From sequence record OR083247.1: a stretch of 64,000 nt of DNA. One strand, written 5' to 3'. Shown here piece by piece: positions 1 through 64,000 of the stretch. A program made the translations under genes and the position numbers. This DNA is from Escherichia phage Bf23. A model generated the notes under the pieces. The model searched no databases. It was not told the DNA's origin and saw nothing but the letters and a program-made list of their open reading frames with translations. How positions within the stretch are numbered: the stretch's first letter is position 1; each line of letters opens with the position of its first letter.

Positions 1-1239
1 TTTGGTCTAGGAACTTCTTGGGAAGCACGTCTAGTACAGAAAGCAATACTGAAAGTACGTATGGATGGCCTAGGCATCAATAAACGTACAGCTATCTTTC
101 CGAAACTGGTGTTTGTTCTGCGTGATGGCGTAAATATGAAGCCAGGAGATGTTAATTATGACATCAAGAAGTTAGCTATGAAATGTACTGCTGAACGTAT
201 GTATCCCGACTATATCAGCTACGATAAGGTTGTGGAAGTTACTGGTGACTATAAAGTTTCTATGGGCTGCCGTTCATTCCTGGCTGCTACAGAGGATGGT
301 GAAACTGCCGGTCGTAATAACTTAGGTGTTGTTTCTGTAAACTTGCCTAGAATTGCTATCGAAGCTGAAGGGAATATTGATCTATTCTTTGATTTGCTTG
401 AGCTACGTGTGGATACAGCGTTAAAAGCATTGGAGTGGAGAGTTGATCGCTTAAAATACATTCAAGCTAAAGCTGCGCCTATCCTCTATATGTCAGGAGC
501 CTTTGGATTACGCTTAGGGCCTGATGAATATGTATTCGATCATTTCTATAACCGTGCTTCTGTATCTCTGGGGTATATTGGTTGCCATGAAATGCTACAG
601 TTCATGTTTGGCAAAGATGTAGATACAATGTCTGAGACCTGCATCAAGTTTGTTCAGCGTGTGCTGCAGTACATGCGGGATAGGGTCGATCAGAAGAAGG
701 AAGAGACTAAGTTAGGTTATAGCCTGTATGCTACACCATCAGAGTCCCTATGTGATCGCTTTTGTCGTCTAGACCGTGAATATTTCCCGGAGCATGAAGA
801 TATTCTGTCCAAAGGATACTACACTAACTCTCACCACCTTGATGTGGAACGTAAAGTTGCTCCTAACGTGAAATTTGATTATGAATCTAACTTTACTCCG
901 ATTGCTTCTGGTGGATGTATCTCTTATGTAGAACTACCAGATATGAAACGATTCCCGGATGCACTGGAATGGGTTATTAATTATGCTGCTAGTAAGGTTC
1001 ATTACTTCGGTATTAATACTCCAGTGGATTCCTGTGGTAAATGTGGATTCTTAGGTGAAACAGTAGCATCCGAAGATGGATTCAAGTGCCCTATCTGTGG
1101 TAATCATGACCCTGAAACTCTTGAAGTAACTCGTCGAGTTTGTGGGTATCTTGGAAATCCAGGTGCTCGTCCGTTTAACCCAGGAAAACAACATGAGGTT
1201 ATGGGCAGGGTGAAACATCAGGATATTCGAGCTAAATAA
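1..1239 (+). CDS. nrdD: Anaerobic (class III) ribonucleoside-triphosphate reductase, C-terminal part; 5' end lies upstream of the window
   Basis: Reading frame is open from base 1 (first ATG at 61 is internal). C-terminal Cys cluster CGKCG..CPICG and glycyl-radical motif RVCGYLG near the C-terminus are typical of NrdD. Confidence 0.85.
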   Translation, partial: FGLGTSWEARLVQKAILKVRMDGLGINKRTAIFPKLVFVLRDGVNMKPGDVNYDIKKLAMKCTAERMYPDYISYDKVVEVTGDYKVSMGCRSFLAATEDGETAGRNNLGVVSVNLPRIAIEAEGNIDLFFDLLELRVDTALKALEWRVDRLKYIQAKAAPILYMSGAFGLRLGPDEYVFDHFYNRASVSLGYIGCHEMLQFMFGKDVDTMSETCIKFVQRVLQYMRDRVDQKKEETKLGYSLYATPSESLCDRFCRLDREYFPEHEDILSKGYYTNSHHLDVERKVAPNVKFDYESNFTPIASGGCISYVELPDMKRFPDALEWVINYAASKVHYFGINTPVDSCGKCGFLGETVASEDGFKCPICGNHDPETLEVTRRVCGYLGNPGARPFNPGKQHEVMGRVKHQDIRAK

Positions 1240-1247
1240 GCTAAACA

Positions 1248-1280
1248 GCCAGGTTGCTAGTCGACCTGGCTTTTATTTTA
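1248..1280 (+). terminator. Rho-independent terminator after nrdD
   Basis: Stem GCCAGGT / ACCTGGC with 9-nt loop followed by TTTTATTTT. Confidence 0.6.
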
Positions 1281-1325
1281 TTTGCTTTCAGCTAAAAATA
1301 TATGTATAATAGATTTATAAATTTG
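1280..1325 (+). promoter_or_regulatory. Strong sigma70 early promoter (T5 early-promoter family)
   Basis: TTGCTT (1282-1287), 17-bp AT-rich spacer, TATAAT (1305-1310), then conserved leader ATAAATTTGAGAGGAG carrying the RBS. Confidence 0.7.
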
Positions 1326-1338
1326 AGAGGAGAAAGAT

Positions 1339-1620
1339 ATGAGCGAATTGCTTCCGAAAGTAGATATTTCTCATCTTGGAGAGCCTAGTGAAGAACGTAA
1401 GGCTCTTGATTGGCTAGGTTACTTTGATTATCGTCGTGTTGTTGCAACATGGAATGATAAGAAAGTTAAGAAGTTTCGGGTACATTATGTAGGTAAAGAC
1501 AAGTGGCTCTGGATTGATTATGAAGAATCGAAGGGGTCTACTAAGGCTGTGAAAATTTATTGTATGTATGGGTATTATTATGCTCACTGTGATAAGAATG
1601 AATTTACAGTACAGAACTAA
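1339..1620 (+). CDS. Hypothetical protein (93 aa)
   Basis: ORF directly downstream of the promoter and RBS; no recognisable motif (no CxxxCxxC, so not NrdG). Confidence 0.5.
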   Translation: MSELLPKVDISHLGEPSEERKALDWLGYFDYRRVVATWNDKKVKKFRVHYVGKDKWLWIDYEESKGSTKAVKIYCMYGYYYAHCDKNEFTVQN

Positions 1621-1629
1621 GGAACAAGA

Positions 1630-1833
1630 ATGAAAAACGTAAAACATCTTAAATATCGCTTAATCTATAATGGACGTATGGAAACTGAAGAGCTAGCTCA
1701 ATTAGCTATTAACTCTAATGAGGTTATGGTGCGTGCGCTAGCAATTGAAAAGTTGCGGGCTTCTTATGAAAGTCGTATTATGGAACTAGAGGAGAAACTT
1801 TATGGCATTCTCGAAGCCGATGCTACCCGATAA
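1630..1833 (+). CDS. Hypothetical protein (67 aa)
   Basis: ORF with RBS AAGGAA upstream, tightly packed in the + strand gene chain. Confidence 0.4.
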   Translation: MKNVKHLKYRLIYNGRMETEELAQLAINSNEVMVRALAIEKLRASYESRIMELEEKLYGILEADATR

Positions 1834-2023
1834 TGGCTTAAATGCTGCGCTGGAAAATGCATTGATGCAGCAGTGGGAGGCTGGATATAAGGATGGGGTT
1901 GAATCTTGTGCGAAAATAATGGATATAATGGCTAATTCTGTAGTTGGGAAAGCCCATCCAGAAGTATCTGATATACTCCATAACCTTAGTAAAAACTTCA
2001 GAGAGCAGGTGAAAAATGCGTAG
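1802..2023 (+). CDS. Hypothetical protein (73 aa)
   Basis: ORF overlapping both neighbours in the + strand chain. Confidence 0.4.
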   Translation: MAFSKPMLPDNGLNAALENALMQQWEAGYKDGVESCAKIMDIMANSVVGKAHPEVSDILHNLSKNFREQVKNA

Positions 2024-2852
2024 ATTAATTATTATTAGTGGTGCAGGTTTGAGTGTTGAAAGTGGTGTACGAGCCTTCCGTACTGATACTGCTAGTGGTA
2101 AAGCATTGTGGGATGATTATGACTTAGAAGAGGTATGTAATATTCATGCCTTTCGTGGTAATTTTTATCATAAAACCCACACGTTTTACAACAAACGTCG
2201 TGAAGAGTTAGAAACTGTTGAACCCAATCTTGCACACCTGCGTATTGGTGAATGGTATAAGAAATATCCGGGTCAAGTAGTAAACTTAACTACCAACGTT
2301 GATGACCTTATTGAGCGTGCTGGCGTTCCACATAGTGACATTCTGCACATTCATGGGTATTTAAAAGAGATTGTTGTAGCTGATAGCTACAATAGTAGCA
2401 ATAAACGAGTTATTGATGTTGGGTATAACTCTATTGACCCAGATGATTATAAATGGGTTAAACCTAATGTAGTCTTCTTCGGAGAACATGCTCCAGCATA
2501 TGCAGAAATGTACAATGTTTTTGATGGTATTACCAGTCAAGATATGATCATTGTGGTTGGTTGCTCTAACCAAGTAATTAACTTCTACTGGGAATTATTC
2601 CCTGTTCTTAATCTGACTGCTGCAAAACTTATGGTAGTTAACTACTACGATAGTGCCTTAGCGGCGGAACCAGGCTATCAAGGTATGACTCGTAGTGATA
2701 TGTACCAACTGGAAGATCGTGGTATTCCTTACTGGAGTAAAGGTGCGGTAGATGCTTTCAGTGACCCTGGTTTTATTGCTCGTGTGGAAGCTCATCTAGA
2801 GGGTAGGCCTTATGTGCCGGAGAGAAGGGGAAACAGATATGTCCATAGTTAA
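2016..2852 (+). CDS. Sir2-family (sirtuin-like) NAD-binding protein without the zinc-ribbon cysteines
   Basis: Sirtuin signature motifs read from the translation: GAGLSVESGVRAFR, TTNVDDLIERAG, HIHG, VVFFGE, VVGCS. No CxxC..CxxC Zn module between HG and VFFGE. Confidence 0.7.
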   Translation: MRRLIIISGAGLSVESGVRAFRTDTASGKALWDDYDLEEVCNIHAFRGNFYHKTHTFYNKRREELETVEPNLAHLRIGEWYKKYPGQVVNLTTNVDDLIERAGVPHSDILHIHGYLKEIVVADSYNSSNKRVIDVGYNSIDPDDYKWVKPNVVFFGEHAPAYAEMYNVFDGITSQDMIIVVGCSNQVINFYWELFPVLNLTAAKLMVVNYYDSALAAEPGYQGMTRSDMYQLEDRGIPYWSKGAVDAFSDPGFIARVEAHLEGRPYVPERRGNRYVHS

Positions 2853-3021
2853 ATCTGTATATACACATCCCGATGATATATTTGTATGGGCGGATGGTAG
2901 TTGGTGCTATCGATGTGAGCTATGGGAAATGGACTATAAATCCGATGACTATGGTGTCATATATGTTGATACAGTTGAGTATGATACGTTCTTAGAAAGG
3001 GACAAAAATGAAAATAAGTAA
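2839..3021 (+). CDS. Hypothetical protein (about 60 aa; start chosen at ATG 2839 after RBS GGGGAAACAG)
   Basis: ORF 2812-3021 in the track; the internal ATG with a better RBS is preferred. Confidence 0.4.
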   Translation: MSIVKSVYTHPDDIFVWADGSWCYRCELWEMDYKSDDYGVIYVDTVEYDTFLERDKNENK

Positions 3022-3514
3022 TACTCCAATTATTTTTCTAGATATTGATGGGGTGCTCAACTCGAGCATCTCCCATCACCATGCACCTGATGATGAAAAG
3101 ATTTTCTTTGGAAGTGACTGGGTCTTTAAACCGCTTCTCAAGGCTTTTCAGGACTTTATTCGTCCTTCTCCAATAATGATTGTTGGGGTATCTTCATGGT
3201 TCTCTGTTAGGAATGAGGTGGAGAACGTTCAGATTATGACCGGATTAGATCTTATCGATCGTTTTCTTGGTACAACGGATTTTACTGGTGGTGGATTATC
3301 TAGAGGTAATTCTGTTCTTCGCTTCGTTGAAAAGCATAAGCTCAAACATTGGTGTGTGCTGGATGACGCTGGTGCTATGATGTACCAGTATCCAACGGTT
3401 ATAGTCAACGGTAGAACTGGAATAAATCTTCAAGATTTAAGAGCTGTTAGCTATATGCTAGAATTTAGCCCAGATCTTGAAATGTGTAAATCCTTACAAC
3501 AATTTAAGGTGTAA
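3008..3514 (+). CDS. HAD-superfamily-like putative phosphatase/hydrolase
   Basis: N-terminal IIFLDIDGVLNS resembles HAD motif I (hhhhDxDGxh). Weak call. Confidence 0.45.
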   Translation: MKISNTPIIFLDIDGVLNSSISHHHAPDDEKIFFGSDWVFKPLLKAFQDFIRPSPIMIVGVSSWFSVRNEVENVQIMTGLDLIDRFLGTTDFTGGGLSRGNSVLRFVEKHKLKHWCVLDDAGAMMYQYPTVIVNGRTGINLQDLRAVSYMLEFSPDLEMCKSLQQFKV

Positions 3515-3516
3515 AT

Positions 3517-3945
3517 ATGTTCAATAATGTATTCTCTAAAGAAGCTAACCCAATTTTGGTTAATTTTTGGCGTACTCTTCCAGCCAACCTGTACAATGAG
3601 GCTATTAATGCTCTGAAAATATGGTGTGAGAATAATGAAATCTCCTTTGCTTTTAAGGGTGAGATTGAAGAAGCTCCCTGTATTGGTTTAATTGTGCAGG
3701 TAGAGGATGGTTTGGAAGAGATTGTCGGCTGGAAAGAGTTGGATGAAATGGGGTTGGTTTTTGCATTAAACTATAAGCTATTTATGCCCAATAAACACCG
3801 TATTGTTGTTAACTATAAAACCAGTGAATCTCCGGGCTTTCAAGTTAATGAACATTACGGTTGGTCTTACTCACCGGAAGAAGTAAATGATGGTATCCAA
3901 AAACTTCGTCGTTTTGGTTATCAAATTCCGGGTTTAACCGCCTAA
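3517..3945 (+). CDS. Hypothetical protein, tandem paralogue A (142 aa)
   Basis: Shares CIG..(E)L(D)..MGL(V/I)(F/V)ALN(Y/F)(K/S)LF(M/H)P and a C-terminal ..(I/Y)(Q/V)(I)PGL block with the next ORF. Confidence 0.55.
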   Translation: MFNNVFSKEANPILVNFWRTLPANLYNEAINALKIWCENNEISFAFKGEIEEAPCIGLIVQVEDGLEEIVGWKELDEMGLVFALNYKLFMPNKHRIVVNYKTSESPGFQVNEHYGWSYSPEEVNDGIQKLRRFGYQIPGLTA

Positions 3946-3954
3946 GGGGGCACA

Positions 3955-4347
3955 ATGGAACAAGTATATTGGCGTCAGATTGATCCTAGTTTGGTGAAGC
4001 GTGCGGAGAAGCTGCTACAACGTTGGTTGGGGGTAAGACAAGCCTCCTTCACTTTTCCGGAGCAGCAAATAGACGATCCCTGTATTGGTGTTTTCCTATC
4101 AGGCTACGCTAGGGAATGGGAATTGGATTGGAATGAGTTGTCTGCTATGGGTTTAATTGTTGCACTAAATTTCTCTTTGTTCCATCCACGTGGTTTGGCC
4201 CTATGTCGTGTGCCTGATGACGGTTGTTCGCCCCATCTTTTACAGGTGGAAGATGATATTTGGGAGTACACTCCAGATATTCTCAAAGAAGCTAAAGAAC
4301 AGTTAAACCATGTTGGGATCTATGTTCCAGGCTTGAATGATGAATGA
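3955..4347 (+). CDS. Hypothetical protein, tandem paralogue B (130 aa)
   Basis: Paralogue of 3517-3945 by eye; RBS AAGGGGG upstream. Confidence 0.55.
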   Translation: MEQVYWRQIDPSLVKRAEKLLQRWLGVRQASFTFPEQQIDDPCIGVFLSGYAREWELDWNELSAMGLIVALNFSLFHPRGLALCRVPDDGCSPHLLQVEDDIWEYTPDILKEAKEQLNHVGIYVPGLNDE

Positions 4348-4370
4348 TTTTTATTAGCTGAACTCTGATT

Positions 4371-4396
4371 ACCGAGTCATTTTGGCTCGGTTTTCT
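4371..4396 (+). terminator. Rho-independent terminator
   Basis: Stem ACCGAGTC / GGCTCGGT (one G-U pair), loop ATTTT, followed by TTTTCTCTGT. Confidence 0.55.
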
Positions 4397-4438
4397 CTGT
4401 GCTTAAAGACACTGATAGCACCTTTGGGAAAAATTTAC

Positions 4439-4480
4439 TTGCATGATGCCCAAAATCTTGATATAATATTTATATTGAAT
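4439..4480 (+). promoter_or_regulatory. sigma70 early promoter with extended -10, followed by an atypically long (about 490 nt) untranslated leader
   Basis: TTGCAT (4439-4444), 17-bp spacer, TGaTATAAT (-10 at 4462-4467), family leader TATTGAATTGAGAGA. Confidence 0.6.
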
Positions 4481-4964
4481 TGAGAGACATTAGTAAAAAT
4501 TGATTTTGCTAATTTTTCTTGTTTACAATCCGCGATACGGAACAGTTAGGCTGCCCCATTAAGGGTTGTTTTAACTATTACTAGTGTTTATATTGCATTA
4601 GTTAATCTTCAATTAAGTGATCTGTGTACCCTGAATTCGGAAAGGTAAATCCAAACCGTGCATATTTAGCTCGTTATATAGGCAGAGTTTTATATGGGGG
4701 TGCGAACGAAAAGAGCAGCGAATGGCGGCACGTACAGTAGTCACCTACCAATAGGATAGTGAGGACAAATAGAATCGGCTTAGCGGCCAATGACCTAGGT
4801 TCTATTCTGTATATGAGCGAAGAGAGCACAGCACTGAGATATGATAACTTATTCATATTGTTTGATGATAATTGATGTTTACGTAAATAGTAGTAATAGT
4901 TGTTCTATTCTTTCTGAATAGTCCTAAAGAAAAGATTTCGATTAACCAACATAGGAGTATTGTT

Positions 4965-7754
4965 GTGTTTTCTATCCTCCAAGGTCACGCCGGGTTTTCT
5001 CGTGATTTAGCAACAGGTATTTGGCGAGAAATCAAAGCGGAAGATTATACCTTTGCCAAGCGATTCTCGAAAGAGCATCCAGAAGGTAAACCAGCTTCTA
5101 TGCCCTTCAAATTTGATGTAATAGAAGAGCACGACCCACAAAGCCTTGCCGAAATGTTACCCCTTATGAGACGTTTAACGTCTGATCCTCATATCGTTGC
5201 GGTACGAGGTCGATGTCTTGCACCTAAAAATAATGTGCGGCGTAAGAAAGGTAACTTTAATGTATCTAATCCTAGTAATATTATTGCTATGGACGTGGAT
5301 GGTATCCTAGATACCGGTGGGTACGACAAATTTAATCTTGTTGGTATGGCTCGCCACATTATTAAGATGTTGAATAGTATTAGTGAGGATATGTTCCCTC
5401 TTGATGCAGGCTTTATAGCTCATGCATCGTCTTCGGCTGGGCTAAAACCAGGTATCCGAATGCACTTAATGCTAGAATCTAATGTCAAGGTAACTCAGGG
5501 TCAGCTAAAGTTCTTATTTACATCTATCAACGATAGTAGTAAGCAAAAATTTGGTTTTGATATTGCCGACCTAGCTTATTATTCATCTGTCCAGCTCCAC
5601 TATTTTGCCGACCCCTTATTTAGCGATGGTATTGTTGATCCGTTTAAAGCGGAGAGTAAGCCACGTCTGGTGTATGTTAAAGGTTCGAAAGTAAATTTGC
5701 CCAATAATCTGGTTGACTATGAAACAACTAGAGGGGAGTTTAAGGAAGAGTTTTATTCCTTACTTGATCAAATTAAAGGCAAAAAGATTGCTTCTGATAA
5801 AGTAGAAGAAACCATCAGCGAGTTAGAAGAGGCTGATGATGGGGTGTATTTGCGTATTATCCCCAAACTATACCATAGAGCATTAGAGGATGGGGTTGAT
5901 TTTGCATGGCTAGAACGTGAGATTAAACCAGCTTTATCTGAATATATTGCAACTAAAGATAACAGTCGTAATATTCAAGATTACTTTAATAACGGTCGTA
6001 AGCAGGCTCTCAAAGCGTTTGTTAATAATTCTAAACGTGAGATTCCATTAAATCTGAAAGGTGTTCCACTTAAGAAATTAGAAGTGGATTCTCCACCAGA
6101 AGTTCCATACCTGAAGATTAACATTGTGCCCCCCAAAGGCCATATAACATTTGTTAAGGCAAGTCTTGGTACTGGTAAAACTACGGCAGTAACTAAATGG
6201 CTGGACGCAGGTGTTCTTCCGGGCAACTTTTTAGCAGTTACAAATACTAGAGCACTGGTATCTTCAAATGCCAAGAAATTTAGTGCAGGACAATACGATA
6301 AGTCTGTAGATATGCTCAACTTTAAACGTGGAGCTATTGATCGTATGTCCACAACTATTCACTCTTTGCATAAGTTCAAAAGTTTTATTGGGCAAATAGA
6401 CACCATTTTTATTGATGAATGTGACGCTGTAATGAATGACCTATTATTCGCCCCTGTTGTTAAACAACGTCGCGAGTGTATTCAAGTTCTACGTGACATC
6501 CTCATGACAGCTAAGACTGTAATCTTATCCGATGGTGATATTAGCGCTGAGACGATTGAAGCATATGGTTCTCTAATTGATTTTGATAAACCAGTAGCAT
6601 TTTATAATCATCACCGTAAAATGCTGTCAAAAGCACACGCTTATGAGTTCCCTGATGAATCCAGTATTTGGGTTGCACTTCAGACTTCTCTAGAGATGGG
6701 TGAGAAATCTATTCTAGTATCTGATTGTGGTCCTGATGAGCTGAATGAGAAGGGTATGGCACTACGTCGTAATACTGGTGCGTTAGTTAAGGAAATCCAT
6801 TCAAACTCTACGTCAGATGTGGATATTCGACGTATTCTGGATTATACAACTAATGAGCTAATTGATCAACAAATTGATTGCTTATTATGTAGCCCATCCG
6901 TAACGAGTGGTGTTGACTTTAACTACTTTGATAACGTATTTGTTATTACTAGAACCAGTAATCAAGCGCCAAACATGCGTTTCCAAGCAATCAGGCGCGA
7001 CCGTGGTGCTCAGAATATCTATTATTTTATTGATAAATCCACTAGTGGGTTCTCCGCAGGTTCTGAACAATATAATATTGATGAAGGTTGGCTGGAGTTA
7101 GCACAGCAATTATACGCACGTCGCAGGGAACTGGAATCCAGGAACTATACTAGTACTTTACGTTATTACTTGCTTGATCAAGGTGCAACTATTGATATTT
7201 TCAGCGAAAGCTGGGGAACTATTGAAGGTGCTGGTAAAGAGTACACAGAAGAGCGAATCAAAGCTATTCTGCATTCAACTCCAGATTATTGTGCTCCACG
7301 TCATGCGGATGCGTATGAAGCTAAACTACTTCTTGTTCGCTATTATCATCTTGAGTCTATTAAAGATGTAACAGTTGAGCATGTTGAACAATATATCAAA
7401 GATAAACCGAATGATCGAGCTGCATTCTTCCATAAGATGCACGAGATGTTTTGGGAAGATATTAAGAAGTGTTCAAACGTCACTATCAAACCATTCATAG
7501 AAGCTCTGAAAGGTAAGAAGAAAGATTTCTTCCTTAAAACAGGTCAGAGTGCTAATGCAAAATATGCTAGAATGTATCTTGGTATGATGGGCATTGGTAA
7601 AGATATGAACACGGAGAATATTGTAGACTGGTATAGAACCTATTGTAAAATCGAGTGTATGCCAATTCCTTATAAGTTCATGACTGACGAGGAAAAACAT
7701 ATGCATGATGAAGCAATGTCAGAGCTAGGTGCTAGAAATGACAGTGAAGAATAA
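4965..7754 (+). CDS. Large P-loop ATPase, putative replication-initiation/origin-binding helicase-like protein (929 aa)
   Basis: GTG start with RBS AGGAG; Walker A SLGTGKTT, Walker B-like FIDECDAV. Function inferred from motifs and its position at the head of the replication module. Confidence 0.55.
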   Translation: MFSILQGHAGFSRDLATGIWREIKAEDYTFAKRFSKEHPEGKPASMPFKFDVIEEHDPQSLAEMLPLMRRLTSDPHIVAVRGRCLAPKNNVRRKKGNFNVSNPSNIIAMDVDGILDTGGYDKFNLVGMARHIIKMLNSISEDMFPLDAGFIAHASSSAGLKPGIRMHLMLESNVKVTQGQLKFLFTSINDSSKQKFGFDIADLAYYSSVQLHYFADPLFSDGIVDPFKAESKPRLVYVKGSKVNLPNNLVDYETTRGEFKEEFYSLLDQIKGKKIASDKVEETISELEEADDGVYLRIIPKLYHRALEDGVDFAWLEREIKPALSEYIATKDNSRNIQDYFNNGRKQALKAFVNNSKREIPLNLKGVPLKKLEVDSPPEVPYLKINIVPPKGHITFVKASLGTGKTTAVTKWLDAGVLPGNFLAVTNTRALVSSNAKKFSAGQYDKSVDMLNFKRGAIDRMSTTIHSLHKFKSFIGQIDTIFIDECDAVMNDLLFAPVVKQRRECIQVLRDILMTAKTVILSDGDISAETIEAYGSLIDFDKPVAFYNHHRKMLSKAHAYEFPDESSIWVALQTSLEMGEKSILVSDCGPDELNEKGMALRRNTGALVKEIHSNSTSDVDIRRILDYTTNELIDQQIDCLLCSPSVTSGVDFNYFDNVFVITRTSNQAPNMRFQAIRRDRGAQNIYYFIDKSTSGFSAGSEQYNIDEGWLELAQQLYARRRELESRNYTSTLRYYLLDQGATIDIFSESWGTIEGAGKEYTEERIKAILHSTPDYCAPRHADAYEAKLLLVRYYHLESIKDVTVEHVEQYIKDKPNDRAAFFHKMHEMFWEDIKKCSNVTIKPFIEALKGKKKDFFLKTGQSANAKYARMYLGMMGIGKDMNTENIVDWYRTYCKIECMPIPYKFMTDEEKHMHDEAMSELGARNDSEE

Positions 7755-7971
7755 AAAATGGGAAACAAGGAAGTTTCCAGTAAAGGAACGTAAAGTTCCT
7801 GTTTATGATACTTCGGAAAAGCTATGTAGGGTGGTACCACATAGATTAGCTGGTATCCCTAACATATCCGAGTGGTTACTTAAACAACGGAGGACTAACG
7901 TATCTCTTCGCATAGGGTTTGAGTTAGATAAAGTATATGCTGAACTTTCTTCTTTGCTCAAAGAATCATAA
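7729..7971 (+). CDS. Hypothetical protein (80 aa)
   Basis: ORF overlapping the 3' end of the upstream gene; no motif. Confidence 0.35.
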   Translation: MLEMTVKNKKWETRKFPVKERKVPVYDTSEKLCRVVPHRLAGIPNISEWLLKQRRTNVSLRIGFELDKVYAELSSLLKES

Positions 7972-7977
7972 AAAATT

Positions 7978-8030
7978 TATTTGCTTTCAGGAAAATTTTT
8001 CTGTATAATAGATTTATAAATTTGAGAGAG
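7978..8030 (+). promoter_or_regulatory. Strong sigma70 early promoter, near-identical to the classical T5 PN25 promoter as I recall it
   Basis: TTGCTT (7981-7986), 17-bp spacer, TATAAT (8004-8009), leader ATAAATTTGAGAGAGGAG; surrounding sequence TCATAAAAAATTTATTTGCTTTCAGGAAAATTTTTCTGTATAATAGATT. Confidence 0.75.
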
Positions 8031-8040
8031 GAGTTTAAAT

Positions 8041-8745
8041 ATGGCTGGTTCTCGCAGAAAGAAACATATCCATGAAATCCCGGATGAAGTCTTTAAAAAA
8101 GTTATAGAGCATCTGGAGAACGGTGGTACTAAGAAAGCAGCATGTGAAATGCTCGGGGTATCATCCAACCCAACTATGGAAAGGATGATAGAAGAATGGC
8201 AAGATCGCCAAATTCAAGTTGCCGAGATGAAGAAAAAGAAACGTGGTACACTCATTGAAGGTATTGAGTTGGCCAACGTTATTGAACAGTATCTATCTGG
8301 CGATTCTTTTGAAGAGATTGCCGATCGTAATTACCGCTCTGTAGCAATGGTTAAATCTGTTCTGGAACGATATGGTGCTCTACTTCGTTTGAACGATATT
8401 GTAGACCCATTGAATCCTCCAATTATCCCTGACGATGCTGTAGCAGAAGAATTTGAAGTTGGAGAACTAGTTTGGGTTCCTGGATACCAGTGTATCGGTG
8501 AAATCAAAAAAGCAATGGATAATCCTGTTGGTTGTTATCGAGTCTGGTTACTATCGGAAGGCAAACAACAGAACGTTCATTATATGAATTATGAGCTGGC
8601 TTCTGTTAAACATCTGGAAAAGTTAGGGGTTGACGTAAAATCTCTGGGGTACAAGTGGACTCGTGAAGAAGTTATTACGTTGATTAACGAAGCTGTTAAG
8701 GCTGCCCTGAAACTTGATAAAGAAAAAGGAAAACGCCGTGAGTAG
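8041..8745 (+). CDS. Putative DNA-binding protein with N-terminal HTH (234 aa)
   Basis: N-terminus ..GGTKKAACEMLGVSSNPTMERM.. looks like a helix-turn-helix; first gene after the PN25-like promoter. Confidence 0.5.
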   Translation: MAGSRRKKHIHEIPDEVFKKVIEHLENGGTKKAACEMLGVSSNPTMERMIEEWQDRQIQVAEMKKKKRGTLIEGIELANVIEQYLSGDSFEEIADRNYRSVAMVKSVLERYGALLRLNDIVDPLNPPIIPDDAVAEEFEVGELVWVPGYQCIGEIKKAMDNPVGCYRVWLLSEGKQQNVHYMNYELASVKHLEKLGVDVKSLGYKWTREEVITLINEAVKAALKLDKEKGKRRE

Positions 8746-8989
8746 ACTAACCGATTTACTTAAAGATGGGGAAGTAAAAACACTATATCGTAGAAGCTGG
8801 GATAACGATAATAACGGCTTAGTGTTATTAACTTTAGATGCTGACTCAGATGTAGCTACTCAGCATACCTGGGTAGCGGGTAACTATCCCTATAGCGAGA
8901 TTGTTCCATTAACAGTATGCGAAGCTATTGCGGACGATTGGGAGGTTGCCAGCATTGATGATATGCTCGCTGTTGGCCTGGTGGAGTAA
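8714..8989 (+). CDS. Hypothetical protein (91 aa; alternative GTG start near 8741)
   Basis: ORF overlapping the end of the upstream gene. Confidence 0.4.
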   Translation: MIKKKENAVSRLTDLLKDGEVKTLYRRSWDNDNNGLVLLTLDADSDVATQHTWVAGNYPYSEIVPLTVCEAIADDWEVASIDDMLAVGLVE

Positions 8990-9004
8990 CTACTTAAAAA
9001 TTTC

Positions 9005-9050
9005 AGTTGCTTAATCCTACAATTCTTGATATAATATTCTCATAGTTTGA
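9005..9050 (+). promoter_or_regulatory. sigma70 early promoter
   Basis: TTGCTT (9007-9012), 17-bp spacer, TATAAT (9030-9035). Confidence 0.6.
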
Positions 9051-9092
9051 AAGAACTATTCTGTTTAATTCTTAATTAAGGAAATATAAAAT

Positions 9093-9503
9093 ATGACTAC
9101 TCCAACTCAGTGGACTGATGAACTGTTCGAAAAAATGTCTTCCGAATACGTTGCTCGTATGGAGCAATTCCCAGAGGATGAACGTCCGGGTGTTAGCATG
9201 GAAATTGTTAGCGAAATTGCCCAGGAAAATGGTGTAACTCCGAACGGTTTTCGTATGAAGCTGACTAAAGCAGGTTTGTATATCAAGAAAGCTGCTGGCT
9301 CTGCTTCTAAATCTAGCGCATCTACTGGAGAAAAAGCTTCCGGTGGTTCTCGTACCTCCAAAGCTCAAGCCCATGCCGACCTTCGTTCAGCTTTCTCTGA
9401 TGCTGGCTTAGCACCAGATTTTCTGGATGATGCAATTATCGACAAACTGACCGGTAAAGCGGCTGCTCATCTGGCAGAAGCAATCCGAGCTATCACTAAG
9501 TAA
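9093..9503 (+). CDS. Hypothetical protein (136 aa), Ala/Ser-rich middle
   Basis: ORF with RBS AAGGAAAT; host-like codon usage (GCT, CGT, CTG, GGT). Confidence 0.5.
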   Translation: MTTPTQWTDELFEKMSSEYVARMEQFPEDERPGVSMEIVSEIAQENGVTPNGFRMKLTKAGLYIKKAAGSASKSSASTGEKASGGSRTSKAQAHADLRSAFSDAGLAPDFLDDAIIDKLTGKAAAHLAEAIRAITK

Positions 9504-9540
9504 TATTTAGATAAATCCACCAACAAAAGGAACTATAGCT

Positions 9541-9837
9541 ATGACTAAAGCTGAAATTATTGCACAGTGCGAAAAATTTGGTGAGTTTTATCTTCATTAC
9601 GAGAAACTTCGTCAGAAAGGAACCACGTACCTTCAGGGTACAATGGAATTTGATCCGGCCCAAGATAAATATCTGGCTGAGCGTATTAAACGTGAACGTA
9701 TTCGTAAAGCGAAAGATGATGAAATCCTTGTCTTCTCTCGTACTAATGATAGCTTCCGTTTTATTCCTGTCGAGAAAGTTCGTCGTGTGACTAGCCTCCA
9801 ATCAGAGTTAGATCGTGCTTCTCCAGTAGGCCGATAA
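9541..9837 (+). CDS. Hypothetical protein (98 aa)
   Basis: ORF with RBS AAAGGAAC; terminator immediately downstream. Confidence 0.5.
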   Translation: MTKAEIIAQCEKFGEFYLHYEKLRQKGTTYLQGTMEFDPAQDKYLAERIKRERIRKAKDDEILVFSRTNDSFRFIPVEKVRRVTSLQSELDRASPVGR

Positions 9838-9847
9838 GAAAACAATT

Positions 9848-9869
9848 AGCCCCTATATGGGGCTTTTTG
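9848..9869 (+). terminator. Rho-independent terminator
   Basis: AGCCCC-TATAT-GGGGCT followed by TTTTT. Confidence 0.7.
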
Positions 9870-9887
9870 TGTATTTGGGATATGTAA

Positions 9888-10196
9888 ATGAGCGAACAGG
9901 TAAATCAAAACTATGAAGGACACGTTGATGACCAGTCCATCATACTTTGGGAGAAGGAGGGGGAACAAGTAAGATTAACAGTATCTGAATTTCGTGGGAA
10001 TCTATACATGGGTATTCGTTACTGGCTTCTTGATATTAATGATGAATGGTTTCCAACGAAATCTGGCTTCTCTTTTCCTTACACCCTAGAAACAACATCA
10101 CAGCTTTTCTATGCGTTTACACAGATTCTTAGCGAATCTGAGGTTTTACATGAAGTACAGAAACGAGCTGAAGAACTCAAAGCCAAGAATGCCTAG
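9888..10196 (+). CDS. PC4/Sub1-like ssDNA-binding protein
   Basis: VRLTVSEFRGNLYMGIRYW and PTKSGFSFP resemble the PC4 C-terminal domain (..VSVRDFKGK.LIDIREYW..P.RKGISL). A PC4-like protein is known from T5-like phages. Confidence 0.55.
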   Translation: MSEQVNQNYEGHVDDQSIILWEKEGEQVRLTVSEFRGNLYMGIRYWLLDINDEWFPTKSGFSFPYTLETTSQLFYAFTQILSESEVLHEVQKRAEELKAKNA

Positions 10197-10210
10197 TTCT
10201 TGGCTTTTTC
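10182..10210 (+). terminator. Rho-independent terminator overlapping the stop of the PC4-like gene
   Basis: GCCAAGAA-TGCCTAG-TTCTTGGC followed by TTTTTCTTT. Confidence 0.65.
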
Positions 10211-10220
10211 TTTATAAATG

Positions 10221-10275
10221 TATTTGCTTTCAACTCAGTTTTGTTATATAATATTTATATAAATTAATGAGAGAT
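10221..10275 (+). promoter_or_regulatory. sigma70 early promoter
   Basis: TTGCTT (10224-10229), 17-bp spacer, TATAAT (10247-10252), leader ATAAATTAATGAGAGA. Confidence 0.65.
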
Positions 10276-10283
10276 ATAAATAA

Positions 10284-11255
10284 ATGACCAATGTAAAAGA
10301 ATTTATTAAACGCTGTCAAGAAGCATATTATCAAGGTATGTCTTTAATCTCTGATGAGGAGTATGATTGCCTAGTAAAACGCTTCCCGTTAGAGGAAGAG
10401 ATCGGGCCTAAGGGTGATATTCCACATCTGTATCGTATGTATTCTTTACAGAAAGTTTACTATAACCGTGGAGATAAACCACCATTCAATCCTTTAGGTC
10501 AGGTGGAAACCGATAAGTTAGATGGTTGTGCAATTTCTCTGCTATATATTAATGGCGAATTTGTTCAAGCACTAACTCGTGGTAATGGTATTCTGGGGAA
10601 TGATGTCACAAGCAACATAAGATTGCTGAACATCCCTAAAAAGATTTCCCAAAAAGTACCTACTCAAATCACTGGTGAAGTTCTAATTACAAAAGAAGTA
10701 GAAAATAAACGTAACTTTGCCTCTGGTGCTATTAACCTCAAAGATAGCGATGATTTCGTACAACGTATCGGGGAAGGTGGTTTAATCTTTGTTGCTTATG
10801 GTATCCAATGTTCTGCTGAATCTGTGGGTATTACAGAAGCATATTTAAAAGATATGCTTTGGCTAGAGAATGAGAACTTCTTAACAGTTGTTAATGTGCG
10901 TTCCTTCTTTAAATGGATTCCGACGGACGGTAAAGTTGTTCGTATTAATGACAACAACAAATTCTTCCGTGAAGGCTGGACTAATAAATTCCCTCGTGGA
11001 GCATTCGCCATTAAAGAGGATGAAGAAGGCGAGATTACAACTCTTACTAAGGTTGAATGGCAGGTAGGGGCTTCTGGTAAAGTAACTCCAGTTGGTTATT
11101 TCGAACCGGTAATTATTGATGATGCTACAATTGTTAAAGCGACTCTTAATAACGTTGATTATATTAACTCTCTCGATCTAGAGATCGGTTGCCAGATTCG
11201 AGTGATTCGTGCTGGTGGTGTAATCCCGTGCATAGTAGAGCGAGTATACGATTAA
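10284..11255 (+). CDS. ligA: NAD-dependent DNA ligase, adenylation (N-terminal) subunit
   Basis: Adenylation motif I KLDG in ETDKLDGCAISLLY; size and position fit a split ligase. Confidence 0.75.
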   Translation: MTNVKEFIKRCQEAYYQGMSLISDEEYDCLVKRFPLEEEIGPKGDIPHLYRMYSLQKVYYNRGDKPPFNPLGQVETDKLDGCAISLLYINGEFVQALTRGNGILGNDVTSNIRLLNIPKKISQKVPTQITGEVLITKEVENKRNFASGAINLKDSDDFVQRIGEGGLIFVAYGIQCSAESVGITEAYLKDMLWLENENFLTVVNVRSFFKWIPTDGKVVRINDNNKFFREGWTNKFPRGAFAIKEDEEGEITTLTKVEWQVGASGKVTPVGYFEPVIIDDATIVKATLNNVDYINSLDLEIGCQIRVIRAGGVIPCIVERVYD

Positions 11256-11395
11256 TACATAATCCTTTGCTACCCATCTACCATATCGGAATTATAAAGT
11301 GGTTATTGACATTTTCGCCGCTTAGGTATATACTATTATCATTCAGTTGAGGGATAGAAAGTTATGGCGAGGGTAAGCAAAGTTAGTTAAAATTG

Positions 11396-11445
11396 TAGTT
11401 GCTAAATGCTTAAATACTTGCTATAATATTTATATAAATTGATAA
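11396..11445 (+). promoter_or_regulatory. sigma70 early promoter inside the ligase split
   Basis: TTGCTA (11399-11404), 17-bp spacer, TATAAT (11422-11427), leader TATAAATTGATAAGGAAG. Confidence 0.6.
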
Positions 11446-11454
11446 GGAAGAAAT

Positions 11455-12237
11455 TTGATGAAAATCGAAATTCCAACACAATGTCCCTCTTGTGGTTCTA
11501 AGCTAGATCTTGTCAACGGACAATTATTTTGTCGTAATAAGTCCAACTGTCCAGCGCAATCAAGTAAGTTAATTGAGAACTTCTGTACAAAAATGAAGTT
11601 AAAGGGTTTTGGCCCGAAAACTATTGAGAAGCTGGAGCTGACGAAGATTTCAGAACTATTTTACCTAACCGAAGAAGATTTGGTTAGAGCCGTGGGTAGC
11701 AAGGTTGCCGCTAAGTTAATTAGCGAATTAAATACTAAAGTTCGCGGAGACATTGACTTTGGTTCAGTTCTCGGTTCTTTAGGAATCTCTCTAATTGGAG
11801 AGGTTGCAGCAAAGAAATTATCCCAAAATTGCACTAGCTTCCACGATGTGAAGGCTGACGGCAAGGCTGGAGAAAACTATAAAGCCTGGCTAAATTCCCC
11901 ACAAGGCAAGGATGTTATCGAATTACCGTGGAAATTCACAACTGGTATTAAAGGTGCTAAAGCTGACATCATCATTACTGATGGTCTAGTAGCCCAACCA
12001 AACGGAATAACGGTATGTATTACCGGATCTTTGCAAGATTTTGCAAATAGAACGGATGCAACAAACTATTTAGAAGGTCTAGGATATACGGTTAAGAAAT
12101 CCGTTACCAAAGACGTCAAATACCTAATCTGTGAGGATGAATCGAAGCGTTCTTCCTCATCTTATAAGAAAGCCGAAACGAATGGGATAGAAATCCTGTC
12201 GATTAAAGAACTATTGGAGAAAAATAATAATGTCTAA
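11455..12237 (+). CDS. ligB: NAD-dependent DNA ligase, C-terminal subunit (Zn finger / HhH / BRCT-like part)
   Basis: Cys4 zinc finger CPSCGSKLD..CRNKSNCP at the N-terminus, as in the C-terminal half of LigA-type ligases. Confidence 0.65.
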   Translation: MMKIEIPTQCPSCGSKLDLVNGQLFCRNKSNCPAQSSKLIENFCTKMKLKGFGPKTIEKLELTKISELFYLTEEDLVRAVGSKVAAKLISELNTKVRGDIDFGSVLGSLGISLIGEVAAKKLSQNCTSFHDVKADGKAGENYKAWLNSPQGKDVIELPWKFTTGIKGAKADIIITDGLVAQPNGITVCITGSLQDFANRTDATNYLEGLGYTVKKSVTKDVKYLICEDESKRSSSSYKKAETNGIEILSIKELLEKNNNV

Positions 12238-12997
12238 ACTGAACTGGAACGTAGAAGGTGTAACCGAGTCTCTGAAAGCAAAAGCCACTGCTCTGGGTGT
12301 TGATGTAATCTCTCAAGAACAAGTAGCTGCTATCGCCGCTGAACTGGCTGCTGAAACTGGCAAAGACGTTACCGCTCGCTCTGTTGGCTCTAAGCTGCGT
12401 AAAGAAGGTTTCGAAGTACAGAAAGCTAACGAAGTACAGAAATCCCCGTGGACTCCTGAGCAGGAAGCTGAACTGGTTGATTTCCTGAACGCTCACGCTG
12501 GTCAGTATACCTATGCTGAAATCGCTGCTGCTGTAGCTGGTGGTCAGTTCGGTGCTAAACAGGTACAGGGTAAGATCCTGAGTCTGGAAATGACCGCTTC
12601 TGTTAAACCAACTGAAAAAGCTGCTGCTGTTCGTTCCTTCACTCCGGATGAAGAAACTGATTTTGTTAATCAGGTTGTTGCTGGTGCTACTATTGAAGCT
12701 ATCGCTGCTCACTTCGGTCGTAATATCAAGCAGATCCGTGGTAAAGCTCTGAGCCTGCTTCGTGAAGGTCGTATCGCTGCTATGCCGGTACAGGAAACCT
12801 CAAGTGCTAAAACTCGTGAAGATCTGTTAGAAGGTCTGGATCTGGTTAACATGACTGTTGCTGAGATCGCTGAGAAAACTGGTAAATCTGAGCGCGGTGT
12901 TAAATCTATGCTGTCTCGTCGTGGTCTGGTTGCTAAGGACTATGATGGTGCCGCTAAGCGTGCTAAACTGGATGCAAAAGCTGCGGCTGCTGAATAA
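12230..12997 (+). CDS. Hypothetical, probably abundant Ala-rich protein with an internal duplication (255 aa); possibly a D5-like DNA-binding protein
   Basis: Strongly host-like codon usage (CTG, CGT, GGT, GCT); two similar segments by eye (..TPEQEAELVDFLNAHAG..AEIAAAV.. and ..TPDEETDFVNQVVAGAT..IAAHF..). Confidence 0.55.
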   Translation: MSKLNWNVEGVTESLKAKATALGVDVISQEQVAAIAAELAAETGKDVTARSVGSKLRKEGFEVQKANEVQKSPWTPEQEAELVDFLNAHAGQYTYAEIAAAVAGGQFGAKQVQGKILSLEMTASVKPTEKAAAVRSFTPDEETDFVNQVVAGATIEAIAAHFGRNIKQIRGKALSLLREGRIAAMPVQETSSAKTREDLLEGLDLVNMTVAEIAEKTGKSERGVKSMLSRRGLVAKDYDGAAKRAKLDAKAAAAE

Positions 12998-13028
12998 TCT
13001 GGTAAATTAAACCTAAGGGGAGGGGGCT

Positions 13029-14552
13029 ATGCTCCTTCCCCTTTTTGCATTTAGAAGGCACGAAAGCGTGCAAAGGAGAATGACCTTGTTTAACGTGCAA
13101 GCTGTAGTGTTGAAGATGCTTCTAGCTTCCGAACAGAAGCAAATAGCATTGGAAACATTCTCAAAACTGCATAAAGATCATTTTAATGACGCTTTCTCCT
13201 CAATTTACCAAGCCGTCCAGAATTATTATAAAAAATATAACACAATGCCGTCCATTGACGCACTTATGCTTGAAGCTAATAGGAACGCCCGCCTTTCTCA
13301 AGCTCTAGTCGTCTTAGCTAACACTCAAATTCCAGAAGTGAGCATGGAACAGGCACTTGAAGTCCTAGAGGCTGAATATACACAGGATTTATTCCTGAAG
13401 CTTCTAGAAACAGACGTGCTTCAAGATTTAACAATGCTGGATCAGGGAGAAATTCTCAACCGAGTTGCCTCCCTTCACTTAAAATTAGAAGAGAAAGTAA
13501 CGAATACTGGAAAAGTATTCAACGCAGATAACATGCGTATTTTCCAGAGAGAAGAAGATACCAAACTGAACTTAATCGCTCTTGGTATTTGTAATGAGTT
13601 CGACGCTCAAATTGGTTTAGCTCGCACAGAAACGTTACTGCTTGGTGGTTGGCGTGGTACTGGTAAATCCATTATCTGTTCAAACATACAGGTTCAGCAA
13701 TATTTGAATGGGGATATTGCTCCATACTTCTCAATTGAGATGAAAGAACATGAAGTATTTAGACGTAATCTAGCCATGTTAGCTGGTGTATCAGCACTAG
13801 CAATGCGTAATAATACTCTAGAAGGTGCGGCTCTGTTGAGATTAGCCAGAACTAGAGCTAGGATGTTTAACGGTGGTGAAGAGCTTTTCGATAACTTCGT
13901 TAAACAGTACACAATGGCTAAGATGAGTGATTTCTACGATATGGAAAGTAAGCTAATAGAAGGGTATGAGCTACATACTCCTATGATTATTGTTTATGAT
14001 CCTGAGCTGTCTATTACAACAGTTGACGTAGAATTAAATAAATTAGTTGCTAGATATGGGGATAAAGTTACAGTAGCTTTACTTGACTATATTAACCAAA
14101 CCCGACTTCCAGATTCTAAAACCATTGATATGTATGACTGGAAAGAACAGATGGTTGTTAGCTCGTCTTTCAAATCTATCTGTCAGAAACATAACGTGGC
14201 TGGTGTAGCTCCTTACCAGATCGATCAAGATGGTAGAACACGTATGTCAAAAGGGATTCTTGATTCCGCAGACATGGCTGCTAATCTTAACGCTGCAAAA
14301 GCTGATAATGGTCAAGGTGCTATTATGTTTGACTTCGTTAAGACTCGTTCTTCTGATAGCGTGAAGTTTATGCCTAAAATGAACTGGGAAACCCTGCGGA
14401 TGGATAACACTACCAACCTAGCAATGGAAGATATATCTCAAATGGAAGCTGAGTTCGTTATCCCTATTGAGAAGGATAAGCCGGCTCAATCTAAACGTGC
14501 TAAGAAAGACAAAGCTGAAAATTCAACAGGTGAACAGGCCAGCGATATATGA
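13029..14552 (+). CDS. Replicative DNA helicase (RecA-fold P-loop ATPase; alternative start at ATG 13080)
   Basis: Walker A GGWRGTGKS, Walker B-like MIIVYDPEL; 4-nt overlap with the downstream primase gene. Confidence 0.65.
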   Translation: MLLPLFAFRRHESVQRRMTLFNVQAVVLKMLLASEQKQIALETFSKLHKDHFNDAFSSIYQAVQNYYKKYNTMPSIDALMLEANRNARLSQALVVLANTQIPEVSMEQALEVLEAEYTQDLFLKLLETDVLQDLTMLDQGEILNRVASLHLKLEEKVTNTGKVFNADNMRIFQREEDTKLNLIALGICNEFDAQIGLARTETLLLGGWRGTGKSIICSNIQVQQYLNGDIAPYFSIEMKEHEVFRRNLAMLAGVSALAMRNNTLEGAALLRLARTRARMFNGGEELFDNFVKQYTMAKMSDFYDMESKLIEGYELHTPMIIVYDPELSITTVDVELNKLVARYGDKVTVALLDYINQTRLPDSKTIDMYDWKEQMVVSSSFKSICQKHNVAGVAPYQIDQDGRTRMSKGILDSADMAANLNAAKADNGQGAIMFDFVKTRSSDSVKFMPKMNWETLRMDNTTNLAMEDISQMEAEFVIPIEKDKPAQSKRAKKDKAENSTGEQASDI

Positions 14553-15439
14553 GTAGAATAACAGAACTACTTGATCTGAAAGGCATTGAATATAAAGACA
14601 CAGGTGGGGACATCCTCATCTGTTGTCTCAATCCAGATCATGACGATAAACACCCAAGTTTGCGTATTGACCCTGAAACAGGTATTATGCACTGCTTGAG
14701 TTGTGGCTTCGGTAAGGGTATACCGAGCATTTACCATTATTTTAATGAGACTCAGTACCGACAGTCCCCAAGGCTATCGCAAGTACGTAAAAAGATTTCA
14801 GAGATTAGGAATGGATCAACGAATCTTGCAATCCCTGAATCTGCTTACCTTTTCGAAGGTGATTTCCGAGGTATAAGTTCTAAGACCTTGAAGAAATATT
14901 TTGCTTTCCAACACCAAGCAGACTGGGAAGGCAGAATTGTATTCCCAATCACAGATGCTGTTGGACGCAATATCCTATTTTTGGGTCGTTCTATAAACAG
15001 TTCTGCCCCTCCTAAATACTTAGTAAAACCAAAACAAGTTTCACCACCAATTTTTCCTGTACGATATAATACTCCAGTCCTTATTCTAGTTGAAGGCATC
15101 TTTGATATGCTAAACCTAGAGGATAATGGTATAGACTATGCTTCTTGTTGCTTTGGTACACATCAGTTTACTTCGGATAACATTGCAGATAAGTTCAGTC
15201 CTTATATTATTGCCGGCGTAAAAGTTGTTGTTATCTTACTAGATAATGATGCTTCTGGTAATAAAGCTGCACAAGCATTGGCCAAGCTAATTCGTACAAA
15301 AACGCGTTTAACACCTATAGTTGCTAACTTTCTTCTGCCTGAAGGTAAAGACCCTGGTGACTTAAATAAAGAAGAGATTGATATGTTAGCAAAACGTATT
15401 GAAATTTTAGTTGCTGAATCGCTTAAAGATTTGGTATAA
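14549..15439 (+). CDS. DNA primase (DnaG-like: CHC2 zinc finger plus TOPRIM)
   Basis: Zinc finger CCLNPDHDDKHPSLRID..HCLSCGFGKG; TOPRIM-like LVEGIFDMLNL and LLDNDASGNKAA. Confidence 0.8.
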   Translation: MSRITELLDLKGIEYKDTGGDILICCLNPDHDDKHPSLRIDPETGIMHCLSCGFGKGIPSIYHYFNETQYRQSPRLSQVRKKISEIRNGSTNLAIPESAYLFEGDFRGISSKTLKKYFAFQHQADWEGRIVFPITDAVGRNILFLGRSINSSAPPKYLVKPKQVSPPIFPVRYNTPVLILVEGIFDMLNLEDNGIDYASCCFGTHQFTSDNIADKFSPYIIAGVKVVVILLDNDASGNKAAQALAKLIRTKTRLTPIVANFLLPEGKDPGDLNKEEIDMLAKRIEILVAESLKDLV

Positions 15440-15465
15440 TAGTCCTAAATAACTGAGGAGCTACT

Positions 15466-15795
15466 ATGGAATATGTATATATTTATGAGGATGTTCCAGT
15501 ATACGATAGTATAACACACGAAGAGGTTAAACTAGAGCTGTTTACAGTACTAGAGTCCCTTAATAAACGGAAGGATTTTCATTTATTTGGTGATCCTAAA
15601 TTACCTGCATCTTATATTTTCTTTAAAGTAAAAGATACAGGTCAAGAGGTGTATCTAACTTATGATTGGGCTGTTGTAGAAAATACTGAGCAATCTATGA
15701 AAGTGTTAGGCGCTTTTCTGCGTATAGATGAAGAATTTCAGGCACTAGAAAAGCAGCGCAATGAAATGCGTAAATTACTACATACCTATAAATAG
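15466..15795 (+). CDS. Hypothetical protein (109 aa)
   Basis: ORF with RBS GAGGAG upstream. Confidence 0.45.
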   Translation: MEYVYIYEDVPVYDSITHEEVKLELFTVLESLNKRKDFHLFGDPKLPASYIFFKVKDTGQEVYLTYDWAVVENTEQSMKVLGAFLRIDEEFQALEKQRNEMRKLLHTYK

Positions 15796-15804
15796 TATTT
15801 GCTA

Positions 15805-15850
15805 TTATCCCAATATTTTGATATAATATATTGGTAAGTTAGAGAAGAAA
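15805..15850 (+). promoter_or_regulatory. sigma70 promoter (extended -10, weak -35) upstream of the DNA polymerase gene, followed by a leader hairpin
   Basis: TGaTATAAT (-10 at 15832-15837); leader contains inverted repeat TGGTAAGT..ACTTACCA. Confidence 0.5.
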
Positions 15851-15888
15851 CACTGAAGTTATACTTACTTACCAAGAGGAGATTAAAT

Positions 15889-18456
15889 TTGAAAATCGCA
15901 GTAGTTGATAAAGCTCTAAACAACACTCGTTATGATAAACATTTCCAGCTATACGGCGAGGAAGTTGATGTATTCCATATGTGTAACGAGAAGTTATCCG
16001 GTCGTTTGCTCAAAAAGCATATTACCATCGGGACTCCGGAAAACCCATTTGACCCAAATGATTATGATTTTGTTATACTGGTAGGTGCCGAACCTTTCCT
16101 GTACTTTGCAGGTAAGAAAGGTATTGGTGATTATACCGGTAAACGTGTAGAGTATAATGGATATGCTAACTGGATTGCGAGTATCAGCCCAGCCCAGTTA
16201 CACTTTAAACCTGAAATGAAACCAGTTTTTGATGCAACAGTAGAGAATATCCACGATATTATCAACGGTCGTGAGAAGATTGCAAAAGCTGGTGATTACC
16301 GTCCTATTACTGACCCTGATGAGGCAGAAGAATATATCAAGATGGTGTATAATATGGTTATCGGACCTGTCGCATTCGACTCCGAAACCTCAGCACTATA
16401 CTGTCGAGATGGTTATCTGCTTGGTGTTTCTATGTCTCACCAAGAGTATCAGGGTGTATATATCGATTCTGATTGTCTCACAGAGGTTGCAGTATATTAT
16501 CTCCAGAAAATTCTGGATAGTGAAAACCACACTATTGTTTTTCACAACTTGAAGTTTGATATGCACTTTTATAAGTACCATCTGGGGCTTACTTTTGATA
16601 AAGCACATAAAGAACGCAGGCTCCATGATACCATGTTGCAGCACTATGTTCTAGATGAACGTCGTGGTACTCATGGCTTGAAGTCTCTAGCAATGAAGTA
16701 TACCGATATGGGTGACTATGACTTTGAACTGGATAAGTTCAAAGATGATTACTGCAAAGCACATAAAATCAAGAAAGAAGATTTCACCTATGATTTAATT
16801 CCGTTTGATATTATGTGGCCTTACGCTGCGAAAGATACAGATGCCACCATACGTTTGCACAACTTCTTCTTACCAAAGATTGAGAAGAATGAAAAACTTT
16901 GCAGTCTGTATTACGATGTTTTGATGCCTGGTTGCGTATTCTTGCAACGTGTTGAAGATCGTGGTGTACCTATTTCTATCGATCGTTTAAAAGAAGCTCA
17001 GTATCAGTTAACCCATAATCTGAATAAAGCCCGTGAGAAACTGTACACTTATCCAGAAGTTAAACAGCTAGAACAAGATCAGAATGAAGCGTTTAACCCG
17101 AACTCTGTTAAGCAACTTCGTGTTCTTCTGTTCGATTATGTTGGTTTGACTCCAACTGGTAAGTTAACAGATACTGGGGCAGATTCTACGGATGCAGAAG
17201 CTCTGAATGAACTGGCTACGCAGCATCCGATTGCTAAAACTCTTCTAGAGATTCGTAAGCTGACTAAGCTAATCTCTACTTATGTTGAGAAGATTCTTCT
17301 GAGTATTGATGCAGATGGTTGCATTCGTACTGGTTTTCATGAACATATGACTACTTCTGGTCGTCTGAGTTCTTCTGGCAAACTGAACCTGCAACAGTTA
17401 CCCCGTGATGAATCTATTATCAAAGGTTGTGTAGTAGCTCCTCCTGGGTATCGTGTAATCGCGTGGGACTTAACAACTGCGGAAGTTTATTATGCTGCTG
17501 TTCTATCTGGGGATAGAAATATGCAACAGGTATTTATCAACATGAGAAATGAACCTGATAAATACCCAGACTTCCACTCTAACATCGCACACATGGTGTT
17601 TAAGCTGCAATGCGAACCCCGTGATGTTAAGAAGTTGTTCCCAGCACTACGTCAGGCAGCTAAGGCAATTACCTTTGGTATTTTGTATGGTTCTGGCCCA
17701 GCTAAAGTAGCTCATTCTGTTAATGAGGCTCTTCTGGAACAGTCTGCTAAAACAGGCGAACCGTTTGTTGAATGTACTGTTGCGGATGCGAAGGACTATA
17801 TCGAAACTTACTTCGGTCAGTTCCCACAGCTTAAGCGTTGGATTGATAAGTGCCACGATCAGATCAAGAATCATGGATTTATCTATAGTCACTTTGGTCG
17901 TAAACGTCGTCTGCATAATATCCATTCCGAAGACCGTGGCGTTCAGGGTGAAGAAATTCGTTCTGGATTTAACGCAATCATTCAGTCTGCTTCTTCTGAT
18001 AGTCTCCTTTTAGGTGCTGTAGATGCAGATAATGAGATCATTTCTCTTGGCTTAGAACAAGAGATGAAGATTGTTATGCTGGTTCATGACTCCGTAGTTG
18101 CTATTGTTCGCGAGGATTTGATCGACCAGTACAATGAAATCCTGATTCGTAATATTCAGAAAGACCGTGGTATCAGTATTCCTGGCTGTCCTATTGGTAT
18201 TGATTCAGATTCTGAAGCTGGAGGTTCTCGTGACTATTCTTGTGGTAAGATGAAGAAACAGCACCCATCAATCGCTTGTATTGATGATGATGAATATACT
18301 CGTTATGTCAAGGGTGTATTACTTGATGCAGAGTTCGAGTATAAGAAACTAGCTGCAATGGATAAAGAGCATCCAGACCACAGCAAGTACAAGGATGATA
18401 AGTTTATTGCTGTATGTAAAGATCTGGATAACGTGAAAAGGATTCTCGGTGCTTAA
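15889..18456 (+). CDS. DNA polymerase, family A, with 3'-5' proofreading exonuclease domain (855 aa)
   Basis: TTG start with RBS AGAGGAG; exo motif VAFDSETSAL, pol motif B RQAAKAITFGILYGSG, motif C VHDSVV. Length equals that recalled for T5 DNA polymerase. Confidence 0.9.
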   Translation: MKIAVVDKALNNTRYDKHFQLYGEEVDVFHMCNEKLSGRLLKKHITIGTPENPFDPNDYDFVILVGAEPFLYFAGKKGIGDYTGKRVEYNGYANWIASISPAQLHFKPEMKPVFDATVENIHDIINGREKIAKAGDYRPITDPDEAEEYIKMVYNMVIGPVAFDSETSALYCRDGYLLGVSMSHQEYQGVYIDSDCLTEVAVYYLQKILDSENHTIVFHNLKFDMHFYKYHLGLTFDKAHKERRLHDTMLQHYVLDERRGTHGLKSLAMKYTDMGDYDFELDKFKDDYCKAHKIKKEDFTYDLIPFDIMWPYAAKDTDATIRLHNFFLPKIEKNEKLCSLYYDVLMPGCVFLQRVEDRGVPISIDRLKEAQYQLTHNLNKAREKLYTYPEVKQLEQDQNEAFNPNSVKQLRVLLFDYVGLTPTGKLTDTGADSTDAEALNELATQHPIAKTLLEIRKLTKLISTYVEKILLSIDADGCIRTGFHEHMTTSGRLSSSGKLNLQQLPRDESIIKGCVVAPPGYRVIAWDLTTAEVYYAAVLSGDRNMQQVFINMRNEPDKYPDFHSNIAHMVFKLQCEPRDVKKLFPALRQAAKAITFGILYGSGPAKVAHSVNEALLEQSAKTGEPFVECTVADAKDYIETYFGQFPQLKRWIDKCHDQIKNHGFIYSHFGRKRRLHNIHSEDRGVQGEEIRSGFNAIIQSASSDSLLLGAVDADNEIISLGLEQEMKIVMLVHDSVVAIVREDLIDQYNEILIRNIQKDRGISIPGCPIGIDSDSEAGGSRDYSCGKMKKQHPSIACIDDDEYTRYVKGVLLDAEFEYKKLAAMDKEHPDHSKYKDDKFIAVCKDLDNVKRILGA

Positions 18457-18946
18457 TTTCAATCTGCCCGTCTATGCGTTACGGGCGTTTGTATCAATTG
18501 AGCAAGAAGGTGATTATTCCGTAATTACAACAAGATATAATAAATATGTGCTAGATAACAGGAAGTTGCCTGGCACGTTTTCTCAACGTAGGCTTATTCT
18601 ATTTGAGAAACGGAAAGAATTACCATACAAGCTCTATCCTATTAGGGGCAGAATATCAATGTTGTCTCAATTAGTTGGGTCAAAGCGTAACCAATTTATA
18701 GATTCTGATGGAAATCTTATTAATTGGAAGAAAACTACGTTCTATGATGTTGTCACCTCTAAAGTTTTACATTCAGCTAGAATTTATAATGGAAAATACC
18801 AATGCTATGTGGCTAAAGTCCCTTATCCATTTGTATTATCCTATGTTCCAGCTTATATAAGCTATATTCTGGTAAATAATAGCCCTGTTATTTATCAAGT
18901 CCATCAAGAGGAGCCTGAAATTCCTAGACTTAGAATAAAATTATGA
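18449..18946 (+). CDS. Hypothetical protein (165 aa)
   Basis: ORF overlapping both the polymerase and the downstream helicase gene. Confidence 0.45.
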   Translation: MLNFNLPVYALRAFVSIEQEGDYSVITTRYNKYVLDNRKLPGTFSQRRLILFEKRKELPYKLYPIRGRISMLSQLVGSKRNQFIDSDGNLINWKKTTFYDVVTSKVLHSARIYNGKYQCYVAKVPYPFVLSYVPAYISYILVNNSPVIYQVHQEEPEIPRLRIKL

Positions 18947-20295
18947 AGGTTGTTATATCTAATAAAGCCTATTTCAAGCCCGATGATGAACTTTGGGATT
19001 ATTGTAGTAAGCAAACCACTTATCACATAGAGACAATGACTAGTAAATACCCTATCATGTATAAGAATAGTGGTGTTGTTGCCAAAGAGATTAAGTGGAT
19101 TCCTATTACGCGTCTGGACTTACTAGATGCTAAAGGAGTAAAATACGAATTAGTCGATAAACGCACATTAGCTCCGGTAGATATACCAAAACCTAAGTTC
19201 AAGCTGCGTGAAGAAGATCAGCTTCCAATATACGAAGAATGCGATGATACCTGTATTATTAATGGTAAGCCTGGATTTGGTAAAACTATCCTAGCCCTTG
19301 CACTTGCGTATAAATTTGGCCAGAAAACTTTGGTAATCTGTACGAATACATCCATTCGTGAAATGTGGGCGGCAGAAGTTCGTAAATGGTTTGGGTTTGA
19401 ACCAGGCATCATAGGTTCTGGGAAATACAATATTGATCCACCAATTGTAGTCAGTAATATTCAAACAGTGAATAAACATGCGAATAATCTTTCTAAAGTA
19501 TTCGGTACTGTTATAGTTGATGAAGTTCACCATTGTGTGGCTACAACTTTCACTAACTTCCTAGAAATATCATGTGCTCGCTATAAAATTGGACTATCTG
19601 GTACACTAAAACGAAAAGATGGTTTACAAGTTATGTTCAAAGATTTCTTTGGATATAAGATATTTAGCCCACCGGTTAATAATACTGTTGCACCTACAAT
19701 CCATAGGTACTCCGTGCCTGTTGAGCTATCAGGAAACCAAAACGTACCGTGGGCATTACGTGCTAACGATGTGTATAACCATCCTGAATATCGAGAGACT
19801 ATTATAAACCTAGCACATTTATATGTGAATATGGGACATAAAGTACTCATTGTAAGTGATAGAACAGAGTTAATCCAAACAGTACTAGAAGCACTATCTC
19901 AGCGAGGAGTCACAACCTATGAGATTATTGGCGCAACCCACTTAGATGACCGATTAAAAATTCAGGAAGATATAGCAAAAGGTGGGCCTTGTGTGCTTGC
20001 AGCAGCTCAAAGTATCTTCTCGGAAGGTATTTCCCTTAATGAGCTATCTTGTTTAATAATGGGAAGCCTCATTAATAATGAATCTCTCATTGAACAGCTT
20101 GCAGGCCGTGTTCAACGTATTGTTGATGGTAAACTCGACCCTATTGTTGTAGATCTAATTATGAAAGGTGGCACTGGGCTAAGACAGGCTTCTGGACGTA
20201 TGGCAGTATATCGTAACAATGGGTGGAAAACTATTACTATGACTCCGGAGAAAGCAGTTCAATTAGCTAAAATTGCATTTGGCAACAGCTCATAA
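18943..20295 (+). CDS. SF2 DNA helicase (DExH box), T5 D10-like
   Basis: Walker A GKPGFGKT, Walker B VIVDEVHH. Confidence 0.75.
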   Translation: MKVVISNKAYFKPDDELWDYCSKQTTYHIETMTSKYPIMYKNSGVVAKEIKWIPITRLDLLDAKGVKYELVDKRTLAPVDIPKPKFKLREEDQLPIYEECDDTCIINGKPGFGKTILALALAYKFGQKTLVICTNTSIREMWAAEVRKWFGFEPGIIGSGKYNIDPPIVVSNIQTVNKHANNLSKVFGTVIVDEVHHCVATTFTNFLEISCARYKIGLSGTLKRKDGLQVMFKDFFGYKIFSPPVNNTVAPTIHRYSVPVELSGNQNVPWALRANDVYNHPEYRETIINLAHLYVNMGHKVLIVSDRTELIQTVLEALSQRGVTTYEIIGATHLDDRLKIQEDIAKGGPCVLAAAQSIFSEGISLNELSCLIMGSLINNESLIEQLAGRVQRIVDGKLDPIVVDLIMKGGTGLRQASGRMAVYRNNGWKTITMTPEKAVQLAKIAFGNSS

Positions 20296-20325
20296 ATGAT
20301 GTATAATATATACATAAATTTGAGA
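20279..20325 (+). promoter_or_regulatory. sigma70 early promoter (first of a tandem pair)
   Basis: TTGGCA (20279-20284), 17-bp spacer, TATAAT (20302-20307), leader ACATAAATTTGAGAGAGAAAG. Confidence 0.55.
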
Positions 20326-20378
20326 GAGAAAGTTTCGGATTGATAAGAAAGTCCGAAGCAGAAAAATAAAAATTTTAG

Positions 20379-20425
20379 TTGCTAAATTCTCTCGAAATCT
20401 AGTATAATATATACATAAATTCGAG
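20379..20425 (+). promoter_or_regulatory. sigma70 early promoter (second of the tandem pair)
   Basis: TTGCTA (20379-20384), 18-bp spacer, TATAAT (20403-20408), leader ACATAAATTCGAGGAGAAAAC. Confidence 0.6.
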
Positions 20426-20515
20426 GAGAAAACAAAAATTAAATTCTTCGATTATGAAAAGCTATACTTACTAGCTAGAGGAAATTCCGACCTAATTATT
20501 AAGCTCTTTAAAAGA

Positions 20516-20800
20516 ATGCTTACAGAGCCTGATGCTCACCAATTATTGGTCGGTTCCTCATTCATTTTGAATGAATCAACAATAGTTGATAATACAAATA
20601 AATTGTCTAATAGACAACTGGCAGAATATCTAGGAATTTTAAGTCTACGAAATTATGCCGAATACAAGTTTACAAACGATCCTAGCTTGGACATACAATA
20701 TGTTCCAGTATGGATACCACGTTTAGTAATCGACACTAACCCACTAATCGCAATTAACAAATCGAAATTAATCTTTAAAGAGGAAATAAAATATGGCTAA
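20516..20800 (+). CDS. Hypothetical protein (94 aa)
   Basis: ORF between the tandem promoters and the next gene; no motif. Confidence 0.35.
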   Translation: MLTEPDAHQLLVGSSFILNESTIVDNTNKLSNRQLAEYLGILSLRNYAEYKFTNDPSLDIQYVPVWIPRLVIDTNPLIAINKSKLIFKEEIKYG

Positions 20801-21566
20801 GTCTTGGGGCGAAACTACTGGCGGTTCTAACGATAAAATCGAATTCCTGAAGTTCAACAACGGTATCACTCGTGTTCGTATCGTTTCTGGTGTTCTTCCA
20901 CGTTATGTCTATTGGCTGACTAATAAAGAAGGTAGCGTAGCTCCTTTCGAATGTCTCCGTTTTAACCGCGACAAAGAGAGCTTTGTTCGTGGTAAAGCTG
21001 ATCCGGTTCATGAGATGGGCTTCTTTGAGAAAGAGCTAGATAAAGATGGTAATCGCGTTCCGCTGAAACCAAAGAAAAACTATATCGCTTTTGTTATCGA
21101 CCGTTCTGATAACAAACTGAAAGTAATGGAAGTCAAAGCTACTATTCTGAAAGGCATCCAGTCTATCATGAAGCAGTTGAATCTGGCAACTCCGTTTGAT
21201 ATTGATATTTCTATCGAGAAAAAAGGCAAAGGTTTCGATACTGAGTATGATGTACAACAGATTGCTGCTATGCAGTTCCAGATTAAGCTGCAAGATCCTA
21301 ATAGTGCAGAATCTAAGCAATATGCTGCTGATGTAGATCTGATCGGTGAAGCTATGTGTGACGAAGATGGCGACATCATTAAGTTCGAAAAAGTTCCTTC
21401 TCTGGAACAAACCTATCCGGTTCCTACCTATGAAGAGCAGAAAGAAGCAATTCAAGCCTTCATGGAAGGTCGCGAGAATAAAGATGATGATGCCAAATCT
21501 GGTAACAGCAATGCTGGTTCCCAGAAAGGTATTGATCACGAAGCTGCAAGCGATCTGGATGACTAA
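20793..21566 (+). CDS. Putative ssDNA-binding protein with acidic C-terminal tail (257 aa)
   Basis: Host-like codon usage; acidic C-terminus ..HEAASDLDD as in SSB/gp32-type proteins. Speculative call. Confidence 0.45.
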   Translation: MAKSWGETTGGSNDKIEFLKFNNGITRVRIVSGVLPRYVYWLTNKEGSVAPFECLRFNRDKESFVRGKADPVHEMGFFEKELDKDGNRVPLKPKKNYIAFVIDRSDNKLKVMEVKATILKGIQSIMKQLNLATPFDIDISIEKKGKGFDTEYDVQQIAAMQFQIKLQDPNSAESKQYAADVDLIGEAMCDEDGDIIKFEKVPSLEQTYPVPTYEEQKEAIQAFMEGRENKDDDAKSGNSNAGSQKGIDHEAASDLDD

Positions 21567-21572
21567 TAGATA

Positions 21573-21597
21573 GAGGGGCTTCGGCCCCTTTCTTTTT
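21573..21597 (+). terminator. Rho-independent terminator
   Basis: GGGGC-TTCG-GCCCC tetraloop hairpin followed by TTTCTTTTT. Confidence 0.75.
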
Positions 21598-21602
21598 AAC
21601 TT

Positions 21603-22580
21603 ATGAGAATATTATTTAGTGCTGATCATCATATCAAACTAGGACAAGATAAAGTTCCAAAGGAATGGCAGAAGCGTCGCTTCCTGATGCTAGGAGAACG
21701 GTTAAATGATATATTCCATAATCATAACTGTGATCTTCATATTGCTGGTGGTGATATACTTGATGTTGCCGACCCGTCGTCAGAAGAAATAGAACTGCTT
21801 GAACAGTTCATGTCAAGACTTGACCATCCAGGCAAAATCTTTACTGGAAATCATGAAATGTTAACTAAAACCATTTCGTGTCTGTATCATTACGCGGGGG
21901 TTATTAATAAAGTAACTAGTGGGAAGTGGGAAGTAATTACCAAACCATATCGTTCCCCTGAATTTGATATTGTTCCATATGATGAGATCCATAAATCTAA
22001 GTGGAAACCTCCTGTATCAAAACTATGTTTCACGCATGTTCGTGGTGAAATCCCTCCACATGTAAAACCAGAAATTGATCTAACTAAGTACAACTGTTAT
22101 GATACTGTAATTGCTGGCGATTTACATTCTTATACTAATAGCCAGACTATCGGATCTACTAGACTTCTCTACCCAGGATCTCCATTAACTACATCGTTCC
22201 ATAGAGAACGCACAAAAGGTACAAATGGTTGTTTTATCGTTGATACCGACACATTAAAAGTAGAATGGATTGAACTAGGTGATTTACCACAACTGATTCG
22301 TAAAACAATCGGAGCAGGTGAAGAGATGGAACCTAGTGATTATGATCGTGTAGTCTACGAAGTTACTGGTGACGTTGTTCAATTAAAGTCTATTAAAGAC
22401 TCTGATTTATTAGATAAGAAGATTAACCATCGAGTTACTAAAGATGCTAAGTTAAATCTTGTTGATCTTGATATGTTGGGCGAACTTGAACTTTACTTCC
22501 GTGAAGTCGAGAAGCTATCTCAAGGCGACATTGATAGAATCTTGGCTAGAGCTGCGAAATATGTCAAAGATTACAATTAA
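21603..22580 (+). CDS. sbcD: SbcD/Mre11-like nuclease subunit
   Basis: Calcineurin-like phosphoesterase motifs LFSADHH and FTGNHEM. Confidence 0.85.
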   Translation: MRILFSADHHIKLGQDKVPKEWQKRRFLMLGERLNDIFHNHNCDLHIAGGDILDVADPSSEEIELLEQFMSRLDHPGKIFTGNHEMLTKTISCLYHYAGVINKVTSGKWEVITKPYRSPEFDIVPYDEIHKSKWKPPVSKLCFTHVRGEIPPHVKPEIDLTKYNCYDTVIAGDLHSYTNSQTIGSTRLLYPGSPLTTSFHRERTKGTNGCFIVDTDTLKVEWIELGDLPQLIRKTIGAGEEMEPSDYDRVVYEVTGDVVQLKSIKDSDLLDKKINHRVTKDAKLNLVDLDMLGELELYFREVEKLSQGDIDRILARAAKYVKDYN

Positions 22581-24399
22581 GACACTAAAATTTAGTAACG
22601 TTATGTCTTACGGTAAGGACATCGTAATTCATTTCGATAAGAATCCAGTTACTCAATTAATTGGTGGCAATGGGCTAGGGAAGTCCACCATCGCCACGGT
22701 TATCGAGGAATTGTTTTATAACAAGAACTCTCGAGGTATCAAGAAGGATGCTCTATTCTCCTGGGCTTCTCCGAAGAAAGAGTATGATATGCACGCTTAC
22801 TTCTCAAAAGATGAAGATGAGTATGAATTGCATAAAGTAGTTAAATCAACTGCTAAGATTACACTCATTAAGAATGGGGAAGATATTAGCGGACATACGG
22901 CAACCCAAACATATAAGATGATTGAAGAAATTATGGGTGGTGACTTTCAAACATTCACCAAACTGATTTATCAATCAGTGGGTTCCAACCTAGATTTTCT
23001 AAAAGCAACAGATGCAACACGTAAGGCTTTTCTTGTTAATTTGTTCAATCAAGAACAGTACAAAGAAATGTCGGAAACTATTAAGGCTGACCGTAAAGAA
23101 ATAGCAAATACCTTAAATAATTTGCAGGGCCAAATGGCTGTAATTACAAAAATCCTTAATGGAAAAAATAATCTAGGAACTTTGCAGGAACCTGTAGAAG
23201 TACCGGAGTTTGATGAAGAGCCATTAGCACAAGAACTTACTGAATCGAAAATTAAGGCGGCATTAGCCAAGTCTCAAGAGGCTAATATTACTAAGTTGCG
23301 TAATTTGGACAAAGCTGTACAAGTTGCCGAACAATCTTTCGAACCTTTCAAAAATTTGCCCGCGCCCACCGACCTAAATGAAGAGATCTCGAGTGTTACG
23401 CGTGACCTAACGATTGTGACCTCACGTGCGAGCGAAGTTAAGAAACGTTATCAGAAGTTCAAGCAAGAGGCTTCAAATACTGAATGTCCTACTTGTGGTA
23501 CTCATCTGGATACAACTGCTGCTCAAAAAGCAATGGATATGGCTAGAGTAGAATATGATCCTCTGTTCAAAGAGAAGCAATCTCTTGAAGCTAAGCTAGA
23601 ACAGTTGAAGAAAGAACAACTTGAGTACGTTGCGTATACTAGAGCAAAGGATGCTTTGGATAAAGCAGTGGTAGCTAGAGACGAGTTCAAAAATTCAATG
23701 AGTGATGCTTCTTTTGAAGAACTCAATGTGCAAATCCTACAGGTGCAAATCCGACAACTAGAACAGGAAATCGCTGATGGCCGCTCTAAGGTTGCAATTG
23801 CCAAAGAGCATAATGCAAATGTCGAATTAGCCAATGCAAAATATAAAGCAAAGTTAGAGCAGATTGAGAAAGCAGAAGCAGAAATGACTGAGATTACTTC
23901 CAAACTTGATGGAGTAGCCGAAGCTGTAGCTGATCTCGATATTCTAATTGCTGCATTGAAAAATCTGGTGGGGTATAAACTAGAGCATAGTGTGAAAGTA
24001 TTTGAAGAGCTAATTAATAAATACCTTTCTATTATGACTGGCGGTAAATTCGCACTTGGATTTGAACTAGATGAAACTAAATTACAAGTAGTAATCTTCA
24101 ATGATGGAAATCGTACCAGTATGGAGAACTGCTCTACTGGTCAGCAAAGTCGAATCAACCTAGCAACTCTGTTAGCGATTCGTATGCTGTTAACATCTAT
24201 TAGTAAAGTTAATATTAATCTTCTATTCCTTGATGAAGTAATTAGCTTTATTGATACGAAAGGGCTTGATACTCTCGTTGAACTATTAAATGAGGAAGAA
24301 AGTCTAAATTCTATCATTGTTTCTCATGGGCATACGCATCCATTAGCTCATAAGATTACTGTCAAAAAAGATGCAGAAGGATTTTCCTACTTAGAATAA
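22561..24399 (+). CDS. sbcC: SbcC/Rad50-like ATPase subunit (start moved to ATG 22561, MSKITIKTL..)
   Basis: Walker A GGNGLGKST, long coiled-coil middle with zinc hook CPTCGT, Walker B LLFLDEVISFID. The upstream in-frame stretch from 22459 overlaps sbcD and is probably not translated. Confidence 0.85.
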   Translation: MSKITIKTLKFSNVMSYGKDIVIHFDKNPVTQLIGGNGLGKSTIATVIEELFYNKNSRGIKKDALFSWASPKKEYDMHAYFSKDEDEYELHKVVKSTAKITLIKNGEDISGHTATQTYKMIEEIMGGDFQTFTKLIYQSVGSNLDFLKATDATRKAFLVNLFNQEQYKEMSETIKADRKEIANTLNNLQGQMAVITKILNGKNNLGTLQEPVEVPEFDEEPLAQELTESKIKAALAKSQEANITKLRNLDKAVQVAEQSFEPFKNLPAPTDLNEEISSVTRDLTIVTSRASEVKKRYQKFKQEASNTECPTCGTHLDTTAAQKAMDMARVEYDPLFKEKQSLEAKLEQLKKEQLEYVAYTRAKDALDKAVVARDEFKNSMSDASFEELNVQILQVQIRQLEQEIADGRSKVAIAKEHNANVELANAKYKAKLEQIEKAEAEMTEITSKLDGVAEAVADLDILIAALKNLVGYKLEHSVKVFEELINKYLSIMTGGKFALGFELDETKLQVVIFNDGNRTSMENCSTGQQSRINLATLLAIRMLLTSISKVNINLLFLDEVISFIDTKGLDTLVELLNEEESLNSIIVSHGHTHPLAHKITVKKDAEGFSYLE

Positions 24400-24402
24400 A
24401 AC

Positions 24403-24885
24403 ATGGCTGTAGATAGTAGAGATAAAGGTAAACGTGGTGAATATCAGGTAAGAGATATTCTACGTGAGCGTACAGGTCTTGAGTGGGAACGTGTTCCTGG
24501 CTCTGGTGCTTTTGGCCAGAGCCACGGACTGAAAGGTGACATCTACCTTCCACCACAAAGTGGACACATTAGTAAATACTGCTTCGAAGTTAAGTGGTAT
24601 AAAGATGATAATATATCAAGTAATTTATTTAATGTTGGTGAATCCACTCTAGAGAAGTGGTGGCAGCAGTGCTCACGTGAAGGTGAGCAGATGAACTCCA
24701 AACCTGCATTAATATTCAAAAAAGACAGAGGACAGTGGTTAATAGCTTTGGATAGCTCAGACCCGATGGTTGACAACTTAATGAGTCGTACCCATATGGT
24801 GTTAAATAAGAAAGGCATGGAAATCGTAATCGGTTTATTTGAGCCGTGGCTACATAATGCATCTGTTGAGGACTTAATTAAATAA
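24403..24885 (+). CDS. PD-(D/E)xK-type putative nuclease (160 aa)
   Basis: ..GDIYL.. followed by FEVKW fits the D..(D/E)xK core. Weak call. Confidence 0.45.
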   Translation: MAVDSRDKGKRGEYQVRDILRERTGLEWERVPGSGAFGQSHGLKGDIYLPPQSGHISKYCFEVKWYKDDNISSNLFNVGESTLEKWWQQCSREGEQMNSKPALIFKKDRGQWLIALDSSDPMVDNLMSRTHMVLNKKGMEIVIGLFEPWLHNASVEDLIK

Positions 24886-25760
24886 TGAGTAAATCCTGGG
24901 GAAAATTTATTGAAGAAGAGGAAGCTGAAATGGCTTCCCGTCGTAACCTAATGATTGTCGATGGAACTAACTTAGGCTTTCGCTTCAAACATAACAACAG
25001 TAAAAAACCATTTGCCTCAAGTTATGTTTCCACTATCCAGTCTCTAGCAAAATCTTATTCTGCTAGAACTACAATAGTTTTAGGGGATAAAGGGAAGTCT
25101 GCATTCCGCTTAGAGCATCTTCCTGAGTATAAGGGGAATCGAGATGAGAAATACTCGCAGCGTACGGAAGAGGAGAAAGCACTAGATGAGCAGTTCTTCG
25201 AGTATTTGAGAGATGCTTTCGAATTATGTGAAACTACATTCCCAACTTTCACTATTCGTGGTGTAGAAGCAGATGATATGGCGGCTTATATTGTTAAACT
25301 CATTGGGCATCTATATGATCATGTTTGGTTAATCTCTACAGACGGTGACTGGGATACTTTACTAACAGATAAAGTTTCTCGTTTTTCTTTCACAACACGT
25401 CGTGAATATCATCTTCGTGATATGTATGAGCATCATAATGTTGACAATGTAGAGCAGTTTATCTCTCTAAAAGCAATTATGGGGGATCTAGGAGATAATA
25501 TTCGTGGTGTTGAAGGTATTGGGGCAAAACGCGGATATAATATTATTCGTGAGTTTGGCAACGTACTGGATATTATTGATCAGCTCCCACTACCTGGAAA
25601 ACAGAAATATATACAGAATTTAAATGCTTCGGAAGAATTGCTTTACCGAAACCTAATTCTGGTTGATTTACCTACCTACTGTGTGGATGCTATTGCTGCT
25701 GTAGGTCAAGACGTATTAGATAAGTTTACAAAAGATATTTTGGAGATTGCAGGACAATGA
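24885..25760 (+). CDS. 5'-3' exonuclease / flap endonuclease (T5 D15-like)
   Basis: N-terminal MIVDGTNLGFRF and H3TH motif GDLGDNIRGVEGIGAKRG; 291 aa as recalled for T5 flap endonuclease. Confidence 0.9.
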   Translation: MSKSWGKFIEEEEAEMASRRNLMIVDGTNLGFRFKHNNSKKPFASSYVSTIQSLAKSYSARTTIVLGDKGKSAFRLEHLPEYKGNRDEKYSQRTEEEKALDEQFFEYLRDAFELCETTFPTFTIRGVEADDMAAYIVKLIGHLYDHVWLISTDGDWDTLLTDKVSRFSFTTRREYHLRDMYEHHNVDNVEQFISLKAIMGDLGDNIRGVEGIGAKRGYNIIREFGNVLDIIDQLPLPGKQKYIQNLNASEELLYRNLILVDLPTYCVDAIAAVGQDVLDKFTKDILEIAGQ

Positions 25761-26203
25761 TTAAAATTAAATTAACTCATCCAGATTGTATGCCTAAGAT
25801 TGGTTCCGAAGATGCCGCAGGTATGGATCTGCGGGCATTCTTTGGTACTAACCCTGCAGCGGATTTACGTGCTATTGCACCAGGCAAATCCCTAATGATT
25901 GACACCGGTGTTGCGGTAGAAATTCCGCGAGGTTGGTTCGGTTTAGTGGTTCCGCGTAGTTCTTTAGGAAAGCGCCATTTGATGATCGCAAACACCGCAG
26001 GAGTGATCGACTCAGACTATCGTGGAACTATTAAGATGAACCTGTTCAACTACGGTTCTGAAATTCAAACTCTGGAGAATTTCGAGAGACTTTGTCAACT
26101 AGTGGTACTACCACATTACTCAACCCATAATTTTAAAATCGTTGACGAACTAGAGGAGACTATTCGTGGAGAAGGTGGATTTGGAAGCTCAGGAAGCAAG
26201 TAA
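25757..26203 (+). CDS. dut: dUTP diphosphatase
   Basis: dUTPase motifs AAGMDLRA, PRSSLGKRH, GVIDSDYRG, RGEGGFGSSG. Confidence 0.85.
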   Translation: MIKIKLTHPDCMPKIGSEDAAGMDLRAFFGTNPAADLRAIAPGKSLMIDTGVAVEIPRGWFGLVVPRSSLGKRHLMIANTAGVIDSDYRGTIKMNLFNYGSEIQTLENFERLCQLVVLPHYSTHNFKIVDELEETIRGEGGFGSSGSK

Positions 26204-26429
26204 TTTTGTTGATCCTAGTATGATAGGTATTGATACTAATATGTCAACTTATCGAACTAAAACTACAGAACCAGAAACATTTGTACTAAAAACAGACAAA
26301 GAAGGTAATGTTACTTTCTGGGATCCTGAAGGTTTTGTAGAGCTTTGTAATAATACAGATAATGAGCAGTTAAAATTACTACTAACTATTTATAATCTTG
26401 GTATTATAGAAGGTTGTAGAAGCAAATAA
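26166..26429 (+). CDS. Hypothetical protein (87 aa from GTG 26166; alternative ATG 26220)
   Basis: ORF overlapping the 3' end of dut; start uncertain. Confidence 0.35.
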   Translation: MEKVDLEAQEASNFVDPSMIGIDTNMSTYRTKTTEPETFVLKTDKEGNVTFWDPEGFVELCNNTDNEQLKLLLTIYNLGIIEGCRSK

Positions 26430-26435
26430 TAGAAA

Positions 26436-26471
26436 AACCCCAGTGGACAAAATCCACTGGGGTTTCTTTTT
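26436..26471. terminator. Bidirectional rho-independent terminator between the convergent early (+) and late (-) modules
   Basis: 12-bp stem AACCCCAGTGGA / TCCACTGGGGTT with A-run on one side and T-run on the other. Confidence 0.75.
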
Positions 26472-26475
26472 ATAT

Positions 26476-29400
26476 TTAACTATTTTTCATAGTAGTCAAC
26501 AAGTGCTCTACTACAGTTTTCAAATCTTCCACATCTTTCTCAAGTTTATTAATACGTTCGGTTTTCTCCTCATCCCGTTGTGCTAATACTTTTATAGCAC
26601 ATAGCGCGTCTAGTAAAAGAACGTTATTATCTAGAACGATCCTTTCCTTCGTATCAGTATACCCTTGAACAACCCCATCATCATCAACAATGGGTTCCCC
26701 ACATGGTTCATATGTGTGCTTGACGTATGTAGGATCTATCTCCTCAATCTGTTGAGCAATGACCCCTCTGCGAGTACGTTTTTTCTCATCATCCTTAAAT
26801 ACAAAAGTAACAAGATCCATAGCCTTAATATTTTCTATGGAACGAATACCATCATATTCTTCTATGTTAGTCTTGTAGTTAATGTCAGATGTTCCACTTA
26901 ATGCAAGTGTACCCGCCGCTGTAGGAAAGTTAATGATCCATTGTCCAGTATTGTTAGCATTATTACGACGTGCTACATATAATGCACCATCGGGAGATAC
27001 TTCAAATAAGTTACGTGTACCAACTGTCGCATCACCTTTAGCAGTAGTAGTAATAGCAATGCCACTATATCTTGTAGTAGTTACATCTACAGAACCTTTA
27101 GACGTCCATCCCTGCTCAAACCTAGTATTTAGAGTAAAGTAAGAACTTACCCCCAATTTAAGCTCGTTCTGAGTACGACTATAGTTGAATAGTTCAGCTC
27201 CAGCAGTGCTATCTCTATTAAGTCTAAACCCACCACCATCTGCTACAAACATGTAAGTAGAGTTATCTGCGTCAGACTCCACAAATGATAGCGTTGGATT
27301 ACCAGACTTAAGAGTAAGCGGATTGGCAGCACTACATAGAATATCTCCAAGAAAAGTATTACTTCCTGTGAATCTATTATCCAGCTCTAGCATCGCAGCA
27401 CTTTTCCAAGGAACATCCGTTTTTGAGGTTGTAGGCTGATTAGTTGTTAGAAATCTGCTGTAGAGTCTTCCAGCACCATCAATCCAGCTCTGCATAATGC
27501 GGTTTTCAGCATAACTAGACTGAAAACCACCACCGTTGCTAGGTGCCCAGGAAGGGTCCCCCGCGTTATCACTGATGAAACCATCTCGTGCATCCGTAGG
27601 AATTTTAGGGGCTAATGTAGCAGTAATAAGTTTTAACCATTCACCTACAGTACCCCCTTCAATACTTCTAGCAAAGAATTTTGAGTTACGTCCGGCAAAT
27701 TGGGTTGCGTATGTGCCGCTAAATCCAACATGAAAACCACCATAAGTTATGCTGCTTTCAGGTGTGTTAAGATTCCCGGCAATAGCTTTAAATTTGTTTA
27801 CGCCGTCTGACTGCTGAGCGTTCCAGTCCTGGTCTGAATACGTTCCCAATCCGTTTGGTGGCTGTATAATTCCGTTTGCTTGTACAACCTGGTAAGAGTC
27901 ACCATACTTATTGCGGTATGTATCGCTGCAATAAAATCCTGTTGCACCCGATGTAAAATCAAGTAAATTTCCGTATATACCTAGACCACCGTCAATGCCG
28001 TCACTTGCATCTGAGATACCCCATTTATAAACAGGAGCATCACTTGCAGTTGCTGGCGACCAATCTGCTGTAGGAATGGTGATAGTAGATCCTACTGTTG
28101 CAGCAAGTCTAATTGGGAAAGCGTCACCGCGAACATAGATCGCGTTATGTGGATAGTATGCCTTGTCAGTACCACGCACGCAAAGTATAGCTACCTCACC
28201 AGAATCATAGCAATGGTAGTGCCCAAAAGCTCCCTGACCCATATCAGACCAACCAGCATCACGAATCCACATATGTATCATGTTACAGTTTGGCTCCTGT
28301 GATCCACTAAGAGATCGTGTACGCATTGATACTTCTACAAATGCATCGCCATTCCATCCTGCCGGATGACTAATAATTACTGGGTAATACTTTTTAGCTT
28401 CAGCTCCTGCGGGGGCATTATAGTCATACCAACGAGATAATCCAGTATTAGGAATTAATAGACTATCTTTTGTTTGTTGCAATTTTGCTTTGGGAACGGA
28501 TAGAAGAGCAGCCTGTACATTTGGTAAATCAATCTGGTCATTTTTATAGCTATAACCTATTACGTATTCACCATTATACCCGTCTCCATCTTTTTGTATA
28601 CGCCAGTTACCACCATCAAAAATGAAGTTGTAGTAAGGGGCATTAGCTGGGCGATCAGTTTCATTGAATTGGATCGTAGGATGCTGGCTTGTCAGAGTTA
28701 GTGGGTTACTTACATTAGATCTTAATTCAGCACTAGAACCAATAAATTTTCCATTAGTGGCTACGTTGCCATCTTCGTCCATTCCAAGATACTGATTTTT
28801 ATCGCCAGTTTGTAGATGCAAGGTAGCCCATCCGCGGTTATCTCCTCGAAATTCTGGGTATAAGCGAAGCCTCGTTCTTTGTGTACCGGCACCATTATTT
28901 AGAATGCACTGTAATATACCACCAGCCACCTGATTTGCATCGGAAGATCTTACAAGATTAAGAGCGTAGAATTGTGGAGTACTTGTCCAATCATATGACT
29001 GAAAAATCTTCCACTCGGTCCACTCCCAGCCAGTTGTCGAGGATTGCTTGATATATTGGCGCATATAGAACGAACCATTAATGGAGTTGTAAGGAAAGTA
29101 TAGCTGAGTACCTCCTTGCGGGCCATTAGCGTTATTCTGCATTACAAGAAGTGCACCAGCACTAGTTACAGGGAAGTGGTTCGCCGACGTAGCACCAGCA
29201 TTGGCACCTTGATGATAAAAACCTGCCCTAGTACCATCAAGCGTGTTAAGATCAGTACCATTAAGATCTGCTTTTTGGTCTCTCATTGCATTAAGATTGG
29301 TTAACGCAGAATTATAGTCACGTGCACCAGTACCACCCTGCTCTATTGCTAATGGCTTCCAATTTTGATCAGCTGGACTGTAATATCCCCATCTTCCACT

Positions 29401-30273
29401 AGCATCAAGCTGTAAATAACACCCTGTACTTTTATCGTCAGATGAAAATATAACTGTTCTTTCGCTGGAGCTATGACTGAATCTCGAAACCTCATCTTTA
29501 CGTGCATGACGTGTCCACTGTGGGCCTAGATTGCTTGCCCAACGATAGGTGTATAATGAGCGACTACTCCATCCCTGAAAAATACCAGTATAAGAAGGAG
29601 AGCCATCATTAATAGATATAAAACCTGTTAAGTAGGCTTCTCCCGATGCAATAGAAGGCCACCCAGGCACACCCTCACGAATACGCATAAAACCAATATA
29701 CGCAGAAGGATTACCGGAAATATCCGGGCAATCACGAACTGAATTACCAAGGCCTATAGAAGCTTTCATACCAGAAGCTACATTTTCAGCTTTAGTAGCA
29801 GATGCCGCCGCATTAGTTTCTGAGGTCTTAGCATTGGTTTCTGATGCTTTAGCAGCATTAGCACTGTTAGCAGCAGCAGTTTTACTATTATTAGCATTAG
29901 TTTCTGAAGTTTTAGCAGCCGTCTCACTAGCTTTTGCGTTAGTCTCAGAAGTCTTAGCAGCTTTAGCACTATTAGCAGAAGCAGTAGCAGAAGAAGCAGA
30001 CTGAGTTGCAGACTGCTGGGAAGATGCCGCAGAAATTTCTGCTTCATTCTCAGAATCTTTGGCATTTAGCTCTGACTGTTTTGCATTAATTTCAGATTGT
30101 TTAGCTGCTGCTGCAGAAGTCTTAGAGGATTCTATTGCAGTAGTTAGCTCACCAGCAGTGATAGAACTAATAGAATTAGAAAGCACAACTGTATACTTAG
30201 GATATTTACTTGCAGTTATACTATTCTGGTCCATAGTGACCATTTGCTGTAGAATTATTTTAGTTATAGCCAT
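26476..30273 (-). CDS. ltf: L-shaped tail fibre protein with C-terminal intramolecular-chaperone (peptidase S74-like) domain
   Basis: 1265 aa; low-complexity coiled N-terminal region; C-terminal ..SDINYKTNIEEYDG.. chaperone-type motif; position at the distal end of the tail module. Confidence 0.8.
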   Translation of the reverse strand: MAITKIILQQMVTMDQNSITASKYPKYTVVLSNSISSITAGELTTAIESSKTSAAAAKQSEINAKQSELNAKDSENEAEISAASSQQSATQSASSATASANSAKAAKTSETNAKASETAAKTSETNANNSKTAAANSANAAKASETNAKTSETNAAASATKAENVASGMKASIGLGNSVRDCPDISGNPSAYIGFMRIREGVPGWPSIASGEAYLTGFISINDGSPSYTGIFQGWSSRSLYTYRWASNLGPQWTRHARKDEVSRFSHSSSERTVIFSSDDKSTGCYLQLDASGRWGYYSPADQNWKPLAIEQGGTGARDYNSALTNLNAMRDQKADLNGTDLNTLDGTRAGFYHQGANAGATSANHFPVTSAGALLVMQNNANGPQGGTQLYFPYNSINGSFYMRQYIKQSSTTGWEWTEWKIFQSYDWTSTPQFYALNLVRSSDANQVAGGILQCILNNGAGTQRTRLRLYPEFRGDNRGWATLHLQTGDKNQYLGMDEDGNVATNGKFIGSSAELRSNVSNPLTLTSQHPTIQFNETDRPANAPYYNFIFDGGNWRIQKDGDGYNGEYVIGYSYKNDQIDLPNVQAALLSVPKAKLQQTKDSLLIPNTGLSRWYDYNAPAGAEAKKYYPVIISHPAGWNGDAFVEVSMRTRSLSGSQEPNCNMIHMWIRDAGWSDMGQGAFGHYHCYDSGEVAILCVRGTDKAYYPHNAIYVRGDAFPIRLAATVGSTITIPTADWSPATASDAPVYKWGISDASDGIDGGLGIYGNLLDFTSGATGFYCSDTYRNKYGDSYQVVQANGIIQPPNGLGTYSDQDWNAQQSDGVNKFKAIAGNLNTPESSITYGGFHVGFSGTYATQFAGRNSKFFARSIEGGTVGEWLKLITATLAPKIPTDARDGFISDNAGDPSWAPSNGGGFQSSYAENRIMQSWIDGAGRLYSRFLTTNQPTTSKTDVPWKSAAMLELDNRFTGSNTFLGDILCSAANPLTLKSGNPTLSFVESDADNSTYMFVADGGGFRLNRDSTAGAELFNYSRTQNELKLGVSSYFTLNTRFEQGWTSKGSVDVTTTRYSGIAITTTAKGDATVGTRNLFEVSPDGALYVARRNNANNTGQWIINFPTAAGTLALSGTSDINYKTNIEEYDGIRSIENIKAMDLVTFVFKDDEKKRTRRGVIAQQIEEIDPTYVKHTYEPCGEPIVDDDGVVQGYTDTKERIVLDNNVLLLDALCAIKVLAQRDEEKTERINKLEKDVEDLKTVVEHLLTTMKNS

Positions 30274-30695
30274 TATTGAGTTACTCCATCACTAATATAA
30301 ACCTTGCCTTCCATAATACGGAAAGAACTAGCAGCACTACCAACAGCTGTTCTAGTAATAATTACATCATAGTATCCAGCCAATCTCTGTCTAGGGTTAT
30401 ATCTATCTCTTTCTTTGGATGCTTTGGAAGCAATAGTAGTTACAGCACTAACAGGTAGACTTATAGAGGCTACTCCTTGTGCAGCATCAACAATAGATGT
30501 AGTAAAAGATGCTAAAGTTTCAGCCCCGTCTTCTAAGCTACTTTTAATACTTCCTCTAAGAGAAAAGCCAGTAAGATCTACCGGCTTAGATGTAGCAGGA
30601 TAAACACTATCATCTACATCCATAAATTGCATAAGTAAACCATAAGGTACGTTCTCATCTACTACTAAATCAATAACTCTATTTTCTGTACTCAT
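30273..30695 (-). CDS. Small tail protein, T5 p132-like (collar) candidate (140 aa)
   Basis: Size and position between the tail fibre and pb4-like genes. Confidence 0.5.
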
Positions 30696-30699
30696 TATT

Positions 30700-32820
30700 T
30701 TACCTTATATGGATATACCCGTTTTGCAGGTCTATCTTCATTTTGTAAGATCCCTCTGGATTAGAGGATAGTGCTGCTGCACGATCATATATAATATTTA
30801 CACCAATTTGTGATAAGAAAGCATTGTTAGCAACAATTTTACTGGCAGTTACCGTACCATTAACTATCATATCTCCATGTAAAACCATTGCAGGGCTAGT
30901 CCATGCTGAACCATTCCACTGCCTAGTAAACGCTGTTCCTGGTGCCCCACTTTTATACTCAGTTAATACATCATATTTAACAGGACCAGTACCAAAGTTA
31001 GATGTAAAAAACGCATTAGCCTGAGAATCGTTCCATGCCGTTAAATTAGCAATAGCAAGAGAGTACATTCCAGGACCACGTTGTCCATTATCACCTGGTC
31101 GTCCATCTGCTCCTGGTTTACCATCAGCTCCTGGTTTACCATCCGCTCCGGGTCTACCATCAACACCTTCTGTACCACTCCATTGAACTACGTCTGACCA
31201 GCTAGTTCCAGATACTAATTGATTAGTAACAGGATCTAAAGTACCTGTAGAACAGTAAATATTTTGAGTATTAGATGTTCTATTGGGTGGAGTTTTTGAC
31301 CAGCCTGAAGGCGGATATGCAGGGCTTGTAGGCTTAGCAGGTAGTGAGGTTCCTAGAGTATAGATAAATACTGTTTGCTTACCTTGTATACCTGTTGCTA
31401 TATCGATGTCACCGTTAGGTGTACCAATTACAACCCCACTAGAGATTCTTAATGTATCACCGTCATAACGAATGTACTGGGTAGCATTGCCAATATCCAG
31501 TTTTGGTTTAGCAGTAGCATTATCCATACCCATCCAGATACCAGATCTTGTATCACCCCAAGTTTTGCCTTGAGTATAAATTGCTGGGTTATCTTGACCG
31601 GTTAAATTAGTCATGACAAAGTTAGCAGCGTTAATAGTTTTAGTTATTACACTTCCATCAACGTTAACTATCTTTTTAATAGGGTCAAAGGATATTGGAG
31701 CTTTTCCTTCCGCATCTAGAAGACCTATATTAATAGCACCAGTAGCAGCATCTATCAGGAAAGTTTGTTTCCAAGTAGAACCATCTTTGATCTTACCTTT
31801 AATATACGCGTAGTTTACCTCAATACCAGTTTCATTTACAAAACTATTATCTAGTGGAGTATCCTCCTTTAGTATAAAAGTTTGTACAGCAGAGTCGGTA
31901 ATATCCTGCTTACTTGGCCCCCAGGCAATAGACGACACTTTAAATTTATGCTCTACTTTCCACGGGAATGATATAATTGTTGCTGATTGGGCAGCACCCA
32001 CGTTAATTTTTTGTGCTTTAGTCCATCCAGTTCTTGCAAACTCTGCTGAATCTATATAGGATAGAACAAACTCACGAACATTAGCCCCTGCACCTCTATT
32101 CCAATCCCACTGAACACGCAAATCATAGCGTTCTTTACCGTCGGCTATACGTGCTGCTTTAAACTCAATATTAGTAGGTGCGGTAGGAGGAACAAAATTA
32201 TAGTTAACTTCAAAGACAGTAGGATACTCATAGTATCCAGATGAATCAATAGTAACACCGTCTGGTAGGCTTATTTGACCAGAAATTCTTACTTTATAGA
32301 ATCCGATTGGCACGCCCCCAAACATAATAGTTGGCATTAGTGCACCAACGTAATATTTAACCCACGGATTATTAGCATTAGAATTGTTTTTTAACTCTAT
32401 AGTACAATAATCAGCTTCTCCAGTAGTATCGATAAAAACTATGGGTGCTCCAACACCAACATCTACTGGTTCTGACTCACATCGAGCGCCAGTGATTCTG
32501 GGTGCTGATTTCATTTTAAGAGTTTGTTTGTCAGATAAATTAATACCTATCTGAGCATTAAGTAGTTCAGAGTCTATTATAGAATCATAAAATGCACCCT
32601 GAACTTCATAAGTTGTTGTAGGTTTTAGGTTATTAATAGTTACAGAGAAGGTATCAACTCCAGTAAAATCTCTACGAGTAACGTTGCTACCTTCTTTAAG
32701 CCAAAAAGATCTGCCTATAACGTCATAATCAGAATAGATAGAATGCTGGATATACGCCAACGTATATCCAGTTAAGACGCTATTTAGGACCATTTTAGCT
32801 GGTGCATTATTTGAAATCAT
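30700..32820 (-). CDS. Tail tip/central fibre protein, T5 pb4-like, with a collagen-like Gly-X-Y stretch
   Basis: 706 aa; [30 protein letters not shown]; gene order. Confidence 0.6.
31085..31178 (-). repeat. Collagen-like triplet (Gly-X-Y) tandem repeat inside the pb4-like gene
   Basis: DNA repeats of CCTGGTTTACCATC(A/C)GCTCC on the + strand encoding [13 protein letters not shown]. Confidence 0.7.
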
Positions 32821-35670
32821 TTAAATAGTAGCCCAACCAACAGATTGCTCACCATTTTCCCCTTCTGCTCTAATCCTAAATCGTAGTTTACGATTAATTC
32901 CTAAAGCACCAGAGTTTAATAGTGCAAAATCCGCCTTATTATATGTTAATAGATAGTCATAAGTACAGGCATCCTCTATCCTAATACTACGAAGCATTCT
33001 ATCCTGAGAATCATGTATTTCTAGAGTATAATAAATTTCTGGAATTATTTCTTCCTCAGGTATCTTATCCCAAGCAAGTTTCACGTCTGGTCCAACAAAT
33101 TCAGTCACGTCTCCAGAAGCTGTATTAGTTACTCTAAAGTTACTAACTACACTTAAGTTTCTAGCAGAATTAAGATCCACGGAAAGAGTAACAGGAGAAC
33201 TACGTCTACCATTAATATCAACGGCACGTAATTCAAAAATAGCTAAACCAGCAGGCTCACCTATAATCTCCTGAATCATCCTTTCATTAGGATTATTCTC
33301 TAATTGCTGAATTATGTAAGGATCTACATGACCTGAATGAGCTATAGAGTAATATACTACGTTATTAGTAAAACTAGGTAGCCAAGATAGTTCCCCATTT
33401 TTACCTATAGCACCTATCGTACCACCAGGAGTTGGTGTATACTTAAAGTCTCTAGGAGGAAGAACATTATTACTAATATCTGGAATATCATTACCACTAT
33501 TATCTACTTGATCAGAGTTGATAAATACATCTTCACCATACTCTTGTAGTGTTAAGTTAATCCTACCATCACGAGTATTTTCTACTTCATCTACTAGGAA
33601 GAACTTGTCTTTCCACCCATAACGCTCATAAGTAAACGCAATCGGATCATTTGGCTCTATACCAATGAATTTATAAGGTACTGAGAAGCTAAGCGTACGT
33701 GAGTATCTAGATTTTTTAAGCTCCCTATCTGCATAACTACGAGCAGTGTAGTAGTTAGTAATATTTGCAAAAGATAGCTGAAGTTTTTTATCCAAGCCCT
33801 TGTCTTGTTCTTTAAACTTAGAGTTATAGAATGTAATAGAGTTTGTTTTCCAACTTAGCGCAGGGTCTACTAGGGATGCTTGTACTGAGTTAAACTTATT
33901 TCTACCAGTAGTATCAGATAAGTCTAAGTCCCCATAAGTATCTAGAAAACTTATATTCAAAGGAGTTGTAGAGTGCTTCTCTACAGTTATTCTATACTCA
34001 CCAGATAAGTTATTTATAGCTCCTCCAAAAGAATCCAGTACTCCTTGAACATTTTTAAATACTGATTCGGAGGTATCTAATATAGTGTTTAACTGAACTA
34101 CTTGGCGATGTTCAGAAATAGAATCACTCCAACCAACATATCTCCAATATGGTTGCCAGCTAATCTGATAAGATTCATCAATTATATCTAGAATTTTTGC
34201 TTCTGATATAATCTTTTGTAGGGGGAACTGATCTAGAGTTATATTAGCTCCATAACGTTCAGAGGTTAGATAGTCCATAAGCTGCCAGATACCGTTAAGG
34301 CTAGTTTTATCAGCTTTAACAGACCCATCAGAACTATATACTTTGACTTTCTTACCTTGTACTTCAGCACTAATTTCTGGAATTTCAGTTCTATTCTCAT
34401 TAATAGTAAATCTAACTACAGCGTAGGCTGTGTCTAAGAGCTTATAACGAGAATCCCAGTATTCAGGTCCATTGCCGTTTTGATTCTGTAAATAGAAACC
34501 TTTTCTTTTAGCAATATCCACTAATACTTGAGCTGCTGTCTGGTCTGGTTTGCCATGAAAGGTCCATATTCTTATGTCACCATTACCATCATTATACTTA
34601 TACTCCTGACCATGAACAGAAGGTTGAGAAGTACTTGTACCCGCAGCTAGTCTATGCATTGTATCACCCACTAGTTTCTTACGACCGAAGCAGGTTCTAG
34701 TATTGGAATCCGTTTCATCGAAACAGATCATTGGGCTGTCCCCAATATAGAAATCCAGGAATCCGTCTATTTCTCCTTCCGAAAAAGCATAGACTACATA
34801 CACTATATTAGGGTTATTTAGCTCAGTATCTGCAAAAATAGGGATACCAGGAATTTTCTGAACCCCATATACAACAGGTATAAATTTAGCTGCTAAGTTA
34901 AAGTCCAGGTCCACTTCTTTAGTTACAGTCTCATAATACTTTTTAAGACTGTAACTTCTTGATAGACCAAAGAGCTTCTTCTTGGACTGAAGTTTATAGC
35001 GTTCTTCTTTTACTTGATACTTAGCTAAGATAGTGGTACTTTTATTAGAGTGGAAGAATCCATAGTCTTCTTGATATTCAGGACGTTTAGCACCATTAGA
35101 AGGTTGTAATTGTCCATTAACAACTTCAAGTCCTCGGTGGGAAGCATCATCGGTATAACGACCATTCACCCTATCAAAGTCATAGAACTGGTTGGAACAG
35201 TTCCATGTGATAACAGAAGTTCCTATTCCTGAAGTAGTAACATTATCTTTTATTCCGCCTCCGGTAATTCTACCACGGAAGAATAATAAAGGGCCGTCTG
35301 TACTAGGATCTACTGGAAGAATATTTCCTTCTTCATCAATTATCGCTTGATGTATAGTAATAGTTCTATCTAAGAAAGATACCCCATTTTGAACTAGTTT
35401 TAATACTTCATCTTCTGCTGTACCAGTTATAGTGAAAGATAAACTACCAATAGATAATTGACGGTTCTGCTTATGGGAGCTTATACTTTTTACTTTACCT
35501 GATCTATATAAGATTCCGCTATAAGTAACATCTCTAAAATAGTCTGTCAGGTAGATATAAGTAGCTGCGGAACCAGATGAACTAGGAAGCTCTAAAGCTA
35601 TAAGACAAGCTGTTTTTAGCTTGTCATGAGTATTAAGATATGTTTTAGCACTATCGAGTATCTGCTTCAT
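32821..35670 (-). CDS. Baseplate hub / tail-associated lysin-like protein, T5 pb3-like (949 aa)
   Basis: Size equals that recalled for T5 pb3; position between Dit-like and pb4-like genes. Confidence 0.65.
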   Translation of the reverse strand: MKQILDSAKTYLNTHDKLKTACLIALELPSSSGSAATYIYLTDYFRDVTYSGILYRSGKVKSISSHKQNRQLSIGSLSFTITGTAEDEVLKLVQNGVSFLDRTITIHQAIIDEEGNILPVDPSTDGPLLFFRGRITGGGIKDNVTTSGIGTSVITWNCSNQFYDFDRVNGRYTDDASHRGLEVVNGQLQPSNGAKRPEYQEDYGFFHSNKSTTILAKYQVKEERYKLQSKKKLFGLSRSYSLKKYYETVTKEVDLDFNLAAKFIPVVYGVQKIPGIPIFADTELNNPNIVYVVYAFSEGEIDGFLDFYIGDSPMICFDETDSNTRTCFGRKKLVGDTMHRLAAGTSTSQPSVHGQEYKYNDGNGDIRIWTFHGKPDQTAAQVLVDIAKRKGFYLQNQNGNGPEYWDSRYKLLDTAYAVVRFTINENRTEIPEISAEVQGKKVKVYSSDGSVKADKTSLNGIWQLMDYLTSERYGANITLDQFPLQKIISEAKILDIIDESYQISWQPYWRYVGWSDSISEHRQVVQLNTILDTSESVFKNVQGVLDSFGGAINNLSGEYRITVEKHSTTPLNISFLDTYGDLDLSDTTGRNKFNSVQASLVDPALSWKTNSITFYNSKFKEQDKGLDKKLQLSFANITNYYTARSYADRELKKSRYSRTLSFSVPYKFIGIEPNDPIAFTYERYGWKDKFFLVDEVENTRDGRINLTLQEYGEDVFINSDQVDNSGNDIPDISNNVLPPRDFKYTPTPGGTIGAIGKNGELSWLPSFTNNVVYYSIAHSGHVDPYIIQQLENNPNERMIQEIIGEPAGLAIFELRAVDINGRRSSPVTLSVDLNSARNLSVVSNFRVTNTASGDVTEFVGPDVKLAWDKIPEEEIIPEIYYTLEIHDSQDRMLRSIRIEDACTYDYLLTYNKADFALLNSGALGINRKLRFRIRAEGENGEQSVGWATI

Positions 35671-36281
35671 AGACTTTCCCTCAAGGAAAGTGAAATACCA
35701 GAATAAGTACCATTGTTATTTAGGGTAGAACCGAAGGAATCTCCGTTCATTAGCTTAGTTCTAAATAAGATACCATTAAAAACTGGTTTTTCACTACCCG
35801 TAGTAGTAATAAATAGATCAGGATATAGGGAAATATTCCATACGTTTCCTGAGCTACTAAAATTTGTTATTTTATAAACTTTAGGATGATTAGATAACTT
35901 AAATAAATCCCCAGCTTTTGGCTGCCCAGTCAAGGTTCCATTAGTATTTAGTATAATTTGAGAACCTTTTTGACCGGCAGGTATGGTAACACTCTTAGTA
36001 TCACCACGTACTCTAAATGCTTCATACTGAGGCAGGAGTACATCTAAATAATCTCCAGTTCTTTTATATTCTAAAAGCCTAGAGTCTAGAAATGCATATT
36101 CATCCGGGAAAAGTTCCGGGTATGAGATATTAATTCCCCAGTATTGAGCAGATATTTTAACCTCTTTGACTTTACCATTAGGTAATTCATCACGAATCAT
36201 AGGGTCGTTATCTACTAAATTGACGCTTTCAAAACCTAACCCTGGGTACTCTGGGTTCGTGTATGGATCTGGTAGTCTCAT
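35667..36281 (-). CDS. Distal tail protein (Dit), T5 pb9-like (204 aa)
   Basis: Size and position immediately downstream of the tape measure gene; 4-nt overlap with the pb3-like gene. Confidence 0.6.
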   Translation of the reverse strand: MRLPDPYTNPEYPGLGFESVNLVDNDPMIRDELPNGKVKEVKISAQYWGINISYPELFPDEYAFLDSRLLEYKRTGDYLDVLLPQYEAFRVRGDTKSVTIPAGQKGSQIILNTNGTLTGQPKAGDLFKLSNHPKVYKITNFSSSGNVWNISLYPDLFITTTGSEKPVFNGILFRTKLMNGDSFGSTLNNNGTYSGISLSLRESL

Positions 36282-36390
36282 AGTTAATTTCTCCTCTTTA
36301 ATAACAATATTATAATAGTATTGGAAAATTTTATCAAGAAATTTTTATTTTTCCATAAAGAAAAGGAGGACATAAAGTCCTCCTCCAATA

Positions 36391-39300
36391 TTAAGAATTA
36401 CCAAGAGATTTCAGGGTGGTTCCATTCTCATTAAGAGCCAGTTCCACGGCATCCCTGAAAGCAGTACTATTATTCGATGCAAAATCTCTGAAGCTTGCTG
36501 CATCCATAGTGCTGATATTCAGGATAATAGGTCTACCAGAAGAGGACCTTGATCCTTCGGAAAGCTGATCATTAGGCGTAGCTTTCATAGGAACCATAGG
36601 AGTAATTACCTCGGTACCATGCTCACCCATTTGATAGCTTACTCCAGGATACATCATACCGCCTTCCGCACGTGGAACAAAGGAGTTAGCATTACCGATA
36701 CCTTTATCACCACGTAGATAGGATAATTCTCCTGAGCTAGCTTGCATAGATACATCAACGTTCTTCTGTCGTTCACCTAGAGTTAAGTACTGAGTAGTAT
36801 CTGCCCCAGAATCCGCAATAGAAGACATGCCAGATGCAGAAGATGCTTGAGCAAGAGCTAACGCACCTGCTAAACCTGCCGCCACCATCAAAGGAATAGA
36901 GAACGGATATGGTACAGCTGTTGCTGCTTGCATTACTGCTACTGCTGTCTGGATGATGATCTGTTTCTTAGCTGCATCTTGCTGAATCTTCAGCTTTTCA
37001 GCTTCTAATTTTTTCAGCTTAGCTTTAGATGCCTCAGATTTGCCATCACGCTTCTGCTCTGCTGCAATAGCCTGATCAATTGCACTAACCTGCTGACTAG
37101 TACTGTATTGAATCATAGAAGCCACAGTCTGCATACCAGAAGCAATCATAGATGTAGTATCTAAAGACCCCTGGGAGAACTGAATCATAGAGTTGGTTAA
37201 ATTACCCATACTCTGAGCCACCGCGGTTGCTTCAGAATTTAATTCAGATAGCTTAGAGATCGCCTGGTCATAGGAGGCCATTCTATTCTGCATATCAGCA
37301 AAATCTTTATCCTCTCCAGATAGCCCAGTTGTAGGAGTATACGTAGCTCCCACAGAAGATCCTACTTGTTGCTGCATCTGACTTTCTCTCTGCTTTCTAA
37401 GTTGCTCTAAAGCGGCAGCAGTTTTATAAATCTCATTACGATACTTAAGCTCTTCTTCTGTATTACCCTTAGATAGCTCCAGCTGTTGCTGCAGAATGGA
37501 TAATCTTTCCGTAAGAATTTGGGATTGGCCAGTAACATTTCTTTGTGTTTGGCTGACTTCTAGTGCATCCATGAGAGCTGATACATGTGAGGCAGTTGCC
37601 TGCTTTTCTGCTTCCCATAGCTCTCTACTTATCTGTGCCTGAGCACGTCTTGACTGTTCTACCTTAGCTTGACCATCCGCTTGTTTAGAGTATAACTTCG
37701 CTTTTTCCTGCTCTAACTGCAGCTCTAGTCTTAACTGCGCCAAACGATACTGAGTACTCGTCATAGTGCGGTCATTCAGAAGAGCTATTTCTCTGTCAAC
37801 ACCAAGAATCTTATCAGTATAGTCTTTAACTTTCTTCTGAGCTTCCATACCCTGATTGGTAAGTTTAAGTTTCTCTAGCTGAATTTTTTCAATTTCTTTC
37901 TCAACAGCTTTATTCCCCTGGTTTGTTTGAAGAACACGGCGTAAAGCAGCTTCTTGCTCTTCTAACTGTTGCAACTCTAAACGTCTACCAGCTTCCTGAG
38001 CTTTTTCCTTATCCTTAGTTTGATTATATACATCAGCTATCTTCTGTTGAACTGCTAACTGATTTTTAGTCTCATTACCTGTTAATTTAACATATTCAGA
38101 TAGAGCTTGAGAAGCAGTTTTCATTTCAGATAGGGTATTAAACCCTAAGTTAAGATTTTTAACATACTCATCCGCACTCTTACCAGTTCCTGCGGAGAGA
38201 GATTCTACATTTCTAATTACCTCTTCAAAAGTTGCACTAGTTTTAGCAGCGGTATCTGTACTACTAGCTATATTTTGAAAGTCATTAGCTAAATCACTAG
38301 ACGTTTTCTTAGTTTGGTTATATGCTTTTTGTTGCTCTGTCAGACCTTTTAGAGCAGCAGAATTAAAGTCATATACAGCATCTGGGTCATATATATCTTT
38401 CTGTAGGTTAATCTGTTTCTGGAACTCTGGGTTAGCTTTTGTAGCAGCAGCCCCCGCGGTTTGAAATGCAGATTTCCAGGCATTGAGGTTCTCGGTAGAA
38501 TCAGTAACTTCTTTATCCAAGCGTGCTACTTGTAGACCCATAGCTGCAGTTTCTGCTACAAATTGCTTATTGGCCTCCGAAGCACCTGCTGCTGCAAGAC
38601 CAACAGGAATACCTTCACCAACTTGACGTATAGCTAATTTTGTATAGAAATCTGCTTGTTCCATTCGTTTATCGAACTCAGATTTTAGCTTATTACGCTT
38701 ATCAAGGGATTCCCTATACATATCTAGAGCTTTATTATATCCTTCCTCAGAAGCAGCCAAACTTAAAGCAACAGCACCAACGTTGGTAGGATCTATCTGT
38801 TTATTAGTTTTTTCTTGAGCTCTAGCTGCCTCAGCAGATACAGAAGCCTGAGATATATAGAATACCGTATTGATGGCATCGACTACTGGCCCTAAATACT
38901 TAGCAGCAGCTTGTTGTATTGTTCTTAGTGCAGCATCTGCGTTAGCAGCAAACTGCTCCCACGGAGTAGCACGCAGAACTTCATCTAGATATCCGAATTG
39001 TTTAGTAGATTCTGCTATAGCAGCCTTAGCGTATGCCTGCTGTTTCTGGAAAGTAGTAAGACTATTAATGTTATAAGTTATACCCGTGTTAGCAGCATTT
39101 AGCTGTTTAACATAGTCAGCATAAGCATCGTTAAGACGAATAGTAATACCAAGTTCATCCATAAGTTCGATTTCTTGTTTAGATATACCCTTAATTACAC
39201 GGTTAAGTGCATCAGTCATATCAACACCAAGAACAGCAGCTGCACGACGTGCTATCAAACCAAACTGCTCCAGTTGTTCCCTGTCAAATCCATAAGCGGA

Positions 39301-40071
39301 GGCAGTAGATGCTTGCCTCATAGCTTCTTCAAAAGAGATTGCATAGCCAGCTGCCTCTTGTAGTGATCTAGCAAGGGACTGAACAGGAGTACCTGTTATG
39401 GTGCCAACAATAGTACCAAACTGTTCTAACCTGTTTAGCTGATCACCTACTTTTAGGCTCTCAAAAGCAGTCTGTAGGACGAATACGTTAGAAGCAATAG
39501 CAGCGTATAATATTGGTAAACCACCACCAACTTTAGCCATTGCAGCAAAGTCACGAGTAGCTCCGCGTGCGGAACCGGAAGTATTACCTAAAGCTCTAGA
39601 AGCCCTACCAGCAGCACCAGCAGTGTCATTAAAACCTCTAGTTGTACCGCCTAAAACTCTATTGGTGTCATACAATCTATCTTGAACTTTCTCTGTTGCA
39701 GCTGCAACATCATTACCCATTGCTTTAACAGATCTAGAAACTCCATCAAATCCAATTTCTAGTTTATCTGTTACTTCAATAAGTTGGATAGCCAGGTAAT
39801 CTAGCTTATCACCAATACCATCAATGGATTTAGTGATGCCAGCCATACCCCTACTAGCTTGCATTTTAGTAAGACTTTTTGCTGCCCTGTCTGCTGCCCT
39901 CTCAATGGAGTATAGAGTTTTGGGCATTTTACCTAACTGTTCATTTGTCAGTTCGGAAGCAGCAGCAGCATTTTCTAATGCATCAGATACGTTTTCAATA
40001 GACTTTGCAGTACGGGTTGCCCCCTTCTGTTTAACGTCTATCAGTAATTCTCGTATTAGCTTATCAGTCAT
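36391..40071 (-). CDS. Tail tape measure protein, T5 pb2-like (1226 aa)
   Basis: Very long, Ala/Gln/Leu-rich, largely coiled-coil protein with hydrophobic segments near the C-terminus; canonical position. Confidence 0.85.
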   Translation of the reverse strand: MTDKLIRELLIDVKQKGATRTAKSIENVSDALENAAAASELTNEQLGKMPKTLYSIERAADRAAKSLTKMQASRGMAGITKSIDGIGDKLDYLAIQLIEVTDKLEIGFDGVSRSVKAMGNDVAAATEKVQDRLYDTNRVLGGTTRGFNDTAGAAGRASRALGNTSGSARGATRDFAAMAKVGGGLPILYAAIASNVFVLQTAFESLKVGDQLNRLEQFGTIVGTITGTPVQSLARSLQEAAGYAISFEEAMRQASTASAYGFDREQLEQFGLIARRAAAVLGVDMTDALNRVIKGISKQEIELMDELGITIRLNDAYADYVKQLNAANTGITYNINSLTTFQKQQAYAKAAIAESTKQFGYLDEVLRATPWEQFAANADAALRTIQQAAAKYLGPVVDAINTVFYISQASVSAEAARAQEKTNKQIDPTNVGAVALSLAASEEGYNKALDMYRESLDKRNKLKSEFDKRMEQADFYTKLAIRQVGEGIPVGLAAAGASEANKQFVAETAAMGLQVARLDKEVTDSTENLNAWKSAFQTAGAAATKANPEFQKQINLQKDIYDPDAVYDFNSAALKGLTEQQKAYNQTKKTSSDLANDFQNIASSTDTAAKTSATFEEVIRNVESLSAGTGKSADEYVKNLNLGFNTLSEMKTASQALSEYVKLTGNETKNQLAVQQKIADVYNQTKDKEKAQEAGRRLELQQLEEQEAALRRVLQTNQGNKAVEKEIEKIQLEKLKLTNQGMEAQKKVKDYTDKILGVDREIALLNDRTMTSTQYRLAQLRLELQLEQEKAKLYSKQADGQAKVEQSRRAQAQISRELWEAEKQATASHVSALMDALEVSQTQRNVTGQSQILTERLSILQQQLELSKGNTEEELKYRNEIYKTAAALEQLRKQRESQMQQQVGSSVGATYTPTTGLSGEDKDFADMQNRMASYDQAISKLSELNSEATAVAQSMGNLTNSMIQFSQGSLDTTSMIASGMQTVASMIQYSTSQQVSAIDQAIAAEQKRDGKSEASKAKLKKLEAEKLKIQQDAAKKQIIIQTAVAVMQAATAVPYPFSIPLMVAAGLAGALALAQASSASGMSSIADSGADTTQYLTLGERQKNVDVSMQASSGELSYLRGDKGIGNANSFVPRAEGGMMYPGVSYQMGEHGTEVITPMVPMKATPNDQLSEGSRSSSGRPIILNISTMDAASFRDFASNNSTAFRDAVELALNENGTTLKSLGNS

Positions 40072-40085
40072 AATTTATTTTTCCC

Positions 40086-40118
40086 AATAAAAAAGGCTCT
40101 GGGCAAATCACCCAGAGC
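40086..40118 (-). terminator. Rho-independent terminator upstream of the tape measure gene
   Basis: On the - strand: GGCTCTGGG-loop-CCCAGAGCC followed by TTTTTTATT; shares the module TTTTTTATTGGGAAAAATAAAT with 45079-45100. Confidence 0.65.
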
Positions 40119-40154
40119 CAAGCCTCATCGTGGAACGCCCATTGGAGGAAACTT

Positions 40155-40523
40155 TTACCGTGCGCGAGATCTAGCATGTGGCTTAACGTTAGGAATCCTT
40201 CCGTTTTGCGGTTTATGCTTCTCAGCACGTTTACGTGCAGCATCTACAGCTTTAGCATCAAATATATTGATAATGTGTAGAACAAATTCTTTTTCTATGG
40301 GATCAGTAATCCCATAAATATCAAATAAAACACCTAAAGCAGCCTTGTCTTTACCTATAAAAATAGGGAAGTCACCAGGTATGAAACAGTCAACTAGACT
40401 ATTATAAATATTCATACTAATAGCTACAATAGGTGGAAAGTCTTCAAGTTCAACAGGCATAGCTTTAGGATCAGGCTCTATACCCATTGATTCACAAAGT
40501 ATTAAATATTGTTGTTTAGTCAT
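40155..40523 (-). CDS. Putative tail assembly chaperone (122 aa)
   Basis: Position immediately upstream of the tape measure gene; weak own RBS; its frame is open for 9 codons into the 3' end of the upstream gene. Confidence 0.45.
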   Translation of the reverse strand: MTKQQYLILCESMGIEPDPKAMPVELEDFPPIVAISMNIYNSLVDCFIPGDFPIFIGKDKAALGVLFDIYGITDPIEKEFVLHIINIFDAKAVDAARKRAEKHKPQNGRIPNVKPHARSRAR

Positions 40524-40584
40524 TTTAGATGCTGAGCTTTTAATACACTTATCTGCAAAATCAGCAACAGCATCTAGTAATTCT

Positions 40585-40989
40585 TTACGCTTTTGAGCTA
40601 CGAAAAGTATCTAAGTGGAACACTGTCTGGTTGATCCAAGAATCAAACGCAGCAGAGTTCTGCATAAGCATTACAGCATTATCACGACTAAATGGAACTT
40701 CAGTAGCAGGATCAGCATCTGTTTCAATCAGCATGAGTTTTTCAACGTCACCTACAGTCAAACCAGTCCAACCTTTAATCGCAGCATCAACGAAAGCTTC
40801 AATGAACTTATCATCATCCTGTACCTGAATCAAAGTACCATTAACCCACTCATCACGCTTAGCAGAGGTGATAACTCGTTTAGAAGTAGCACGAGACATA
40901 TAATTAAGCTCTAGCTTAAAGTTTGGCATACCTGGGTATGCAAGAGTGACAGTACGAGTTTCTAAAGTAATATCTTTTAAGTTAATCAT
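40585..40989 (-). CDS. Putative tail assembly chaperone (134 aa)
   Basis: Position between tail tube-side genes and the tape measure gene. Confidence 0.45.
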   Translation of the reverse strand: MINLKDITLETRTVTLAYPGMPNFKLELNYMSRATSKRVITSAKRDEWVNGTLIQVQDDDKFIEAFVDAAIKGWTGLTVGDVEKLMLIETDADPATEVPFSRDNAVMLMQNSAAFDSWINQTVFHLDTFRSSKA

Positions 40990-41885
40990 TATTTTCTTTC
41001 TCCAAAGAAGTTTATTTCTACAGGATCTGAATCAGCAGTAGGAATTACATCATACTCTACCTGATACAAATCTGAGAATTTTAGGCGTTTTGAAATACGT
41101 GCTAAAGGAAATGTTACAGAAACATATTTATTTTTAATAATTAGTGGAGTTCTTGTTTCAGGATCTAGATTCAAGAACTTATCTCCTACCAATCTCTTAA
41201 CGTAATAGAAAGCTAACGTTGCAGAAGCATTCATTTCATTGACATAAGCTCGTTTATTAGTATAAACTTTATTTATATCAAATATACTTCTATCTTCTCT
41301 CCAAGAACATTGTTGCTGGAAGGACATAGATGCTGAAACTAATGCAGGCAATGGTGCGCTATTAGTATACACAGCTGGAGGACTATATGGGAGTACTTCA
41401 CCTTGTGTAATCGTATATCCATCACGGAAAGTAGATACTTCAGAGAATTTTCCAGACTCAATACCAACATTTAGGATCGGTATACTCTTATCTAGAGAAA
41501 AGTCAACTGTTGATACATAACAGTTTTCAAAGTAAATACAGCTATTATTACGGTTAATAATATACATATTGAACATAATAGGTTCAATATTGGGAGTATT
41601 TCTTGGCAAAAATAAAGAATTTCCCTCACGCGTGAATCCCATCCAATCAAAGAAGTTAGATTCAATAAGCGTAGTACTGAAATTTATTGCCAATGAAATA
41701 GATGAAGGATCTTGAGCATTAATAATAGAGTCTGCATAGTTTGTACGATTATGAATAGTACGTCTAAGAGTTTTAAACTCTTGAAAAGACGTACTAGCGT
41801 CATAGTTAGAGAGGGCATCGAAATGATACCCTCTACCGTCGTACTCAATAACTATTTTAGACTCTCGCATGAGAGAATAAAACAT
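40989..41885 (-). CDS. Minor tail protein, T5 p140-like candidate (298 aa)
   Basis: Gene order directly downstream of the tail tube gene; no motif. Confidence 0.5.
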   Translation of the reverse strand: MFYSLMRESKIVIEYDGRGYHFDALSNYDASTSFQEFKTLRRTIHNRTNYADSIINAQDPSSISLAINFSTTLIESNFFDWMGFTREGNSLFLPRNTPNIEPIMFNMYIINRNNSCIYFENCYVSTVDFSLDKSIPILNVGIESGKFSEVSTFRDGYTITQGEVLPYSPPAVYTNSAPLPALVSASMSFQQQCSWREDRSIFDINKVYTNKRAYVNEMNASATLAFYYVKRLVGDKFLNLDPETRTPLIIKNKYVSVTFPLARISKRLKFSDLYQVEYDVIPTADSDPVEINFFGERK

Positions 41886-41889
41886 TTAA

Positions 41890-43284
41890 TTAACCACCTG
41901 CTGTTACAGTAATAACTTTAGTGCCTTTAACACCAGAGCCATCTTTAGCCGTAGCTTCAACAGTTACCGCACCTGTTTTACTAGCATCTGCTGTTAACAG
42001 TCCTGTTGCATTGATAGTAGCTGCATCACCGGCAGTGATAGCCCAAGTAACTTCCTTATTCTTTGCGGAAGAAGGAGTAACTTCAACACTCATCTGAAGA
42101 GTAGCTGATCTATTTAATGTAGCAACATTTCCAGCAGACTTAACAGTAATTGCGGTTACAGCTTCAGAAGCACCGTCACCATTAACAATTAGATTATTAA
42201 TAGTTGTTCTAGTATACTTACTAGAGAAGCCTAAGTAACCTTCGTCACCAGCATCCAGATCTGACGGAATAGCCTTAAATTCTACTGAAGTACCAAGCAC
42301 ATCATCAGTCTCAATAGTAGGAATATTAACGTGCGCCTGTTTAGCTACCAGAATGGCAGCAGGACGTTCCTCGTCATATTCGCCACCAAGTACTAGAGCA
42401 ATTTCGAAGCGGTTAACTACCTTCAGAGTTTTGATAAGATCTTTATATAGTTCCATAGAACCAAGAGATTTATCATTCAGGTAAGCAGTTAATGAACCAG
42501 TTAACTCAAAAGCACCAGTAAATGAGCCGATCGGAATAGTAACACGAGACATTACGTTAGGTGTTAGGTAAGTAATGTTGTTGTTAATAGTAAAAGTACC
42601 ACCGGTAATCGGTATATCATAAGACTTATCGGTATCCATGTCCTTGATCTTCAAGATCGTTAGTTTGTTCTTAATGTAAGAACCCTGGATAGTCATATAA
42701 GTTTCGTCATCAATACCTATTTGATCTGGATCAAATGGTTGCTCATCCAGTGGGATTAGCTGGTTACCATTACCAGACCAAGTTACACGACCAATATCTT
42801 CAATATCAACGTTAACTTCTGCCTGATTAATCTGACAGGAATCGATATAACTCCATGTTTTATCAGTCAGAATGTAAATATGTAACATTGCTAACTCATG
42901 ATAGGAGTTATCTTTAAAGTTAACCATGAAGTTAGTAGCATTATTATGTGCTCCAGTAGTTCCTTCAAGATTAATAGCTCTACCACTAGAAAGTGCATGC
43001 CATAACATATAGTCAGGAACAATTTGTTTGCTAGTAGTTTTATCTTTATACGGCAGGATGTAAGTAGAGAAACTCCACTCAGCTGCGTTTAAAGAGTCGT
43101 TAAAACGTTTAGAACCACGAGTTGGACGCGGACCAGCTTCATTAACAGTAATATCTGTTGAGTTACTGTCCTGACCCCAAGAAATATCATCCTGAACTAG
43201 AATCTCTTGCGTGTTGGTCTTATTGTGACCAGTCTTAACCGTAGACACGAAGATTCGAGTATTACGTAATAGTTGTAAAGACAT
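41890..43284 (-). CDS. Major tail tube protein, T5 pb6-like, with C-terminal Ig-like (Big_2-type) domain
   Basis: 464 aa as recalled for T5 pb6; C-terminal ..VTWAITAGDAATINATGLLTA..VTVEATAKDG.. Ig-like pattern. Confidence 0.75.
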   Translation of the reverse strand: MSLQLLRNTRIFVSTVKTGHNKTNTQEILVQDDISWGQDSNSTDITVNEAGPRPTRGSKRFNDSLNAAEWSFSTYILPYKDKTTSKQIVPDYMLWHALSSGRAINLEGTTGAHNNATNFMVNFKDNSYHELAMLHIYILTDKTWSYIDSCQINQAEVNVDIEDIGRVTWSGNGNQLIPLDEQPFDPDQIGIDDETYMTIQGSYIKNKLTILKIKDMDTDKSYDIPITGGTFTINNNITYLTPNVMSRVTIPIGSFTGAFELTGSLTAYLNDKSLGSMELYKDLIKTLKVVNRFEIALVLGGEYDEERPAAILVAKQAHVNIPTIETDDVLGTSVEFKAIPSDLDAGDEGYLGFSSKYTRTTINNLIVNGDGASEAVTAITVKSAGNVATLNRSATLQMSVEVTPSSAKNKEVTWAITAGDAATINATGLLTADASKTGAVTVEATAKDGSGVKGTKVITVTAGG

Positions 43285-43310
43285 TTAATTATTTTCTCCT
43301 AATCTGTAAC

Positions 43311-43796
43311 TTATCTGCGAAGTGACCTACGTGGAGGCTGATACCTCACTGTTACATTTATTTCTGCTAAACCATATGGGGCCAGTAGACCCTCATCTGT
43401 ACTAACTGATGTAATGATCATATCAGTTGCCTCACATGGGAAGGTCGATCCATTAGGTTTACTAACAGTATATTCTAAATTTCCACCTGTGTCAATAACG
43501 GTTTTTATATCCGCTACGAGTTTTTCAAGTTGCTCTTGAATGTCTGTTTTCTCTTTATCGTACACCAGGATTGGAAGTTCTAAAAACATCCACTGTTGGC
43601 CTGAAGGAAGATACTGCCCAGTTTCAGTTCCGATATGAACTGCTACATAAGGAAACTCTCGTATTTCCTCAAATTTATAAGTTTGACGAGAAACGTTTCC
43701 ATATAGGTTATTAAAATATTCGTCAGGTTGAGAACCATCCATTTGTTTAGAGATTCGGTCAACCATAGCTTGTGCAATACTTGTTCTATGGTCCAT
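43311..43796 (-). CDS. Tail terminator-like protein (161 aa)
   Basis: Position just upstream of the tail tube gene; size. Confidence 0.5.
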   Translation of the reverse strand: MDHRTSIAQAMVDRISKQMDGSQPDEYFNNLYGNVSRQTYKFEEIREFPYVAVHIGTETGQYLPSGQQWMFLELPILVYDKEKTDIQEQLEKLVADIKTVIDTGGNLEYTVSKPNGSTFPCEATDMIITSVSTDEGLLAPYGLAEINVTVRYQPPRRSLRR

Positions 43797-43799
43797 TTA

Positions 43800-44567
43800 T
43801 TAGGTTCCTTGATTAACCTTAATTTTATATCTGGAGTGAATCAGGTCTCTTGCAGCTTTTGCTATAGCCTCACCAATAAGTTTTTGTGGGTTTCTAGCGC
43901 CAGGATAAGGTCGTAGAGATAATCTTCTATATGTAGATACTGCTGGGTTGAATACAGAATATGGACGAGTCATATAATTATATGTTACGTTTAATTCAGG
44001 AGAGCCTTTACTAATTTCAGAATCACGAAGCATAACATCTTTAATTTTTAAAGAGTTTGCAAAGCGACCAGTTCTAAATTTTAACGGTGCTCCAGCTTTT
44101 TTCATATCCTTTATTAAGTATTCTTTAGCAACTATCTCTAATATAATTTTCATATTGCTGTTAGACACGAAACGTCCAGAAGCACCTGTTACTGCACCAG
44201 AATATCCATCTTCAACATCACTAGGATCACCAAAGTTTACCTGCACTCTACCAGTAGAACGTTTTTTACCTACTGAGGATTTTTTACCAGCGGTTGCTTG
44301 TATTAGGCTCTCCAGAGCACCTAAATCTCCAGAAAGATCTAAACTAGAGGATATAGCCTTTAATATAGAAGCTGTTCTAATGTTAAGGAGATCTTGTGAT
44401 ACAGGTTTTGAAAACTTAAAAGATACTTGAGCAACAGTACCATCTCTAGTAGGATCTTTTAATCCTGTTTCAACAGAGTATACAACAGTATTCTTATTGT
44501 TCTCAGATCGGCTTGCAGTATCTAGCTGCTCTTTAATAATTTGTCTAGCTAGATCAGAAAGAGACAT
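43800..44567 (-). CDS. Putative tail completion / neck protein (255 aa)
   Basis: Gene order between head and tail genes only. Confidence 0.45.
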   Translation of the reverse strand: MSLSDLARQIIKEQLDTASRSENNKNTVVYSVETGLKDPTRDGTVAQVSFKFSKPVSQDLLNIRTASILKAISSSLDLSGDLGALESLIQATAGKKSSVGKKRSTGRVQVNFGDPSDVEDGYSGAVTGASGRFVSNSNMKIILEIVAKEYLIKDMKKAGAPLKFRTGRFANSLKIKDVMLRDSEISKGSPELNVTYNYMTRPYSVFNPAVSTYRRLSLRPYPGARNPQKLIGEAIAKAARDLIHSRYKIKVNQGT

Positions 44568-45079
44568 TATACTCTCCTATATACTTCAATAATAGTACGA
44601 ATATGCTCTGGAATACCAGATTTAGTATTATTGAATGTTACTGTTTCACCACCAATTGTTTTAGCTTGGCGATAATCTTGTTTGTGCCAATGATCTACTA
44701 GCATACATGCTGCAAGTTTGAGATCTTCAGGCATTGGATTAAATCCACCTTGTGTATATTCTACGTCCATATAACCTTCCGGAGGGTTAAATTTAAGAAG
44801 TATAACCCCATCAGAATACAGCTTATACTGTTCGGGATCTATCTCCTTATCATTAATAGTCATTTTGGTTACTGAAGTAGCTGAGGGAGAACTTAAAAAG
44901 TATTTTTTTCGAGCAGGTTTTGTATTGATTAACTGGTCTACCGCATCAGCATCATCCATACCTAAAAGGCTAGTAATCAGCGCATTGGCAGCAGTAATCA
45001 TCACCTCTACTCCAGATTCTAGTTCCGGTCGTTTTAACCCGCCGTATAATCTATAGTCTTCAGCTGTGATTATTTGCAT
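44567..45079 (-). CDS. Putative head completion / head-tail adaptor protein (170 aa)
   Basis: Gene order directly downstream of the major capsid gene and terminator. Confidence 0.45.
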   Translation of the reverse strand: MQIITAEDYRLYGGLKRPELESGVEVMITAANALITSLLGMDDADAVDQLINTKPARKKYFLSSPSATSVTKMTINDKEIDPEQYKLYSDGVILLKFNPPEGYMDVEYTQGGFNPMPEDLKLAACMLVDHWHKQDYRQAKTIGGETVTFNNTKSGIPEHIRTIIEVYRRV

Positions 45080-45089
45080 TTATTTTTCC

Positions 45090-45118
45090 CAATAAAAAAG
45101 GAGAGCCGAAGCTCTCCT
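45090..45118 (-). terminator. Rho-independent terminator downstream of the major capsid gene
   Basis: On the - strand: GGAGAGC-TTCG-GCTCTCC followed by TTTTTTATT; same flanking module as 40086-40118. Confidence 0.7.
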
Positions 45119-45138
45119 TATCGGCTGAAAAGCCTGTA

Positions 45139-46515
45139 TTAAGATGCAGCGTAAGTACCAGATACAACGCCATTATTAAAGTAACGTTGCAGGTTAACAC
45201 GCTGAGTAACGTAGTATGCATCACGCTGTTTACCAGCTTGGCGCTCACGTTCAACAGTAACAGCACGCTGACGCGGCATTACGAAGTTATCTTTATAAAC
45301 AATAACTGCGAACTCTGCTGAGTTAGCTTTAGCTGGGAAGAATTCAGAAACTACAACCGGCAGACCATAAATACGACCAACCTGACCTTGCAGTTTAACA
45401 GCATCGTTACCAACCTGTGCAACATCCTGCCATTCTTCATCTTCCAGCAGATCGTAGTAAGCATCCATAGATACGATCAGTACCAGCTTACTCAGTTTCA
45501 GACCATGACGGCCCAGTTTACGACGCAGTTTAGAGATAGTCTTAGCAGTTACTTTTATGGAACCATCAGCTTTAGCTTCTGTAACAACCTTAGCACTATC
45601 TTCACTAGCAAGGGTCAACAGACCTTTCGGCTTACCAGAACCATCACCAGTCATAAACGCTTCTTCGATAGAAACAGCGTGTGCTTCAATCAGACGCTTA
45701 CGCAGCAGCGGCAGCAGGGAGAAGATTGCATCTTCTTCAGTTTCATCAGTAATGAAGGATTTAGCAGCCAGTTTGTAGGTTTTAAAACTAATTTCAGTTA
45801 ATGTACCTTTAACTTCGTTACCAGTAGTAGTATCAGTACCATAAGCGGAAGCATCTACCCAAGTAGCTTTACCAGCTTCTGGTTCAACCAGCATAGTAAG
45901 AATCTTACTAGACATCGGCAGCTCTTCGAACAGTGCGCCAACTACCAGTTCTTTCTGCAGGTCACGAATGATACGGGTAGAGAAAATAGTTTCGTAGTTT
46001 TCGCTAGAAACCTGAACTGAGGAAGAAGTGTTTACAGCTTTAAGGTGATTCTGACCATGTTCAGTTTCGAATACGCCTTTTTCCATTACATAAGATAACA
46101 GAACCAGTTTTTCAACTTCATCTTCAAAGGCTTCCTGAGTACCGTACAGTGCTTTAGCAACACTATCACCAACGAAGGAACGACCTTCACGAGCTGTTAG
46201 CAGAGATTTGATTTCGTCCTGAAGACCAACAATAGTTTCCTGCTGTTTTTCTACGGTTTGTGCAAACAGTTCTGCACTCTTCTTAGATTTCTCATCCAGC
46301 GACTTAACCAGTTCCAGAGCCTCTTCCAGACGCTTACGGTCTTCGCCAACTGCTTTAGAAACCAGGTCATTCATACGAGCCAGTTCTTTTTCTTCCTGCT
46401 CTTTACGCATACGTTCAGCTTCCTGAGCTTTCTGAGCAGCGGTCAGACCTTCCAGAGATTTAGCCAGATCACCCAGACCAAGTTCTTCTTTCAGCTTATT
46501 AATATCAATAGTCAT
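45139..46515 (-). CDS. Major capsid protein precursor, T5 pb8-like (458 aa)
   Basis: N-terminal coiled-coil scaffolding-like region (MTIDINKLKEELGLG..KEQEEKELARM..), size equals that recalled for T5 pb8; followed by a terminator. Confidence 0.8.
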   Translation of the reverse strand: MTIDINKLKEELGLGDLAKSLEGLTAAQKAQEAERMRKEQEEKELARMNDLVSKAVGEDRKRLEEALELVKSLDEKSKKSAELFAQTVEKQQETIVGLQDEIKSLLTAREGRSFVGDSVAKALYGTQEAFEDEVEKLVLLSYVMEKGVFETEHGQNHLKAVNTSSSVQVSSENYETIFSTRIIRDLQKELVVGALFEELPMSSKILTMLVEPEAGKATWVDASAYGTDTTTGNEVKGTLTEISFKTYKLAAKSFITDETEEDAIFSLLPLLRKRLIEAHAVSIEEAFMTGDGSGKPKGLLTLASEDSAKVVTEAKADGSIKVTAKTISKLRRKLGRHGLKLSKLVLIVSMDAYYDLLEDEEWQDVAQVGNDAVKLQGQVGRIYGLPVVVSEFFPAKANSAEFAVIVYKDNFVMPRQRAVTVERERQAGKQRDAYYVTQRVNLQRYFNNGVVSGTYAAS

Positions 46516-46532
46516 TTTTAAATAATTCTCCG

Positions 46533-47165
46533 TTATTCTTTAACGTAGCCTAAAGCTATCGCAAGTTTTTCTAGTTCAGAAAGATTACGTTCTTGAGCTG
46601 GGACAGCTTTAGAACTTATTGCAGTAAAAGATTTACGCCATTCAGTATAATCATGACCATTCATGCTCTTAGCGAGATTGAACGTTGAGTCTTGATTACA
46701 AGGTACAGAAACTACCGAAACTTCGTATAGTTCTAAATCTTTAATAATAAATATATCAGTAGCTTCATCCCACTCTGCATCTAGGCAGCGGAATCCGATA
46801 CTAAAAGTTTTCAGTACACCGTTCTTAATTAGTGAAAAGATAGCCGGATCAGAACTTTCATAGATCTCGCATTCTATTTCGAGACCCATTTCAGTAGGGT
46901 TAAGATCAATACACTTACCGATTGGACGACGATGATCGTGTCCGAAAAGAATAATCGGGTTTTTCATGTAGTTAGTAAGTGCATTAGACGTTTTCCACGC
47001 AGAAGCAGGAATTACATCACCAGCGCGATCTTTACTAATTGTATTAGCGAATCCACGGATTTTTACAACACCTTCTTTGGATTCGCTATCAATAGATTTA
47101 ATATAAGCATCTAAATGAACGGGTGCTGATTTTAACTTGTTATAGTCAATAGCAGCTTGTGTCAT
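46533..47165 (-). CDS. Prohead protease, T5 pb11-like (210 aa)
   Basis: Position immediately upstream of the major capsid gene; size. Call by synteny. Confidence 0.6.
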   Translation of the reverse strand: MTQAAIDYNKLKSAPVHLDAYIKSIDSESKEGVVKIRGFANTISKDRAGDVIPASAWKTSNALTNYMKNPIILFGHDHRRPIGKCIDLNPTEMGLEIECEIYESSDPAIFSLIKNGVLKTFSIGFRCLDAEWDEATDIFIIKDLELYEVSVVSVPCNQDSTFNLAKSMNGHDYTEWRKSFTAISSKAVPAQERNLSELEKLAIALGYVKE

Positions 47166-47168
47166 TTA

Positions 47169-47660
47169 TTAGCCTCCAACACCAGGGTTAACTGTCACAG
47201 TACACGCAGTAGAGTCCTTACTTACTCGCTTACTATCTGTTACAGTTACTTTATAAGAGCCGGCATCCTCAGCTGCTGCTGCAGGCTTAGTATATGTAGC
47301 TCCTGAAGCTTCCGGAATAGGGGAACCATCTTTAGTCCATGCATAAGTATATGGACCAGTACCACCAGTTGCAGTAACAGAAAGAGTTAACGTTGCTCCA
47401 GTATCAACTGACATGCTAGCAGTTAAATCTTTAGAAAGAGTTAACGGTGGGGCCGGTGGAGCAGGAGGAACTGCTTTACCATAAGCCTCTACAAATTTCT
47501 TCCATACTTTACGGTTAGTATGCGCAGATGAAAGCCCTAGTTCTCTACGCAGAAAAGCATAGCTAGGAACATATTTATGCGCAGCAACCGTAGCAAAGAA
47601 GATATGAGATTCTGGCAGTTTTTCACCAAAAATGGTCTTTAGACCATTATAATCAATCAT
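47169..47660 (-). CDS. Capsid decoration protein with Ig-like C-terminal domain, T5 pb10-like
   Basis: C-terminal ..LTLSVTATGGTGPYTYAWTKDGSPIPEASGATYTKPAAAAEDAGSYKVTVTD.. Ig-like pattern. Confidence 0.6.
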   Translation of the reverse strand: MIDYNGLKTIFGEKLPESHIFFATVAAHKYVPSYAFLRRELGLSSAHTNRKVWKKFVEAYGKAVPPAPPAPPLTLSKDLTASMSVDTGATLTLSVTATGGTGPYTYAWTKDGSPIPEASGATYTKPAAAAEDAGSYKVTVTDSKRVSKDSTACTVTVNPGVGG

Positions 47661-48874
47661 TCTTTATCTCCCTCGGTGGAACCTTGAGGTCTACCACCTT
47701 CTTGACCAGATACACCTGTTGCAGAACCAGCAACGTTAGCAGGAATACGAATCCTATCCATCTGCTCATCATCTAAAGGTTCAAGGTTCAGCTCTAAACG
47801 AGCTTCGTTACCAGTCATAATACCATTATTAACCAATGAGGTTAAATGTTTAGCCTCAGCTTCTTTATCTGGTGTTAATGCAGCTACCTCCTTAGTATTA
47901 GGGGTAATCTTATAACCAAAAAAGAAAGTAAGAGAACTAGTCAGTTTGTTCAGCATAGGAATGATAGTCATATAATAGAACAATTCGATGTTTGGTCGAA
48001 TATTCGCATTATTACCACCATCAAGCAGTACTTGCGGAACTCCAAAGGCTAGACAAATAGATTTATTAAATCCTTCGATGTCTTCCTTAAAGTCTAGATC
48101 TTTAAAAGAGGATATTTGGGAGTACGGTTTAGCTTTCATACCACCATCTAGAATCAGGACAGAAGACTGACCCGTACTAGGATTATAATCGAGTTGTAAT
48201 TCTTCTTGTTTACGCTCACGCAATTTCTTGTTCAGGATTTCATCCGTTTCAAGAATAAGACCAATCACGGTTCCGTTATCGAGGAATTTCTCTTTAAAGT
48301 TAAGCATTTTAGAACGCTTTTCAAGGGAATCAATAACAGTAGCAACACGAGATTGTCCAGAAATTTGAGAGTTTGTGCCACACACGTAACTGTTATCCTT
48401 TATAAAGATAATCTCATCTACGCGATAGTTTATCTGATTATTAAATATAAATTTTTTGATAAACTTATTGGCATCTGCCTCGACCTGCATAAGAGCAGCC
48501 GGGACATGGTAAAGCGATGTGCCATCCCAATAGATGTATGCACAACCTTCAAAAAGTAGGTCAGTGACTACAAGTCTACGGAATGTGCTTATATCCATGA
48601 ATGGATTAGGTCGTACATTTAAGAGAGTGTCTAGAGTCTTTGTCTTGACGCCATTGGCATACGTGACAATATTATATTTATCTCCGACAGTATAAGAACA
48701 CTCCGCCGCACTATCTATAACCATATTAGCAGTTCGATTGAGAATCTCAATCTTGCTATAGGCTTGTCCAGTGGTAAAAGGCTTACGGTTAGTGCGATGA
48801 CTAACTGGTTCCATGTCTCTTATAATACGTTGACCCGGATTTAGCTTTTCAGTAATCCAGCTTTTAAAACCCAT
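47657..48874 (-). CDS. Portal protein, T5 pb7-like (405 aa)
   Basis: Size and position between the terminase-side genes and the head genes. Confidence 0.7.
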   Translation of the reverse strand: MGFKSWITEKLNPGQRIIRDMEPVSHRTNRKPFTTGQAYSKIEILNRTANMVIDSAAECSYTVGDKYNIVTYANGVKTKTLDTLLNVRPNPFMDISTFRRLVVTDLLFEGCAYIYWDGTSLYHVPAALMQVEADANKFIKKFIFNNQINYRVDEIIFIKDNSYVCGTNSQISGQSRVATVIDSLEKRSKMLNFKEKFLDNGTVIGLILETDEILNKKLRERKQEELQLDYNPSTGQSSVLILDGGMKAKPYSQISSFKDLDFKEDIEGFNKSICLAFGVPQVLLDGGNNANIRPNIELFYYMTIIPMLNKLTSSLTFFFGYKITPNTKEVAALTPDKEAEAKHLTSLVNNGIMTGNEARLELNLEPLDDEQMDRIRIPANVAGSATGVSGQEGGRPQGSTEGDKE

Positions 48875-49311
48875 TATAAGAACCTTGAGAATCCTGATTT
48901 TGTTTCAGTCTTGACTTGTGTCTTTTCTTGAGGATTCTGTATTTTGTCTTTCTGCTTTTGAACCCATGCTTTCTGTTTATTAGCAGAAAATAATGGAGGT
49001 TCTTTTGTGTAAACCTTATGTAGTAGTTGGTGATGGTGTACACAAAGGGTAACAGTGTCTTCTACTAGCTCATGCCTATATCGATCATAGAATGCCGTCC
49101 TATTTGAAAGGACTGTTTCTTCGTCAGTGAAATCCAATTGGAGTTCTTTAGCAAATTTTTTAACTAGTAGAGACACCGTATGGTAATGATGAAGCTCTAA
49201 TTCTTCAGCACAACCGCAGATAGCACATTGAGAGTCTTTTTTATATTGACTTTTTATTCCGTCTCTCATAAGGGATATAGCATCGCGTTTATATTTTATA
49301 TTGCTTGCCAT
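48874..49311 (-). CDS. HNH endonuclease-like protein (145 aa from ATG 49311 after RBS GAGGAG)
   Basis: CAICGC..ELHHYH..N..CVHHHQLLH fits the HNH zinc-finger nuclease pattern. Confidence 0.6.
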   Translation of the reverse strand: MASNIKYKRDAISLMRDGIKSQYKKDSQCAICGCAEELELHHYHTVSLLVKKFAKELQLDFTDEETVLSNRTAFYDRYRHELVEDTVTLCVHHHQLLHKVYTKEPPLFSANKQKAWVQKQKDKIQNPQEKTQVKTETKSGFSRFL

Positions 49312-49425
49312 AGTGTTCTCCTCAACTGTATGAATATAGTATACATAATCGTATCGAATTTGTAAAGGGGATTTTAAAATGCAGGAATGGGATACCAACT
49401 GAGTAGTATCCCATCCTATACTTAT

Positions 49426-50742
49426 TTATTTACCACGGGAAATAGAGTAAATTCCATAGCGGAGCGCATCACAAAGGTGAGAGTTAGCATCATGACGTGG
49501 TTTTTCACGCGATAATTTCTCTTCACCTTCTTGGAAGTCCCACTTATAGTTCTGCAATGCATGAATTAAGGAAGAACATGAGGCATCCACAATAATCTTA
49601 CCCTGCTGGAATAACGCTTGCAAACATGCTAGGCCATCTAGGACAGATTTTTTAGCTGGAGCTGATGCAATTTCGTGCTCGTAAGCTAAGTCCTGGCGGA
49701 ACTGAGCGGCGGCAGAGTCAACAAAAATACGATCAACTTTATAACGATCTATACAGTGCTGAATATAAGCAGCATGCTGAGCTGTAGTTTTCTCCGCCTG
49801 CTGGTATTCTTCTAGTACATAGTAGGTATCCGTATCGTAATGATATTTAATAGTAAGAACTGCTGTAGGATCACGATAACCAACGTCAATACCAAGCAAT
49901 GTTTCGAATGCTTCATCATCTTTAAAGAAGTGACGCATACCTTTGAGGTCTTTAACATGATCGATAGCATTAAAGGTATCAAAGATCTGACCTTCGAATA
50001 CAGAGAAGTCAGCCTCGTATTCCTGGCGGAAGTAGTTTTTACTAACTGTACGCCGTGCTTCCTCAATGTCATTCAGGTCAGCACGTGGGTTATCACGGTA
50101 TGTACCATGAATAGATACCCAGTTAGGTAACGTATCATCAAATCCGTAGGCGTAAAATTCTTTAAACCAGTTACCTCCACGAGGTGTGGAAATAAATAGA
50201 GCCTTAGAGTTAGGTTTATCTAGAGTAGGACGCAGCTGAACCCTGAAGGCATCACCACCCACATCGGAAATTGCCGCTTCGTCAAAGATGATAAAATCAT
50301 ATGAACGTCCAACTGCGGAGTCAGCCTGGGCCGCGGAAGCTAGTTTAAATAGAGAACCATTAGCTAACTCAATCTCTTTATCTTTAGCGTTCTCACGTTC
50401 TGTTTGCAACCCATACTTCTTAATAAGACCACGAATCTGAGACCATCCGATATTGGCCAGTGAGTAGTTCGGGGCAACTACTAGTACCTTCACATTAGGT
50501 TCCAGCAATTTTAGGAACCCAAGTGTATATGCTATAAAAGATTTACCTACACGGCGTGATACACACGCCGTTACAAAACGATGTCTAGGGTCTTCTAGGG
50601 CATTGATAATTGCTATTTGAGGGCCGTTAGGTGTAATACCCTCTTGTGCTAATATTCCAGAAACAGGTAGACGGAAGAAACGTTTGTCTATTCCGAAATC
50701 AATAACGTCTACTGTATTAACATAGGGTCTTGATACTTCCAT
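49426..50742 (-). CDS. Terminase large subunit
   Basis: Walker A-like ACVSRRVGKS, Walker B FIIFDEAA, C-terminal nuclease-like region; canonical position. Confidence 0.85.
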   Translation of the reverse strand: MEVSRPYVNTVDVIDFGIDKRFFRLPVSGILAQEGITPNGPQIAIINALEDPRHRFVTACVSRRVGKSFIAYTLGFLKLLEPNVKVLVVAPNYSLANIGWSQIRGLIKKYGLQTERENAKDKEIELANGSLFKLASAAQADSAVGRSYDFIIFDEAAISDVGGDAFRVQLRPTLDKPNSKALFISTPRGGNWFKEFYAYGFDDTLPNWVSIHGTYRDNPRADLNDIEEARRTVSKNYFRQEYEADFSVFEGQIFDTFNAIDHVKDLKGMRHFFKDDEAFETLLGIDVGYRDPTAVLTIKYHYDTDTYYVLEEYQQAEKTTAQHAAYIQHCIDRYKVDRIFVDSAAAQFRQDLAYEHEIASAPAKKSVLDGLACLQALFQQGKIIVDASCSSLIHALQNYKWDFQEGEEKLSREKPRHDANSHLCDALRYGIYSISRGK

Positions 50743-51224
50743 TACTTTTTACCTCCAGTAGCTAGGGAAGTAATTAAGTCCATGTAGTTTTGGTCCCCAG
50801 CTCCAGCAATAATGTTATTCTGAATATTGGTCTGATTAGCAGGAGCACGGACAGCAGCTTTAGCTTTTTCTAACTCCACCATCATTTTCATCTCTTCCAT
50901 CTTCATTTTGTGTGCTTTCCAGAGAATATCCATAATATCCTGGTCAGAACCCATGCCAGTTTCTTCTAGCTCCTCTAGTTTACGTTTAATAACTTCATCT
51001 AGAACACCAAACAAACGATCCCTATTACGGAATCCACTTTCCATAAAAATATCATTTAAGTAGTTCTTAACTTCACTACGATTCATAATATCTCGGAAAG
51101 CAATTTCGGACATTCCAAGACTCCGTGCGGCAGAAGGCACATCACTGCCGCACTGTAAATAAGCTTCAATCACATCCATCCCTTCAGGGGACATAAGATC
51201 TGGTACTAATACATCATTTGCCAT
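50742..51224 (-). CDS. Putative terminase small subunit / HTH DNA-binding protein (160 aa)
   Basis: HTH-like segment [19 protein letters not shown]; directly upstream of and overlapping the terminase large subunit gene. Confidence 0.5.
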
Positions 51225-51234
51225 ATTTCCTCCT

Positions 51235-53022
51235 TTAGGTAAGGCGTTGAATTGTTACTCTTAATCTAGGTAAGAAGACGGCGGCGGATTCATTTGCATG
51301 TATAACCACACCTAGCTCAGCATTACCATTACCCAGATTTTTAATAGTATAAATAAACCCACTTCTACGAAATGTTAAATCATCTGGTCGGCTAGCCCAC
51401 CGTTGTGTATAACTATAGGAAGCTGTAGTATGAAATGGCACCAAATGGTTAGGAGGTAGGGTTAATATTTGATGAAATATCCCATCACCTCCTGTATAAC
51501 TTTGCTGCCTTCTCCCCTGCACTTGCCATGCAGTGCCACCATATGTTCGTATAGGACCTCCTGCTGTATTAAGATTTCCAGCAACCACCTCAGTAGTTAG
51601 GATTACTGTAGAGTTTGCATTTGGTAGCCCAAGACTTACTGTGGATAAGGCTACATACTTATTACCTGTACCCGGGTAAGAAGGGTTTATATCATCGCCT
51701 ATGTAAGTACTGGCTACGTTATTTGGTAGTAATCGTAAAGGCACTGACGAAGGTCCCCAAACAACCCCGTGCTCATTACCTATAGTATTATTGTTGGAAT
51801 TAACGTACCATTGTTTACCGGCGGAGAACTTGTAAATACTTATCTGAGACTTAGAACCCCCATAATTTACGGGAGACCATAGAGACCCCTTATTAGACCC
51901 CACAATTTCGCATCTTGCTGTAGTATCTCCAAATACTCCAGTATAAGCAACGTTATTTCCAATATATTCCATATCAGGCCTATACCCTAAGTTACCAAAA
52001 GCATTCTGATTAATAAATTTGTAGCTAGTATTTGGAAGACTAACACCTTTTATAGTAAAGTTAGAGGGGCTTATACGAATATCGGATCCAGTAAATGGAT
52101 TACTAGCAACGCTCATACCACCATTAGAGTACCTAAGATTCAGCACATACCAGATAACTTTGGTTGGAGTAATATTATAACTATCCTGCACATACTGCTT
52201 CTTTGCTGCTTGTGATGCTAAGTTAGATGTTGAGCCTCTACATACATAAACCTTATCTGGGTAGGTTGAAGAGTTGTATAGTACACTAACATTACTTGGC
52301 GTAGTACCTTTTTTACCAGCGTATCCACGTATATTGGAGTTACAAACATAAAACCAAGTATGCCCCCTTTTCCCCGCCCCTATAGGAGCCTGCCAGTTAG
52401 GGTGCCAGAAGTCAACATTACCACTATTTATCGATACTTTAGATGCTCCGGCTGGAAATCCTGCTAAAGTCCACGCTCTGCCCATAGCTTCAGCAGCGTA
52501 CGCCCCTCCTGGTCCGTATAAGTTAAACCCAGAAGCCTGTGATATAGTACCACCAGTACCTTGTCTAGCTATTGACTCCTCATGGCCTAGACTAGAGCTA
52601 TACGTATAGGTACCATGTGCTAAACTATTACCAGATGCAAAAGCTGATGTAAGACCTACTTCAGCACCAGCCCTACCAATAGGGGGGTCTTCAAAAAATG
52701 CAAGAAATTGTCCAACTTGGGATTGAGTACCATTCAAAAAACCACGATGAGTACCATTAATTTCAACAGCGGTTAGTATAACTCTACCAGGATCATTGCT
52801 CTTTAGATTAGCTATTACAGAAGGCATTTGGCATACAAAGAACCCATTACCCGCGTTACTTAACGCACTCTCATATGTACTCTCGACTAGAACAAATGGC
52901 ATATCAGAATGAAATATAGTATTGGCGTTAGGAGTTTTGTGAGCATTAATATCCCCACCATTCACCTTGTTTAGTGATAATACAGTTTTACCATCACTAT
53001 ATTTTCCAGCGAAAAAACCCAT
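51235..53022 (-). CDS. Receptor-binding tail protein, T5 pb5-like (595 aa)
   Basis: First gene of the late strand, divergent from llp; N-terminus MGFFAGK..TIFHSDM resembles my recollection of pb5. Receptor specificity cannot be read from sequence. Confidence 0.6.
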
Positions 53023-53047
53023 ATAATCTCCTATTATAAAAATGTAT

Positions 53048-53095
53048 TTGCTTTTATCTCTCTATTTTGCTATAATAGACTCATAAATTAGAAAT
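53048..53095 (+). promoter_or_regulatory. sigma70 early promoter for llp
   Basis: TTGCTT (53048-53053), 17-bp spacer, TATAAT (53071-53076), leader TCATAAATTAGAAATGGAGAG. Confidence 0.65.
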
Positions 53096-53107
53096 GGAGA
53101 GATAAAT

Positions 53108-53374
53108 ATGAAAAAGTTTGTGATTGCACTAGTTGCCGCAGTTATGTTATCTGGTTGTGCACCTGCTCCCAAACCATTTTGTACGGGATTTGTAAAATCT
53201 TTTGGTGGTGCGGGAGAGGAACATTACGGTCTCAAGGTTCAGAAAGTTCGTATTAAGGGAGATCGCTTTCCAGTAGTACAGCTCCGTACTAAGTTTGGGT
53301 GGTGGGATCTCAGTCAGTTTGACCTTAAATACGGTGATTGTAAATTTAAACTAGAGCAATCTAATTACCTGTAA
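53108..53374 (+). CDS. llp: Lipoprotein, Llp-like superinfection-exclusion (receptor-blocking) protein
   Basis: Signal peptide with lipobox MLSGCAP; small size; divergent from the pb5-like gene. Confidence 0.7.
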   Translation: MKKFVIALVAAVMLSGCAPAPKPFCTGFVKSFGGAGEEHYGLKVQKVRIKGDRFPVVQLRTKFGWWDLSQFDLKYGDCKFKLEQSNYL

Positions 53375-53550
53375 TTAGTATAAAGCAAAAAGACATCCAA
53401 GTAAACTAAATTTTTTATTTCTTGGACGGTATACTGGCAGAAACCACTATATAAGAAAAGTAGAAGTCCTTCTAGGAGTTCACAGGCATGGTTGGTTGTG
53501 CACAAATTATAGACTATTTTAAATATCACAGTTATAGGAGCATGAAAGAT

Positions 53551-53679
53551 ATGTCAAACAAAAGAAAGAGCAGACGCGGAGAAGTGTATGATAGCTGGAT
53601 TAATAGTTTTGGACTTGGGACTATCCTATTCTTTATTTTCGTAGGTTTTTGGTTAGCAGCTATGGCGGGGTGGATTTAA
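53551..53679 (+). CDS. Small membrane protein (42 aa; start at ATG 53551 after RBS AGGAG)
   Basis: Basic N-terminus KRKSRRGE then hydrophobic helix GTILFFIFVGFWLAAMAGWI; first of four overlapping small ORFs. Confidence 0.4.
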   Translation: MSNKRKSRRGEVYDSWINSFGLGTILFFIFVGFWLAAMAGWI

Positions 53680-53786
53680 TGGAATGGGTAATTATTGCAT
53701 TGCTAGGGATTGTGATTATCGGGCAATGTATTTTAGATAATCACTTAGCTAGAATTGAAACTTTATTAACGGAGAAACGTAAATGA
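53679..53786 (+). CDS. Small membrane protein (35 aa; not in the ORF track)
   Basis: ATG overlaps the upstream stop (TAATG); MEWVIIALLGIVIIGQCIL.. hydrophobic helix. Confidence 0.35.
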   Translation: MEWVIIALLGIVIIGQCILDNHLARIETLLTEKRK

Positions 53787-53977
53787 TAGAAGTAGTAGCT
53801 ACACTAATAGTAATACTAGTCTGGGCAACTTTCATTGTTTCTTATAACGCGTATGTTCGCCTAAAAACTCTAGAAGCTCAAGTAAAACAACAACAATTTG
53901 CGCTAGAAAAATTAGTAGAACTGCAACGTTGTGATAGTACCCGCATTCTACAAATTGAGAGGGAATTAGATGTTTAG
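53783..53977 (+). CDS. Small membrane protein with coiled-coil tail (64 aa)
   Basis: ATGA overlap with the upstream ORF; N-terminal helix ATLIVILVWATFIV, then ..LKTLEAQVKQQQFALEKLVEL.. Confidence 0.45.
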   Translation: MIEVVATLIVILVWATFIVSYNAYVRLKTLEAQVKQQQFALEKLVELQRCDSTRILQIERELDV

Positions 53978-54215
53978 TATTATAGTTGCTTTTATTATCG
54001 GGATAATCGCGGGAGTTTTCGGAATGACTGCGGCTATTAACAAGCATCGTAAGTATACTGCGGAAGTATCGCGGGAGATTGCGGAGAGGGAGCGGAAGTT
54101 TGATGAGAAACGTGCGGAGTTTGAGCGGGAGTGGTCGGATGGATCTCGGGCGTCGCGGAAGAGATTTCGTGAGTTTAGACCTGAACATCGGTTTGATGAC
54201 CCTTCTATGCGCTAA
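53970..54215 (+). CDS. Small membrane protein with highly charged E/R/K-rich C-terminal helix (81 aa)
   Basis: 8-nt overlap with the upstream ORF; N-terminal helix IIVAFIIGIIAGVFGMTAAI, tail REIAERERKFDEKRAEFEREW; GAG/CGG-rich codons. Confidence 0.45.
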   Translation: MFSIIVAFIIGIIAGVFGMTAAINKHRKYTAEVSREIAERERKFDEKRAEFEREWSDGSRASRKRFREFRPEHRFDDPSMR

Positions 54216-54379
54216 TTAACTTTTTGCCAAATTTCATAAGATTACACATGAGGATGTGCTCACTGCCTCCGGCGAAAATACTTAGTCTGCTAACCGCCAC
54301 ACCCGTTATTATTACCATGCTAACTGTTTCACCCTGCAACCATTTTAATTGCAAGGTGAAACAATTTCAACCTTAATTA

Positions 54380-55114
54380 TTATGCGACTTTTAGTTTTTC
54401 AATATATTGTTGCGGGCTGCAACTATATTCTGCGCGTTCTTCCTCGGTCATACTTTCCCAACATAATTGCAAGCGATCGGCTAGGAACTGATAATCATTA
54501 TCATCGTCGAGCGATTCATCGATAAAGGTTTCACCTATCAATGTCACGCCGATTGATAGAATATCATTAATAGCTTGTGCGTCCAGCGTTTTAAACCCGT
54601 ATGATGCCGCCGCCGATAGCACGCCCTTATGATCATCAATCATCGTGAAATCAGCGTTTGGATATAGCTGTTTAAATAACTCAAAGTAATGGCTTTTATA
54701 TATAGCATCTTTACTGTGGTATATTTCGCTAACTTTATCAGCCTCAAAATATTTGTGTAGTGTGTCGCGGGAAAATACACGGATATTACTATCCCCACGC
54801 CCTCGCAGTCCTTGTTTGCGTAGGTAATAATAATCTGACTTACTCATCAGTCGAGCGGTACAAATAATGTTTAACGTGTTAACGTCATTCATACATTGGC
54901 GCATATATGTAACAAGCGGCAATAGTGTGTCCTGCATTATTAAATCATGTTTACATGCTTCATTCTTATATTTATTTAAATCTAAATTACCATCGTTATC
55001 AAAGCAAGGCGCTACGCGATGGAATGAGTTAACGATAGTGCCGTCCAGATCCCAGATCATGACGCGGGAAATATGCGGGAAATTACGGGTAATATTCGTT
55101 TTAACTTGATTCAT
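54380..55114 (-). CDS. dmp: 5'-deoxyribonucleotidase, HAD family, T5 Dmp-like (244 aa)
   Basis: HAD motif I in VMIWDLDGTIVNS; size and position among pre-early-type genes. Confidence 0.65.
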   Translation of the reverse strand: MNQVKTNITRNFPHISRVMIWDLDGTIVNSFHRVAPCFDNDGNLDLNKYKNEACKHDLIMQDTLLPLVTYMRQCMNDVNTLNIICTARLMSKSDYYYLRKQGLRGRGDSNIRVFSRDTLHKYFEADKVSEIYHSKDAIYKSHYFELFKQLYPNADFTMIDDHKGVLSAAASYGFKTLDAQAINDILSIGVTLIGETFIDESLDDDNDYQFLADRLQLCWESMTEEERAEYSCSPQQYIEKLKVA

Positions 55115-55188
55115 TTTGTTACGTTCTCCATTAAAGGGATTAAATTAAATTAATCCAGCCCACTGGATGGGCTGGGCTATTCCAGCTA

Positions 55189-55584
55189 TTAAAGACCATA
55201 AGCCAACGCATCAGCGATGACGGTAATATCTTCACCCGATACATCGGAACGGATGCCCGCGCATGTAAATACTTTTGCGCTCATTAGCTGATCATCAAGG
55301 CAAGCGGGACAAGGGGCAACTACTGCGAAAGCTAAACCTGATTTTACGGCATCGATGATAATCGTTTCTTGTTTCACCGTGTCAATATAAACGCCTTTCG
55401 CCTTGATGCGGCTGGATAACTTGCCCGTGGTATAGGCGAAAGTAGTGATCTGTAGCGCCTCGTTAAACTCGATTAAATCATCGACAACGTGACCGGCCTC
55501 AACGTGATACCGCTCACCATTAGAATAAACTAGGACGATAGAAGACTGAGCGCGATCGAATGGAATACGGTTAGAAATAGCCAT
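55189..55584 (-). CDS. Hypothetical protein (131 aa)
   Basis: ORF in the - strand pre-early chain; GC-richer codons. Confidence 0.5.
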   Translation of the reverse strand: MAISNRIPFDRAQSSIVLVYSNGERYHVEAGHVVDDLIEFNEALQITTFAYTTGKLSSRIKAKGVYIDTVKQETIIIDAVKSGLAFAVVAPCPACLDDQLMSAKVFTCAGIRSDVSGEDITVIADALAYGL

Positions 55585-55653
55585 GTTTATAACTCCAATT
55601 AATTTAATAAACTTTTATAGCGGCGGTATATTTCAACCGCCAACCTGATTTAT

Positions 55654-57318
55654 TTACGCAAAAAATTTACCATTCTTAAAGTCAATCAAGGTGCGCTGAC
55701 CGTTTGCATAGGTAATAACATGCGTTTGTGTCCAGCTTGACGCGCCAACGTTGTAACCCATGTCCAGACTACCAGACACGCCAGCGGTGTATACGCCGCC
55801 GTAAATACTGGCGGTATGAGTGTGCCCCGTGTTCAGTTTACCCAATTTCTTAAATTGCTTCGGATTGCCACGGCTCCCGTTAATGCCATTGTGACCGTGT
55901 ACGCCGCATTCAATGCCTGCAATCTTGAAAGATTGGTCAGTCGTTAGGAAAATGGCGTTAAACTCGCAACCTGCAACCTTGCGCAACGCATAATCTAGCA
56001 CGTTGAAAGTATCGTCTTTTTCTGCAATAGCTCCATAAATCGCGGCATTAAGGCGGTGATATAGTTCGGCGTTGGCTGGATCGTCTTTGATGTTAGCATT
56101 ACGATCATCCAGCCAACGGGATAGCGCCAGATCGTGGTTTGATTCTACGATGATCGTTTGAGAAAAATCGCGCTCCATTGATTCCAACACGCGACCGGTA
56201 TCGATAAGATCATCCAGAACTTTATCACGTCCGGCGGCGTATTGTTTTGCTAGGAATACACCCGAAGCGCGATTGTGATGGTTGCGTGATGTAAAATCAT
56301 GCACGTCATGGACAAATTGATATTTTGGTTTAAGAATATCAAGCAAGCTATTTTCGCCAGCCCATGACGCAGCGGCGCAATCATCATCCAGTTTTTCAGC
56401 GTGGACGTCGCCATATTGTAAACCTAAAACGTGCCCCGTTGTTTCATAGCATCCGGCGGGAGTAGCGCAAACATTCAGATCGTAAAAAACGCCGCTTTCG
56501 TCCATAGTTTCAAGCTGGCGCACAAAAAACTCACCGTCCTCGTCGAACTCGACAACAAGCGCACCGAAATTATGCAACGCTTCCGCTTTCTGTCCTGCTT
56601 TCTGCTGGATGTAGTTTTTTAGCGTTGCCGTGCCGGTTGAATACATACGGCGCACTACTTCACCTTTTAAAGCTGGGACGCTCTCGGCGGTGATTTTAGC
56701 CGCTCCAATTGCCAGACCTTCAAGGTTGAGCGCGGTTGCAGTTTCAGCAAATCCAGAAAGCGGATAATCTGCGGTAGGTAAAACGTTAATTTCAGCCATG
56801 AAAGCAAAGCGGCGATTATTCAAAAACACGTTTTTATTGCAGATATATTTGTCAAATGCGGAATCATATTTGATTCCTTCGGCGCCCTCGCCATTTTGAA
56901 AACCGTTTTTGTTATAAATAAACTTGCTAACCAGCAAATCAGCGCCGATATATTTAGCAAATTGCTCCAGTGAGGCTAAAAAGTTTTTATGCGGGAAAGT
57001 ATTATTCTGAATCGACGTAATAATAAAGCGTTTACCCTGCTTTACTTCCCAGCTTTCAACCGTGCTAGAAACAATCCCCGCCGCTTCTGGGCGCTCATCG
57101 TTTTTAATGGCTTTTGCTACTTTCGCCGCTTTCGGTTTAGCTGGTTTATTTGCTTCCAACCAATCACAAATCGCGGTCGAGTGTTTTGTAGTATCATAGA
57201 CCGCCTTTGATATATCGTCGCAGACTTCCAGTTTAGTGGCGCGCAGACGTTTACCATAGAAATTAAAGTCAGCGGCCATTTTCAGGATAACGGTTTGTTT
57301 TTCTGCGGAAATAATCAT
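55654..57318 (-). CDS. A1: Pre-early protein A1-like (554 aa), putative metallophosphoesterase-type nuclease
   Basis: Size close to that recalled for T5 A1; metallophosphatase-like His clusters (..GVHGHNGINGSRG.., ..GHTHTASIYGG..); neighbours dmp and A2-like genes. Confidence 0.65.
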   Translation of the reverse strand: MIISAEKQTVILKMAADFNFYGKRLRATKLEVCDDISKAVYDTTKHSTAICDWLEANKPAKPKAAKVAKAIKNDERPEAAGIVSSTVESWEVKQGKRFIITSIQNNTFPHKNFLASLEQFAKYIGADLLVSKFIYNKNGFQNGEGAEGIKYDSAFDKYICNKNVFLNNRRFAFMAEINVLPTADYPLSGFAETATALNLEGLAIGAAKITAESVPALKGEVVRRMYSTGTATLKNYIQQKAGQKAEALHNFGALVVEFDEDGEFFVRQLETMDESGVFYDLNVCATPAGCYETTGHVLGLQYGDVHAEKLDDDCAAASWAGENSLLDILKPKYQFVHDVHDFTSRNHHNRASGVFLAKQYAAGRDKVLDDLIDTGRVLESMERDFSQTIIVESNHDLALSRWLDDRNANIKDDPANAELYHRLNAAIYGAIAEKDDTFNVLDYALRKVAGCEFNAIFLTTDQSFKIAGIECGVHGHNGINGSRGNPKQFKKLGKLNTGHTHTASIYGGVYTAGVSGSLDMGYNVGASSWTQTHVITYANGQRTLIDFKNGKFFA

Positions 57319-57414
57319 AGTAATAAAGCTCCATTAAAGGGATTAAAAACGTTTGTTATTGGCAAATATTGCCAAATATAACGCCTTGAATAATAGGCGT
57401 TATAATTTGCAACA

Positions 57415-57612
57415 TTAATTTAAAGGCATAAGGCTAGAACTAACACCACAAGCAACGGCGGCAATAAAACAAATCAGACCTAAACGCTTTGCCAATTTAG
57501 ACTTACGCTTAAAATAATATGAATCTAAATCATTTTGAAAGTATGCAAATAATAATGAGGCCGCCATAATAAATAAGCCTAGAATTAACGATTCAGTGGG
57601 GTAAAAGATCAT
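57415..57612 (-). CDS. Small membrane protein (65 aa; start moved to ATG 57612 with RBS GGAG)
   Basis: Two hydrophobic helices; the upstream in-frame extension to 57660 would read through a perfect 20-bp palindrome. Confidence 0.4.
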   Translation of the reverse strand: MIFYPTESLILGLFIMAASLLFAYFQNDLDSYYFKRKSKLAKRLGLICFIAAVACGVSSSLMPLN

Positions 57613-57669
57613 TTTAATAACTCCAGTCAAAGGGAAATTATAGTGGGGAATATTCCCCACTAATTAAAT

Positions 57670-58086
57670 TTATTCACCTGCGGCTTGTTTTACTTCATCG
57701 GCAACGCCTAACAGTTGCGCCACGGCGTCCAGCGTTTCTAACTTTGCGCTTTCCAGACTTGCCAAATCGTCGGCGTCTTTGATAATGCCGGAATCAATAG
57801 CATGTTTAGCGATAACGCGTACATAATGAGCTTTGCGAATTGAACTACCGCCGCCAACTTTGCGCGGCTTATCGCTTTTCTGATACGCTTTCGCGCTGGT
57901 CAATTTTGAGCGAACAGACACGGGAGAAGCCGCGCCAACTGTTTTAGCAATCTCTTTCAGGCCGTCGCTGTTGGCGAACTCCAAGCCGTTTTCGTTGATC
58001 AACTGTTGATACATGGTAACAGCCTGTTGGGTGTTTTCTTCATTCCAAGCAAATTTTGCGGATTTTTCGGTTTTAACGTTAGCCAT
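57670..58086 (-). CDS. A2: Pre-early protein A2-like, putative DNA-binding protein (138 aa)
   Basis: Size and position relative to the A1-like gene; Lys/Ala-rich. Confidence 0.55.
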   Translation of the reverse strand: MANVKTEKSAKFAWNEENTQQAVTMYQQLINENGLEFANSDGLKEIAKTVGAASPVSVRSKLTSAKAYQKSDKPRKVGGGSSIRKAHYVRVIAKHAIDSGIIKDADDLASLESAKLETLDAVAQLLGVADEVKQAAGE

Positions 58087-58184
58087 GATTATAACTCCTA
58101 TTGAATTAATTTAAGGGATAAGATTAACATAATGTTAATCGTTATATACCCCAAACTACTGGGGTATATAAAGTTAACACTAAG

Positions 58185-58436
58185 TTATAAAACAGCTTCC
58201 CATTTTTCGTTGCGTTGAACAACCTTTACAACGTCGCCGGATTTAACGCGAACGCTAAAAACGGTTTTGCCGTTGTTACTACGTTCATTTTCAGCGTATA
58301 CCGCGTCGATTGTATCAAACGGCATAAGCGCCACACCTTTAATGCGTTCGGTTTTTCCGGTTAATTCGTCCGTTTTAGTAACGAAAGGAATAAAAACGGA
58401 TTGACCAATTTTAGGCGCGGTAATAACGTTTTTCAT
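58185..58436 (-). CDS. Hypothetical protein (83 aa)
   Basis: ORF with RBS AGGAG; leader contains a 10-bp-stem hairpin. Confidence 0.45.
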   Translation of the reverse strand: MKNVITAPKIGQSVFIPFVTKTDELTGKTERIKGVALMPFDTIDAVYAENERSNNGKTVFSVRVKSGDVVKVVQRNEKWEAVL

Positions 58437-58663
58437 AGTATAAACTCCTAGTTATTTGGGGATTGTTCCGCATTACCTGCTAGAAAGTAGCAGGTAATAA
58501 GAAAAAATCCGCTCGCCAATATAATCAATTTAAAGAACTCCACTCAGGCCGCTATATCCCAGTTAGGGGGCGGGACACATTATGGTAAGTGCCGACCGTC
58601 AAATTGTATCAAGTTATCGCTCTTATCGAACTGGGTACATCTTAAAGCCTATCGGCTAGGGTG

Positions 58664-58867
58664 TCAAACAATTTTTTGCAGTTTTTTATGATTTTCTTTC
58701 AGGTCAATCATAATATTTCGCCAGATCATTTCCAGACCTTGCTGGCGGCCTTTCTTGTACTGCGTGAATCTATATCTTACGGATTGTTGAGCTACTGTCA
58801 ACAATTTTTTAGTAGTAACATCTAATTTTTTAGCTGGTTTACCAGTGATCAAAAGCGTTTGTTTCAT
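58664..58867 (-). CDS. Small basic protein (67 aa) bracketed by 24-bp inverted repeats
   Basis: Lys/Arg/Gln-rich ORF with RBS AAGGA; inverted repeats at 58633-58654 and 58904-58927. Confidence 0.4.
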   Translation of the reverse strand: MKQTLLITGKPAKKLDVTTKKLLTVAQQSVRYRFTQYKKGRQQGLEMIWRNIMIDLKENHKKLQKIV

Positions 58868-59320
58868 ATCTGCGATTCCTTATATAATTGATAAGTTTAC
58901 CGCCGATAGACTTTAAGATGTACCCAATTTTTAAAGAGCGTGGCGGTAAACTTCCCGCCGTGTAGTTCGTCATTGCCGCCCTACGAGATAAATAATAGGG
59001 GATTCCCAAAAATGGCGCAACCTTATTTTTGTAAAGAAACGTAAAGAAAGCAAATACTCGCAAGGTGTCCGGCGATTGCCCAAGTTTAAAGGAAACGGGC
59101 GCACGAATACCATAAAACCCAGCAGGTTGGCAAGTAATTTTTTCATTTATATTTGCCTTACCCTACTTGACAAAATCTAAAAAGCTCGTGGTAGCGATAA
59201 ACGAGGGTAGGCAATGCAATGGCCTGGCTAAAACTTTCATCGCGTTCTAGGGCGTTTTAGGCGCATTCTAGCCTTGTTGATAACTTATCCCCAGAAGCAA
59301 AAATGAAATTTTCCTAGTTA

Positions 59321-59351
59321 TCCACTTGACTTTTATTTTCCAGTGGATAAC
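59321..59351. promoter_or_regulatory. Inverted pair of DnaA-box-like sequences
   Basis: AGTTATCCACT..AGTGGATAACT around a 14-bp AT-rich centre. Confidence 0.5.
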
Positions 59352-59494
59352 TACTTATTTTATGAAATAAATTAATTGACTTTTATTTGTTAGTATGCAT
59401 CGGAAAGATAGCAGACTAATAATTGCTAGGATGATAATCATGCTGGTGGATTGTAACGGCTTAAACTATCAGCGGACTATTAATCACGGAAAAT

Positions 59495-59545
59495 CTCGTT
59501 AGCTAACTAACTATTTCATGATGTATAATATACATATAAATTAAT
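59495..59545 (+). promoter_or_regulatory. Early-family sigma70 promoter facing the + strand cassette
   Basis: TATAAT (59524-59529) with the family leader ATATAAATTAATGAGAAATAA; -35 is weak (AGCTAA). Confidence 0.5.
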
Positions 59546-59633
59546 GAGAAATAATAATTATAATAAATAATAACTACAGTAAATAATAACTATAAGAAAC
59601 TATCGGCCTAAGTGAGAACCACTATCATTTAAG

Positions 59634-59741
59634 TTATCCACAAGTTTATTAACAGCACAAAATGATTTGACACGATAGGCGGCGATATAAAGACTTATCC
59701 ACAGACTTATCCACAGGTTATCCTACTGTATAAATATACAG
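59634..59741. promoter_or_regulatory. Cluster of three consensus DnaA boxes plus a LexA-box-like palindrome
   Basis: TTATCCACA at 59634-59642, 59695-59703 and 59707-59715; CTGTATAAATATACAG (CTGT-N8-ACAG) at 59726-59741. Confidence 0.6.
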
Positions 59742-60007
59742 GGTAAATGGGTAGTGTTAACAACTGCAATCAATTTTAAGCGGCCTAAAACGCTTTCTAA
59801 CGAGCTAAATGCGGTGGGGTAATATTAAAGTAAAGCCTTCACCCGTCGCCCTGGTGGCTTCGCCGTGTTTTGCTCTTTACTATACCGCTGCGCGGTTAAC
59901 ATAAAAATAAGCGTTAGGCAAGGAAAATAAAAAGGTAAAATAATATTTGCCCCTAGAAAGAAAATACCTTTATCATTCACTCACCGATTAACGAGGGAGG
60001 CCAACAA

Positions 60008-61000
60008 ATGAGGCTATATAAACCAGATAACGCAACCGTCTTAAAAGGTGCGCTGCGTAACCTGCTGGACGGTAGCAGAACAACCAGCATTAAACACTTT
60101 GTTAACAAGGCCGAAGATATTCACCAAAACTTTTTTGATGATTTCGATGCCTATGATATGAGTAGTTTTTTACAACTGTATAAGCAAGGGGCAACGCTTG
60201 TTTTGTATAATCGAGATAATCACCTGCTTACTAGTAGGGGGCCGGATACCGATTTCATAATTGTAAAAGGTAGCACAGTAAAAGCCTATGACACTGGAGC
60301 GGGCTTAGAAGTTTTTTCAATAGAAAACTATGAAGCCAACCCCAATGATCTTTATGACGTTGAAAACTTTCTTGATTCATTTTGGCGTTATTTATCCGTT
60401 GGCTGGAATCGGTCAATTGGTGACGGGTATCGTCTGGCGGCTGTAATGACCTTTGATGATGATGGCAATTTTTTGCTACCGTCGGAAGTATACCCATACG
60501 TATATGATGGGGATATAGAAAGCGCGGGCTTTTCTTTCTGGAAAGAGGGGAATCAGCCTATTGACAACACGGAAAAACATGCTGTAAATTCTAACACTCA
60601 AAGCGTTAATACTCAAATCACTGAAAACAAAGGAAAAAACACCATGACCAAGATCGCTAATATTGTTGCCGCTAATAAATCCGCTGTTGTAAACGCTGCA
60701 AAACTGGAAGCGGGTAAAATTGCACTGACTCAAATTACGAAAGTAGCGGCTAAAAAAGCGCCGTTCATGATCAAAGGCTATATTGATACGCCGATTGGTC
60801 GAGTAGTGATTGCCAACCTGCTTAGCGTAGCGGTTGACCAGTACGCCCCGAGTAACCAGAAAGCGAAAGCGGTAGCAGGGGCAGCTATGGAAGCGGCAAT
60901 GCTAGAAATGGTGCAAAGTTTTAACATCGCTGAGATGATCGATGAAATGGTAAAAGGTATCGATATTTCTACTTTCACCGTTAACAACGAAAGCGAGTAA
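60008..61000 (+). CDS. Hypothetical protein (330 aa)
   Basis: ORF with RBS GAGGGAGG; Ala/Lys-rich C-terminal half; no motif. Confidence 0.5.
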   Translation: MRLYKPDNATVLKGALRNLLDGSRTTSIKHFVNKAEDIHQNFFDDFDAYDMSSFLQLYKQGATLVLYNRDNHLLTSRGPDTDFIIVKGSTVKAYDTGAGLEVFSIENYEANPNDLYDVENFLDSFWRYLSVGWNRSIGDGYRLAAVMTFDDDGNFLLPSEVYPYVYDGDIESAGFSFWKEGNQPIDNTEKHAVNSNTQSVNTQITENKGKNTMTKIANIVAANKSAVVNAAKLEAGKIALTQITKVAAKKAPFMIKGYIDTPIGRVVIANLLSVAVDQYAPSNQKAKAVAGAAMEAAMLEMVQSFNIAEMIDEMVKGIDISTFTVNNESE

Positions 61001-61065
61001 TAATATTAAGCGGGGATTGTTACCCCGCTTTAATGTTCCCTTGTTAATTAATAGGAGGCTAATTA

Positions 61066-61560
61066 ATGGCTGAAGAAAAATATGGCTTCTCACTGGGAGA
61101 AGTGAGCACGGCAAAACATGATATGATCATTTTGGTCGATTGCCATACTGGCTATTGCGGAGAAGGTTGGACGGAGGAACATTTTGTTCCAGCTGGCTGT
61201 AATCTGGACGCTTTCGCTCAGGAAATGGCTATTGATAATGCTTCTCGTTTTGGTAGCGATGGTTACGAAGACGAAGAAACTGGCGAATGGTATGAAAATG
61301 AAAACGTATATGCAAGCCTTTATCATTATCAGCTAAGTAAATCCGGCACATATGTAAACGGCGGCGATCCTATTAATTCCGTCATGAAATTAATTATTAA
61401 ATATGGCGGAGTAGAGATAGTTGGTAACAAAGCGGTAATATACGCAAACCGATTAAAACAGCTTGTTTATATTCCTGATAGTACCCGATGGGATGAATAT
61501 GCTGTTTTGCATGACGAATTGAAACGATGTTTCAATATTGAAACCTTACAAGTAGTCTAA
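61066..61560 (+). CDS. Hypothetical acidic protein (164 aa)
   Basis: ORF with RBS AGGAGG; no motif. Confidence 0.5.
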   Translation: MAEEKYGFSLGEVSTAKHDMIILVDCHTGYCGEGWTEEHFVPAGCNLDAFAQEMAIDNASRFGSDGYEDEETGEWYENENVYASLYHYQLSKSGTYVNGGDPINSVMKLIIKYGGVEIVGNKAVIYANRLKQLVYIPDSTRWDEYAVLHDELKRCFNIETLQVV

Positions 61561-61664
61561 TGTAAAGTTTTGTAAAGGTCGCCTTTTATGGTGGCCTTTT
61601 TTGTTATAATGCTTTTACACCAAAACGGTGGATTGAAAATTTCCCAAAAATTTGGAGGCTTAAA

Positions 61665-61895
61665 ATGGTTGCATATTCTTCTTCTGACGCTCTTTTCACT
61701 GGAAAAGGCTGGGTATCAAATCGCTGGATCATTCATGAAATGGTGCAAGAATACGGCATTGCTAAAACTTACACTACCATCCAGGCGCTTTATGATAATG
61801 ATCAAATTGATCAGCAAACGGCTGGTTTTTTGCTGGATACCCTGAAAGCGGAGCACTGTACTAAAAAACAAGCCGCCAAAATTGTTTTAATGTAA
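61665..61895 (+). CDS. Hypothetical protein (76 aa)
   Basis: ORF with RBS GGAGG upstream. Confidence 0.4.
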   Translation: MVAYSSSDALFTGKGWVSNRWIIHEMVQEYGIAKTYTTIQALYDNDQIDQQTAGFLLDTLKAEHCTKKQAAKIVLM

Positions 61896-61941
61896 TTAAT
61901 AACGGGGCGTTACTTTCGCCCCGCTAACTAGGAGAATGAAA

Positions 61942-62091
61942 ATGGTTATTTTTCGAGCTATTCTAGCAGGTATCTTGGGCGCTATTTTATCCCTTTTTGC
62001 TATAGCTTTTGGCGTTCACGCGGTTACTATTGGTGCTGGCATTGCTGTATTTTCTTATCTGCTGGGCTGCATGACTAGTAAAGGAGAATAA
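61942..62091 (+). CDS. Small hydrophobic membrane peptide (49 aa; not in the ORF track)
   Basis: RBS AGGAGAA then ATG; MVIFRAILAGILGAILSLFAIAFGVHAVTIGAGIAVFSYLLGCM.. Confidence 0.35.
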   Translation: MVIFRAILAGILGAILSLFAIAFGVHAVTIGAGIAVFSYLLGCMTSKGE

Positions 62092-62093
62092 AA

Positions 62094-62306
62094 ATGATCC
62101 GCAACGTTTCTCTTGCACGTTCGAAAGGCTTTAAGCTGGTGGATGTTAACACGTTCGAGCGGGAAGATTGTAAAATCGAATATGTAGCACGTAATAAAAA
62201 TGCCTTTCGTGTTACCGAGAAAAAATTCGATAAGCGGGGCAACGTGATAGCTGAAACGGTTAAACATTTTGCCACCTTTTACGCTGCATTTCGTGGGGTA
62301 CTATGA
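62094..62306 (+). CDS. Hypothetical basic protein (70 aa)
   Basis: ORF with RBS AGGAGAA upstream. Confidence 0.4.
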   Translation: MIRNVSLARSKGFKLVDVNTFEREDCKIEYVARNKNAFRVTEKKFDKRGNVIAETVKHFATFYAAFRGVL

Positions 62307-62427
62307 AAAGCGTTATTGTTGTTATCCTTGCAATGGTTGGAGGTTTTACCGCCACCTTATTTAAGAATGACCCCCTTTTACTGGGGGTTTTTATGCTTTT
62401 ATCTGGATACCTGATTGGGAGGTTATA
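62303..62427 (+). CDS. Small membrane peptide (41 aa; not in the ORF track)
   Basis: ATGA overlap with the upstream ORF; MKSVIVVILAMVGGFTATLF..LLGVFMLLSGYLIG. Confidence 0.3.
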
Positions 62428-62429
62428 AA

Positions 62430-62774
62430 ATGGTTATTTATGAAGGCAACCGCTTTGTTACTAATTGCCGTCCGGCATTACTAGCAAACTACTTAAATCA
62501 GCTTTCCCCAGCTTATAAGGGCGTCATTAATATTTATGAAGGCAAGGCGCATTATAAAATTAATGCGGTCGTTGCCCGTGAACTAGCGTTTCAATTTTTG
62601 ACCTTTGCATCTTGTGATATTCAGGTCATGGGTGAGGCGTTAATTGCAGAAAATGAAGATGATTTTATTAATATTTTTCGCAAAGTATGCACCGAGCGCC
62701 TGATAATGAAAGGCGCATATATTCAATCCACTGCGGATAGTATTGAAACAGCGTTTCGAAAGGTGGCACAATGA
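62430..62774 (+). CDS. Hypothetical protein (114 aa; start at ATG 62430 after RBS GGGAGG)
   Basis: ORF 62415-62774 in the track, trimmed to the ATG with a proper RBS. Confidence 0.45.
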   Translation: MVIYEGNRFVTNCRPALLANYLNQLSPAYKGVINIYEGKAHYKINAVVARELAFQFLTFASCDIQVMGEALIAENEDDFINIFRKVCTERLIMKGAYIQSTADSIETAFRKVAQ

Positions 62775-62874
62775 AATTATATATTTTCGCGGGTAATGTT
62801 GAGGCTGCAAATGATTCCGCTGGTGGCGATAACGTTCGCCACTATTGGCAAAAATATATTTACTAGGCGTTATT

Positions 62875-63069
62875 ATGAGCAATAAAATTATTATAACTAA
62901 AACTACCACAATGGTTGACGTTTTTTATGTGCCCGATACGCTGGAAAACCGGCGAGCGGTCGAGCGGGGCGAATATGATAGCGTTATTTATGATGCCGAT
63001 GGTTACTACCGGCATTTGGTCGATTCCTATGGGGAGGAGGAGAAGATCACGCATCAATTACCGGACTGA
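62875..63069 (+). CDS. Hypothetical protein (64 aa from ATG 62875)
   Basis: ORF 62845-63069 in the track begins at a TTG; the internal ATG is preferred. Confidence 0.4.
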   Translation: MSNKIIITKTTTMVDVFYVPDTLENRRAVERGEYDSVIYDADGYYRHLVDSYGEEEKITHQLPD

Positions 63070-63210
63070 TAACAAGCGGGGAGCAGATCCCCGTTTTTCA
63101 CGCCTCCAGTTAAATACCCCTTTGTTTTAGTATCCCCACCAAAATTAAACGCGTTAGAATGCGATTCAGGACGTTTTAGGCGTATATTAGAATTATTCAC
63201 TACGTAGGAA

Positions 63211-63320
63211 TACTGTATAAATATACAGTAGAATAACTTGGGGATAAGTCTGTGGATAACGCCTCAAAATGGCTGGGATTCTGTCAAGTCAAATCGTGCT
63301 GTTAATAAGTCTGTGGATAA
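63211..63320. promoter_or_regulatory. LexA-box-like palindrome plus two consensus DnaA boxes, in inverted orientation relative to 59634-59741
   Basis: TACTGTATAAATATACAGTA at 63211-63230; TGTGGATAA (reverse complement of TTATCCACA) at 63251-63259 and 63312-63320. Confidence 0.6.
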
Positions 63321-63351
63321 CTTAAATAACAGTGTTTCTCACTTCCGTTTT

Positions 63352-63507
63352 TAAATGCGAATCATTATCATTCGCATTTCACTATCTAACCGATAATCAT
63401 TCCACTTTTTAAATGAGATTGATTCTCATTTCACTTTCTAAATGCGAATTATTATCATTCTCATTCCGCTTTTTAAATGAGAATGATTCTTATTATCATT
63501 CTCATTT
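63352..63507. repeat. Cluster of four related palindromic repeats (AAATG(C/A)GAAT..ATTC(G/T)CATTT units)
   Basis: Four units, each an inverted repeat with 10-13-bp arms around a short AT spacer, at about 63352-63380, 63411-63432, 63440-63468 and 63474-63507. Confidence 0.7.
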
Positions 63508-63531
63508 AGCGCAGGGCAATTGCCCTGCGCT
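63508..63531. repeat. Perfect 24-bp GC-rich palindrome containing two GCGC tetramers
   Basis: AGCGCAGGGCAATTGCCCTGCGCT, followed by TTTTG on the + strand. Confidence 0.7.
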
Positions 63532-63533
63532 TT

Positions 63534-63756
63534 TGTGCAAATCCGACATTTGCTCCAAGGGTTACGTGCTGGCGTATATGTGCAAATCCGACAATTTTTG
63601 GTAGTGTGCAAATCCGACCCGAAAAATTTTTATAGTGTGCGAATCCGACAATGAATTTTCCTAAAAACTCCAGCAATCACGAACTGCGTTCGAATCCTGT
63701 GGGATATGTGCAAATCCGACACGGTTTTTCTAGGGTTAAGATGTGCGAATCCGACA
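63534..63756 (+). repeat. Iteron-like array: six direct copies of TGTGC(A/G)AATCCGAC(A) with irregular AT-rich spacers
   Basis: Copies at 63534, 63579, 63605, 63636, 63707 and 63742, plus one degenerate copy near 63688; spacers 11-56 bp, usually ending in a T-run. Confidence 0.75.
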
Positions 63757-64000
63757 AGATTTTTGTGACTTCGATGGGAGGGTGTGTGATTGTATAGGTT
63801 TGAGGGGAAGATGAGAGAGCGAGAAAAATTTGAGGGGATAGAAGGATGTGGGCGCAGGATTGGTGCGGAGCACCTGATTTGCGGGGATTTTGGGGAAGAG
63901 TTGAGATAATTTGGGAAGATTTGAGATAGGTGCAGAAAAAGTAAAATTTTATTAGCAAAATGGGGCAAAATAGCTTGACAAGTGAAAATTCTTGTGGATC

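Follow-up and report, generated by a model that had tools for sequence, protein, structure and literature searches.

The early promoters of phage T5, comprising PN25 (N25) and its relatives (T5P6 to T5P38, T5P41 and repeats b and c in the genome record AY587007), are the closest described counterparts of the sites studied here. Aligned by Klimuk et al. (2020, Fig. S5; PMC7472727), they show an A-rich block around -43 and a discriminator of the ATATT type. The same work places the transcription start of N25 at the A of ATAAATT (the A of CAT), and starts at the leader A with early kinetics were published there, by primer extension, for N25 and a pol promoter. N25 is limited at the step of escape and its native initial transcribed sequence gives the fastest escape, full-length RNA falling about 10-fold when +3 to +20 are replaced (PMC12464699); its downstream region has been described as an escape determinant (Kammerer et al., 1986, EMBO J 5:2995; PMC12464699). 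Both the promoters and their conserved first transcribed bases thus precede our analysis, in the T5 genome record and the promoter-escape literature.

In this study, we have explored a stretch of 64,000 nucleotides (the window) from Escherichia phage Bf23 (OR083247.1), a T5-like phage with about 97% DNA identity to T5 over bases 1 to 20000. A sequence-only reading had listed eleven early promoters in it, and all eleven sites are present on the + strand (Table 1), with TATAAT starting at 1305, 4462, 8004, 9030, 10247, 11422, 15822, 20302, 20403, 53071 and 59524; we use these positions as names. Nine of the positions it gave are -35 starts, while its 15832 is close to the +1 of a promoter whose -35 begins at 15799, and its 59524 marks the first base of the -10. 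That these are early promoters is borne out by AY587007, in which nine of the eleven are already annotated as early promoter or repeat: eight are covered by “putative early promoter” labels (T5P31 to T5P35, T5P37, T5P38 and T5P41) and 20302 appears as “repeat c copy 7” only. The T5 orthologue of 15822 exists with no feature listed in that record, and the T5 homologue of 59524 with no promoter annotation. Our results confirm the sites as strong sigma-70 early promoters of a T5-like phage, N25 among them, an assignment that is correct, already known and ordinary. The copy at 7981-8030, which had been equated with PN25, is the N25 orthologue: it is identical to T5 N25 over +1 to +20 but has T for C at -1, where each of the 28 other Tequintavirus loci carries C, and an additional T near +21.

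Table 1. Promoter sites and related features in the window, with the first base of each element in brackets
Feature	Position	Strand	-35 and spacer	-10	+1	Leader	Downstream	T5 counterpart
Early promoter	1272-1330	+	TTGCTT (1282)	TATAAT (1305)	1317	ATAAATTTGAGAGG	start codon +23 (1339)	T5P31 / repeat c copy 5
Early promoter	4429-4487	+	TTGCAT (4439)	TATAAT (4462)	4474	ATTGAATTGAGAGA (variant)	about 490 nt without ORF, then helicase / origin-binding gene at 4965	T5P32
N25 orthologue	7971-8029	+	TTGCTT (7981)	TATAAT (8004)	8016	ATAAATTTGAGAGA	start codon +26 (8041)	T5P33 / repeat c copy 6
Early promoter	8997-9055	+	TTGCTT (9007)	TATAAT (9030)	9042	ATAGTTTGAAAGAA (variant)	start codon +52	T5P34
Early promoter	10214-10272	+	TTGCTT (10224)	TATAAT (10247)	10259	ATAAATTAATGAGA	start codon +26 (ligase part 1)	T5P35 / repeat b copy 4
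Different-type promoter-like site	11296-11354	+	TTGACA (11306), 17 bp	TATACT (11329)		ATTCAGTTGAGGGA		T5P36
Early promoter	11389-11447	+	TTGCTA (11399)	TATAAT (11422)	11434	ATAAATTGATAAGG	start codon +25 (ligase part 2)	T5P37 / repeat b copy 5
Related promoter, absent from the sequence-only list	15401-15460	+	family A-rich block, TTGCTG, 18 bp	TATAAT (15435)		AAATAACTGAGGAG (differs from family)	109-aa ORF, 15466-15795	
DNA polymerase gene early promoter	15789-15847	+	TTGCTA (15799)	TATAAT (15822)	15834	GTAAGTTAGAGAAG (variant)	leader folds into 5' hairpin; TTG start codon +56	
Tandem pair, upstream member	20269-20327	+	TTGGCA (20279)	TATAAT (20302)	20314	ATAAATTTGAGAGA (perfect)	overlaps helicase ORF 3' end	
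Tandem pair, downstream member	20369-20428	+	TTGCTA (20379), 18 bp	TATAAT (20403)	20415	ATAAATTCGAGGAG	next ORF from +102	T5P38
llp-like lipoprotein gene early promoter	53038-53096	+	TTGCTT (53048)	TATAAT (53071)	53083	ATAAATTAGAAATG	start codon +26	T5P41
Doubtful member, terminal repeat non-coding part	59489-59549	+	TTAGCT (poor), 19 bp	TATAAT (59524)		ATAAATTAATGAGA	no ORF	

The aligned sites share an upstream block AAAAwTkTA (-45 to -37), with A at each of -45 to -42 in 8 or 9 of 10 sites, a -35 of TTGCTt, TATAAT, an AT-rich discriminator of 6 nt (A-t-a-T-a-t; A at -6 in 10 of 10 sites, T at -3 in 8 of 10) and, from +1, the leader ATAAATTnGAGAG. The motif as written in the sequence-only reading implies a gap of 7 nt after TATAAT, which is one too many. 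Ten sites are full members with the core architecture (a TTGCTT-like -35, 17 ± 1 bp, TATAAT); “near-identical” was too strong a word for a mean pairwise identity of 64% over -45 to +14 (range 53-81%) and 66% over +1 to +14. Similarly, the TTGCTT-like -35 claimed for every site is found at these ten and replaced at 59524, and the 17-bp AT-rich spacer is 17 bp everywhere except at 20403 and 59524 and only mildly AT-rich (59-76%, against 60.6% for the window). Over +1 to +13, 1305 and 20302 agree with N25 throughout, and the remaining sites match its leader at 6 to 13 of 14 positions. The copies 1305 and 8004 do not differ anywhere between -12 and +13, the leaders of 10247 and 59524 agree at 14 of 14 positions, and those of 4462 (ATTGAATTGAGAG), 9030 (ATAGTTTGAAAG) and 15822 (GTAAGTTAGAGAAG) are variants that diverge from the rest. 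With at most 3 mismatches allowed, the pattern TATAAT-N6-ATAAATTWGAGAG occurs 9 times where shuffled sequences give 0.13 (0 of 100 shuffles reach 9), and in leave-one-out scoring over +1 to +14 each of the 11 leaders exceeds at least 99.2% of controls (the 1377 other TATAAT-like sites of the window). Across the window and the T5 left arm, all 33 TTGC-N16-18-TATAAT sites lie on the early-transcribed strand and none on the other; the 15 further pattern matches in the T5 left arm are every one on the transcribed strand.

The sites of the window, all on the + strand, precede early genes and point towards them, either among the replication genes (1-21 kb) or ahead of llp; the exception is 59524, in the pre-early terminal repeat with no gene after it. 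Its upstream block scores 7.3 against 15-21 at the other sites, and we regard its membership as doubtful; its -10 and ATAAATTA are kept in 27 of 30 related loci. Roughly 90 bp separate the T5P36-like site from the 11422 promoter that lies downstream of it. Terminator-like hairpins are found at 1247-1271, just upstream of the 1305 promoter, and at 10179-10207, near the 10247 promoter.

Comparison of orthologues allowed the constraint on the leader to be estimated. Column variability among 13-26 unique orthologues per promoter, which are closely related so that the figures are not independent observations, is 0.002 in the -10, 0.009 over +1 to +7, 0.017 over +8 to +14 and 0.026 in the -35, compared with 0.06 in the spacer and 0.06-0.07 in coding sequence. 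Judged from these alignments, the constraint on +1 to +14 matches that on the two hexamers, -10 and -35. Among N25 orthologues there are three different spacers between -35 and -10, yet -12 to +17 is invariant, and because the spacer has diverged around a fixed leader this argues for selection rather than hitch-hiking. Even with the downstream protein at just 68-73% identity, Klebsiella phage IME260 and Pectobacterium phage DU_PP_V still have ATAAATT. Distant T5-like phages (about 41% protein identity) have similar promoters lacking ATAAATT, from which it follows that the exact sequence is not set by the host polymerase alone. The motif always begins 6 nt after TATAAT, whereas a start codon may come at any position from +23 to beyond +200 or be missing; it is the -10, and not the start codon, that fixes the position of the leader. 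In the long-leader copies conservation ends at about +13.

Based on our results, we favour, with a probability of roughly 0.85, the reading that these are sigma-70 early promoters whose leader is an initial transcribed sequence that aids escape, with an added role as 5' UTR in five copies. The promoters would be read by the unmodified host RNA polymerase in a sigma-70-dependent manner, through the combination of an A-rich upstream block (UP-like, and probably contacted by the alpha subunit), a non-consensus -35 (TTGCTT), a 17-bp spacer, a perfect TATAAT and a 6-nt AT-rich discriminator. Transcription would start at the A of ATAAATT, and for the N25 copy the published start does fall there, downstream of the promoter elements (PMC7472727), as the sequence-only reading had anticipated. 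What had been called a leader would be the initial transcribed sequence, copied while the polymerase is still held by the promoter; as binding is presumably very tight, escape would be the slow step, and an AT- and purine-rich stretch from +1 to about +13 would permit quick escape at about +11 with few abortive products. A role for the leader beyond polymerase binding had been rightly suspected, but the documented one, promoter escape, a late step of initiation, had not been named. Fast escape is documented in published work on N25 and is probably common to the rest of the family, given the shared sequence and the constraint on it; we found no published tests of the initial transcribed sequence in other members. 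A point against this reading is that in commercial “T5 promoter” vectors this region is swapped for the lac operator and expression is still strong. A second constraint would act on 5 of the 11 copies, in which the leader's 22-25 nt make up the whole 5' UTR: there the GAGAG(G) tract would continue into the Shine-Dalgarno sequence, with the AU-rich 5' end falling within the region that the ribosome binds.

A different reading is that the leader is conserved mainly as RNA and forms a compact ribosome-binding site, its AU-rich unstructured 5' end serving as an S1-binding enhancer (perhaps also as a protective 5' end of early mRNAs) and its purine tract as a Shine-Dalgarno sequence. We consider this possible, with the odds somewhat against it. 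The start codon lies at +23 to +26 in 5 of 11 copies, folding predictions leave the first 15-25 nt unpaired in the majority of short-leader copies, and a distant relative carries TGAGAG at Shine-Dalgarno distance from an ATG. A match to the anti-Shine-Dalgarno sequence is found 5-10 nt before the start at 1305, 8004, 11422 and 53071, the best pairing at 1305 and 8004 beginning at +10 and +12 and overlapping GAGAG. The motif also carries more information in short-leader than in long-leader copies of the window and the T5 left arm (+1 to +7, 7.9 against 3.2 bits; +8 to +14, 4.6 against 2.8), a difference that would be unexpected for pure escape and that suggests either RNA-level constraint or recent duplication of promoter and ribosome site together. 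Nevertheless, the register is set by the -10 through the 6-nt discriminator. At 10247 GAGAG pairs weakly with the anti-Shine-Dalgarno (-2.9 kcal/mol) and is 10 nt from the ATG; matches are absent at 4462, 20302, 20403 and 59524, and 9030 and 15822 have a separate Shine-Dalgarno further downstream. At 20302, where the leader is perfect, a start codon within Shine-Dalgarno distance is lacking, the leaders of 4462, 9030, 15822 and 20403 run from 52 to about 490 nt, and for T5 repeat b copy 3 and repeat c copy 3 the next annotated features are tRNA genes, not coding sequences. Translation initiation, one of the roles first suggested for the leader, is a plausible contribution in the five copies with the start codon at +23 to +26, where the motif is also stronger, but it cannot explain the long-leader copies or the T5 copies upstream of tRNA genes.

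It could also be that -6 to +13 marks the class of the promoter for a phage factor (a DNA-binding protein, or gpT5.026 by way of sigma region 1.2) so that early promoters are shut off, or late ones spared, at the early-to-late switch. This would fit with the absence of ATAAATT from the late and pre-early promoters when the T5 promoter classes are compared, with an exact leader sequence that is lineage-specific rather than universal, and with the ATATT common to early-promoter discriminators; gpT5.026 is reported to make the binding of polymerase to the -12/+2 non-template strand 8-fold weaker, and early transcripts to rise about 5-fold when it is lost, but its effect on transcription in vitro is weak (PMC7472727). 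Such a mark seems unlikely to us, since we know of no factor that binds this block and inspection of the aligned sites by eye reveals no consistent dyad symmetry. In a variant of this proposal, T(+2)A(+3)nnnT(+7) would be a -10-like element that holds sigma-70 in a promoter-proximal pause for factor loading. Of the 34 family sites, 25 do have TAnnnT at +2 to +7, compared with 2.5% of controls, but the count simply restates the conservation of ATAAATT; our literature search found no report of a sigma-dependent pause on N25, and we know of none despite decades of in vitro work. The least probable account, and in our view a very unlikely one, is that promoter units were duplicated and recombined and that the leader is a functionless passenger, its similarity due to descent and copy-correction only. 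The copies do fall into sub-types (repeats b and c of the T5 annotators), the matches between 1305 and 8004 and between 10247 and 59524 noted above point the same way, and a 375-bp cassette (15442-15816) flanked by two copies of the -10 region shows that recombination occurs inside promoters. Against this stand the invariant -12 to +17 of N25 beside diverged spacers, the retention of the motif in the Klebsiella and Pectobacterium phages, and the 10-fold change in output when the N25 sequence is changed (PMC12464699).

Among known systems, the PeSL promoter/stem-loop cassettes involved in modular gene shuffling of T4-type phages are likewise repeated early-promoter units beside small ORFs of unknown function (PMC2839356, PMC4122927). 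The likeness lies in one indel (15442-15816) with both ends in copies of the -10 region, the clear case being 15441/15817; the promoters here differ in having no consistent stem-loop partner. We set aside a PeSL-like cassette because end-points are not concentrated in promoter units: promoter zones hold 10 of the 63 breakpoint clusters, and among homology breakpoints touching intergenic DNA there was no excess at promoters (9 of 18, against an expected fraction of 0.41; P = 0.31). The sigma-70 promoter-proximal pause elements of the lambda PR' type resemble the family in the TAnnnT of the non-template strand at +2 to +7, found in those 25 of 34 sites; unlike lambda, T5 has no known Q-like factor, and the likeness may be incidental to AT-richness. 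The T5 early promoters are orthologous loci at about 97% DNA identity, with the UP-like block, TTGCTT, 17 bp, TATAAT, ATATT-type discriminator, +1 A and leader in common, and the window departs from T5 in the T at -1 of its N25 orthologue and in an extra promoter and ORF cassette (15435-15816) before the polymerase gene. The published escape work concerns one promoter, whereas the conservation across the family and across phages described here comes from sequence alone. The escape-determining sequence of N25 is identical in the window (ATAAATTTGAGAGAGGAG) and the published escape point of +11 is close to the end of the conserved block at about +13.

The eleven early promoters proposed by the sequence-only reading were all found, on the + strand of the window, and their interpretation as promoters is correct: orthologous positions in the T5 reference record AY587007 are annotated as 'putative early promoter' (T5P31-T5P35, T5P37, T5P38, T5P41), and -10/leader segments in that record carry 'repeat b' or 'repeat c' copy labels. 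Window positions 1-20000 are ~97% identical to AY587007 54516-75292 and 95-97% identical to many other Tequintavirus genomes, and positions 44000-64000 show a ~91% match to T5-like phages. The sites form a family rather than the near-identical copies first described, with a mean pairwise identity of 64% over -45..+14, divergent leader variants at 3 of the 11 sites and an 18-bp spacer at site 20403 (sites are named by the first base of TATAAT). Two of the coordinates originally assigned mark +1 or the -10, not the -35, and the motif as originally written, which implied a 7-nt gap, has zero matches, since the actual discriminator measures 6 nt. With that spacing, TATAAT-N6-ATAAATTWGAGAG (up to 3 mismatches) gives 9 matches against 0.13 expected.

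Alignment on the -10 shows a common structure in the ten best sites: AAAAwTkTA as an A-rich block at -45..-37, a TTGCTt -35, TATAAT, A at -6, T-rich discriminator positions and, from +1, ATAAATTnGAGAG. In leave-one-out scoring of +1..+14 against 1377 other TATAAT-like sites, at least 99.2% of these scored below each of the 11 leaders. A generic sigma-70 scan was uninformative: it returned 49 sites where 58 were expected, and just two of them belong to the family, since TTGCTT agrees with TTGACA at only 3 of 6 positions. The Rfam search found zero matches in the window at gathering thresholds and zero in 4400-5000 at E <= 1, so the leaders fit no described RNA family. A possible inverted repeat between upstream AAATTTAT and leader ATAAATTT, seen by eye in the classic N25 promoter, does not recur consistently in other copies.

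In the T5 left arm, AY587007 annotates ~30 further early promoters, and the -10-plus-leader pattern has 15 more matches there, all on the early-transcribed strand. When the leader is not required (TTGC-N16-18-TATAAT), the window and the T5 left arm together hold 33 sites, every one of them on the early-transcribed strand. In the T5 segment AY587007 8000-55000 (L095), two 'repeat b' promoter segments, at L095 20521-20595 and 23930-24008, overlap the annotated 3' ends of tRNA-Thr and tRNA-Val; either the promoter lies inside the tRNA gene end or one annotation is off.

Positions of the promoter family and of neighbouring features in the window (promoters by first base of TATAAT; start codons relative to +1)
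Feature	Position	Content or start codon
Region 1		early replication-gene block, rightward
Region 2		late structural genes, leftward
Region 3		short early block with llp, rightward
Region 4		part of right terminal repeat
Family promoter	1305	within +23..+26
Family promoter	4462	missing or >200 nt off
Family promoter (N25 orthologue)	8004	within +23..+26
Family promoter	9030	
Family promoter	10247	within +23..+26
Family promoter	11422	within +23..+26
Family promoter	15822	
Family promoter, first of tandem pair	20302	missing or >200 nt off
Family promoter, second of tandem pair	20403	
Family promoter	53071	within +23..+26
Doubtful member	59524	missing or >200 nt off
Extra relative (weight-matrix scan)	15435	same upstream half, different leader
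Promoter of different type (weight-matrix scan)	11329	
Segment with a different 93-aa ORF (phrog_7953)	1327-1633	replaces operon's first gene
Stretch before helicase / origin-binding gene	4474-4965	~490 nt, no + strand ORF >=40 aa
Its central part	4588-4892	missing or replaced in 9-12 related phages
Extra 375 bp	15442-15816	109-aa ORF (phrog_35630)
Cassette ends	15430-15441, 15817-15828	both in copies of promoter -10 region
Tandem promoter pair	20302-20428	101 bp apart
TTATCCACA clusters	59275-59350, 59634-59715, 63239-63320	non-coding terminal repeat

Site 8004 was confirmed as the N25 orthologue, being the same as T5 over -50..+20 except for T in place of C at -1 (window 8015). This T is found at none of 28 other Tequintavirus loci, all of which have C. 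The paralogous promoter 1305 carries T at -1 in every phage examined, and the change at 8015 may have arisen by point mutation or by a short stretch of conversion with that paralogue as donor. The transcription start is fixed by published work: TATAATAGATTCAT corresponds to -12..+2 of the N25 non-template strand, and the N25 +1 is therefore the A of ATAAATT (Klimuk et al., 2020; PMC7472727). The same study validated several early promoters, including a pol promoter, by primer extension in infected cells; an alignment of early promoters in its Figure S5 marks the UP element, -35, -10 and ATATT discriminator (PMC7472727).

To compare orthologues, we took the regions surrounding the gene that follows N25 in 30 viral contigs and aligned six promoters, with 13-26 unique orthologue sequences each. 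Mean column variability, a descriptive figure and not an independent test given that the sequences are mutually related, was 0.002 in the -10 hexamer, 0.009 at +1..+7, 0.013 in the A-rich upstream block, 0.017 both in the discriminator and at +8..+14, 0.026 in the -35 hexamer, 0.06 in the spacer, 0.06-0.07 in downstream coding sequence and 0.12 further upstream. A '+7 homology' among early promoters was reportedly noted by Gentz and Bujard in 1985. At the N25 locus, -12..+17 is invariant across phages even though three different spacers occur and some of the phages carry wholly different sequence upstream of -45. Klebsiella phage IME260 and Pectobacterium phage DU_PP_V keep TATAAT-N6-ATAAATT with a downstream protein only 68-73% identical, and they retain the variant leaders ATAGTTTGAA and GTAAGTTTGAGAAG at their own loci; metagenomic relatives at ~41% protein identity have similar promoters without ATAAATT. 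Judging from these alignments, the start region is constrained as strongly as the -10 and -35 hexamers in T5-like phages of Escherichia, Salmonella, Klebsiella and Pectobacterium. A family spread by duplication could carry its leader along as a mere hitch-hiker, but among orthologues the spacer diverges while the leader stays, and because of this contrast pure hitch-hiking is unlikely.

The leader motif begins 6 nt after TATAAT in every copy. Start codons, on the other hand, are scattered: beside the copies with a close or a missing one (see table), three others have it at +52, +56 and +102, and for two of the T5 copies the next feature annotated is a tRNA gene. This fixed register with scattered start codons ties the motif to the promoter, not to a ribosome site. 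In long-leader copies, information content is at background beyond ~+13. In line with this, published work describes N25 as a promoter with extremely tight polymerase binding, at which escape is the limiting step (PMC12464699). Replacing +3..+20 of N25 lowers full-length RNA ~10-fold; the native sequence, AT-rich and purine-rich, allows escape at +11, faster than any variant tested (Kammerer 1986 and later work, as summarised in PMC12464699). Based on the promoter-locked motif and on this literature, we read the conserved leader as chiefly part of the promoter in a wider sense, that is, as a putative escape module. The role beyond polymerase binding that the sequence-only reading had suggested is thus upheld in general terms, and its main documented form, promoter escape, is one that the reading did not name.

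A second constraint, at the RNA level, is likely. Information content at +1..+7 is 7.9 bits in 17 copies with ATG at +20..+28 against 3.2 bits in 15 long-leader copies, a gap partly due to one-base register shifts and a few non-members in the latter group. In the short-leader copies the entire 5' UTR is 22-25 nt, the best pairing with the 16S 3' end falls on or directly beside GAGAG, and folding predictions leave the 5' part unpaired. For roughly half of the copies, the translation-initiation role proposed earlier thus gains some support; the Shine-Dalgarno sequence as sole explanation of the leader was rejected on the register and the long-leader copies. The ATAAATT motif is also absent from T5 late and pre-early promoters, and Klimuk et al. 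propose the early-type discriminator as the reason why early promoters respond to gpT5.026 differently from late ones (PMC7472727); a further role of the block as a class label is therefore conceivable. On this rather improbable reading, -6..+13 would allow early promoters to be switched off and late ones spared with host sigma-70 polymerase only, through a phage protein (e.g. gpT5.026) or a sigma-held pause at the -10-like TAAATT of +2..+7. The -10-like T(+2)A(+3)nnnT(+7) occurs at 25 of 34 family sites and in 2.5% of controls, which is a restatement of leader conservation, and we found no report in the literature of a sigma-dependent pause at N25. A class-specific block at -6..+13 would be a sensible starting point for explaining the T5 early-to-late switch, made with host polymerase only (PMC7472727).

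Site 59524 is a doubtful member of the family. The site is located in non-coding terminal-repeat DNA, with clusters of TTATCCACA boxes on either side. It has the same leader as the copy at 10259 (+1 of site 10247), and its -10 with ATAAATTA is conserved in 27 of 30 related loci where the neighbouring protein is 54-96% identical. It has a poor -35 (TTAGCT), a 19-bp spacer, no gene downstream and no promoter annotation in T5. The nearby boxes match the DnaA-box consensus, with one-mismatch variants; over the whole window their number does not exceed chance (25, with 18.6 expected), and the notable part is the clustering, with 5 of the 6 exact copies in the three clusters.

For T5, all of this is already known: the promoters, the repeats, and the functional importance of the initial transcribed sequence at N25. 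The added value for T5 biology is small, and the result confirms that a real regulatory family can be picked out by the scan from raw sequence. Modest comparative additions are the start-region constraint across T5-like phages and its greater strength where the leader is the whole 5' UTR.

Several local features accompany these promoters. The stretch between promoter 4462 and the helicase / origin-binding gene has a predicted fold better than shuffles (z = -2.95), without an Rfam match, and may represent a small RNA or a long structured 5' UTR. Of the tandem pair, the second alone is annotated as a promoter in T5; the first overlaps the helicase ORF end, and a short hairpin (TTTCGGA...TCCGAA) comes after it. 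Neither T5 nor any of 28 related loci has the extra 375 bp, which is present in 50 of ~570 T5-like phage records (best match 99.2%, phage SP15). At this position T5 has one hybrid promoter and the window has two, which fits an insertion or deletion through recombination between promoter copies. T5 homology also ends at +11 of promoter 1305, a breakpoint common to thirteen related loci. As a general rule, promoters as recombination hot-spots were rejected: a raw 4-fold enrichment of breakpoints (10/63 against 4%, P = 2e-4) is gone under an intergenic-matched null (9/18 against 0.41 expected, P = 0.31), so the general claim is unsupported here. The promoter-bounded 375-bp cassette and the +11 breakpoint at 1305 recall the PeSL cassettes of T4-type phages (PMC2839356).

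Follow-up and report, generated by a model that had tools for sequence, protein, structure and literature searches.

The window, by which we mean the whole 64,000-nucleotide stretch of Escherichia phage Bf23 DNA that was analysed (sequence record OR083247.1), comes from a T5-like phage, and between positions 1339 and 4347 it carries eight genes on the plus strand that are tightly packed or overlapping and are bracketed by one promoter and two terminators. The whole unit corresponds to T5.100–T5.107, and the portion at 2016-4347, which a first-pass annotation had singled out as an accessory block after nrdD, corresponds to T5.102–T5.107. The placement after nrdD was correct; the C-terminal part of NrdD is encoded at 61-1239, and nrdD precedes the block in all Demerecviridae loci examined. 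A Rho-independent terminator closes nrdD (1247..1281, plus strand; a 10-bp stem with six G-C pairs, then a T-run), and is near-identical in sequence to the annotated T5 terminator at 55694-55729. It is followed by the early promoter of the block (1282..1310, plus strand; TTGCTT, 17 nt, TG-TATAAT), which was read directly from the sequence and was overlooked by a simple consensus scan because its -35 hexamer fits at only three of six positions. Aligned with T5, positions 1236-1345 match 55682-55792 at 95% identity, and that T5 segment includes the promoter annotated at 55708-55782, upstream of T5.100. At the far end lies a second Rho-independent terminator (4371..4399, plus strand; a 9-bp stem with five G-C pairs, plus a T-run) that is identical to the annotated T5 terminator at 58952-58976. 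The block is one early operon of a T5-like phage.

The transcription unit opens with three small ORFs (1339-2023) that the first-pass annotation did not include. The first (1339..1620, 93 aa; phrog_7953, E 4.7e-64) gave no Pfam match and is found in about half of T5-like loci; the second (1630..1833, 67 aa; phrog_5236, E 3e-45) is present in all T5-type (Markadamsvirinae-like) loci that have the HAD gene and two DUF7415 genes, and is missing from the more divergent loci L032, L051, L053 and L054; and the third (1802..2023, 73 aa; phrog_5827, E 1.9e-21) overlaps the start of the sirtuin gene and is annotated in some relatives, not in every one. The sirtuin gene (2016..2852, 278 aa; PF02146, E 5.7e-25) is the T5.102 orthologue and encodes a zinc-less, class-III-like sirtuin, here called Sir2. 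Its end is overlapped by a conserved 60-aa gene of the T5.103/T5.104 family (2839..3021; phrog_5116, E 8e-29), likewise missed at first, which also overlaps the start of the T5.105 orthologue, a HAD-superfamily phosphatase of the 'Swiss army knife' RNA-repair type (3008..3514, 168 aa; PF18143, E 2e-20); within this operon 155 nt separate Sir2 from the HAD gene (2852 to 3008). Two DUF7415 paralogues complete the unit, A (3517..3945, 142 aa, T5.106 orthologue; PF24187, E 3e-33) and B (3955..4347, 130 aa, T5.107 orthologue; PF24187, E 1e-31). The positions originally given for Sir2, the HAD gene and the two paralogues agree with these. Neighbouring genes at present carry wrong names in RefSeq ('Sir2', 'exonuclease', 'tail tube protein'), the HAD gene in particular being mislabelled 'Sir2' there via phrog_18062.

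The only Pfam family found in Sir2 was PF02146, at 88.7 bits against a cut-off of 24 and with 178 of 180 profile positions covered. We aligned the protein with 120 relatives (121 sequences in all) and also compared it with a second set of 50 diverse relatives. The motifs GAGxSxxSG, FR, TTNVDDL, HG, KPxVxFFGE and VGxSN, and N209, show little or no variation, and G9, A10, G11, S13, F21, R22, N94, D96, H113 and G114 are invariant in the 50 diverse relatives. Structure prediction recovered a Sir2 fold (AF2, pLDDT 88.6) whose best Foldseek match is CobB (E 1e-17, TM 0.69-0.84); CobB is also the closest by sequence (1s5p, E 7e-18), and the best solved relatives on sequence and predicted fold are E. 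coli CobB, Archaeoglobus Sir2 and SIRT5. With its invariant NAD-binding motifs, His113-Gly114, Asn94 and Asp96, a confident model and CobB as the top fold match, the protein looks catalytically intact.

The first-pass annotation had remarked that the Sir2-like ORF keeps the sirtuin motifs and has no zinc-ribbon cysteines, and this was borne out: the stretch from the catalytic His113 to the FGE loop is free of cysteines, and among the 121 sequences this segment holds none in 63, one in 54 and two in 4, never four. The loss of zinc is common to all 121 aligned sequences of the phage lineage, and the β-strands of the zinc module are still predicted in the model (pLDDT 89-96). Defence-associated SIR2 NADases without a zinc module are known, and the phage protein had accordingly been suspected of being one of them. 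ThsA, DSR1/2, SIR2-HerA and SIR2-pAgo do share the Sir2 superfamily with it. However, a search of Sir2 against the PADLOC defence models gave nothing significant (the only listed match was a chance one to a type I restriction model, E 0.041), no defence Sir2 appeared among the best 50 fold matches of the model, and no sensor or partner (SLOG, HerA, pAgo, a long DSR C-terminus or TIR) is fused or adjacent to this single-domain protein of 278 aa, whose neighbours are the small protein, the HAD and the DUF7415 proteins. A defence-type NADase (ThsA, DSR, SIR2-HerA, SIR2-pAgo) was therefore rejected for want of any profile, fold or partner match, and the step from lack of zinc to such an enzyme is contradicted by the PF02146 match, the CobB-like sequence and fold, and the kept histidine and class III pocket. 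Lack of zinc does not by itself indicate a defence-type NADase. Given the CobB-like relationship together with the kept histidine and class III pocket, the zinc was therefore lost secondarily within a CobB-like lineage, and sequence and model alike place the zinc-less phage Sir2 with the bacterial deacylase CobB and apart from the defence enzymes that burn NAD.

In the class III sirtuins, human SIRT5 and E. coli CobB, a Tyr-x-x-Arg pair and a small residue (Ala) form a pocket opened for acidic acyl groups. The FYNKRR of the phage Sir2 aligns with FYNARR of CobB, its Y58, R61 and R62 being invariant, and an invariant Cys41 aligns with the CobB residue mapped to Ala76, so that the anion-binding pair and the small residue are shared along with the Rossmann sirtuin fold and the GAG, FR, NxD, HG and FGE motifs. 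One reading is that the protein is an ordinary NAD-dependent lysine deacylase of the CobB/SIRT5 type, probably with a preference for acidic acyl groups (succinyl, malonyl), that strips acyl marks early in infection from host or phage proteins such as ligases, RNA polymerase or metabolic enzymes, the HAD and DUF7415 proteins being functionally separate neighbours. This is the simplest reading and the database annotation; CobB, Archaeoglobus Sir2 and SIRT5 are the closest proteins by sequence and fold, and the catalytic histidine, the FGE loop and the pocket residues Cys41, Tyr58 and Arg61 are all kept. We regard it as a real possibility and a close rival of the reading preferred below. On the other hand, identity to CobB and SIRT5 is only 22-25%, and the phage protein differs from them in lacking all four zinc cysteines, in reading TTN for TQN and in a C-terminal extension of about 60 residues. 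The peptide-cleft-shaping zinc module is without any ligands across the whole clade, and the glutamine of TQN is replaced by threonine (Thr93) in all 50 diverse relatives and in at least 95% of the 121 sequences. The curated NCBIfam CobB equivalog models gave 45-102 bits against cut-offs of 221-395 (101 against 243, for example), all well under cut-off, and by sequence the protein is therefore not a CobB equivalog. In addition, CobB is already present in E. coli, and the clade occurs repeatedly among nucleic-acid end-processing genes, not among protein-modifying genes, as described below.

The first-pass annotation found no assignable role for any protein of the block, which is out of date: the HAD falls in PF18143, the paralogues in PF24187, and a 2022 study predicted a role for Sir2 and the HAD of phage SP15. 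Its recognition of a HAD-motif protein stands. The HAD scores 73.9 bits against PF18143 (HAD_SAK_2; cut-off 27.5), and its catalytic residues, D12 and D14 of motif I (FLDxDGVLN) with S62, R99, D119 and D120, are invariant, also in relatives of 20-45% identity. The 60-aa protein carries the motif D-x-x-VW-x-DG-[ST]-WCY, in a reading frame open from 2812; it lies directly after Sir2 in T5-like loci, in Klebsiella T5-like loci lacking the HAD and in the non-T5 loci L033 and L034, and its gene is duplicated in T5 itself. The two proteins at the end of the block are clear paralogues, as had been noted, aligning at 30% identity over 124 residues (BLASTP E 2e-18). Against PF24187 (cut-off 27 bits) the whole proteins score 114 (A) and 109 (B) bits, and halves scored separately give 65 and 53 bits for A and 59 and 54 for B; each paralogue contains two DUF7415 domains, which is a new point. 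Also new is that the DUF7415 fold, as modelled for paralogue B (pLDDT 92), has no known structural relative, a structural search having found none outside the family.

The operon has long been annotated, and a predicted role in RNA healing is already in print. Iyer, Burroughs, Anantharaman and Aravind (2022, Viruses 14:1977, PMC9503650) predicted by comparative genomics that sirtuins of this same phage clade and a 'Swiss-army-knife' HAD carry out NAD-dependent RNA-end repair in the manner of KptA/Tpt1, in a type 3 neighbourhood typified by the T5-like Escherichia phage SP15, which they name as an example of the Sir2–HAD pairing; their study is purely computational. The SP15 system is the same as ours, with the same Sir2–HAD adjacency, a HAD 97.6% identical to that of the window and a DUF7415 protein 98% identical, and we adopt the same KptA-like role. 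Sections 3.3.2, 3.7.1 and 3.7.3 of PMC9503650 say nothing of the small protein or the two DUF7415 proteins, nor of the many T5-like phages having Sir2 without the HAD, the class III pocket or the loss of zinc.

Our leading explanation, to which we give a probability of roughly 0.36, is accordingly that the enzymes of the operon act on phosphorylated RNA (or other nucleic-acid) ends with NAD+. The sirtuin would bind NAD+ in the manner of CobB, and C1'' of the nicotinamide ribose would be attacked by a substrate phosphate instead of an acyl-lysine oxygen, a candidate being the 2'-phosphate remaining at a cleaved or re-ligated RNA site. Nicotinamide would be released, and His113 would then activate the ribose 2''-OH so that the RNA is displaced, the Tyr58/Arg61 class III pocket, which in SIRT5 and CobB holds a carboxylate, here holding the anionic phosphate. 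Both steps would correspond to those of KptA/Tpt1, which consumes NAD+, gives off nicotinamide and lets the phosphate leave as ADP-ribose cyclic phosphate; the folds are unrelated (ART-like in Tpt1, Rossmann in the sirtuin), and KptA/Tpt1 is a proposed functional analogue whose likeness is a hypothesis of chemistry, not homology. The HAD may take off a terminal RNA phosphate or dephosphorylate the ADP-ribose-phosphate by-product, and the small protein and the two double-DUF7415 proteins may be phage-specific partners, perhaps adaptors or regulators.

What speaks for action on RNA ends, besides the operon organisation, the seemingly intact catalytic apparatus of the sirtuin, the independent prediction of Iyer et al., the invariant Tyr-x-x-Arg anion pocket and the inferred parallel between the two sirtuin steps and those of Tpt1, is the company that the genes keep. 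Sequenced T5-like genomes with a Sir2 of this lineage number more than 500, and several other large phage groups have one too. Phages of about 145 kb carry a Sir2 orthologue of 61-63% identity in a co-directional, overlapping run of genes for a calcineurin-like phosphoesterase, a T4 Rnl1-type RNA ligase, a cREC cyclic-phosphate domain, a P-loop kinase, a 74-aa ORF, Sir2, an ATP-dependent DNA ligase and a MazG-like protein. A 608-kb phage has a homologue of 36% identity in the order Rnl1-type RNA ligase, arginase-family protein, 109-aa ORF, Sir2. Association with RNA ligase and end-healing genes in phages is common to KptA/Tpt1 and the phage sirtuin. In the window itself a phage-clade sirtuin lies next to an enzyme of an RNA-end-processing type, the SAK-type HAD, which belongs to the RNA-repair-associated PF18143, and relatives of the HAD and DUF7415 proteins also occur near RNA ligases. 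RnlA of Aeromonas phage Ah1 is flanked by a HAD relative and a single-domain DUF7415 protein, the latter directly after RnlA and the former with two genes between, and RNA ligase and phosphoesterase genes lie at most 2-4 kb from HAD relatives in three further viral contigs.

Other observations count against RNA healing. The sirtuin retains its FGE peptide-binding loop and acyl-pocket residues, which fit an ordinary deacylase equally well. About 300 Klebsiella T5-like phages have Sir2 and lack the HAD, and a new point is that in HAD-less Klebsiella T5-likes the small protein and DUF7415 persist together with Sir2. No consistent theme emerged among the genes immediately flanking 40-odd distant HAD relatives. 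Homologue searches, including Rnl1, kinase and cREC seeds, found no RNA ligase, polynucleotide kinase, 2H or cREC gene in the 64-kb window, and none is annotated in T5 at 1-80 kb; a T5-like phage would therefore need host ligases. The roughly 24 tRNA genes of T5 suggest that cleaved tRNAs are replaced rather than repaired. No sirtuin is known to act on RNA, and the literature yielded neither an experiment on T5.102 or proteins related to it nor a published assay of NAD-dependent removal of RNA 2'-phosphate. Finally, other contexts of Sir2 and DUF7415 belong to nucleotide or NAD metabolism (nrdD, NAMPT, Tmk, dNTP pyrophosphohydrolase), and these bear on two further explanations.

The first updates the proposal of the first-pass annotation that the block manipulates the NAD or ADP-ribose pool against NAD-depleting immunity, the sirtuin serving as an NAD glycohydrolase, as an ADP-ribosyltransferase or in reverse through nicotinamide exchange, and the HAD, like the Macro phosphatase Adpp of NARP1-AP, dephosphorylating ADP-ribose-1''-phosphate or a similar by-product. 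For counter-defence against NAD depletion there is one indirect observation, itself a new point: among non-T5 proteins the closest relative of the HAD, in Acinetobacter phage ABPH49 (38% identity), is encoded by a gene overlapping the start of the NAD-rebuilding Adps–Namat (NARP1) genes, a pair annotated there as ribose-phosphate pyrophosphokinase and nicotinamide phosphoribosyltransferase. In NARP1-AP (Adps–Adpp–Namat; Osterman et al. 2026 preprint) a phosphatase gene likewise adjoins Adps–Namat, the position held in ABPH49 by the relative of this HAD, and phages add a phosphatase to NARP1 in countering RES-type defence (bioRxiv 10.64898/2026.01.28.702374). A Sir2 homologue of 42% identity also adjoins a NAMPT-family gene, on one 120-kb viral contig. 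The published phosphatase is, however, a Macro domain and not a HAD, and the HAD–NARP1 association occurs in 3 records only. Neither Adps nor Namat nor NAMPT is encoded in the window (a phmmer search of it with the two ABPH49 proteins, Adps and Namat, found nothing), and none is annotated in the T5 regions examined. The sirtuin shows no similarity to the defence-type NADase Sir2 models and keeps a histidine that simple NAD hydrolysis does not need, and an NAD-burning enzyme would be harmful to a phage relying on an NAD-dependent DNA ligase. Overall, the earlier interpretation is partly supported, in that an NAD- or ADP-ribose-centred role of the block is plausible; as an explanation in its own right, manipulation of the pool against immunity seems to us unlikely.

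The second, which we hold to be improbable, is that the HAD and DUF7415 proteins, possibly with Sir2 as a regulator, are dNTP-synthesis accessories of the anaerobic ribonucleotide reductase, with the HAD as a nucleotidase and DUF7415 as a docking module that gathers nucleotide enzymes. The constant position after nrdD in Demerecviridae is what one would expect, yet synteny inside one phage family is weak evidence, and a terminator and the block's own promoter separate it from nrdD. A single-domain DUF7415 protein of Klebsiella phage Mineola lies between nrdD and nrdG and overlaps both, DUF7415 is found fused to thymidylate kinase and to dATP/dGTP pyrophosphohydrolase, HAD relatives in Aeromonas phages abut thymidylate synthase, and one distant homologue of Sir2 is encoded two genes away from nrdD; against these, the Sir2 orthologues of the 145-kb phages are not near nrdD, and unrelated genes are packed together in T4-like genomes.

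Returning to action on RNA ends, a broader and rather doubtful synthesis would join these strands. The phage protein would be the first sirtuin with a nucleic-acid phosphate as its natural substrate, a convergent Rossmann counterpart of Tpt1/KptA, and the HAD would handle the ADP-ribose-phosphate by-product. The same HAD lineage would later have been recruited beside Adps–Namat in Acinetobacter phages, feeding NAD reconstitution, and the four DUF7415 domains would form a module of a new kind, for docking or regulation, that also occurs in nucleotide-metabolism enzymes of phages.

Few NAD-consuming enzymes have been studied as much as the sirtuins, and to our knowledge every characterised sirtuin modifies proteins, small molecules or NAD itself. 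The phage lineage has been labelled 'NAD-dependent deacetylase' for twenty years on annotation alone, and since T5 and related phages, which serve as models and in therapy, are open to genetic manipulation, the question is directly testable. Should Sir2 prove to be a deacylase, it would give one of the rare examples of viral editing of the host acylome; should it remove phosphate from RNA with NAD, this would be a new reaction class for sirtuins and a new layer of phage defence against RNA-cleaving immunity.

A sequence search with window positions 1300-4900 matched 529 phage records; over the full length, the highest identity (92-93%) was to T5-like phages (Tequintavirus, Demerecviridae) such as NBEco001. 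The genes of the block at 1339-4347 are counterparts of T5.100-T5.107 in phage T5 itself, where T5.102 is annotated as "Sir2 (NAD-dependent deacetylase)", and the finding therefore falls in a well-sequenced, long-annotated region. The feature is real: the ORF list placed Sir2 at 2016-2852, a HAD protein at 3008-3514 and two further proteins at 3517-3945 and 3955-4347, in agreement with the first-pass annotation; missed in that annotation was a small conserved 60-aa gene (phrog_5116) at 2839-3021, which overlaps the end of Sir2 on one side and the beginning of HAD on the other.

The eight genes at 1339-4347 overlap or are spaced by no more than 9 nt. A strong terminator (1247-1271) lies 3' of nrdD, a second terminator (4371-4391) lies 3' of the last DUF7415 gene, and a promoter (TTGCTT, 17 nt, TG-TATAAT) precedes the first small ORF, downstream of the first terminator; T5 has annotated counterparts of this promoter and of the two terminators, with almost the same sequences. 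Given the terminators, the promoter and the tight packing, the block is, as judged from these predicted signals, its own early transcription unit, apart from nrdD. No tRNA genes were found in the window, and Rfam gave no matches within 1200-5100. Past the block terminator, at about 4439-4467, TTGCAT, 17 nt and TATAAT form a promoter-like site, which the T5 record lists as a promoter; some 500 nt with no convincing ORF then separate it from the "replication origin binding" gene (929 aa), which starts at 4965. Rfam assigned nothing to this stretch (4392-4964), which could serve as a long leader, encode a small RNA or be related to an origin. The T5-like phages also encode NrdD (61-1239) with no NrdG activase annotated nearby in the window or in the T5 record, for which they presumably depend on the host.

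In canonical sirtuins, four zinc-binding cysteines lie between the catalytic histidine and the FGE loop, and the first-pass annotation had taken their loss as a sign of an NAD-consuming defence enzyme. The phage protein matches nearly the full Pfam SIR2 profile (PF02146, E 5.7e-25), and an alignment with 120 relatives drawn from a collection of 5.8 billion proteins showed conservation of GAGxSxxSG, FR, TTNVDDL, HG, KPxVxFFGE, VGxSN and N209. All 121 aligned sequences have 0, 1 or 2 cysteines in the interval, and the loss of zinc is therefore real and a trait of the lineage, with the three ribbon strands still predicted with high confidence in the AlphaFold2 model (pLDDT 88.6).

The further step from zinc loss to defence did not survive. 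A sequence search of the PDB ranked E. coli CobB first (E 7e-18), followed by Archaeoglobus Sir2, SIRT5, Sir2Tm and SIRT3, and Foldseek ranked the sirtuins in the same way from the predicted structure, CobB first, with no defence Sir2 among the top 50 matches. Only CobB-type NCBIfam models matched, each far under its cut-off, and no defence model was matched in PADLOC. Class III sirtuins use a Tyr-x-x-Arg pair to hold the carboxylate when the substrate is succinyl- or malonyl-lysine; in the phage lineage Tyr58, Arg61 and Arg62 are invariant, the FYNKRR of the phage protein aligning with FYNARR of CobB, and the invariant Cys41 aligns with a small pocket residue of CobB that we take to be Ala76. 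Given the CobB-first matches, the class III pocket and the lack of any defence match, missing zinc does not make this protein a defence NADase, and we rejected that reading, with the PADLOC, Pfam and fold searches all against it; by homology the sirtuin belongs to a CobB-like lineage that has lost its zinc ligands. The same homology to CobB-type sirtuins, together with the retained peptide-binding and pocket residues, makes it possible, if somewhat doubtful, that the protein is a plain deacylase.

We fetched 59 viral loci encoding relatives and inspected their neighbourhoods. In contigs of about 145 kb, a Sir2 that is 61-63% identical lies within an overlapping co-directional run comprising a calcineurin-like phosphoesterase, a T4 Rnl1-type RNA ligase, cREC, a P-loop kinase, a 74-aa ORF, Sir2, an ATP-dependent DNA ligase and a MazG-like protein, and in a 608-kb phage two genes separate a distant Sir2 homologue from the Rnl1 ligase upstream of it. 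This recurring RNA-ligase context is the main reason for ranking first, with a probability of only about one in three, the reading in which the sirtuin and the HAD protein would act on RNA ends with NAD. It gains support because close orthologues sit among ligase, cREC and kinase genes, because the HAD family is of the PF18143 RNA-repair type, because the sirtuin has an anion pocket, and because sirtuin and Tpt1 chemistry would run parallel step for step. On the other hand, it is weakened because T5-like phages lack the ligase and kinase (no RNA ligase, kinase, cREC, NAMPT, Adps or Namat gene was found in the window), because T5 has its own tRNA set, and because the HAD gene is optional. In a 279-kb phage, a distant Sir2 homologue adjoins a nucleoside deoxyribosyltransferase-like gene.

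The HAD protein matches PF18143, "HAD domain in Swiss Army Knife RNA repair proteins" (E 2e-20), and its catalytic residues are invariant. Its nearest relative beyond the T5-like phages (38% identity) is in Acinetobacter phage ABPH49, where Adps–Namat, the gene pair of the NARP1 pathway of NAD reconstitution, begins within the HAD gene (L065, the fetched ABPH49 locus, 4549-8222; record 26615-30288). Some phages add to NARP1 a Macro-domain ADP-ribose-1''-phosphate phosphatase (2026 preprint, bioRxiv 10.64898/2026.01.28.702374); ABPH49 has a HAD protein in the position that the Macro domain holds in NARP1-AP, and the likeness is suggestive of a counterpart of that phosphatase. About 9 kb from there is a COG3236 (NADAR-like) gene (fetched locus L123, 4760-5197). 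In a 120-kb viral contig (L059, 6057-11125), the order is a NAMPT-family gene, a 78-aa ORF, a Sir2 homologue (42% identical), endonuclease VII and NrdD, the Sir2 homologue lying two genes from nrdD; judged by family, this run pairs a putative nicotinamide-releasing enzyme with a nicotinamide-salvaging one.

The ABPH49 HAD–Adps–Namat context and the NAMPT context would both fit a role of the block in the NAD pool or in counter-defence, but the NARP1 genes are missing from the window and HAD–NARP1 occurs in three records alone, and we consider such a role unlikely. A scan of IMG/VR with the ABPH49 HAD found nothing and tblastn returned only three close records, a link too rare for its recurrence to be kept as evidence. 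Nor did a common theme emerge from the 76 immediate neighbours of distant HAD relatives on about 40 viral contigs, which by Pfam were mixed replication and recombination genes.

The two downstream proteins, described as paralogues of each other in the first-pass annotation, are indeed so (30% identical, E 2e-18), and both are DUF7415. Every half of both exceeds the Pfam DUF7415 threshold when scored alone, which suggests two domains per protein, but hhalign of N-halves against C-halves disagrees, giving a single 16-column helix match that is not significant (probability 19.5%). A word-indexed protein search found DUF7415 in Demerecviridae only; an exhaustive profile search reached single-domain and fused relatives, with 156 representatives, mostly single-domain and 70-160 aa, and a few fusions to thymidylate kinase or dATP/dGTP pyrophosphohydrolase. 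The two-domain proteins share an invariant unstructured C-terminal tail, G-x-x-[IV]-x-G-L (GYQIPGLTA in paralogue A, 3913-3942; GIYVPGLNDE, the last ~10 residues of paralogue B, 4315-4344), which looks like a putative docking peptide for a partner.

Single-domain DUF7415 proteins occur in settings of two kinds, RNA ligase and nucleotide metabolism. Aeromonas phage Ah1 has one immediately 3' of RnlA, with a HAD relative three genes upstream; KP27 has one near a Nudix gene; and Klebsiella phage Mineola gp067 (77 aa; L063, the Mineola locus, 4980-5213) is encoded between nrdD and nrdG, with an overlap on either side, a position that hints at a link to anaerobic ribonucleotide reductase. Contexts with nrdD, td and Tmk speak for a role of HAD and DUF7415 in nucleotide metabolism, which we nonetheless hold to be quite improbable; the remaining probability goes to roles outside the RNA-end, deacylase, NAD-pool and nucleotide-metabolism readings.

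Across the T5-like loci the gene order is Sir2, small gene, HAD, DUF7415, DUF7415, apart from loci lacking some members. Two fetched loci (L053, L054) and Klebsiella phage Roth37 keep nrdD, Sir2, the small gene and two DUF7415 genes with HAD absent, and HAD is therefore optional within Demerecviridae, the constant core being Sir2, the small protein and DUF7415. Other loci have Sir2 and a single DUF7415, with or without HAD; four (L012, L015, L016, L019) have no small gene, and two non-T5 loci have it 3' of Sir2. It is single-copy in the window (2839-3021); T5 and some relatives carry tandem paralogues of it, T5.103 and T5.104 (L062, the T5 locus, 7244-7602). The small protein and DUF7415, the most constant partners of Sir2, are previously undescribed.

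Wrong public annotations of the Sir2 neighbours are spreading: the HAD gene (3008-3514; 5700-6206 in fetched locus L001) is called "Sir2 (NAD-dependent deacetylase)" in RefSeq via phrog_18062, the DUF7415 proteins (3517-4347 and relatives) bear the names "exonuclease", "tail tube protein" or "Phage exonuclease (ACLAME 70)", and "tail assembly protein" is the label of one Sir2. SP15, a T5-like phage, has HAD and DUF7415 proteins about 98% identical to those here.

A search of the literature on T5.102, DUF7415 and phage or viral sirtuins found a 2022 comparative paper (PMC9503650) and genome announcements alone, and no experimental paper on any member of the sirtuin lineage. The comparative paper proposes a KptA-like role for the sirtuin, in which NAD would serve to take 2'-phosphates off RNA. 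The earlier statement that none of the block's proteins had an assignable role is thus outdated, given that the HAD protein is PF18143, the paralogues are DUF7415 and a predicted role for the sirtuin appears in PMC9503650; the block was known and interpreted before. The sirtuin lineage is widespread in phages, and RNA-phosphate chemistry, if true, would be new for sirtuins.

Follow-up and report, generated by a model that had tools for sequence, protein, structure and literature searches.

The interval upstream of D2

The window, i.e. the whole stretch of 64,000 nt analyzed here, stems from a T5-like phage, its DNA being 98% identical to that of T5. The interval of interest is located between the homologue of T5.107, which ends at position 4347, and gene D2. 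The locus corresponds to 59.0 of 121.75 kb in T5, near the midpoint of the genome. Homing endonuclease genes were found nearby. The interval is framed by the following features.

4371–4398, + strand: intrinsic terminator with a 9-bp GC-rich stem and a T-run, which closes the upstream operon (terminator scan; annotated in T5 records)
4439–4467, + strand: strong sigma-70 early promoter (sequence reading; annotated as T5P32)
4953–4967, + strand: Shine-Dalgarno sequence AGGAG (4953–4957) and GTG start (4965) of D2 (sequence, ORF list)
4965–7754, + strand: D2, encoding an SF2 helicase of 929 aa (ORF list, protein comparison)

The original prediction, made from the sequence of the window, had described an early promoter separated by ~490 nt devoid of credible ORFs from the GTG start of a helicase-like gene of 929 aa. 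Our analysis bears out this layout. The helicase-like gene is D2, and the gap is real, as the next credible start downstream of the promoter is the one at 4965. The promoter is listed as the early promoter T5P32 in two T5 GenBank records. It consists of TTGCAT (4439–4444) and TGnTATAAT (4459–4467, with the extended −10 element TGATATAAT) at a spacing of 17 nt, and an A/T-rich tract is located upstream. A simple promoter scan overlooked this site because its −35 element agrees at just three of six positions. We infer a transcript start at ~4474. All Demerecviridae representatives that we examined have an early-type promoter 470–800 nt ahead of D2. A terminator scan placed the hairpin of the upstream terminator at 4371–4391 and detected no terminator between the RNA described below and D2. 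The D2 protein, which is also named "replication origin binding protein" helicase, contains a UL9-like helicase core (Herpes_ori_bp, residues 389–533). Its biochemistry has been described, and it was proposed as a replication initiator by the authors of that study (PMC3632103).

The interval is non-coding. Its ATG ORFs are short (4694–4759, 21 aa; 4841–4921, 26 aa) and none is conserved: a comparison across alleles revealed neither an ORF nor a reading frame common to them, and the 38-aa ORFs of T5 are missing from the Stitch allele, which is 93% identical. No purine-rich ribosome site was seen before the TTG at 4519 upon inspection of the sequence. A gene for a small protein or leader peptide was rejected, since the ORFs vary among alleles and no conserved combination of reading frame and ribosome site exists. 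Small ORFs have been annotated here by some annotators.

Predicted RNA architecture

According to our structural model, the + strand RNA is composed of a 5'-terminal hairpin (P1), a conserved region with hairpin P2, the closing helix P3, and a core in which six or more additional helices are formed.

4482–4520, + strand: P1, 5'-terminal hairpin of 16–19 bp with a GAGAGA...UUUUCU base (MAFFT alignment)
4532–4571, + strand: conserved motif GCGAUACGGAACAGUUAGGCUGCCCC and P2 hairpin (AGGCUGCCC/GGGUUGUUU)
4572–4612, + strand: 5' strand of P3, the long AU-rich closing helix
4613–4861, + strand: central multi-helix core, hypervariable in sequence and alike in structure across alleles
4628–4701, + strand: P5 helix (ACCCU 4628–4632 / GGGGU 4697–4701) around a 5' sub-domain of ~60 nt
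4732–4812, + strand: three-way junction of Px (4732–4737 / 4807–4812), the Py hairpin (4740–4766), and Ha (4768–4806)
4768–4806, + strand: Ha hairpin with an outer 9-bp stem (AAUAGAAUC/GGUUCUAUU)
4838–4859, + strand: Hb hairpin (GAUAUGA/UCAUAUU)
4862–4902, + strand: 3' strand of P3, pairing with 4572–4612
4905–4921, + strand: P4, a small hairpin (CUAUUC UUUCU GAAUAG) directly 3' of P3

The region at 4532–4571 is the most conserved part of the whole locus and is 100% identical between T5 and the SPC35-type phages. Its motif GCGAUACGGAACAGUUAGGCUGCCCC also occurs in My1 and L044 and, in a variant form, in Sugarland. P3 is predicted to form a helix of ~40 AU-rich base pairs around the multi-helix core of ~250 nt. 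Within the core, P5 shows compensatory variants (AUCCU/GGGAU in phiR2-01, UCCCGU/ACGGGA in SPC35, and UGCCGU/ACGGCA in L068). Px is present in 12 of 12 representatives and encloses a Py of 30–39 nt; between T5 and Stitch, it changes from A-U to C-G. Ha carries a 9-nt bulge on its 3' side, an inner stem of 3 bp, and the invariant hexaloop UUAGCG (4780–4785). Other alleles have a UUGCC-type loop at the position of Hb, and Sugarland has a CUAUC/GAUAG variant of P4.

The outer stem of Ha is the inverted repeat AATAGAA/TTCTATT of the original prediction. This repeat does exist (4768–4776 / 4798–4806), but it represents one covarying RNA stem and no repeat family. An 8-mer, TTCTATTC, had furthermore been reported to occur three times in the interval. 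We found it there only twice (at 4800 and 4903); the supposed third copy is TTCTATCC, located within D2. In the window as a whole, TTCTATTC is not over-represented (5 observed versus 4.2 expected occurrences).

Conservation of the structure

The architecture is maintained by compensatory changes across alleles and across genera of enterobacterial Demerecviridae, with the core sequence being nearly free to vary. Alignment by MAFFT and RNAalifold over all allele types was too poor for a consensus, and we used within-type alignments, a hand alignment (scored for Ha only), and iterated covariance models instead. In the within-type alignment, the 150 predicted pairs, 22 of which are G.U, showed seven double compensatory changes and ~10 G.U-compatible single changes, and just two singleton breaks. 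An unfitted MAFFT alignment of P1 (seven sequences from five genera) contained compensatory changes in 9 of 19 predicted pairs. For the hand alignment of Ha (13 sequences) and the covariance-model alignment (14 sequences), whose pair counts are inflated because both were fitted to the structure, compensatory changes were observed in 10 of 12 and 31 of 35 pairs, respectively. In the Ha alignment 98.6% of the cells were paired, and here as elsewhere many compensatory changes are shared within lineages, so that independent events are fewer than the cells counted. The covariation score of Ha was 0.88 compared to 0.20 after shuffling, and that of the 14-sequence alignment was 0.72 compared to 0.25 (0/500 shuffles attained the observed score in either case); slid partners scored at most 0.13. 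These slid controls and the unfitted within-type and P1 alignments agree with the fitted alignments. In Hb (helix 7), six of seven pairs showed compensatory changes.

The P3 duplex comprises 30–47 bp including 3–11 G.U pairs, with z-scores of −4.5 to −9 and 0/300 shuffles as good in seven of nine allele types. In eight of nine representatives, the + strand fold was better than the − strand fold by 13–50 kcal/mol. The proposal in the original prediction that the interval is a structured leader or non-coding RNA is thus strongly supported by compensatory covariation, by the syntenic covariance-model matches described below, by the + strand fold, and by the lack of a conserved ORF. The covariance analysis over related phages that it had suggested as a check revealed covarying helices and recovered homologues at the syntenic site. 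Neither of the two outcomes it had named as contrary evidence, a conserved small ORF or an absence of conserved structure, was observed.

Allelic diversity and distribution

Core alleles of close relatives share only 32–60% sequence identity, whereas the flanks are 80–100% identical, and the same helices are formed. The first 300 residues of D2 are ~90% identical in phages whose interval DNA is 32–60% identical. The variability of the core is sharply bounded, and the phiR2-01 allele is a mosaic. The 5' 100 nt are better conserved than the neighboring genes, and the T5 and Stitch alleles are better conserved than the genes flanking them.

A covariance model built from T5-type sequences only (R1) placed the other alleles at the right position with E values of 0.1–0.5. 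A second model (R2), built from the T5, SPC35, and phiR2-01 alleles, provided an independent statistical test. It matched Sugarland (E = 2e-6) as well as L068, L044, and My1 (E ~0.01), and each match was the top match, at the syntenic site and on the + strand. A search with model R3 did not reach the leaders of the Providencia, Proteus, and Vibrio phages, where homology is not statistically established. Phages of the genera Tequintavirus, Epseptimavirus, and Sugarlandvirus as well as My1-like phages possess the RNA, which probably also occurs in Providencia and Proteus phages. An analogous variable leader precedes D2 in the Vibrio relatives. Every genus has a single copy of the element, always at the same site. 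The Proteus phage Stubb possesses a second, consensus promoter 66 nt upstream of D2. As this promoter lies between the RNA and D2, the RNA has its own promoter there.

Comparison with known RNA families

The RNA is outside every Rfam family. Searching positions 3500–6000 of the window against Rfam 15 (E ≤ 10) yielded no family match to the RNA body; two weak matches to snoRNA models (16 bits versus gathering thresholds of 36–43) cover the terminator and the promoter. The same search in nine relatives (E ≤ 5) retrieved terminator look-alikes only, and a tRNA/tmRNA scan retrieved nothing. The Rfam classes ROOL, GOLLD, riboswitches, T-box, group I and II introns, RNase P, tmRNA, and 6S were considered and gave no match. 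The literature searched contained neither a description of the RNA nor a transcript map of T5 or a mapped origin.

ROOL, GOLLD, and HEARO-like RNAs are similar to the D2-associated RNA in that they span hundreds of nucleotides, contain many covarying helices, are phage-borne, and have no known function. They differ from it in that none of their covariance models matches here, in that the RNA described here has a fixed site, where it forms the leader of a replication helicase gene and is not located near tRNAs, and in that near-identical phages carry sharply divergent alleles of its core.

Interpretation and alternative explanations

Taken together, we consider it fairly probable (roughly 60%) that the product of the interval is a large RNA that folds autonomously and acts as a module of its own. 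Transcription would proceed rightward, starting at the early promoter, so that the RNA makes up the initial ~490 nt of the D2 mRNA. Three other explanations were weighed against this reading. The RNA might act purely in cis, remaining on the D2 mRNA and tuning the expression of D2 or of the whole downstream replication operon, which is conceivable but in our view rather unlikely. It would do so by one of three routes, namely as an operator or riboswitch for a protein or metabolite, by processive antitermination through modification of RNA polymerase as by HK022 put or EAR, or by mRNA stabilisation. Such a role would fit the location of the RNA after the promoter and ahead of the D2 ribosome site, from which no terminator separates it, its constant placement in front of D2 across all genera, the conservation of the 5' 100 nt above that of neighboring genes, and the invariant hairpin loop, which could serve as an operator. 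Riboswitches, T-boxes, HK022 put, and EAR likewise reside in a 5' UTR just after a promoter (here, between the promoter at 4439–4467 and the GTG at 4965) and have a conserved secondary structure. However, known operators, put (~70 nt), and EAR (~120 nt) are all far smaller than this RNA with its ~400 nt and more than eight helices, neither an expression platform nor a terminator or antiterminator was found, and the RNA matches no riboswitch or leader family in Rfam. Few nucleotides seem to be conserved among its alleles, unlike in riboswitch cores; the motifs recurring across alleles are UUAGCG and a few short ones (GAGAAGUG, CAGUGUAG), some of which are missing in T5. Moreover, the predicted accessibility of the Shine-Dalgarno sequence and the start codon was equal with and without the upstream domain in eight alleles, and a consensus promoter separates the RNA from D2 in Proteus phages. 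A simple riboswitch or a leader sequestering the Shine-Dalgarno sequence, in particular, is unsupported, there being no terminator and no ribosome-site switch.

The original prediction had also offered a replication origin beside its initiator gene. In a transcript-dependent form, with a structured pre-primer (as ColE1 RNA II) or an R-loop (as T4 oriF) priming the leading strand, we regard this as improbable. The interval adjoins the gene of the UL9-like helicase D2, the proposed initiator (PMC3632103), it has a strong promoter without an ORF and lies close to the midpoint of the T5 genome, and multiple internal T5 origins were reported from electron microscopy, as cited in PMC3632103 (see also Bourguignon et al. 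1976, as cited in PMC3632103 and PMC10055335). ColE1 RNA II is likewise a structured RNA of ~550 nt that depends on its fold, and an incompatibility-like divergence would account for the isostructural alleles. The resemblance to ColE1 RNA II/RNA I extends to a structured transcript of ~500 nt that originates at a strong promoter within a replication module, with a conserved structure and a sequence split into "types"; the locus has both a promoter and a structured RNA, and a priming role is putative. Unlike ColE1, the locus lacks an antisense promoter (a scan of positions 4200–5200 on the − strand detected nothing promoter-like), and the transcript runs on into a protein gene. As in the herpesvirus oriS/oriL and UL9 system, a UL9-family helicase gene is adjacent and one box-I-like 9-mer occurs: GTGCGAACG (4700–4708), whose reverse complement is the box I core recognized by HSV UL9. 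This 9-mer is missing in the SPC35-type and other alleles and is therefore probably a chance occurrence. Palindromic boxes and an AT spacer as in the herpesvirus origins are lacking, and D2 matches UL9 in the helicase core only (389–533), not in the DNA-binding domain. A repeat search revealed neither iterons nor repeated protein-binding sites, and the GC skew does not switch at the locus but turns at ~26 kb, together with the change in gene orientation. Selection is visible on RNA pairing including G.U pairs, which is retained in hypervariable DNA, and not on the DNA sequence. An initiator-bound DNA origin (HSV oriS/UL9, lambda ori/O) is unsupported, as no iterons were found and the one box-I-like 9-mer exists in some alleles only.

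That no functional RNA exists at all, and that the interval is a fast-evolving spacer, the relic of an inverted-repeat mobile element, or an unrecognized small-protein region, is hardly credible and is already contradicted by the covariation. The sharp boundaries of the hypervariable core, an 18-nt inverted repeat flanking it, the small ORFs called by some annotators, and the nearby homing endonuclease genes could be read in this way. Against this stand the compensatory changes in almost every helix, the conservation of the T5 and Stitch alleles above that of flanking genes, the lack of an ORF or frame common to the alleles, and the occurrence of a single copy at the same site in all genera, with no target-site duplication seen. 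In addition, the ~45 pairs of P3 include 8–11 G.U pairs, and at the DNA level these would be mismatched. A MITE-like mobile element was rejected on similar grounds (single-copy at one site, no duplication beside P3, G.U-tolerant repeats, and a covarying interior).

Proposed processing and function

Returning to the large, autonomously folding RNA, P3 would insulate the core from the D2 ribosome-binding site, which would make the core a self-contained module of RNA and not a switch masking the start site. Classical RNase III substrates of E. coli are helices of at least two turns formed by flanking sequences, such as the rRNA stalks, the T7 early sites, and the lambda N leader. In seven of nine allele types P3 is, like these stalks, an intramolecular helix of at least ~20 bp formed by distant flanks. 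Given this resemblance, cleavage in P3 would be the most likely processing step. The likeness to the rRNA operon stalks, the T7 R sites, and the lambda N leader concerns the long flank-formed helix (here ~40 bp) and the setting in an early phage transcript, which the RNA polymerase of an E. coli-type host synthesizes, directly before a coding region. In contrast to these examples, the enclosed sequence is neither rRNA nor a simple hairpin but a multi-helix domain of ~250 nt, and the cleavage is predicted. As judged by helix geometry, RNase III may cut P3 to yield a stable structured RNA of ~300 nt; the other product would be a D2 mRNA starting with the 3' strand of P3 and the P4 hairpin. We favor an autonomous RNA module, which RNase III would probably release. 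Without a terminator after it, the T5 RNA is physically a leader, which counts against the release model.

The invariant hexaloop hairpin would be the best candidate for a protein docking site, be it for D2, another early protein, or a host protein. A core that is sharply bounded, mosaic, and hypervariable yet isostructural points to a role in specificity or in an arms race, and its fixed site just 5' of D2 links this putative role to the replication module. More speculatively, the core could represent a new class of large functional RNA (a ribozyme or the subunit of a ribonucleoprotein) that is excised from the D2 leader and acts either in T5 DNA replication, for example in priming or D2 loading, or in phage-host or phage-phage conflict with specificity-defining alleles. 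We consider this extension unlikely. In the case of conflict, the allelic "types" would act like the incompatibility groups of plasmid replication RNAs.

Significance

The use of T5 as a model phage dates back to the 1940s. An RNA of ~400 nt and ribozyme-scale complexity in front of the putative initiator helicase would be a testable new component of the replication module. Large complex RNAs are rare in bacteria and phages, and where their function is known, many have turned out to be ribozymes or the cores of ribonucleoproteins. Near-identical phages with essentially unalignable, yet alike-folding cores constitute a natural experiment on how structure constrains an RNA, and this mode of allele evolution hints at a specificity or arms-race function. 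Current annotations leave the region blank or add spurious small ORFs, which a covariance model of the RNA would correct.

A long ORF-free leader with an early promoter precedes D2

Over the interval and its flanks, identity to Escherichia phage T5 (AY543070, 58880–59680) is 98.4%, and several hundred T5-like phages match the same stretch. In the T5 records this region lies between T5.107 and T5.108, the latter being D2, annotated as a ‘putative replication origin binding protein’, and the gap carries no annotation besides a rho-independent terminator and the early promoter T5P32. In one record, of a Salmonella phage, three ‘hypothetical proteins’ of 38–41 codons are annotated there. The ORF map, the T5 annotation and our reading of the sequence agree with the original prediction of an early promoter followed by about 490 nt with no credible ORF.

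Features of the D2 leader (window coordinates)
4347, stop of the upstream gene
4371–4391, terminator (9-bp GC-rich hairpin and T-run)
4439–4467, plus strand, promoter as read from the sequence: TTGCAT (4439–4444), 17-nt spacer, TATAAT (4462–4467), with a TG extended −10 and an A/T-rich tract upstream
4482–4520, helix P1
4532–4571, segment containing hairpin P2
4572–4612 with 4862–4902, closing helix P3
4613–4861, core
4628–4701, helix P5
4732–4812, three-way junction of Px, Py and Ha (Ha, 4768–4806)
4838–4859, helix Hb
4905–4921, helix P4
4965, plus strand, GTG start of D2 with AGGAG at 4953–4957, the earliest start preceded by a ribosome site

A generic promoter scan missed 4439–4467, though this is the annotated T5 early promoter, because its −35 element matches at only 3/6 positions. 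All family members compared have a promoter of this kind 470–800 nt ahead of the start codon of D2. The two genes just upstream (3517–3942 and 3955–4344) are paralogues, each with a DUF7415 domain (Pfam E-values 1e-31 to 3e-33). In some T5-like phages the T5.107 homologue is replaced by a putative homing endonuclease gene (phage BB1, locus L009, 102–554; also L016, L026, L027 and L039), and these phages carry a different promoter, TTGCAAGGGAG...TATAAT; L027 has both promoters in tandem.

Long ORF-free leaders before D2 are family-wide.

Length of the gap or leader before D2
Metagenomic type L068, ~520 nt
My1, 590 nt
Sugarland, 598 nt
Vibrio phages, ~650–740 nt
Providencia PSTCR5, 711 nt
phiR2-01, 712 nt
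Proteus Stubb, ~760 nt

Such a leader is absent before the distant D2 homologues (43–45% identity) of loci L053 and L071. The Proteus phages Stubb and PM135 (L046, L047) have two consensus sigma-70 promoters, one (701–729) ahead of a ~700-nt structured RNA and the other (1435–1464) 66 nt upstream of the D2 start, so that translation of D2 in that genus does not require the long leader.

The interval is non-coding and its core is allelic

A conserved small ORF, the outcome named in the original prediction as speaking against an RNA, did not emerge, as ten alleles, mapped for ORFs, had no ORF or frame in common. The Stitch allele, 93% identical to that of T5, lacks both 38-codon GTG ORFs of T5, and in it a minus-strand ATG ORF of 60 codons is reduced to 38 codons with a TTG start. 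No ribosome site was visible for the short TTG ORF of the invariant 5′ part, and its frame was not among the listed ORFs (≥25 codons) of Sugarland or L044, where other frames are used. Judged from these sequences, the interval is not coding, and a small-protein gene fails its defining tests.

An alignment of eight phages revealed near-invariant ends (4468–4580 and ~4890–4964) around a middle of ~300 nt, which comes as two types, equal in length and almost unalignable, the T5/Stitch type and the SPC35/Gostya9/BB1 type, with GGCTTAGCGGCCA common to both. The leader matched 441 records; at least 80% of its length was covered in 274 (T5 type), and only its ends in most others. Along the locus, T5 and an SPC35-type phage had a sliding identity of 80–100% in the flanks and 32–60% in the core. 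Between T5 and Stitch, which belong to different genera, the RNA is 86–100% identical, generally above the adjoining genes (45–100%). The allele of Yersinia phage phiR2-01 is a mosaic with a T5-like 5′ half-core and a Sugarland-like 3′ half-core. This allelic, mosaic evolution suggests that the core determines specificity, or serves in a conflict as target or decoy. In the Vibrio Thalassavirus loci L056 and L059 (positions ~730–1400), ends of 96–98% identity enclose a 500-nt island of 30–56%. The Vibrio leaders, including those of L014, L057, L058 and L060, are ORF-free and purine-rich and lie between a consensus promoter and a D2 homologue. The pattern of L056 and L059 is that of the T5 leader; the relation of the Vibrio leaders to it is one of positional and evolutionary analogy only.

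The invariant 5′ part contains a weak promoter-like site (4500–4529; TTGATT, 18 nt, TACAAT) overlapping the 3′ strand of P1; it is not conserved in Sugarland, which makes hairpin conservation the likelier reason for the invariance. In 51 phage records, P1 is directly followed by an inserted, self-folding stem-loop module of 96 nt, placed between 4518 and 4519 (e.g., at ~680–775 in L005 and L007 and ~957–1052 in L013). The module is single-copy and, in the loci examined, occurs at this site with T5-, SPC35- or phiR2-01-type cores.

Covarying helices define a conserved RNA

For the T5/Stitch type, RNAalifold predicted 150 pairs from an alignment made without fitting, of which 22 are G.U; between T5 and Stitch, 7 pairs changed on both sides, about 10 showed G.U-compatible single changes, and the only breaks were two single-sequence mismatches. 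P1 carries compensatory changes in 9/19 pairs (seq­uences from 5 genera, n = 7, aligned by MAFFT alone). P3 forms a duplex of 30–47 pairs, 3–11 of them G.U, and in 7/9 allele types its energy z-score of −4.5 to −9 was matched by none of 300 shuffles; in L068 the segment rule for P3 failed and a 19-bp helix was seen by eye.

Hairpin Ha consists of a 3-bp inner stem closing an invariant UUAGCG loop (GGC/GCC in T5, AGC/GCU in phiR2-01, GAC/GUC in My1, GCC/GGU in Stubb) and an outer stem of 8–9 bp whose sequence differs in every type. The previously noted inverted repeat AATAGAA/TTCTATT is this outer stem. Of the repeat TTCTATTC, first counted at three copies, the interval has two, and the window as a whole shows no enrichment of it. 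Anchored searches recovered Ha with p ≤ 0.015 in 8 of 11 representatives. In a hand alignment (n = 13), 98.6% of cells were paired and 10 of the 12 pairs showed double changes, with a covariation score of 0.88 versus 0.20 in shuffles (0/500) and ≤0.13 for slid partners. Px, directly 3′ of Ha and around the 30–39-nt Py hairpin, is present in all 12 representatives, and Hb and P5 covary between types as well.

A first covariance model (R1), built solely from T5-type sequences of the 134-nt junction domain, ranked the phiR2-01 and SPC35-type sites first, yet with E-values of 0.1–0.5. The second (R2), which included T5, SPC35 and phiR2-01 types, matched Sugarland with an E-value of 2e-6; for L068, L044 and My1 the E-values were 0.009–0.016, and each match was the top of its locus, on the plus strand and at the syntenic position. 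The third (R3), from the 14-sequence alignment A10, found Providencia at E = 0.8 only, at the correct site, and gave no match in the Proteus and Vibrio leaders. Providencia and Proteus may belong to the family, judging from the UUAGCG hairpin and junction geometry they have in common. In the 14-sequence alignment 90.9% of cells were paired, double changes occurred in 31/35 pairs, and covariation was 0.72 versus 0.25 in shuffles (0/500) and ≤0.13 for slid partners; this alignment is biased to the model by construction, and the slid controls and unfitted alignments agree with it. The covariance analysis proposed in the original prediction thus yielded covariation and syntenic homologues, in line with its reading as a structured leader or ncRNA.

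The plus strand was 13–50 kcal/mol more stable than its complement in 8/9 representatives and had more negative z-scores in 6/9; many pairs in the helices are G.U, which would be mismatches in a DNA cruciform or an antisense RNA, and a search for a minus-strand promoter found none. These observations indicate that the functional molecule is the rightward transcript. We put the probability that the interval encodes a conserved structured RNA at about 0.9.

Possible functions of the RNA

A leader of this kind could control D2 expression in cis. No terminator was found after 4391, as a terminator/antiterminator switch would need, and a riboswitch fails its defining test since there is no expression platform. 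Sequestration of the ribosome site is rejected: in partition-function calculations on eight alleles, the Shine-Dalgarno sequence and start codon were equally accessible in the full leader and in the part downstream of P3. P3 is predicted to insulate the core thermodynamically, which makes the domain unlike a simple translational switch. A MITE also fails its defining tests.

The original prediction also considered a replication origin. In its favor, the UL9 box-like 9-mer GTGCGAACG (4700–4708), present in T5-type and phiR2-01 alleles, lies next to the gene for a UL9-like helicase; on the opposite strand it reads as the HSV UL9 box I core, CGTTCGCAC. The 9-mer is missing from SPC35-type and other alleles, the box arrangement that defines UL9-type origins is lacking, no iterons were found at the locus, GC skew shows no turn or feature at the D2 leader, and the DNA sequence is free to vary. 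An origin at this site is thus unsupported, an RNA-primed one being the least improbable form, and the likeness to the UL9 box is probably coincidence. Multiple internal T5 origins were seen by electron microscopy in one report, as cited in PMC3632103, and Recombitron strand bias (PMC10055335) points to replication that runs mostly in one direction, from one end. Within the window, GC skew changes from positive to negative at ~26 kb, probably at a gene-orientation switch between the early and late blocks.

We favor an RNA that acts as an autonomous module. Helices of ~40 bp formed by flanking sequences are textbook RNase III substrates in E. coli-type hosts, as in rRNA stalks, T7 early sites and the lambda N leader. 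RNase III would cut the core out as a ~300-nt RNA, D2 mRNA would then begin at the P3 3′ strand and P4, and the invariant hexaloop hairpin would be a candidate protein-docking site. This full scenario of an RNase III-released, protein-binding module is, at best, moderately probable. A categorically new ribozyme, ribonucleoprotein RNA or replication-specificity RNA is unlikely.

Neither an Rfam match nor, in the papers searched, a description of this RNA was found; the gap and promoter had been annotated in T5, the structured RNA had not. We regard it as a new family of the structured leader or processed ncRNA kind. Its mode of action would be closest to that of a structured RNA bounded by RNase III sites within an early transcript of a phage. 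It is comparable to ROOL and GOLLD, two orphan large phage RNAs, in size and complexity and belongs to neither. ColE1 RNA II is similar in length, structure-dependence, replication context and typed divergence, but has an antisense partner and a mapped origin, which this RNA lacks. D2 itself is a biochemically characterized bipolar SF2 helicase (PMC3632103), whose likeness to herpesvirus UL9 is limited to the helicase core (residues 389–533). Its residues 1–390 (4965–6134) contain no Pfam domain; for this N-terminal region a protein search gave two partial homologues only, and tblastn 905 phage records.
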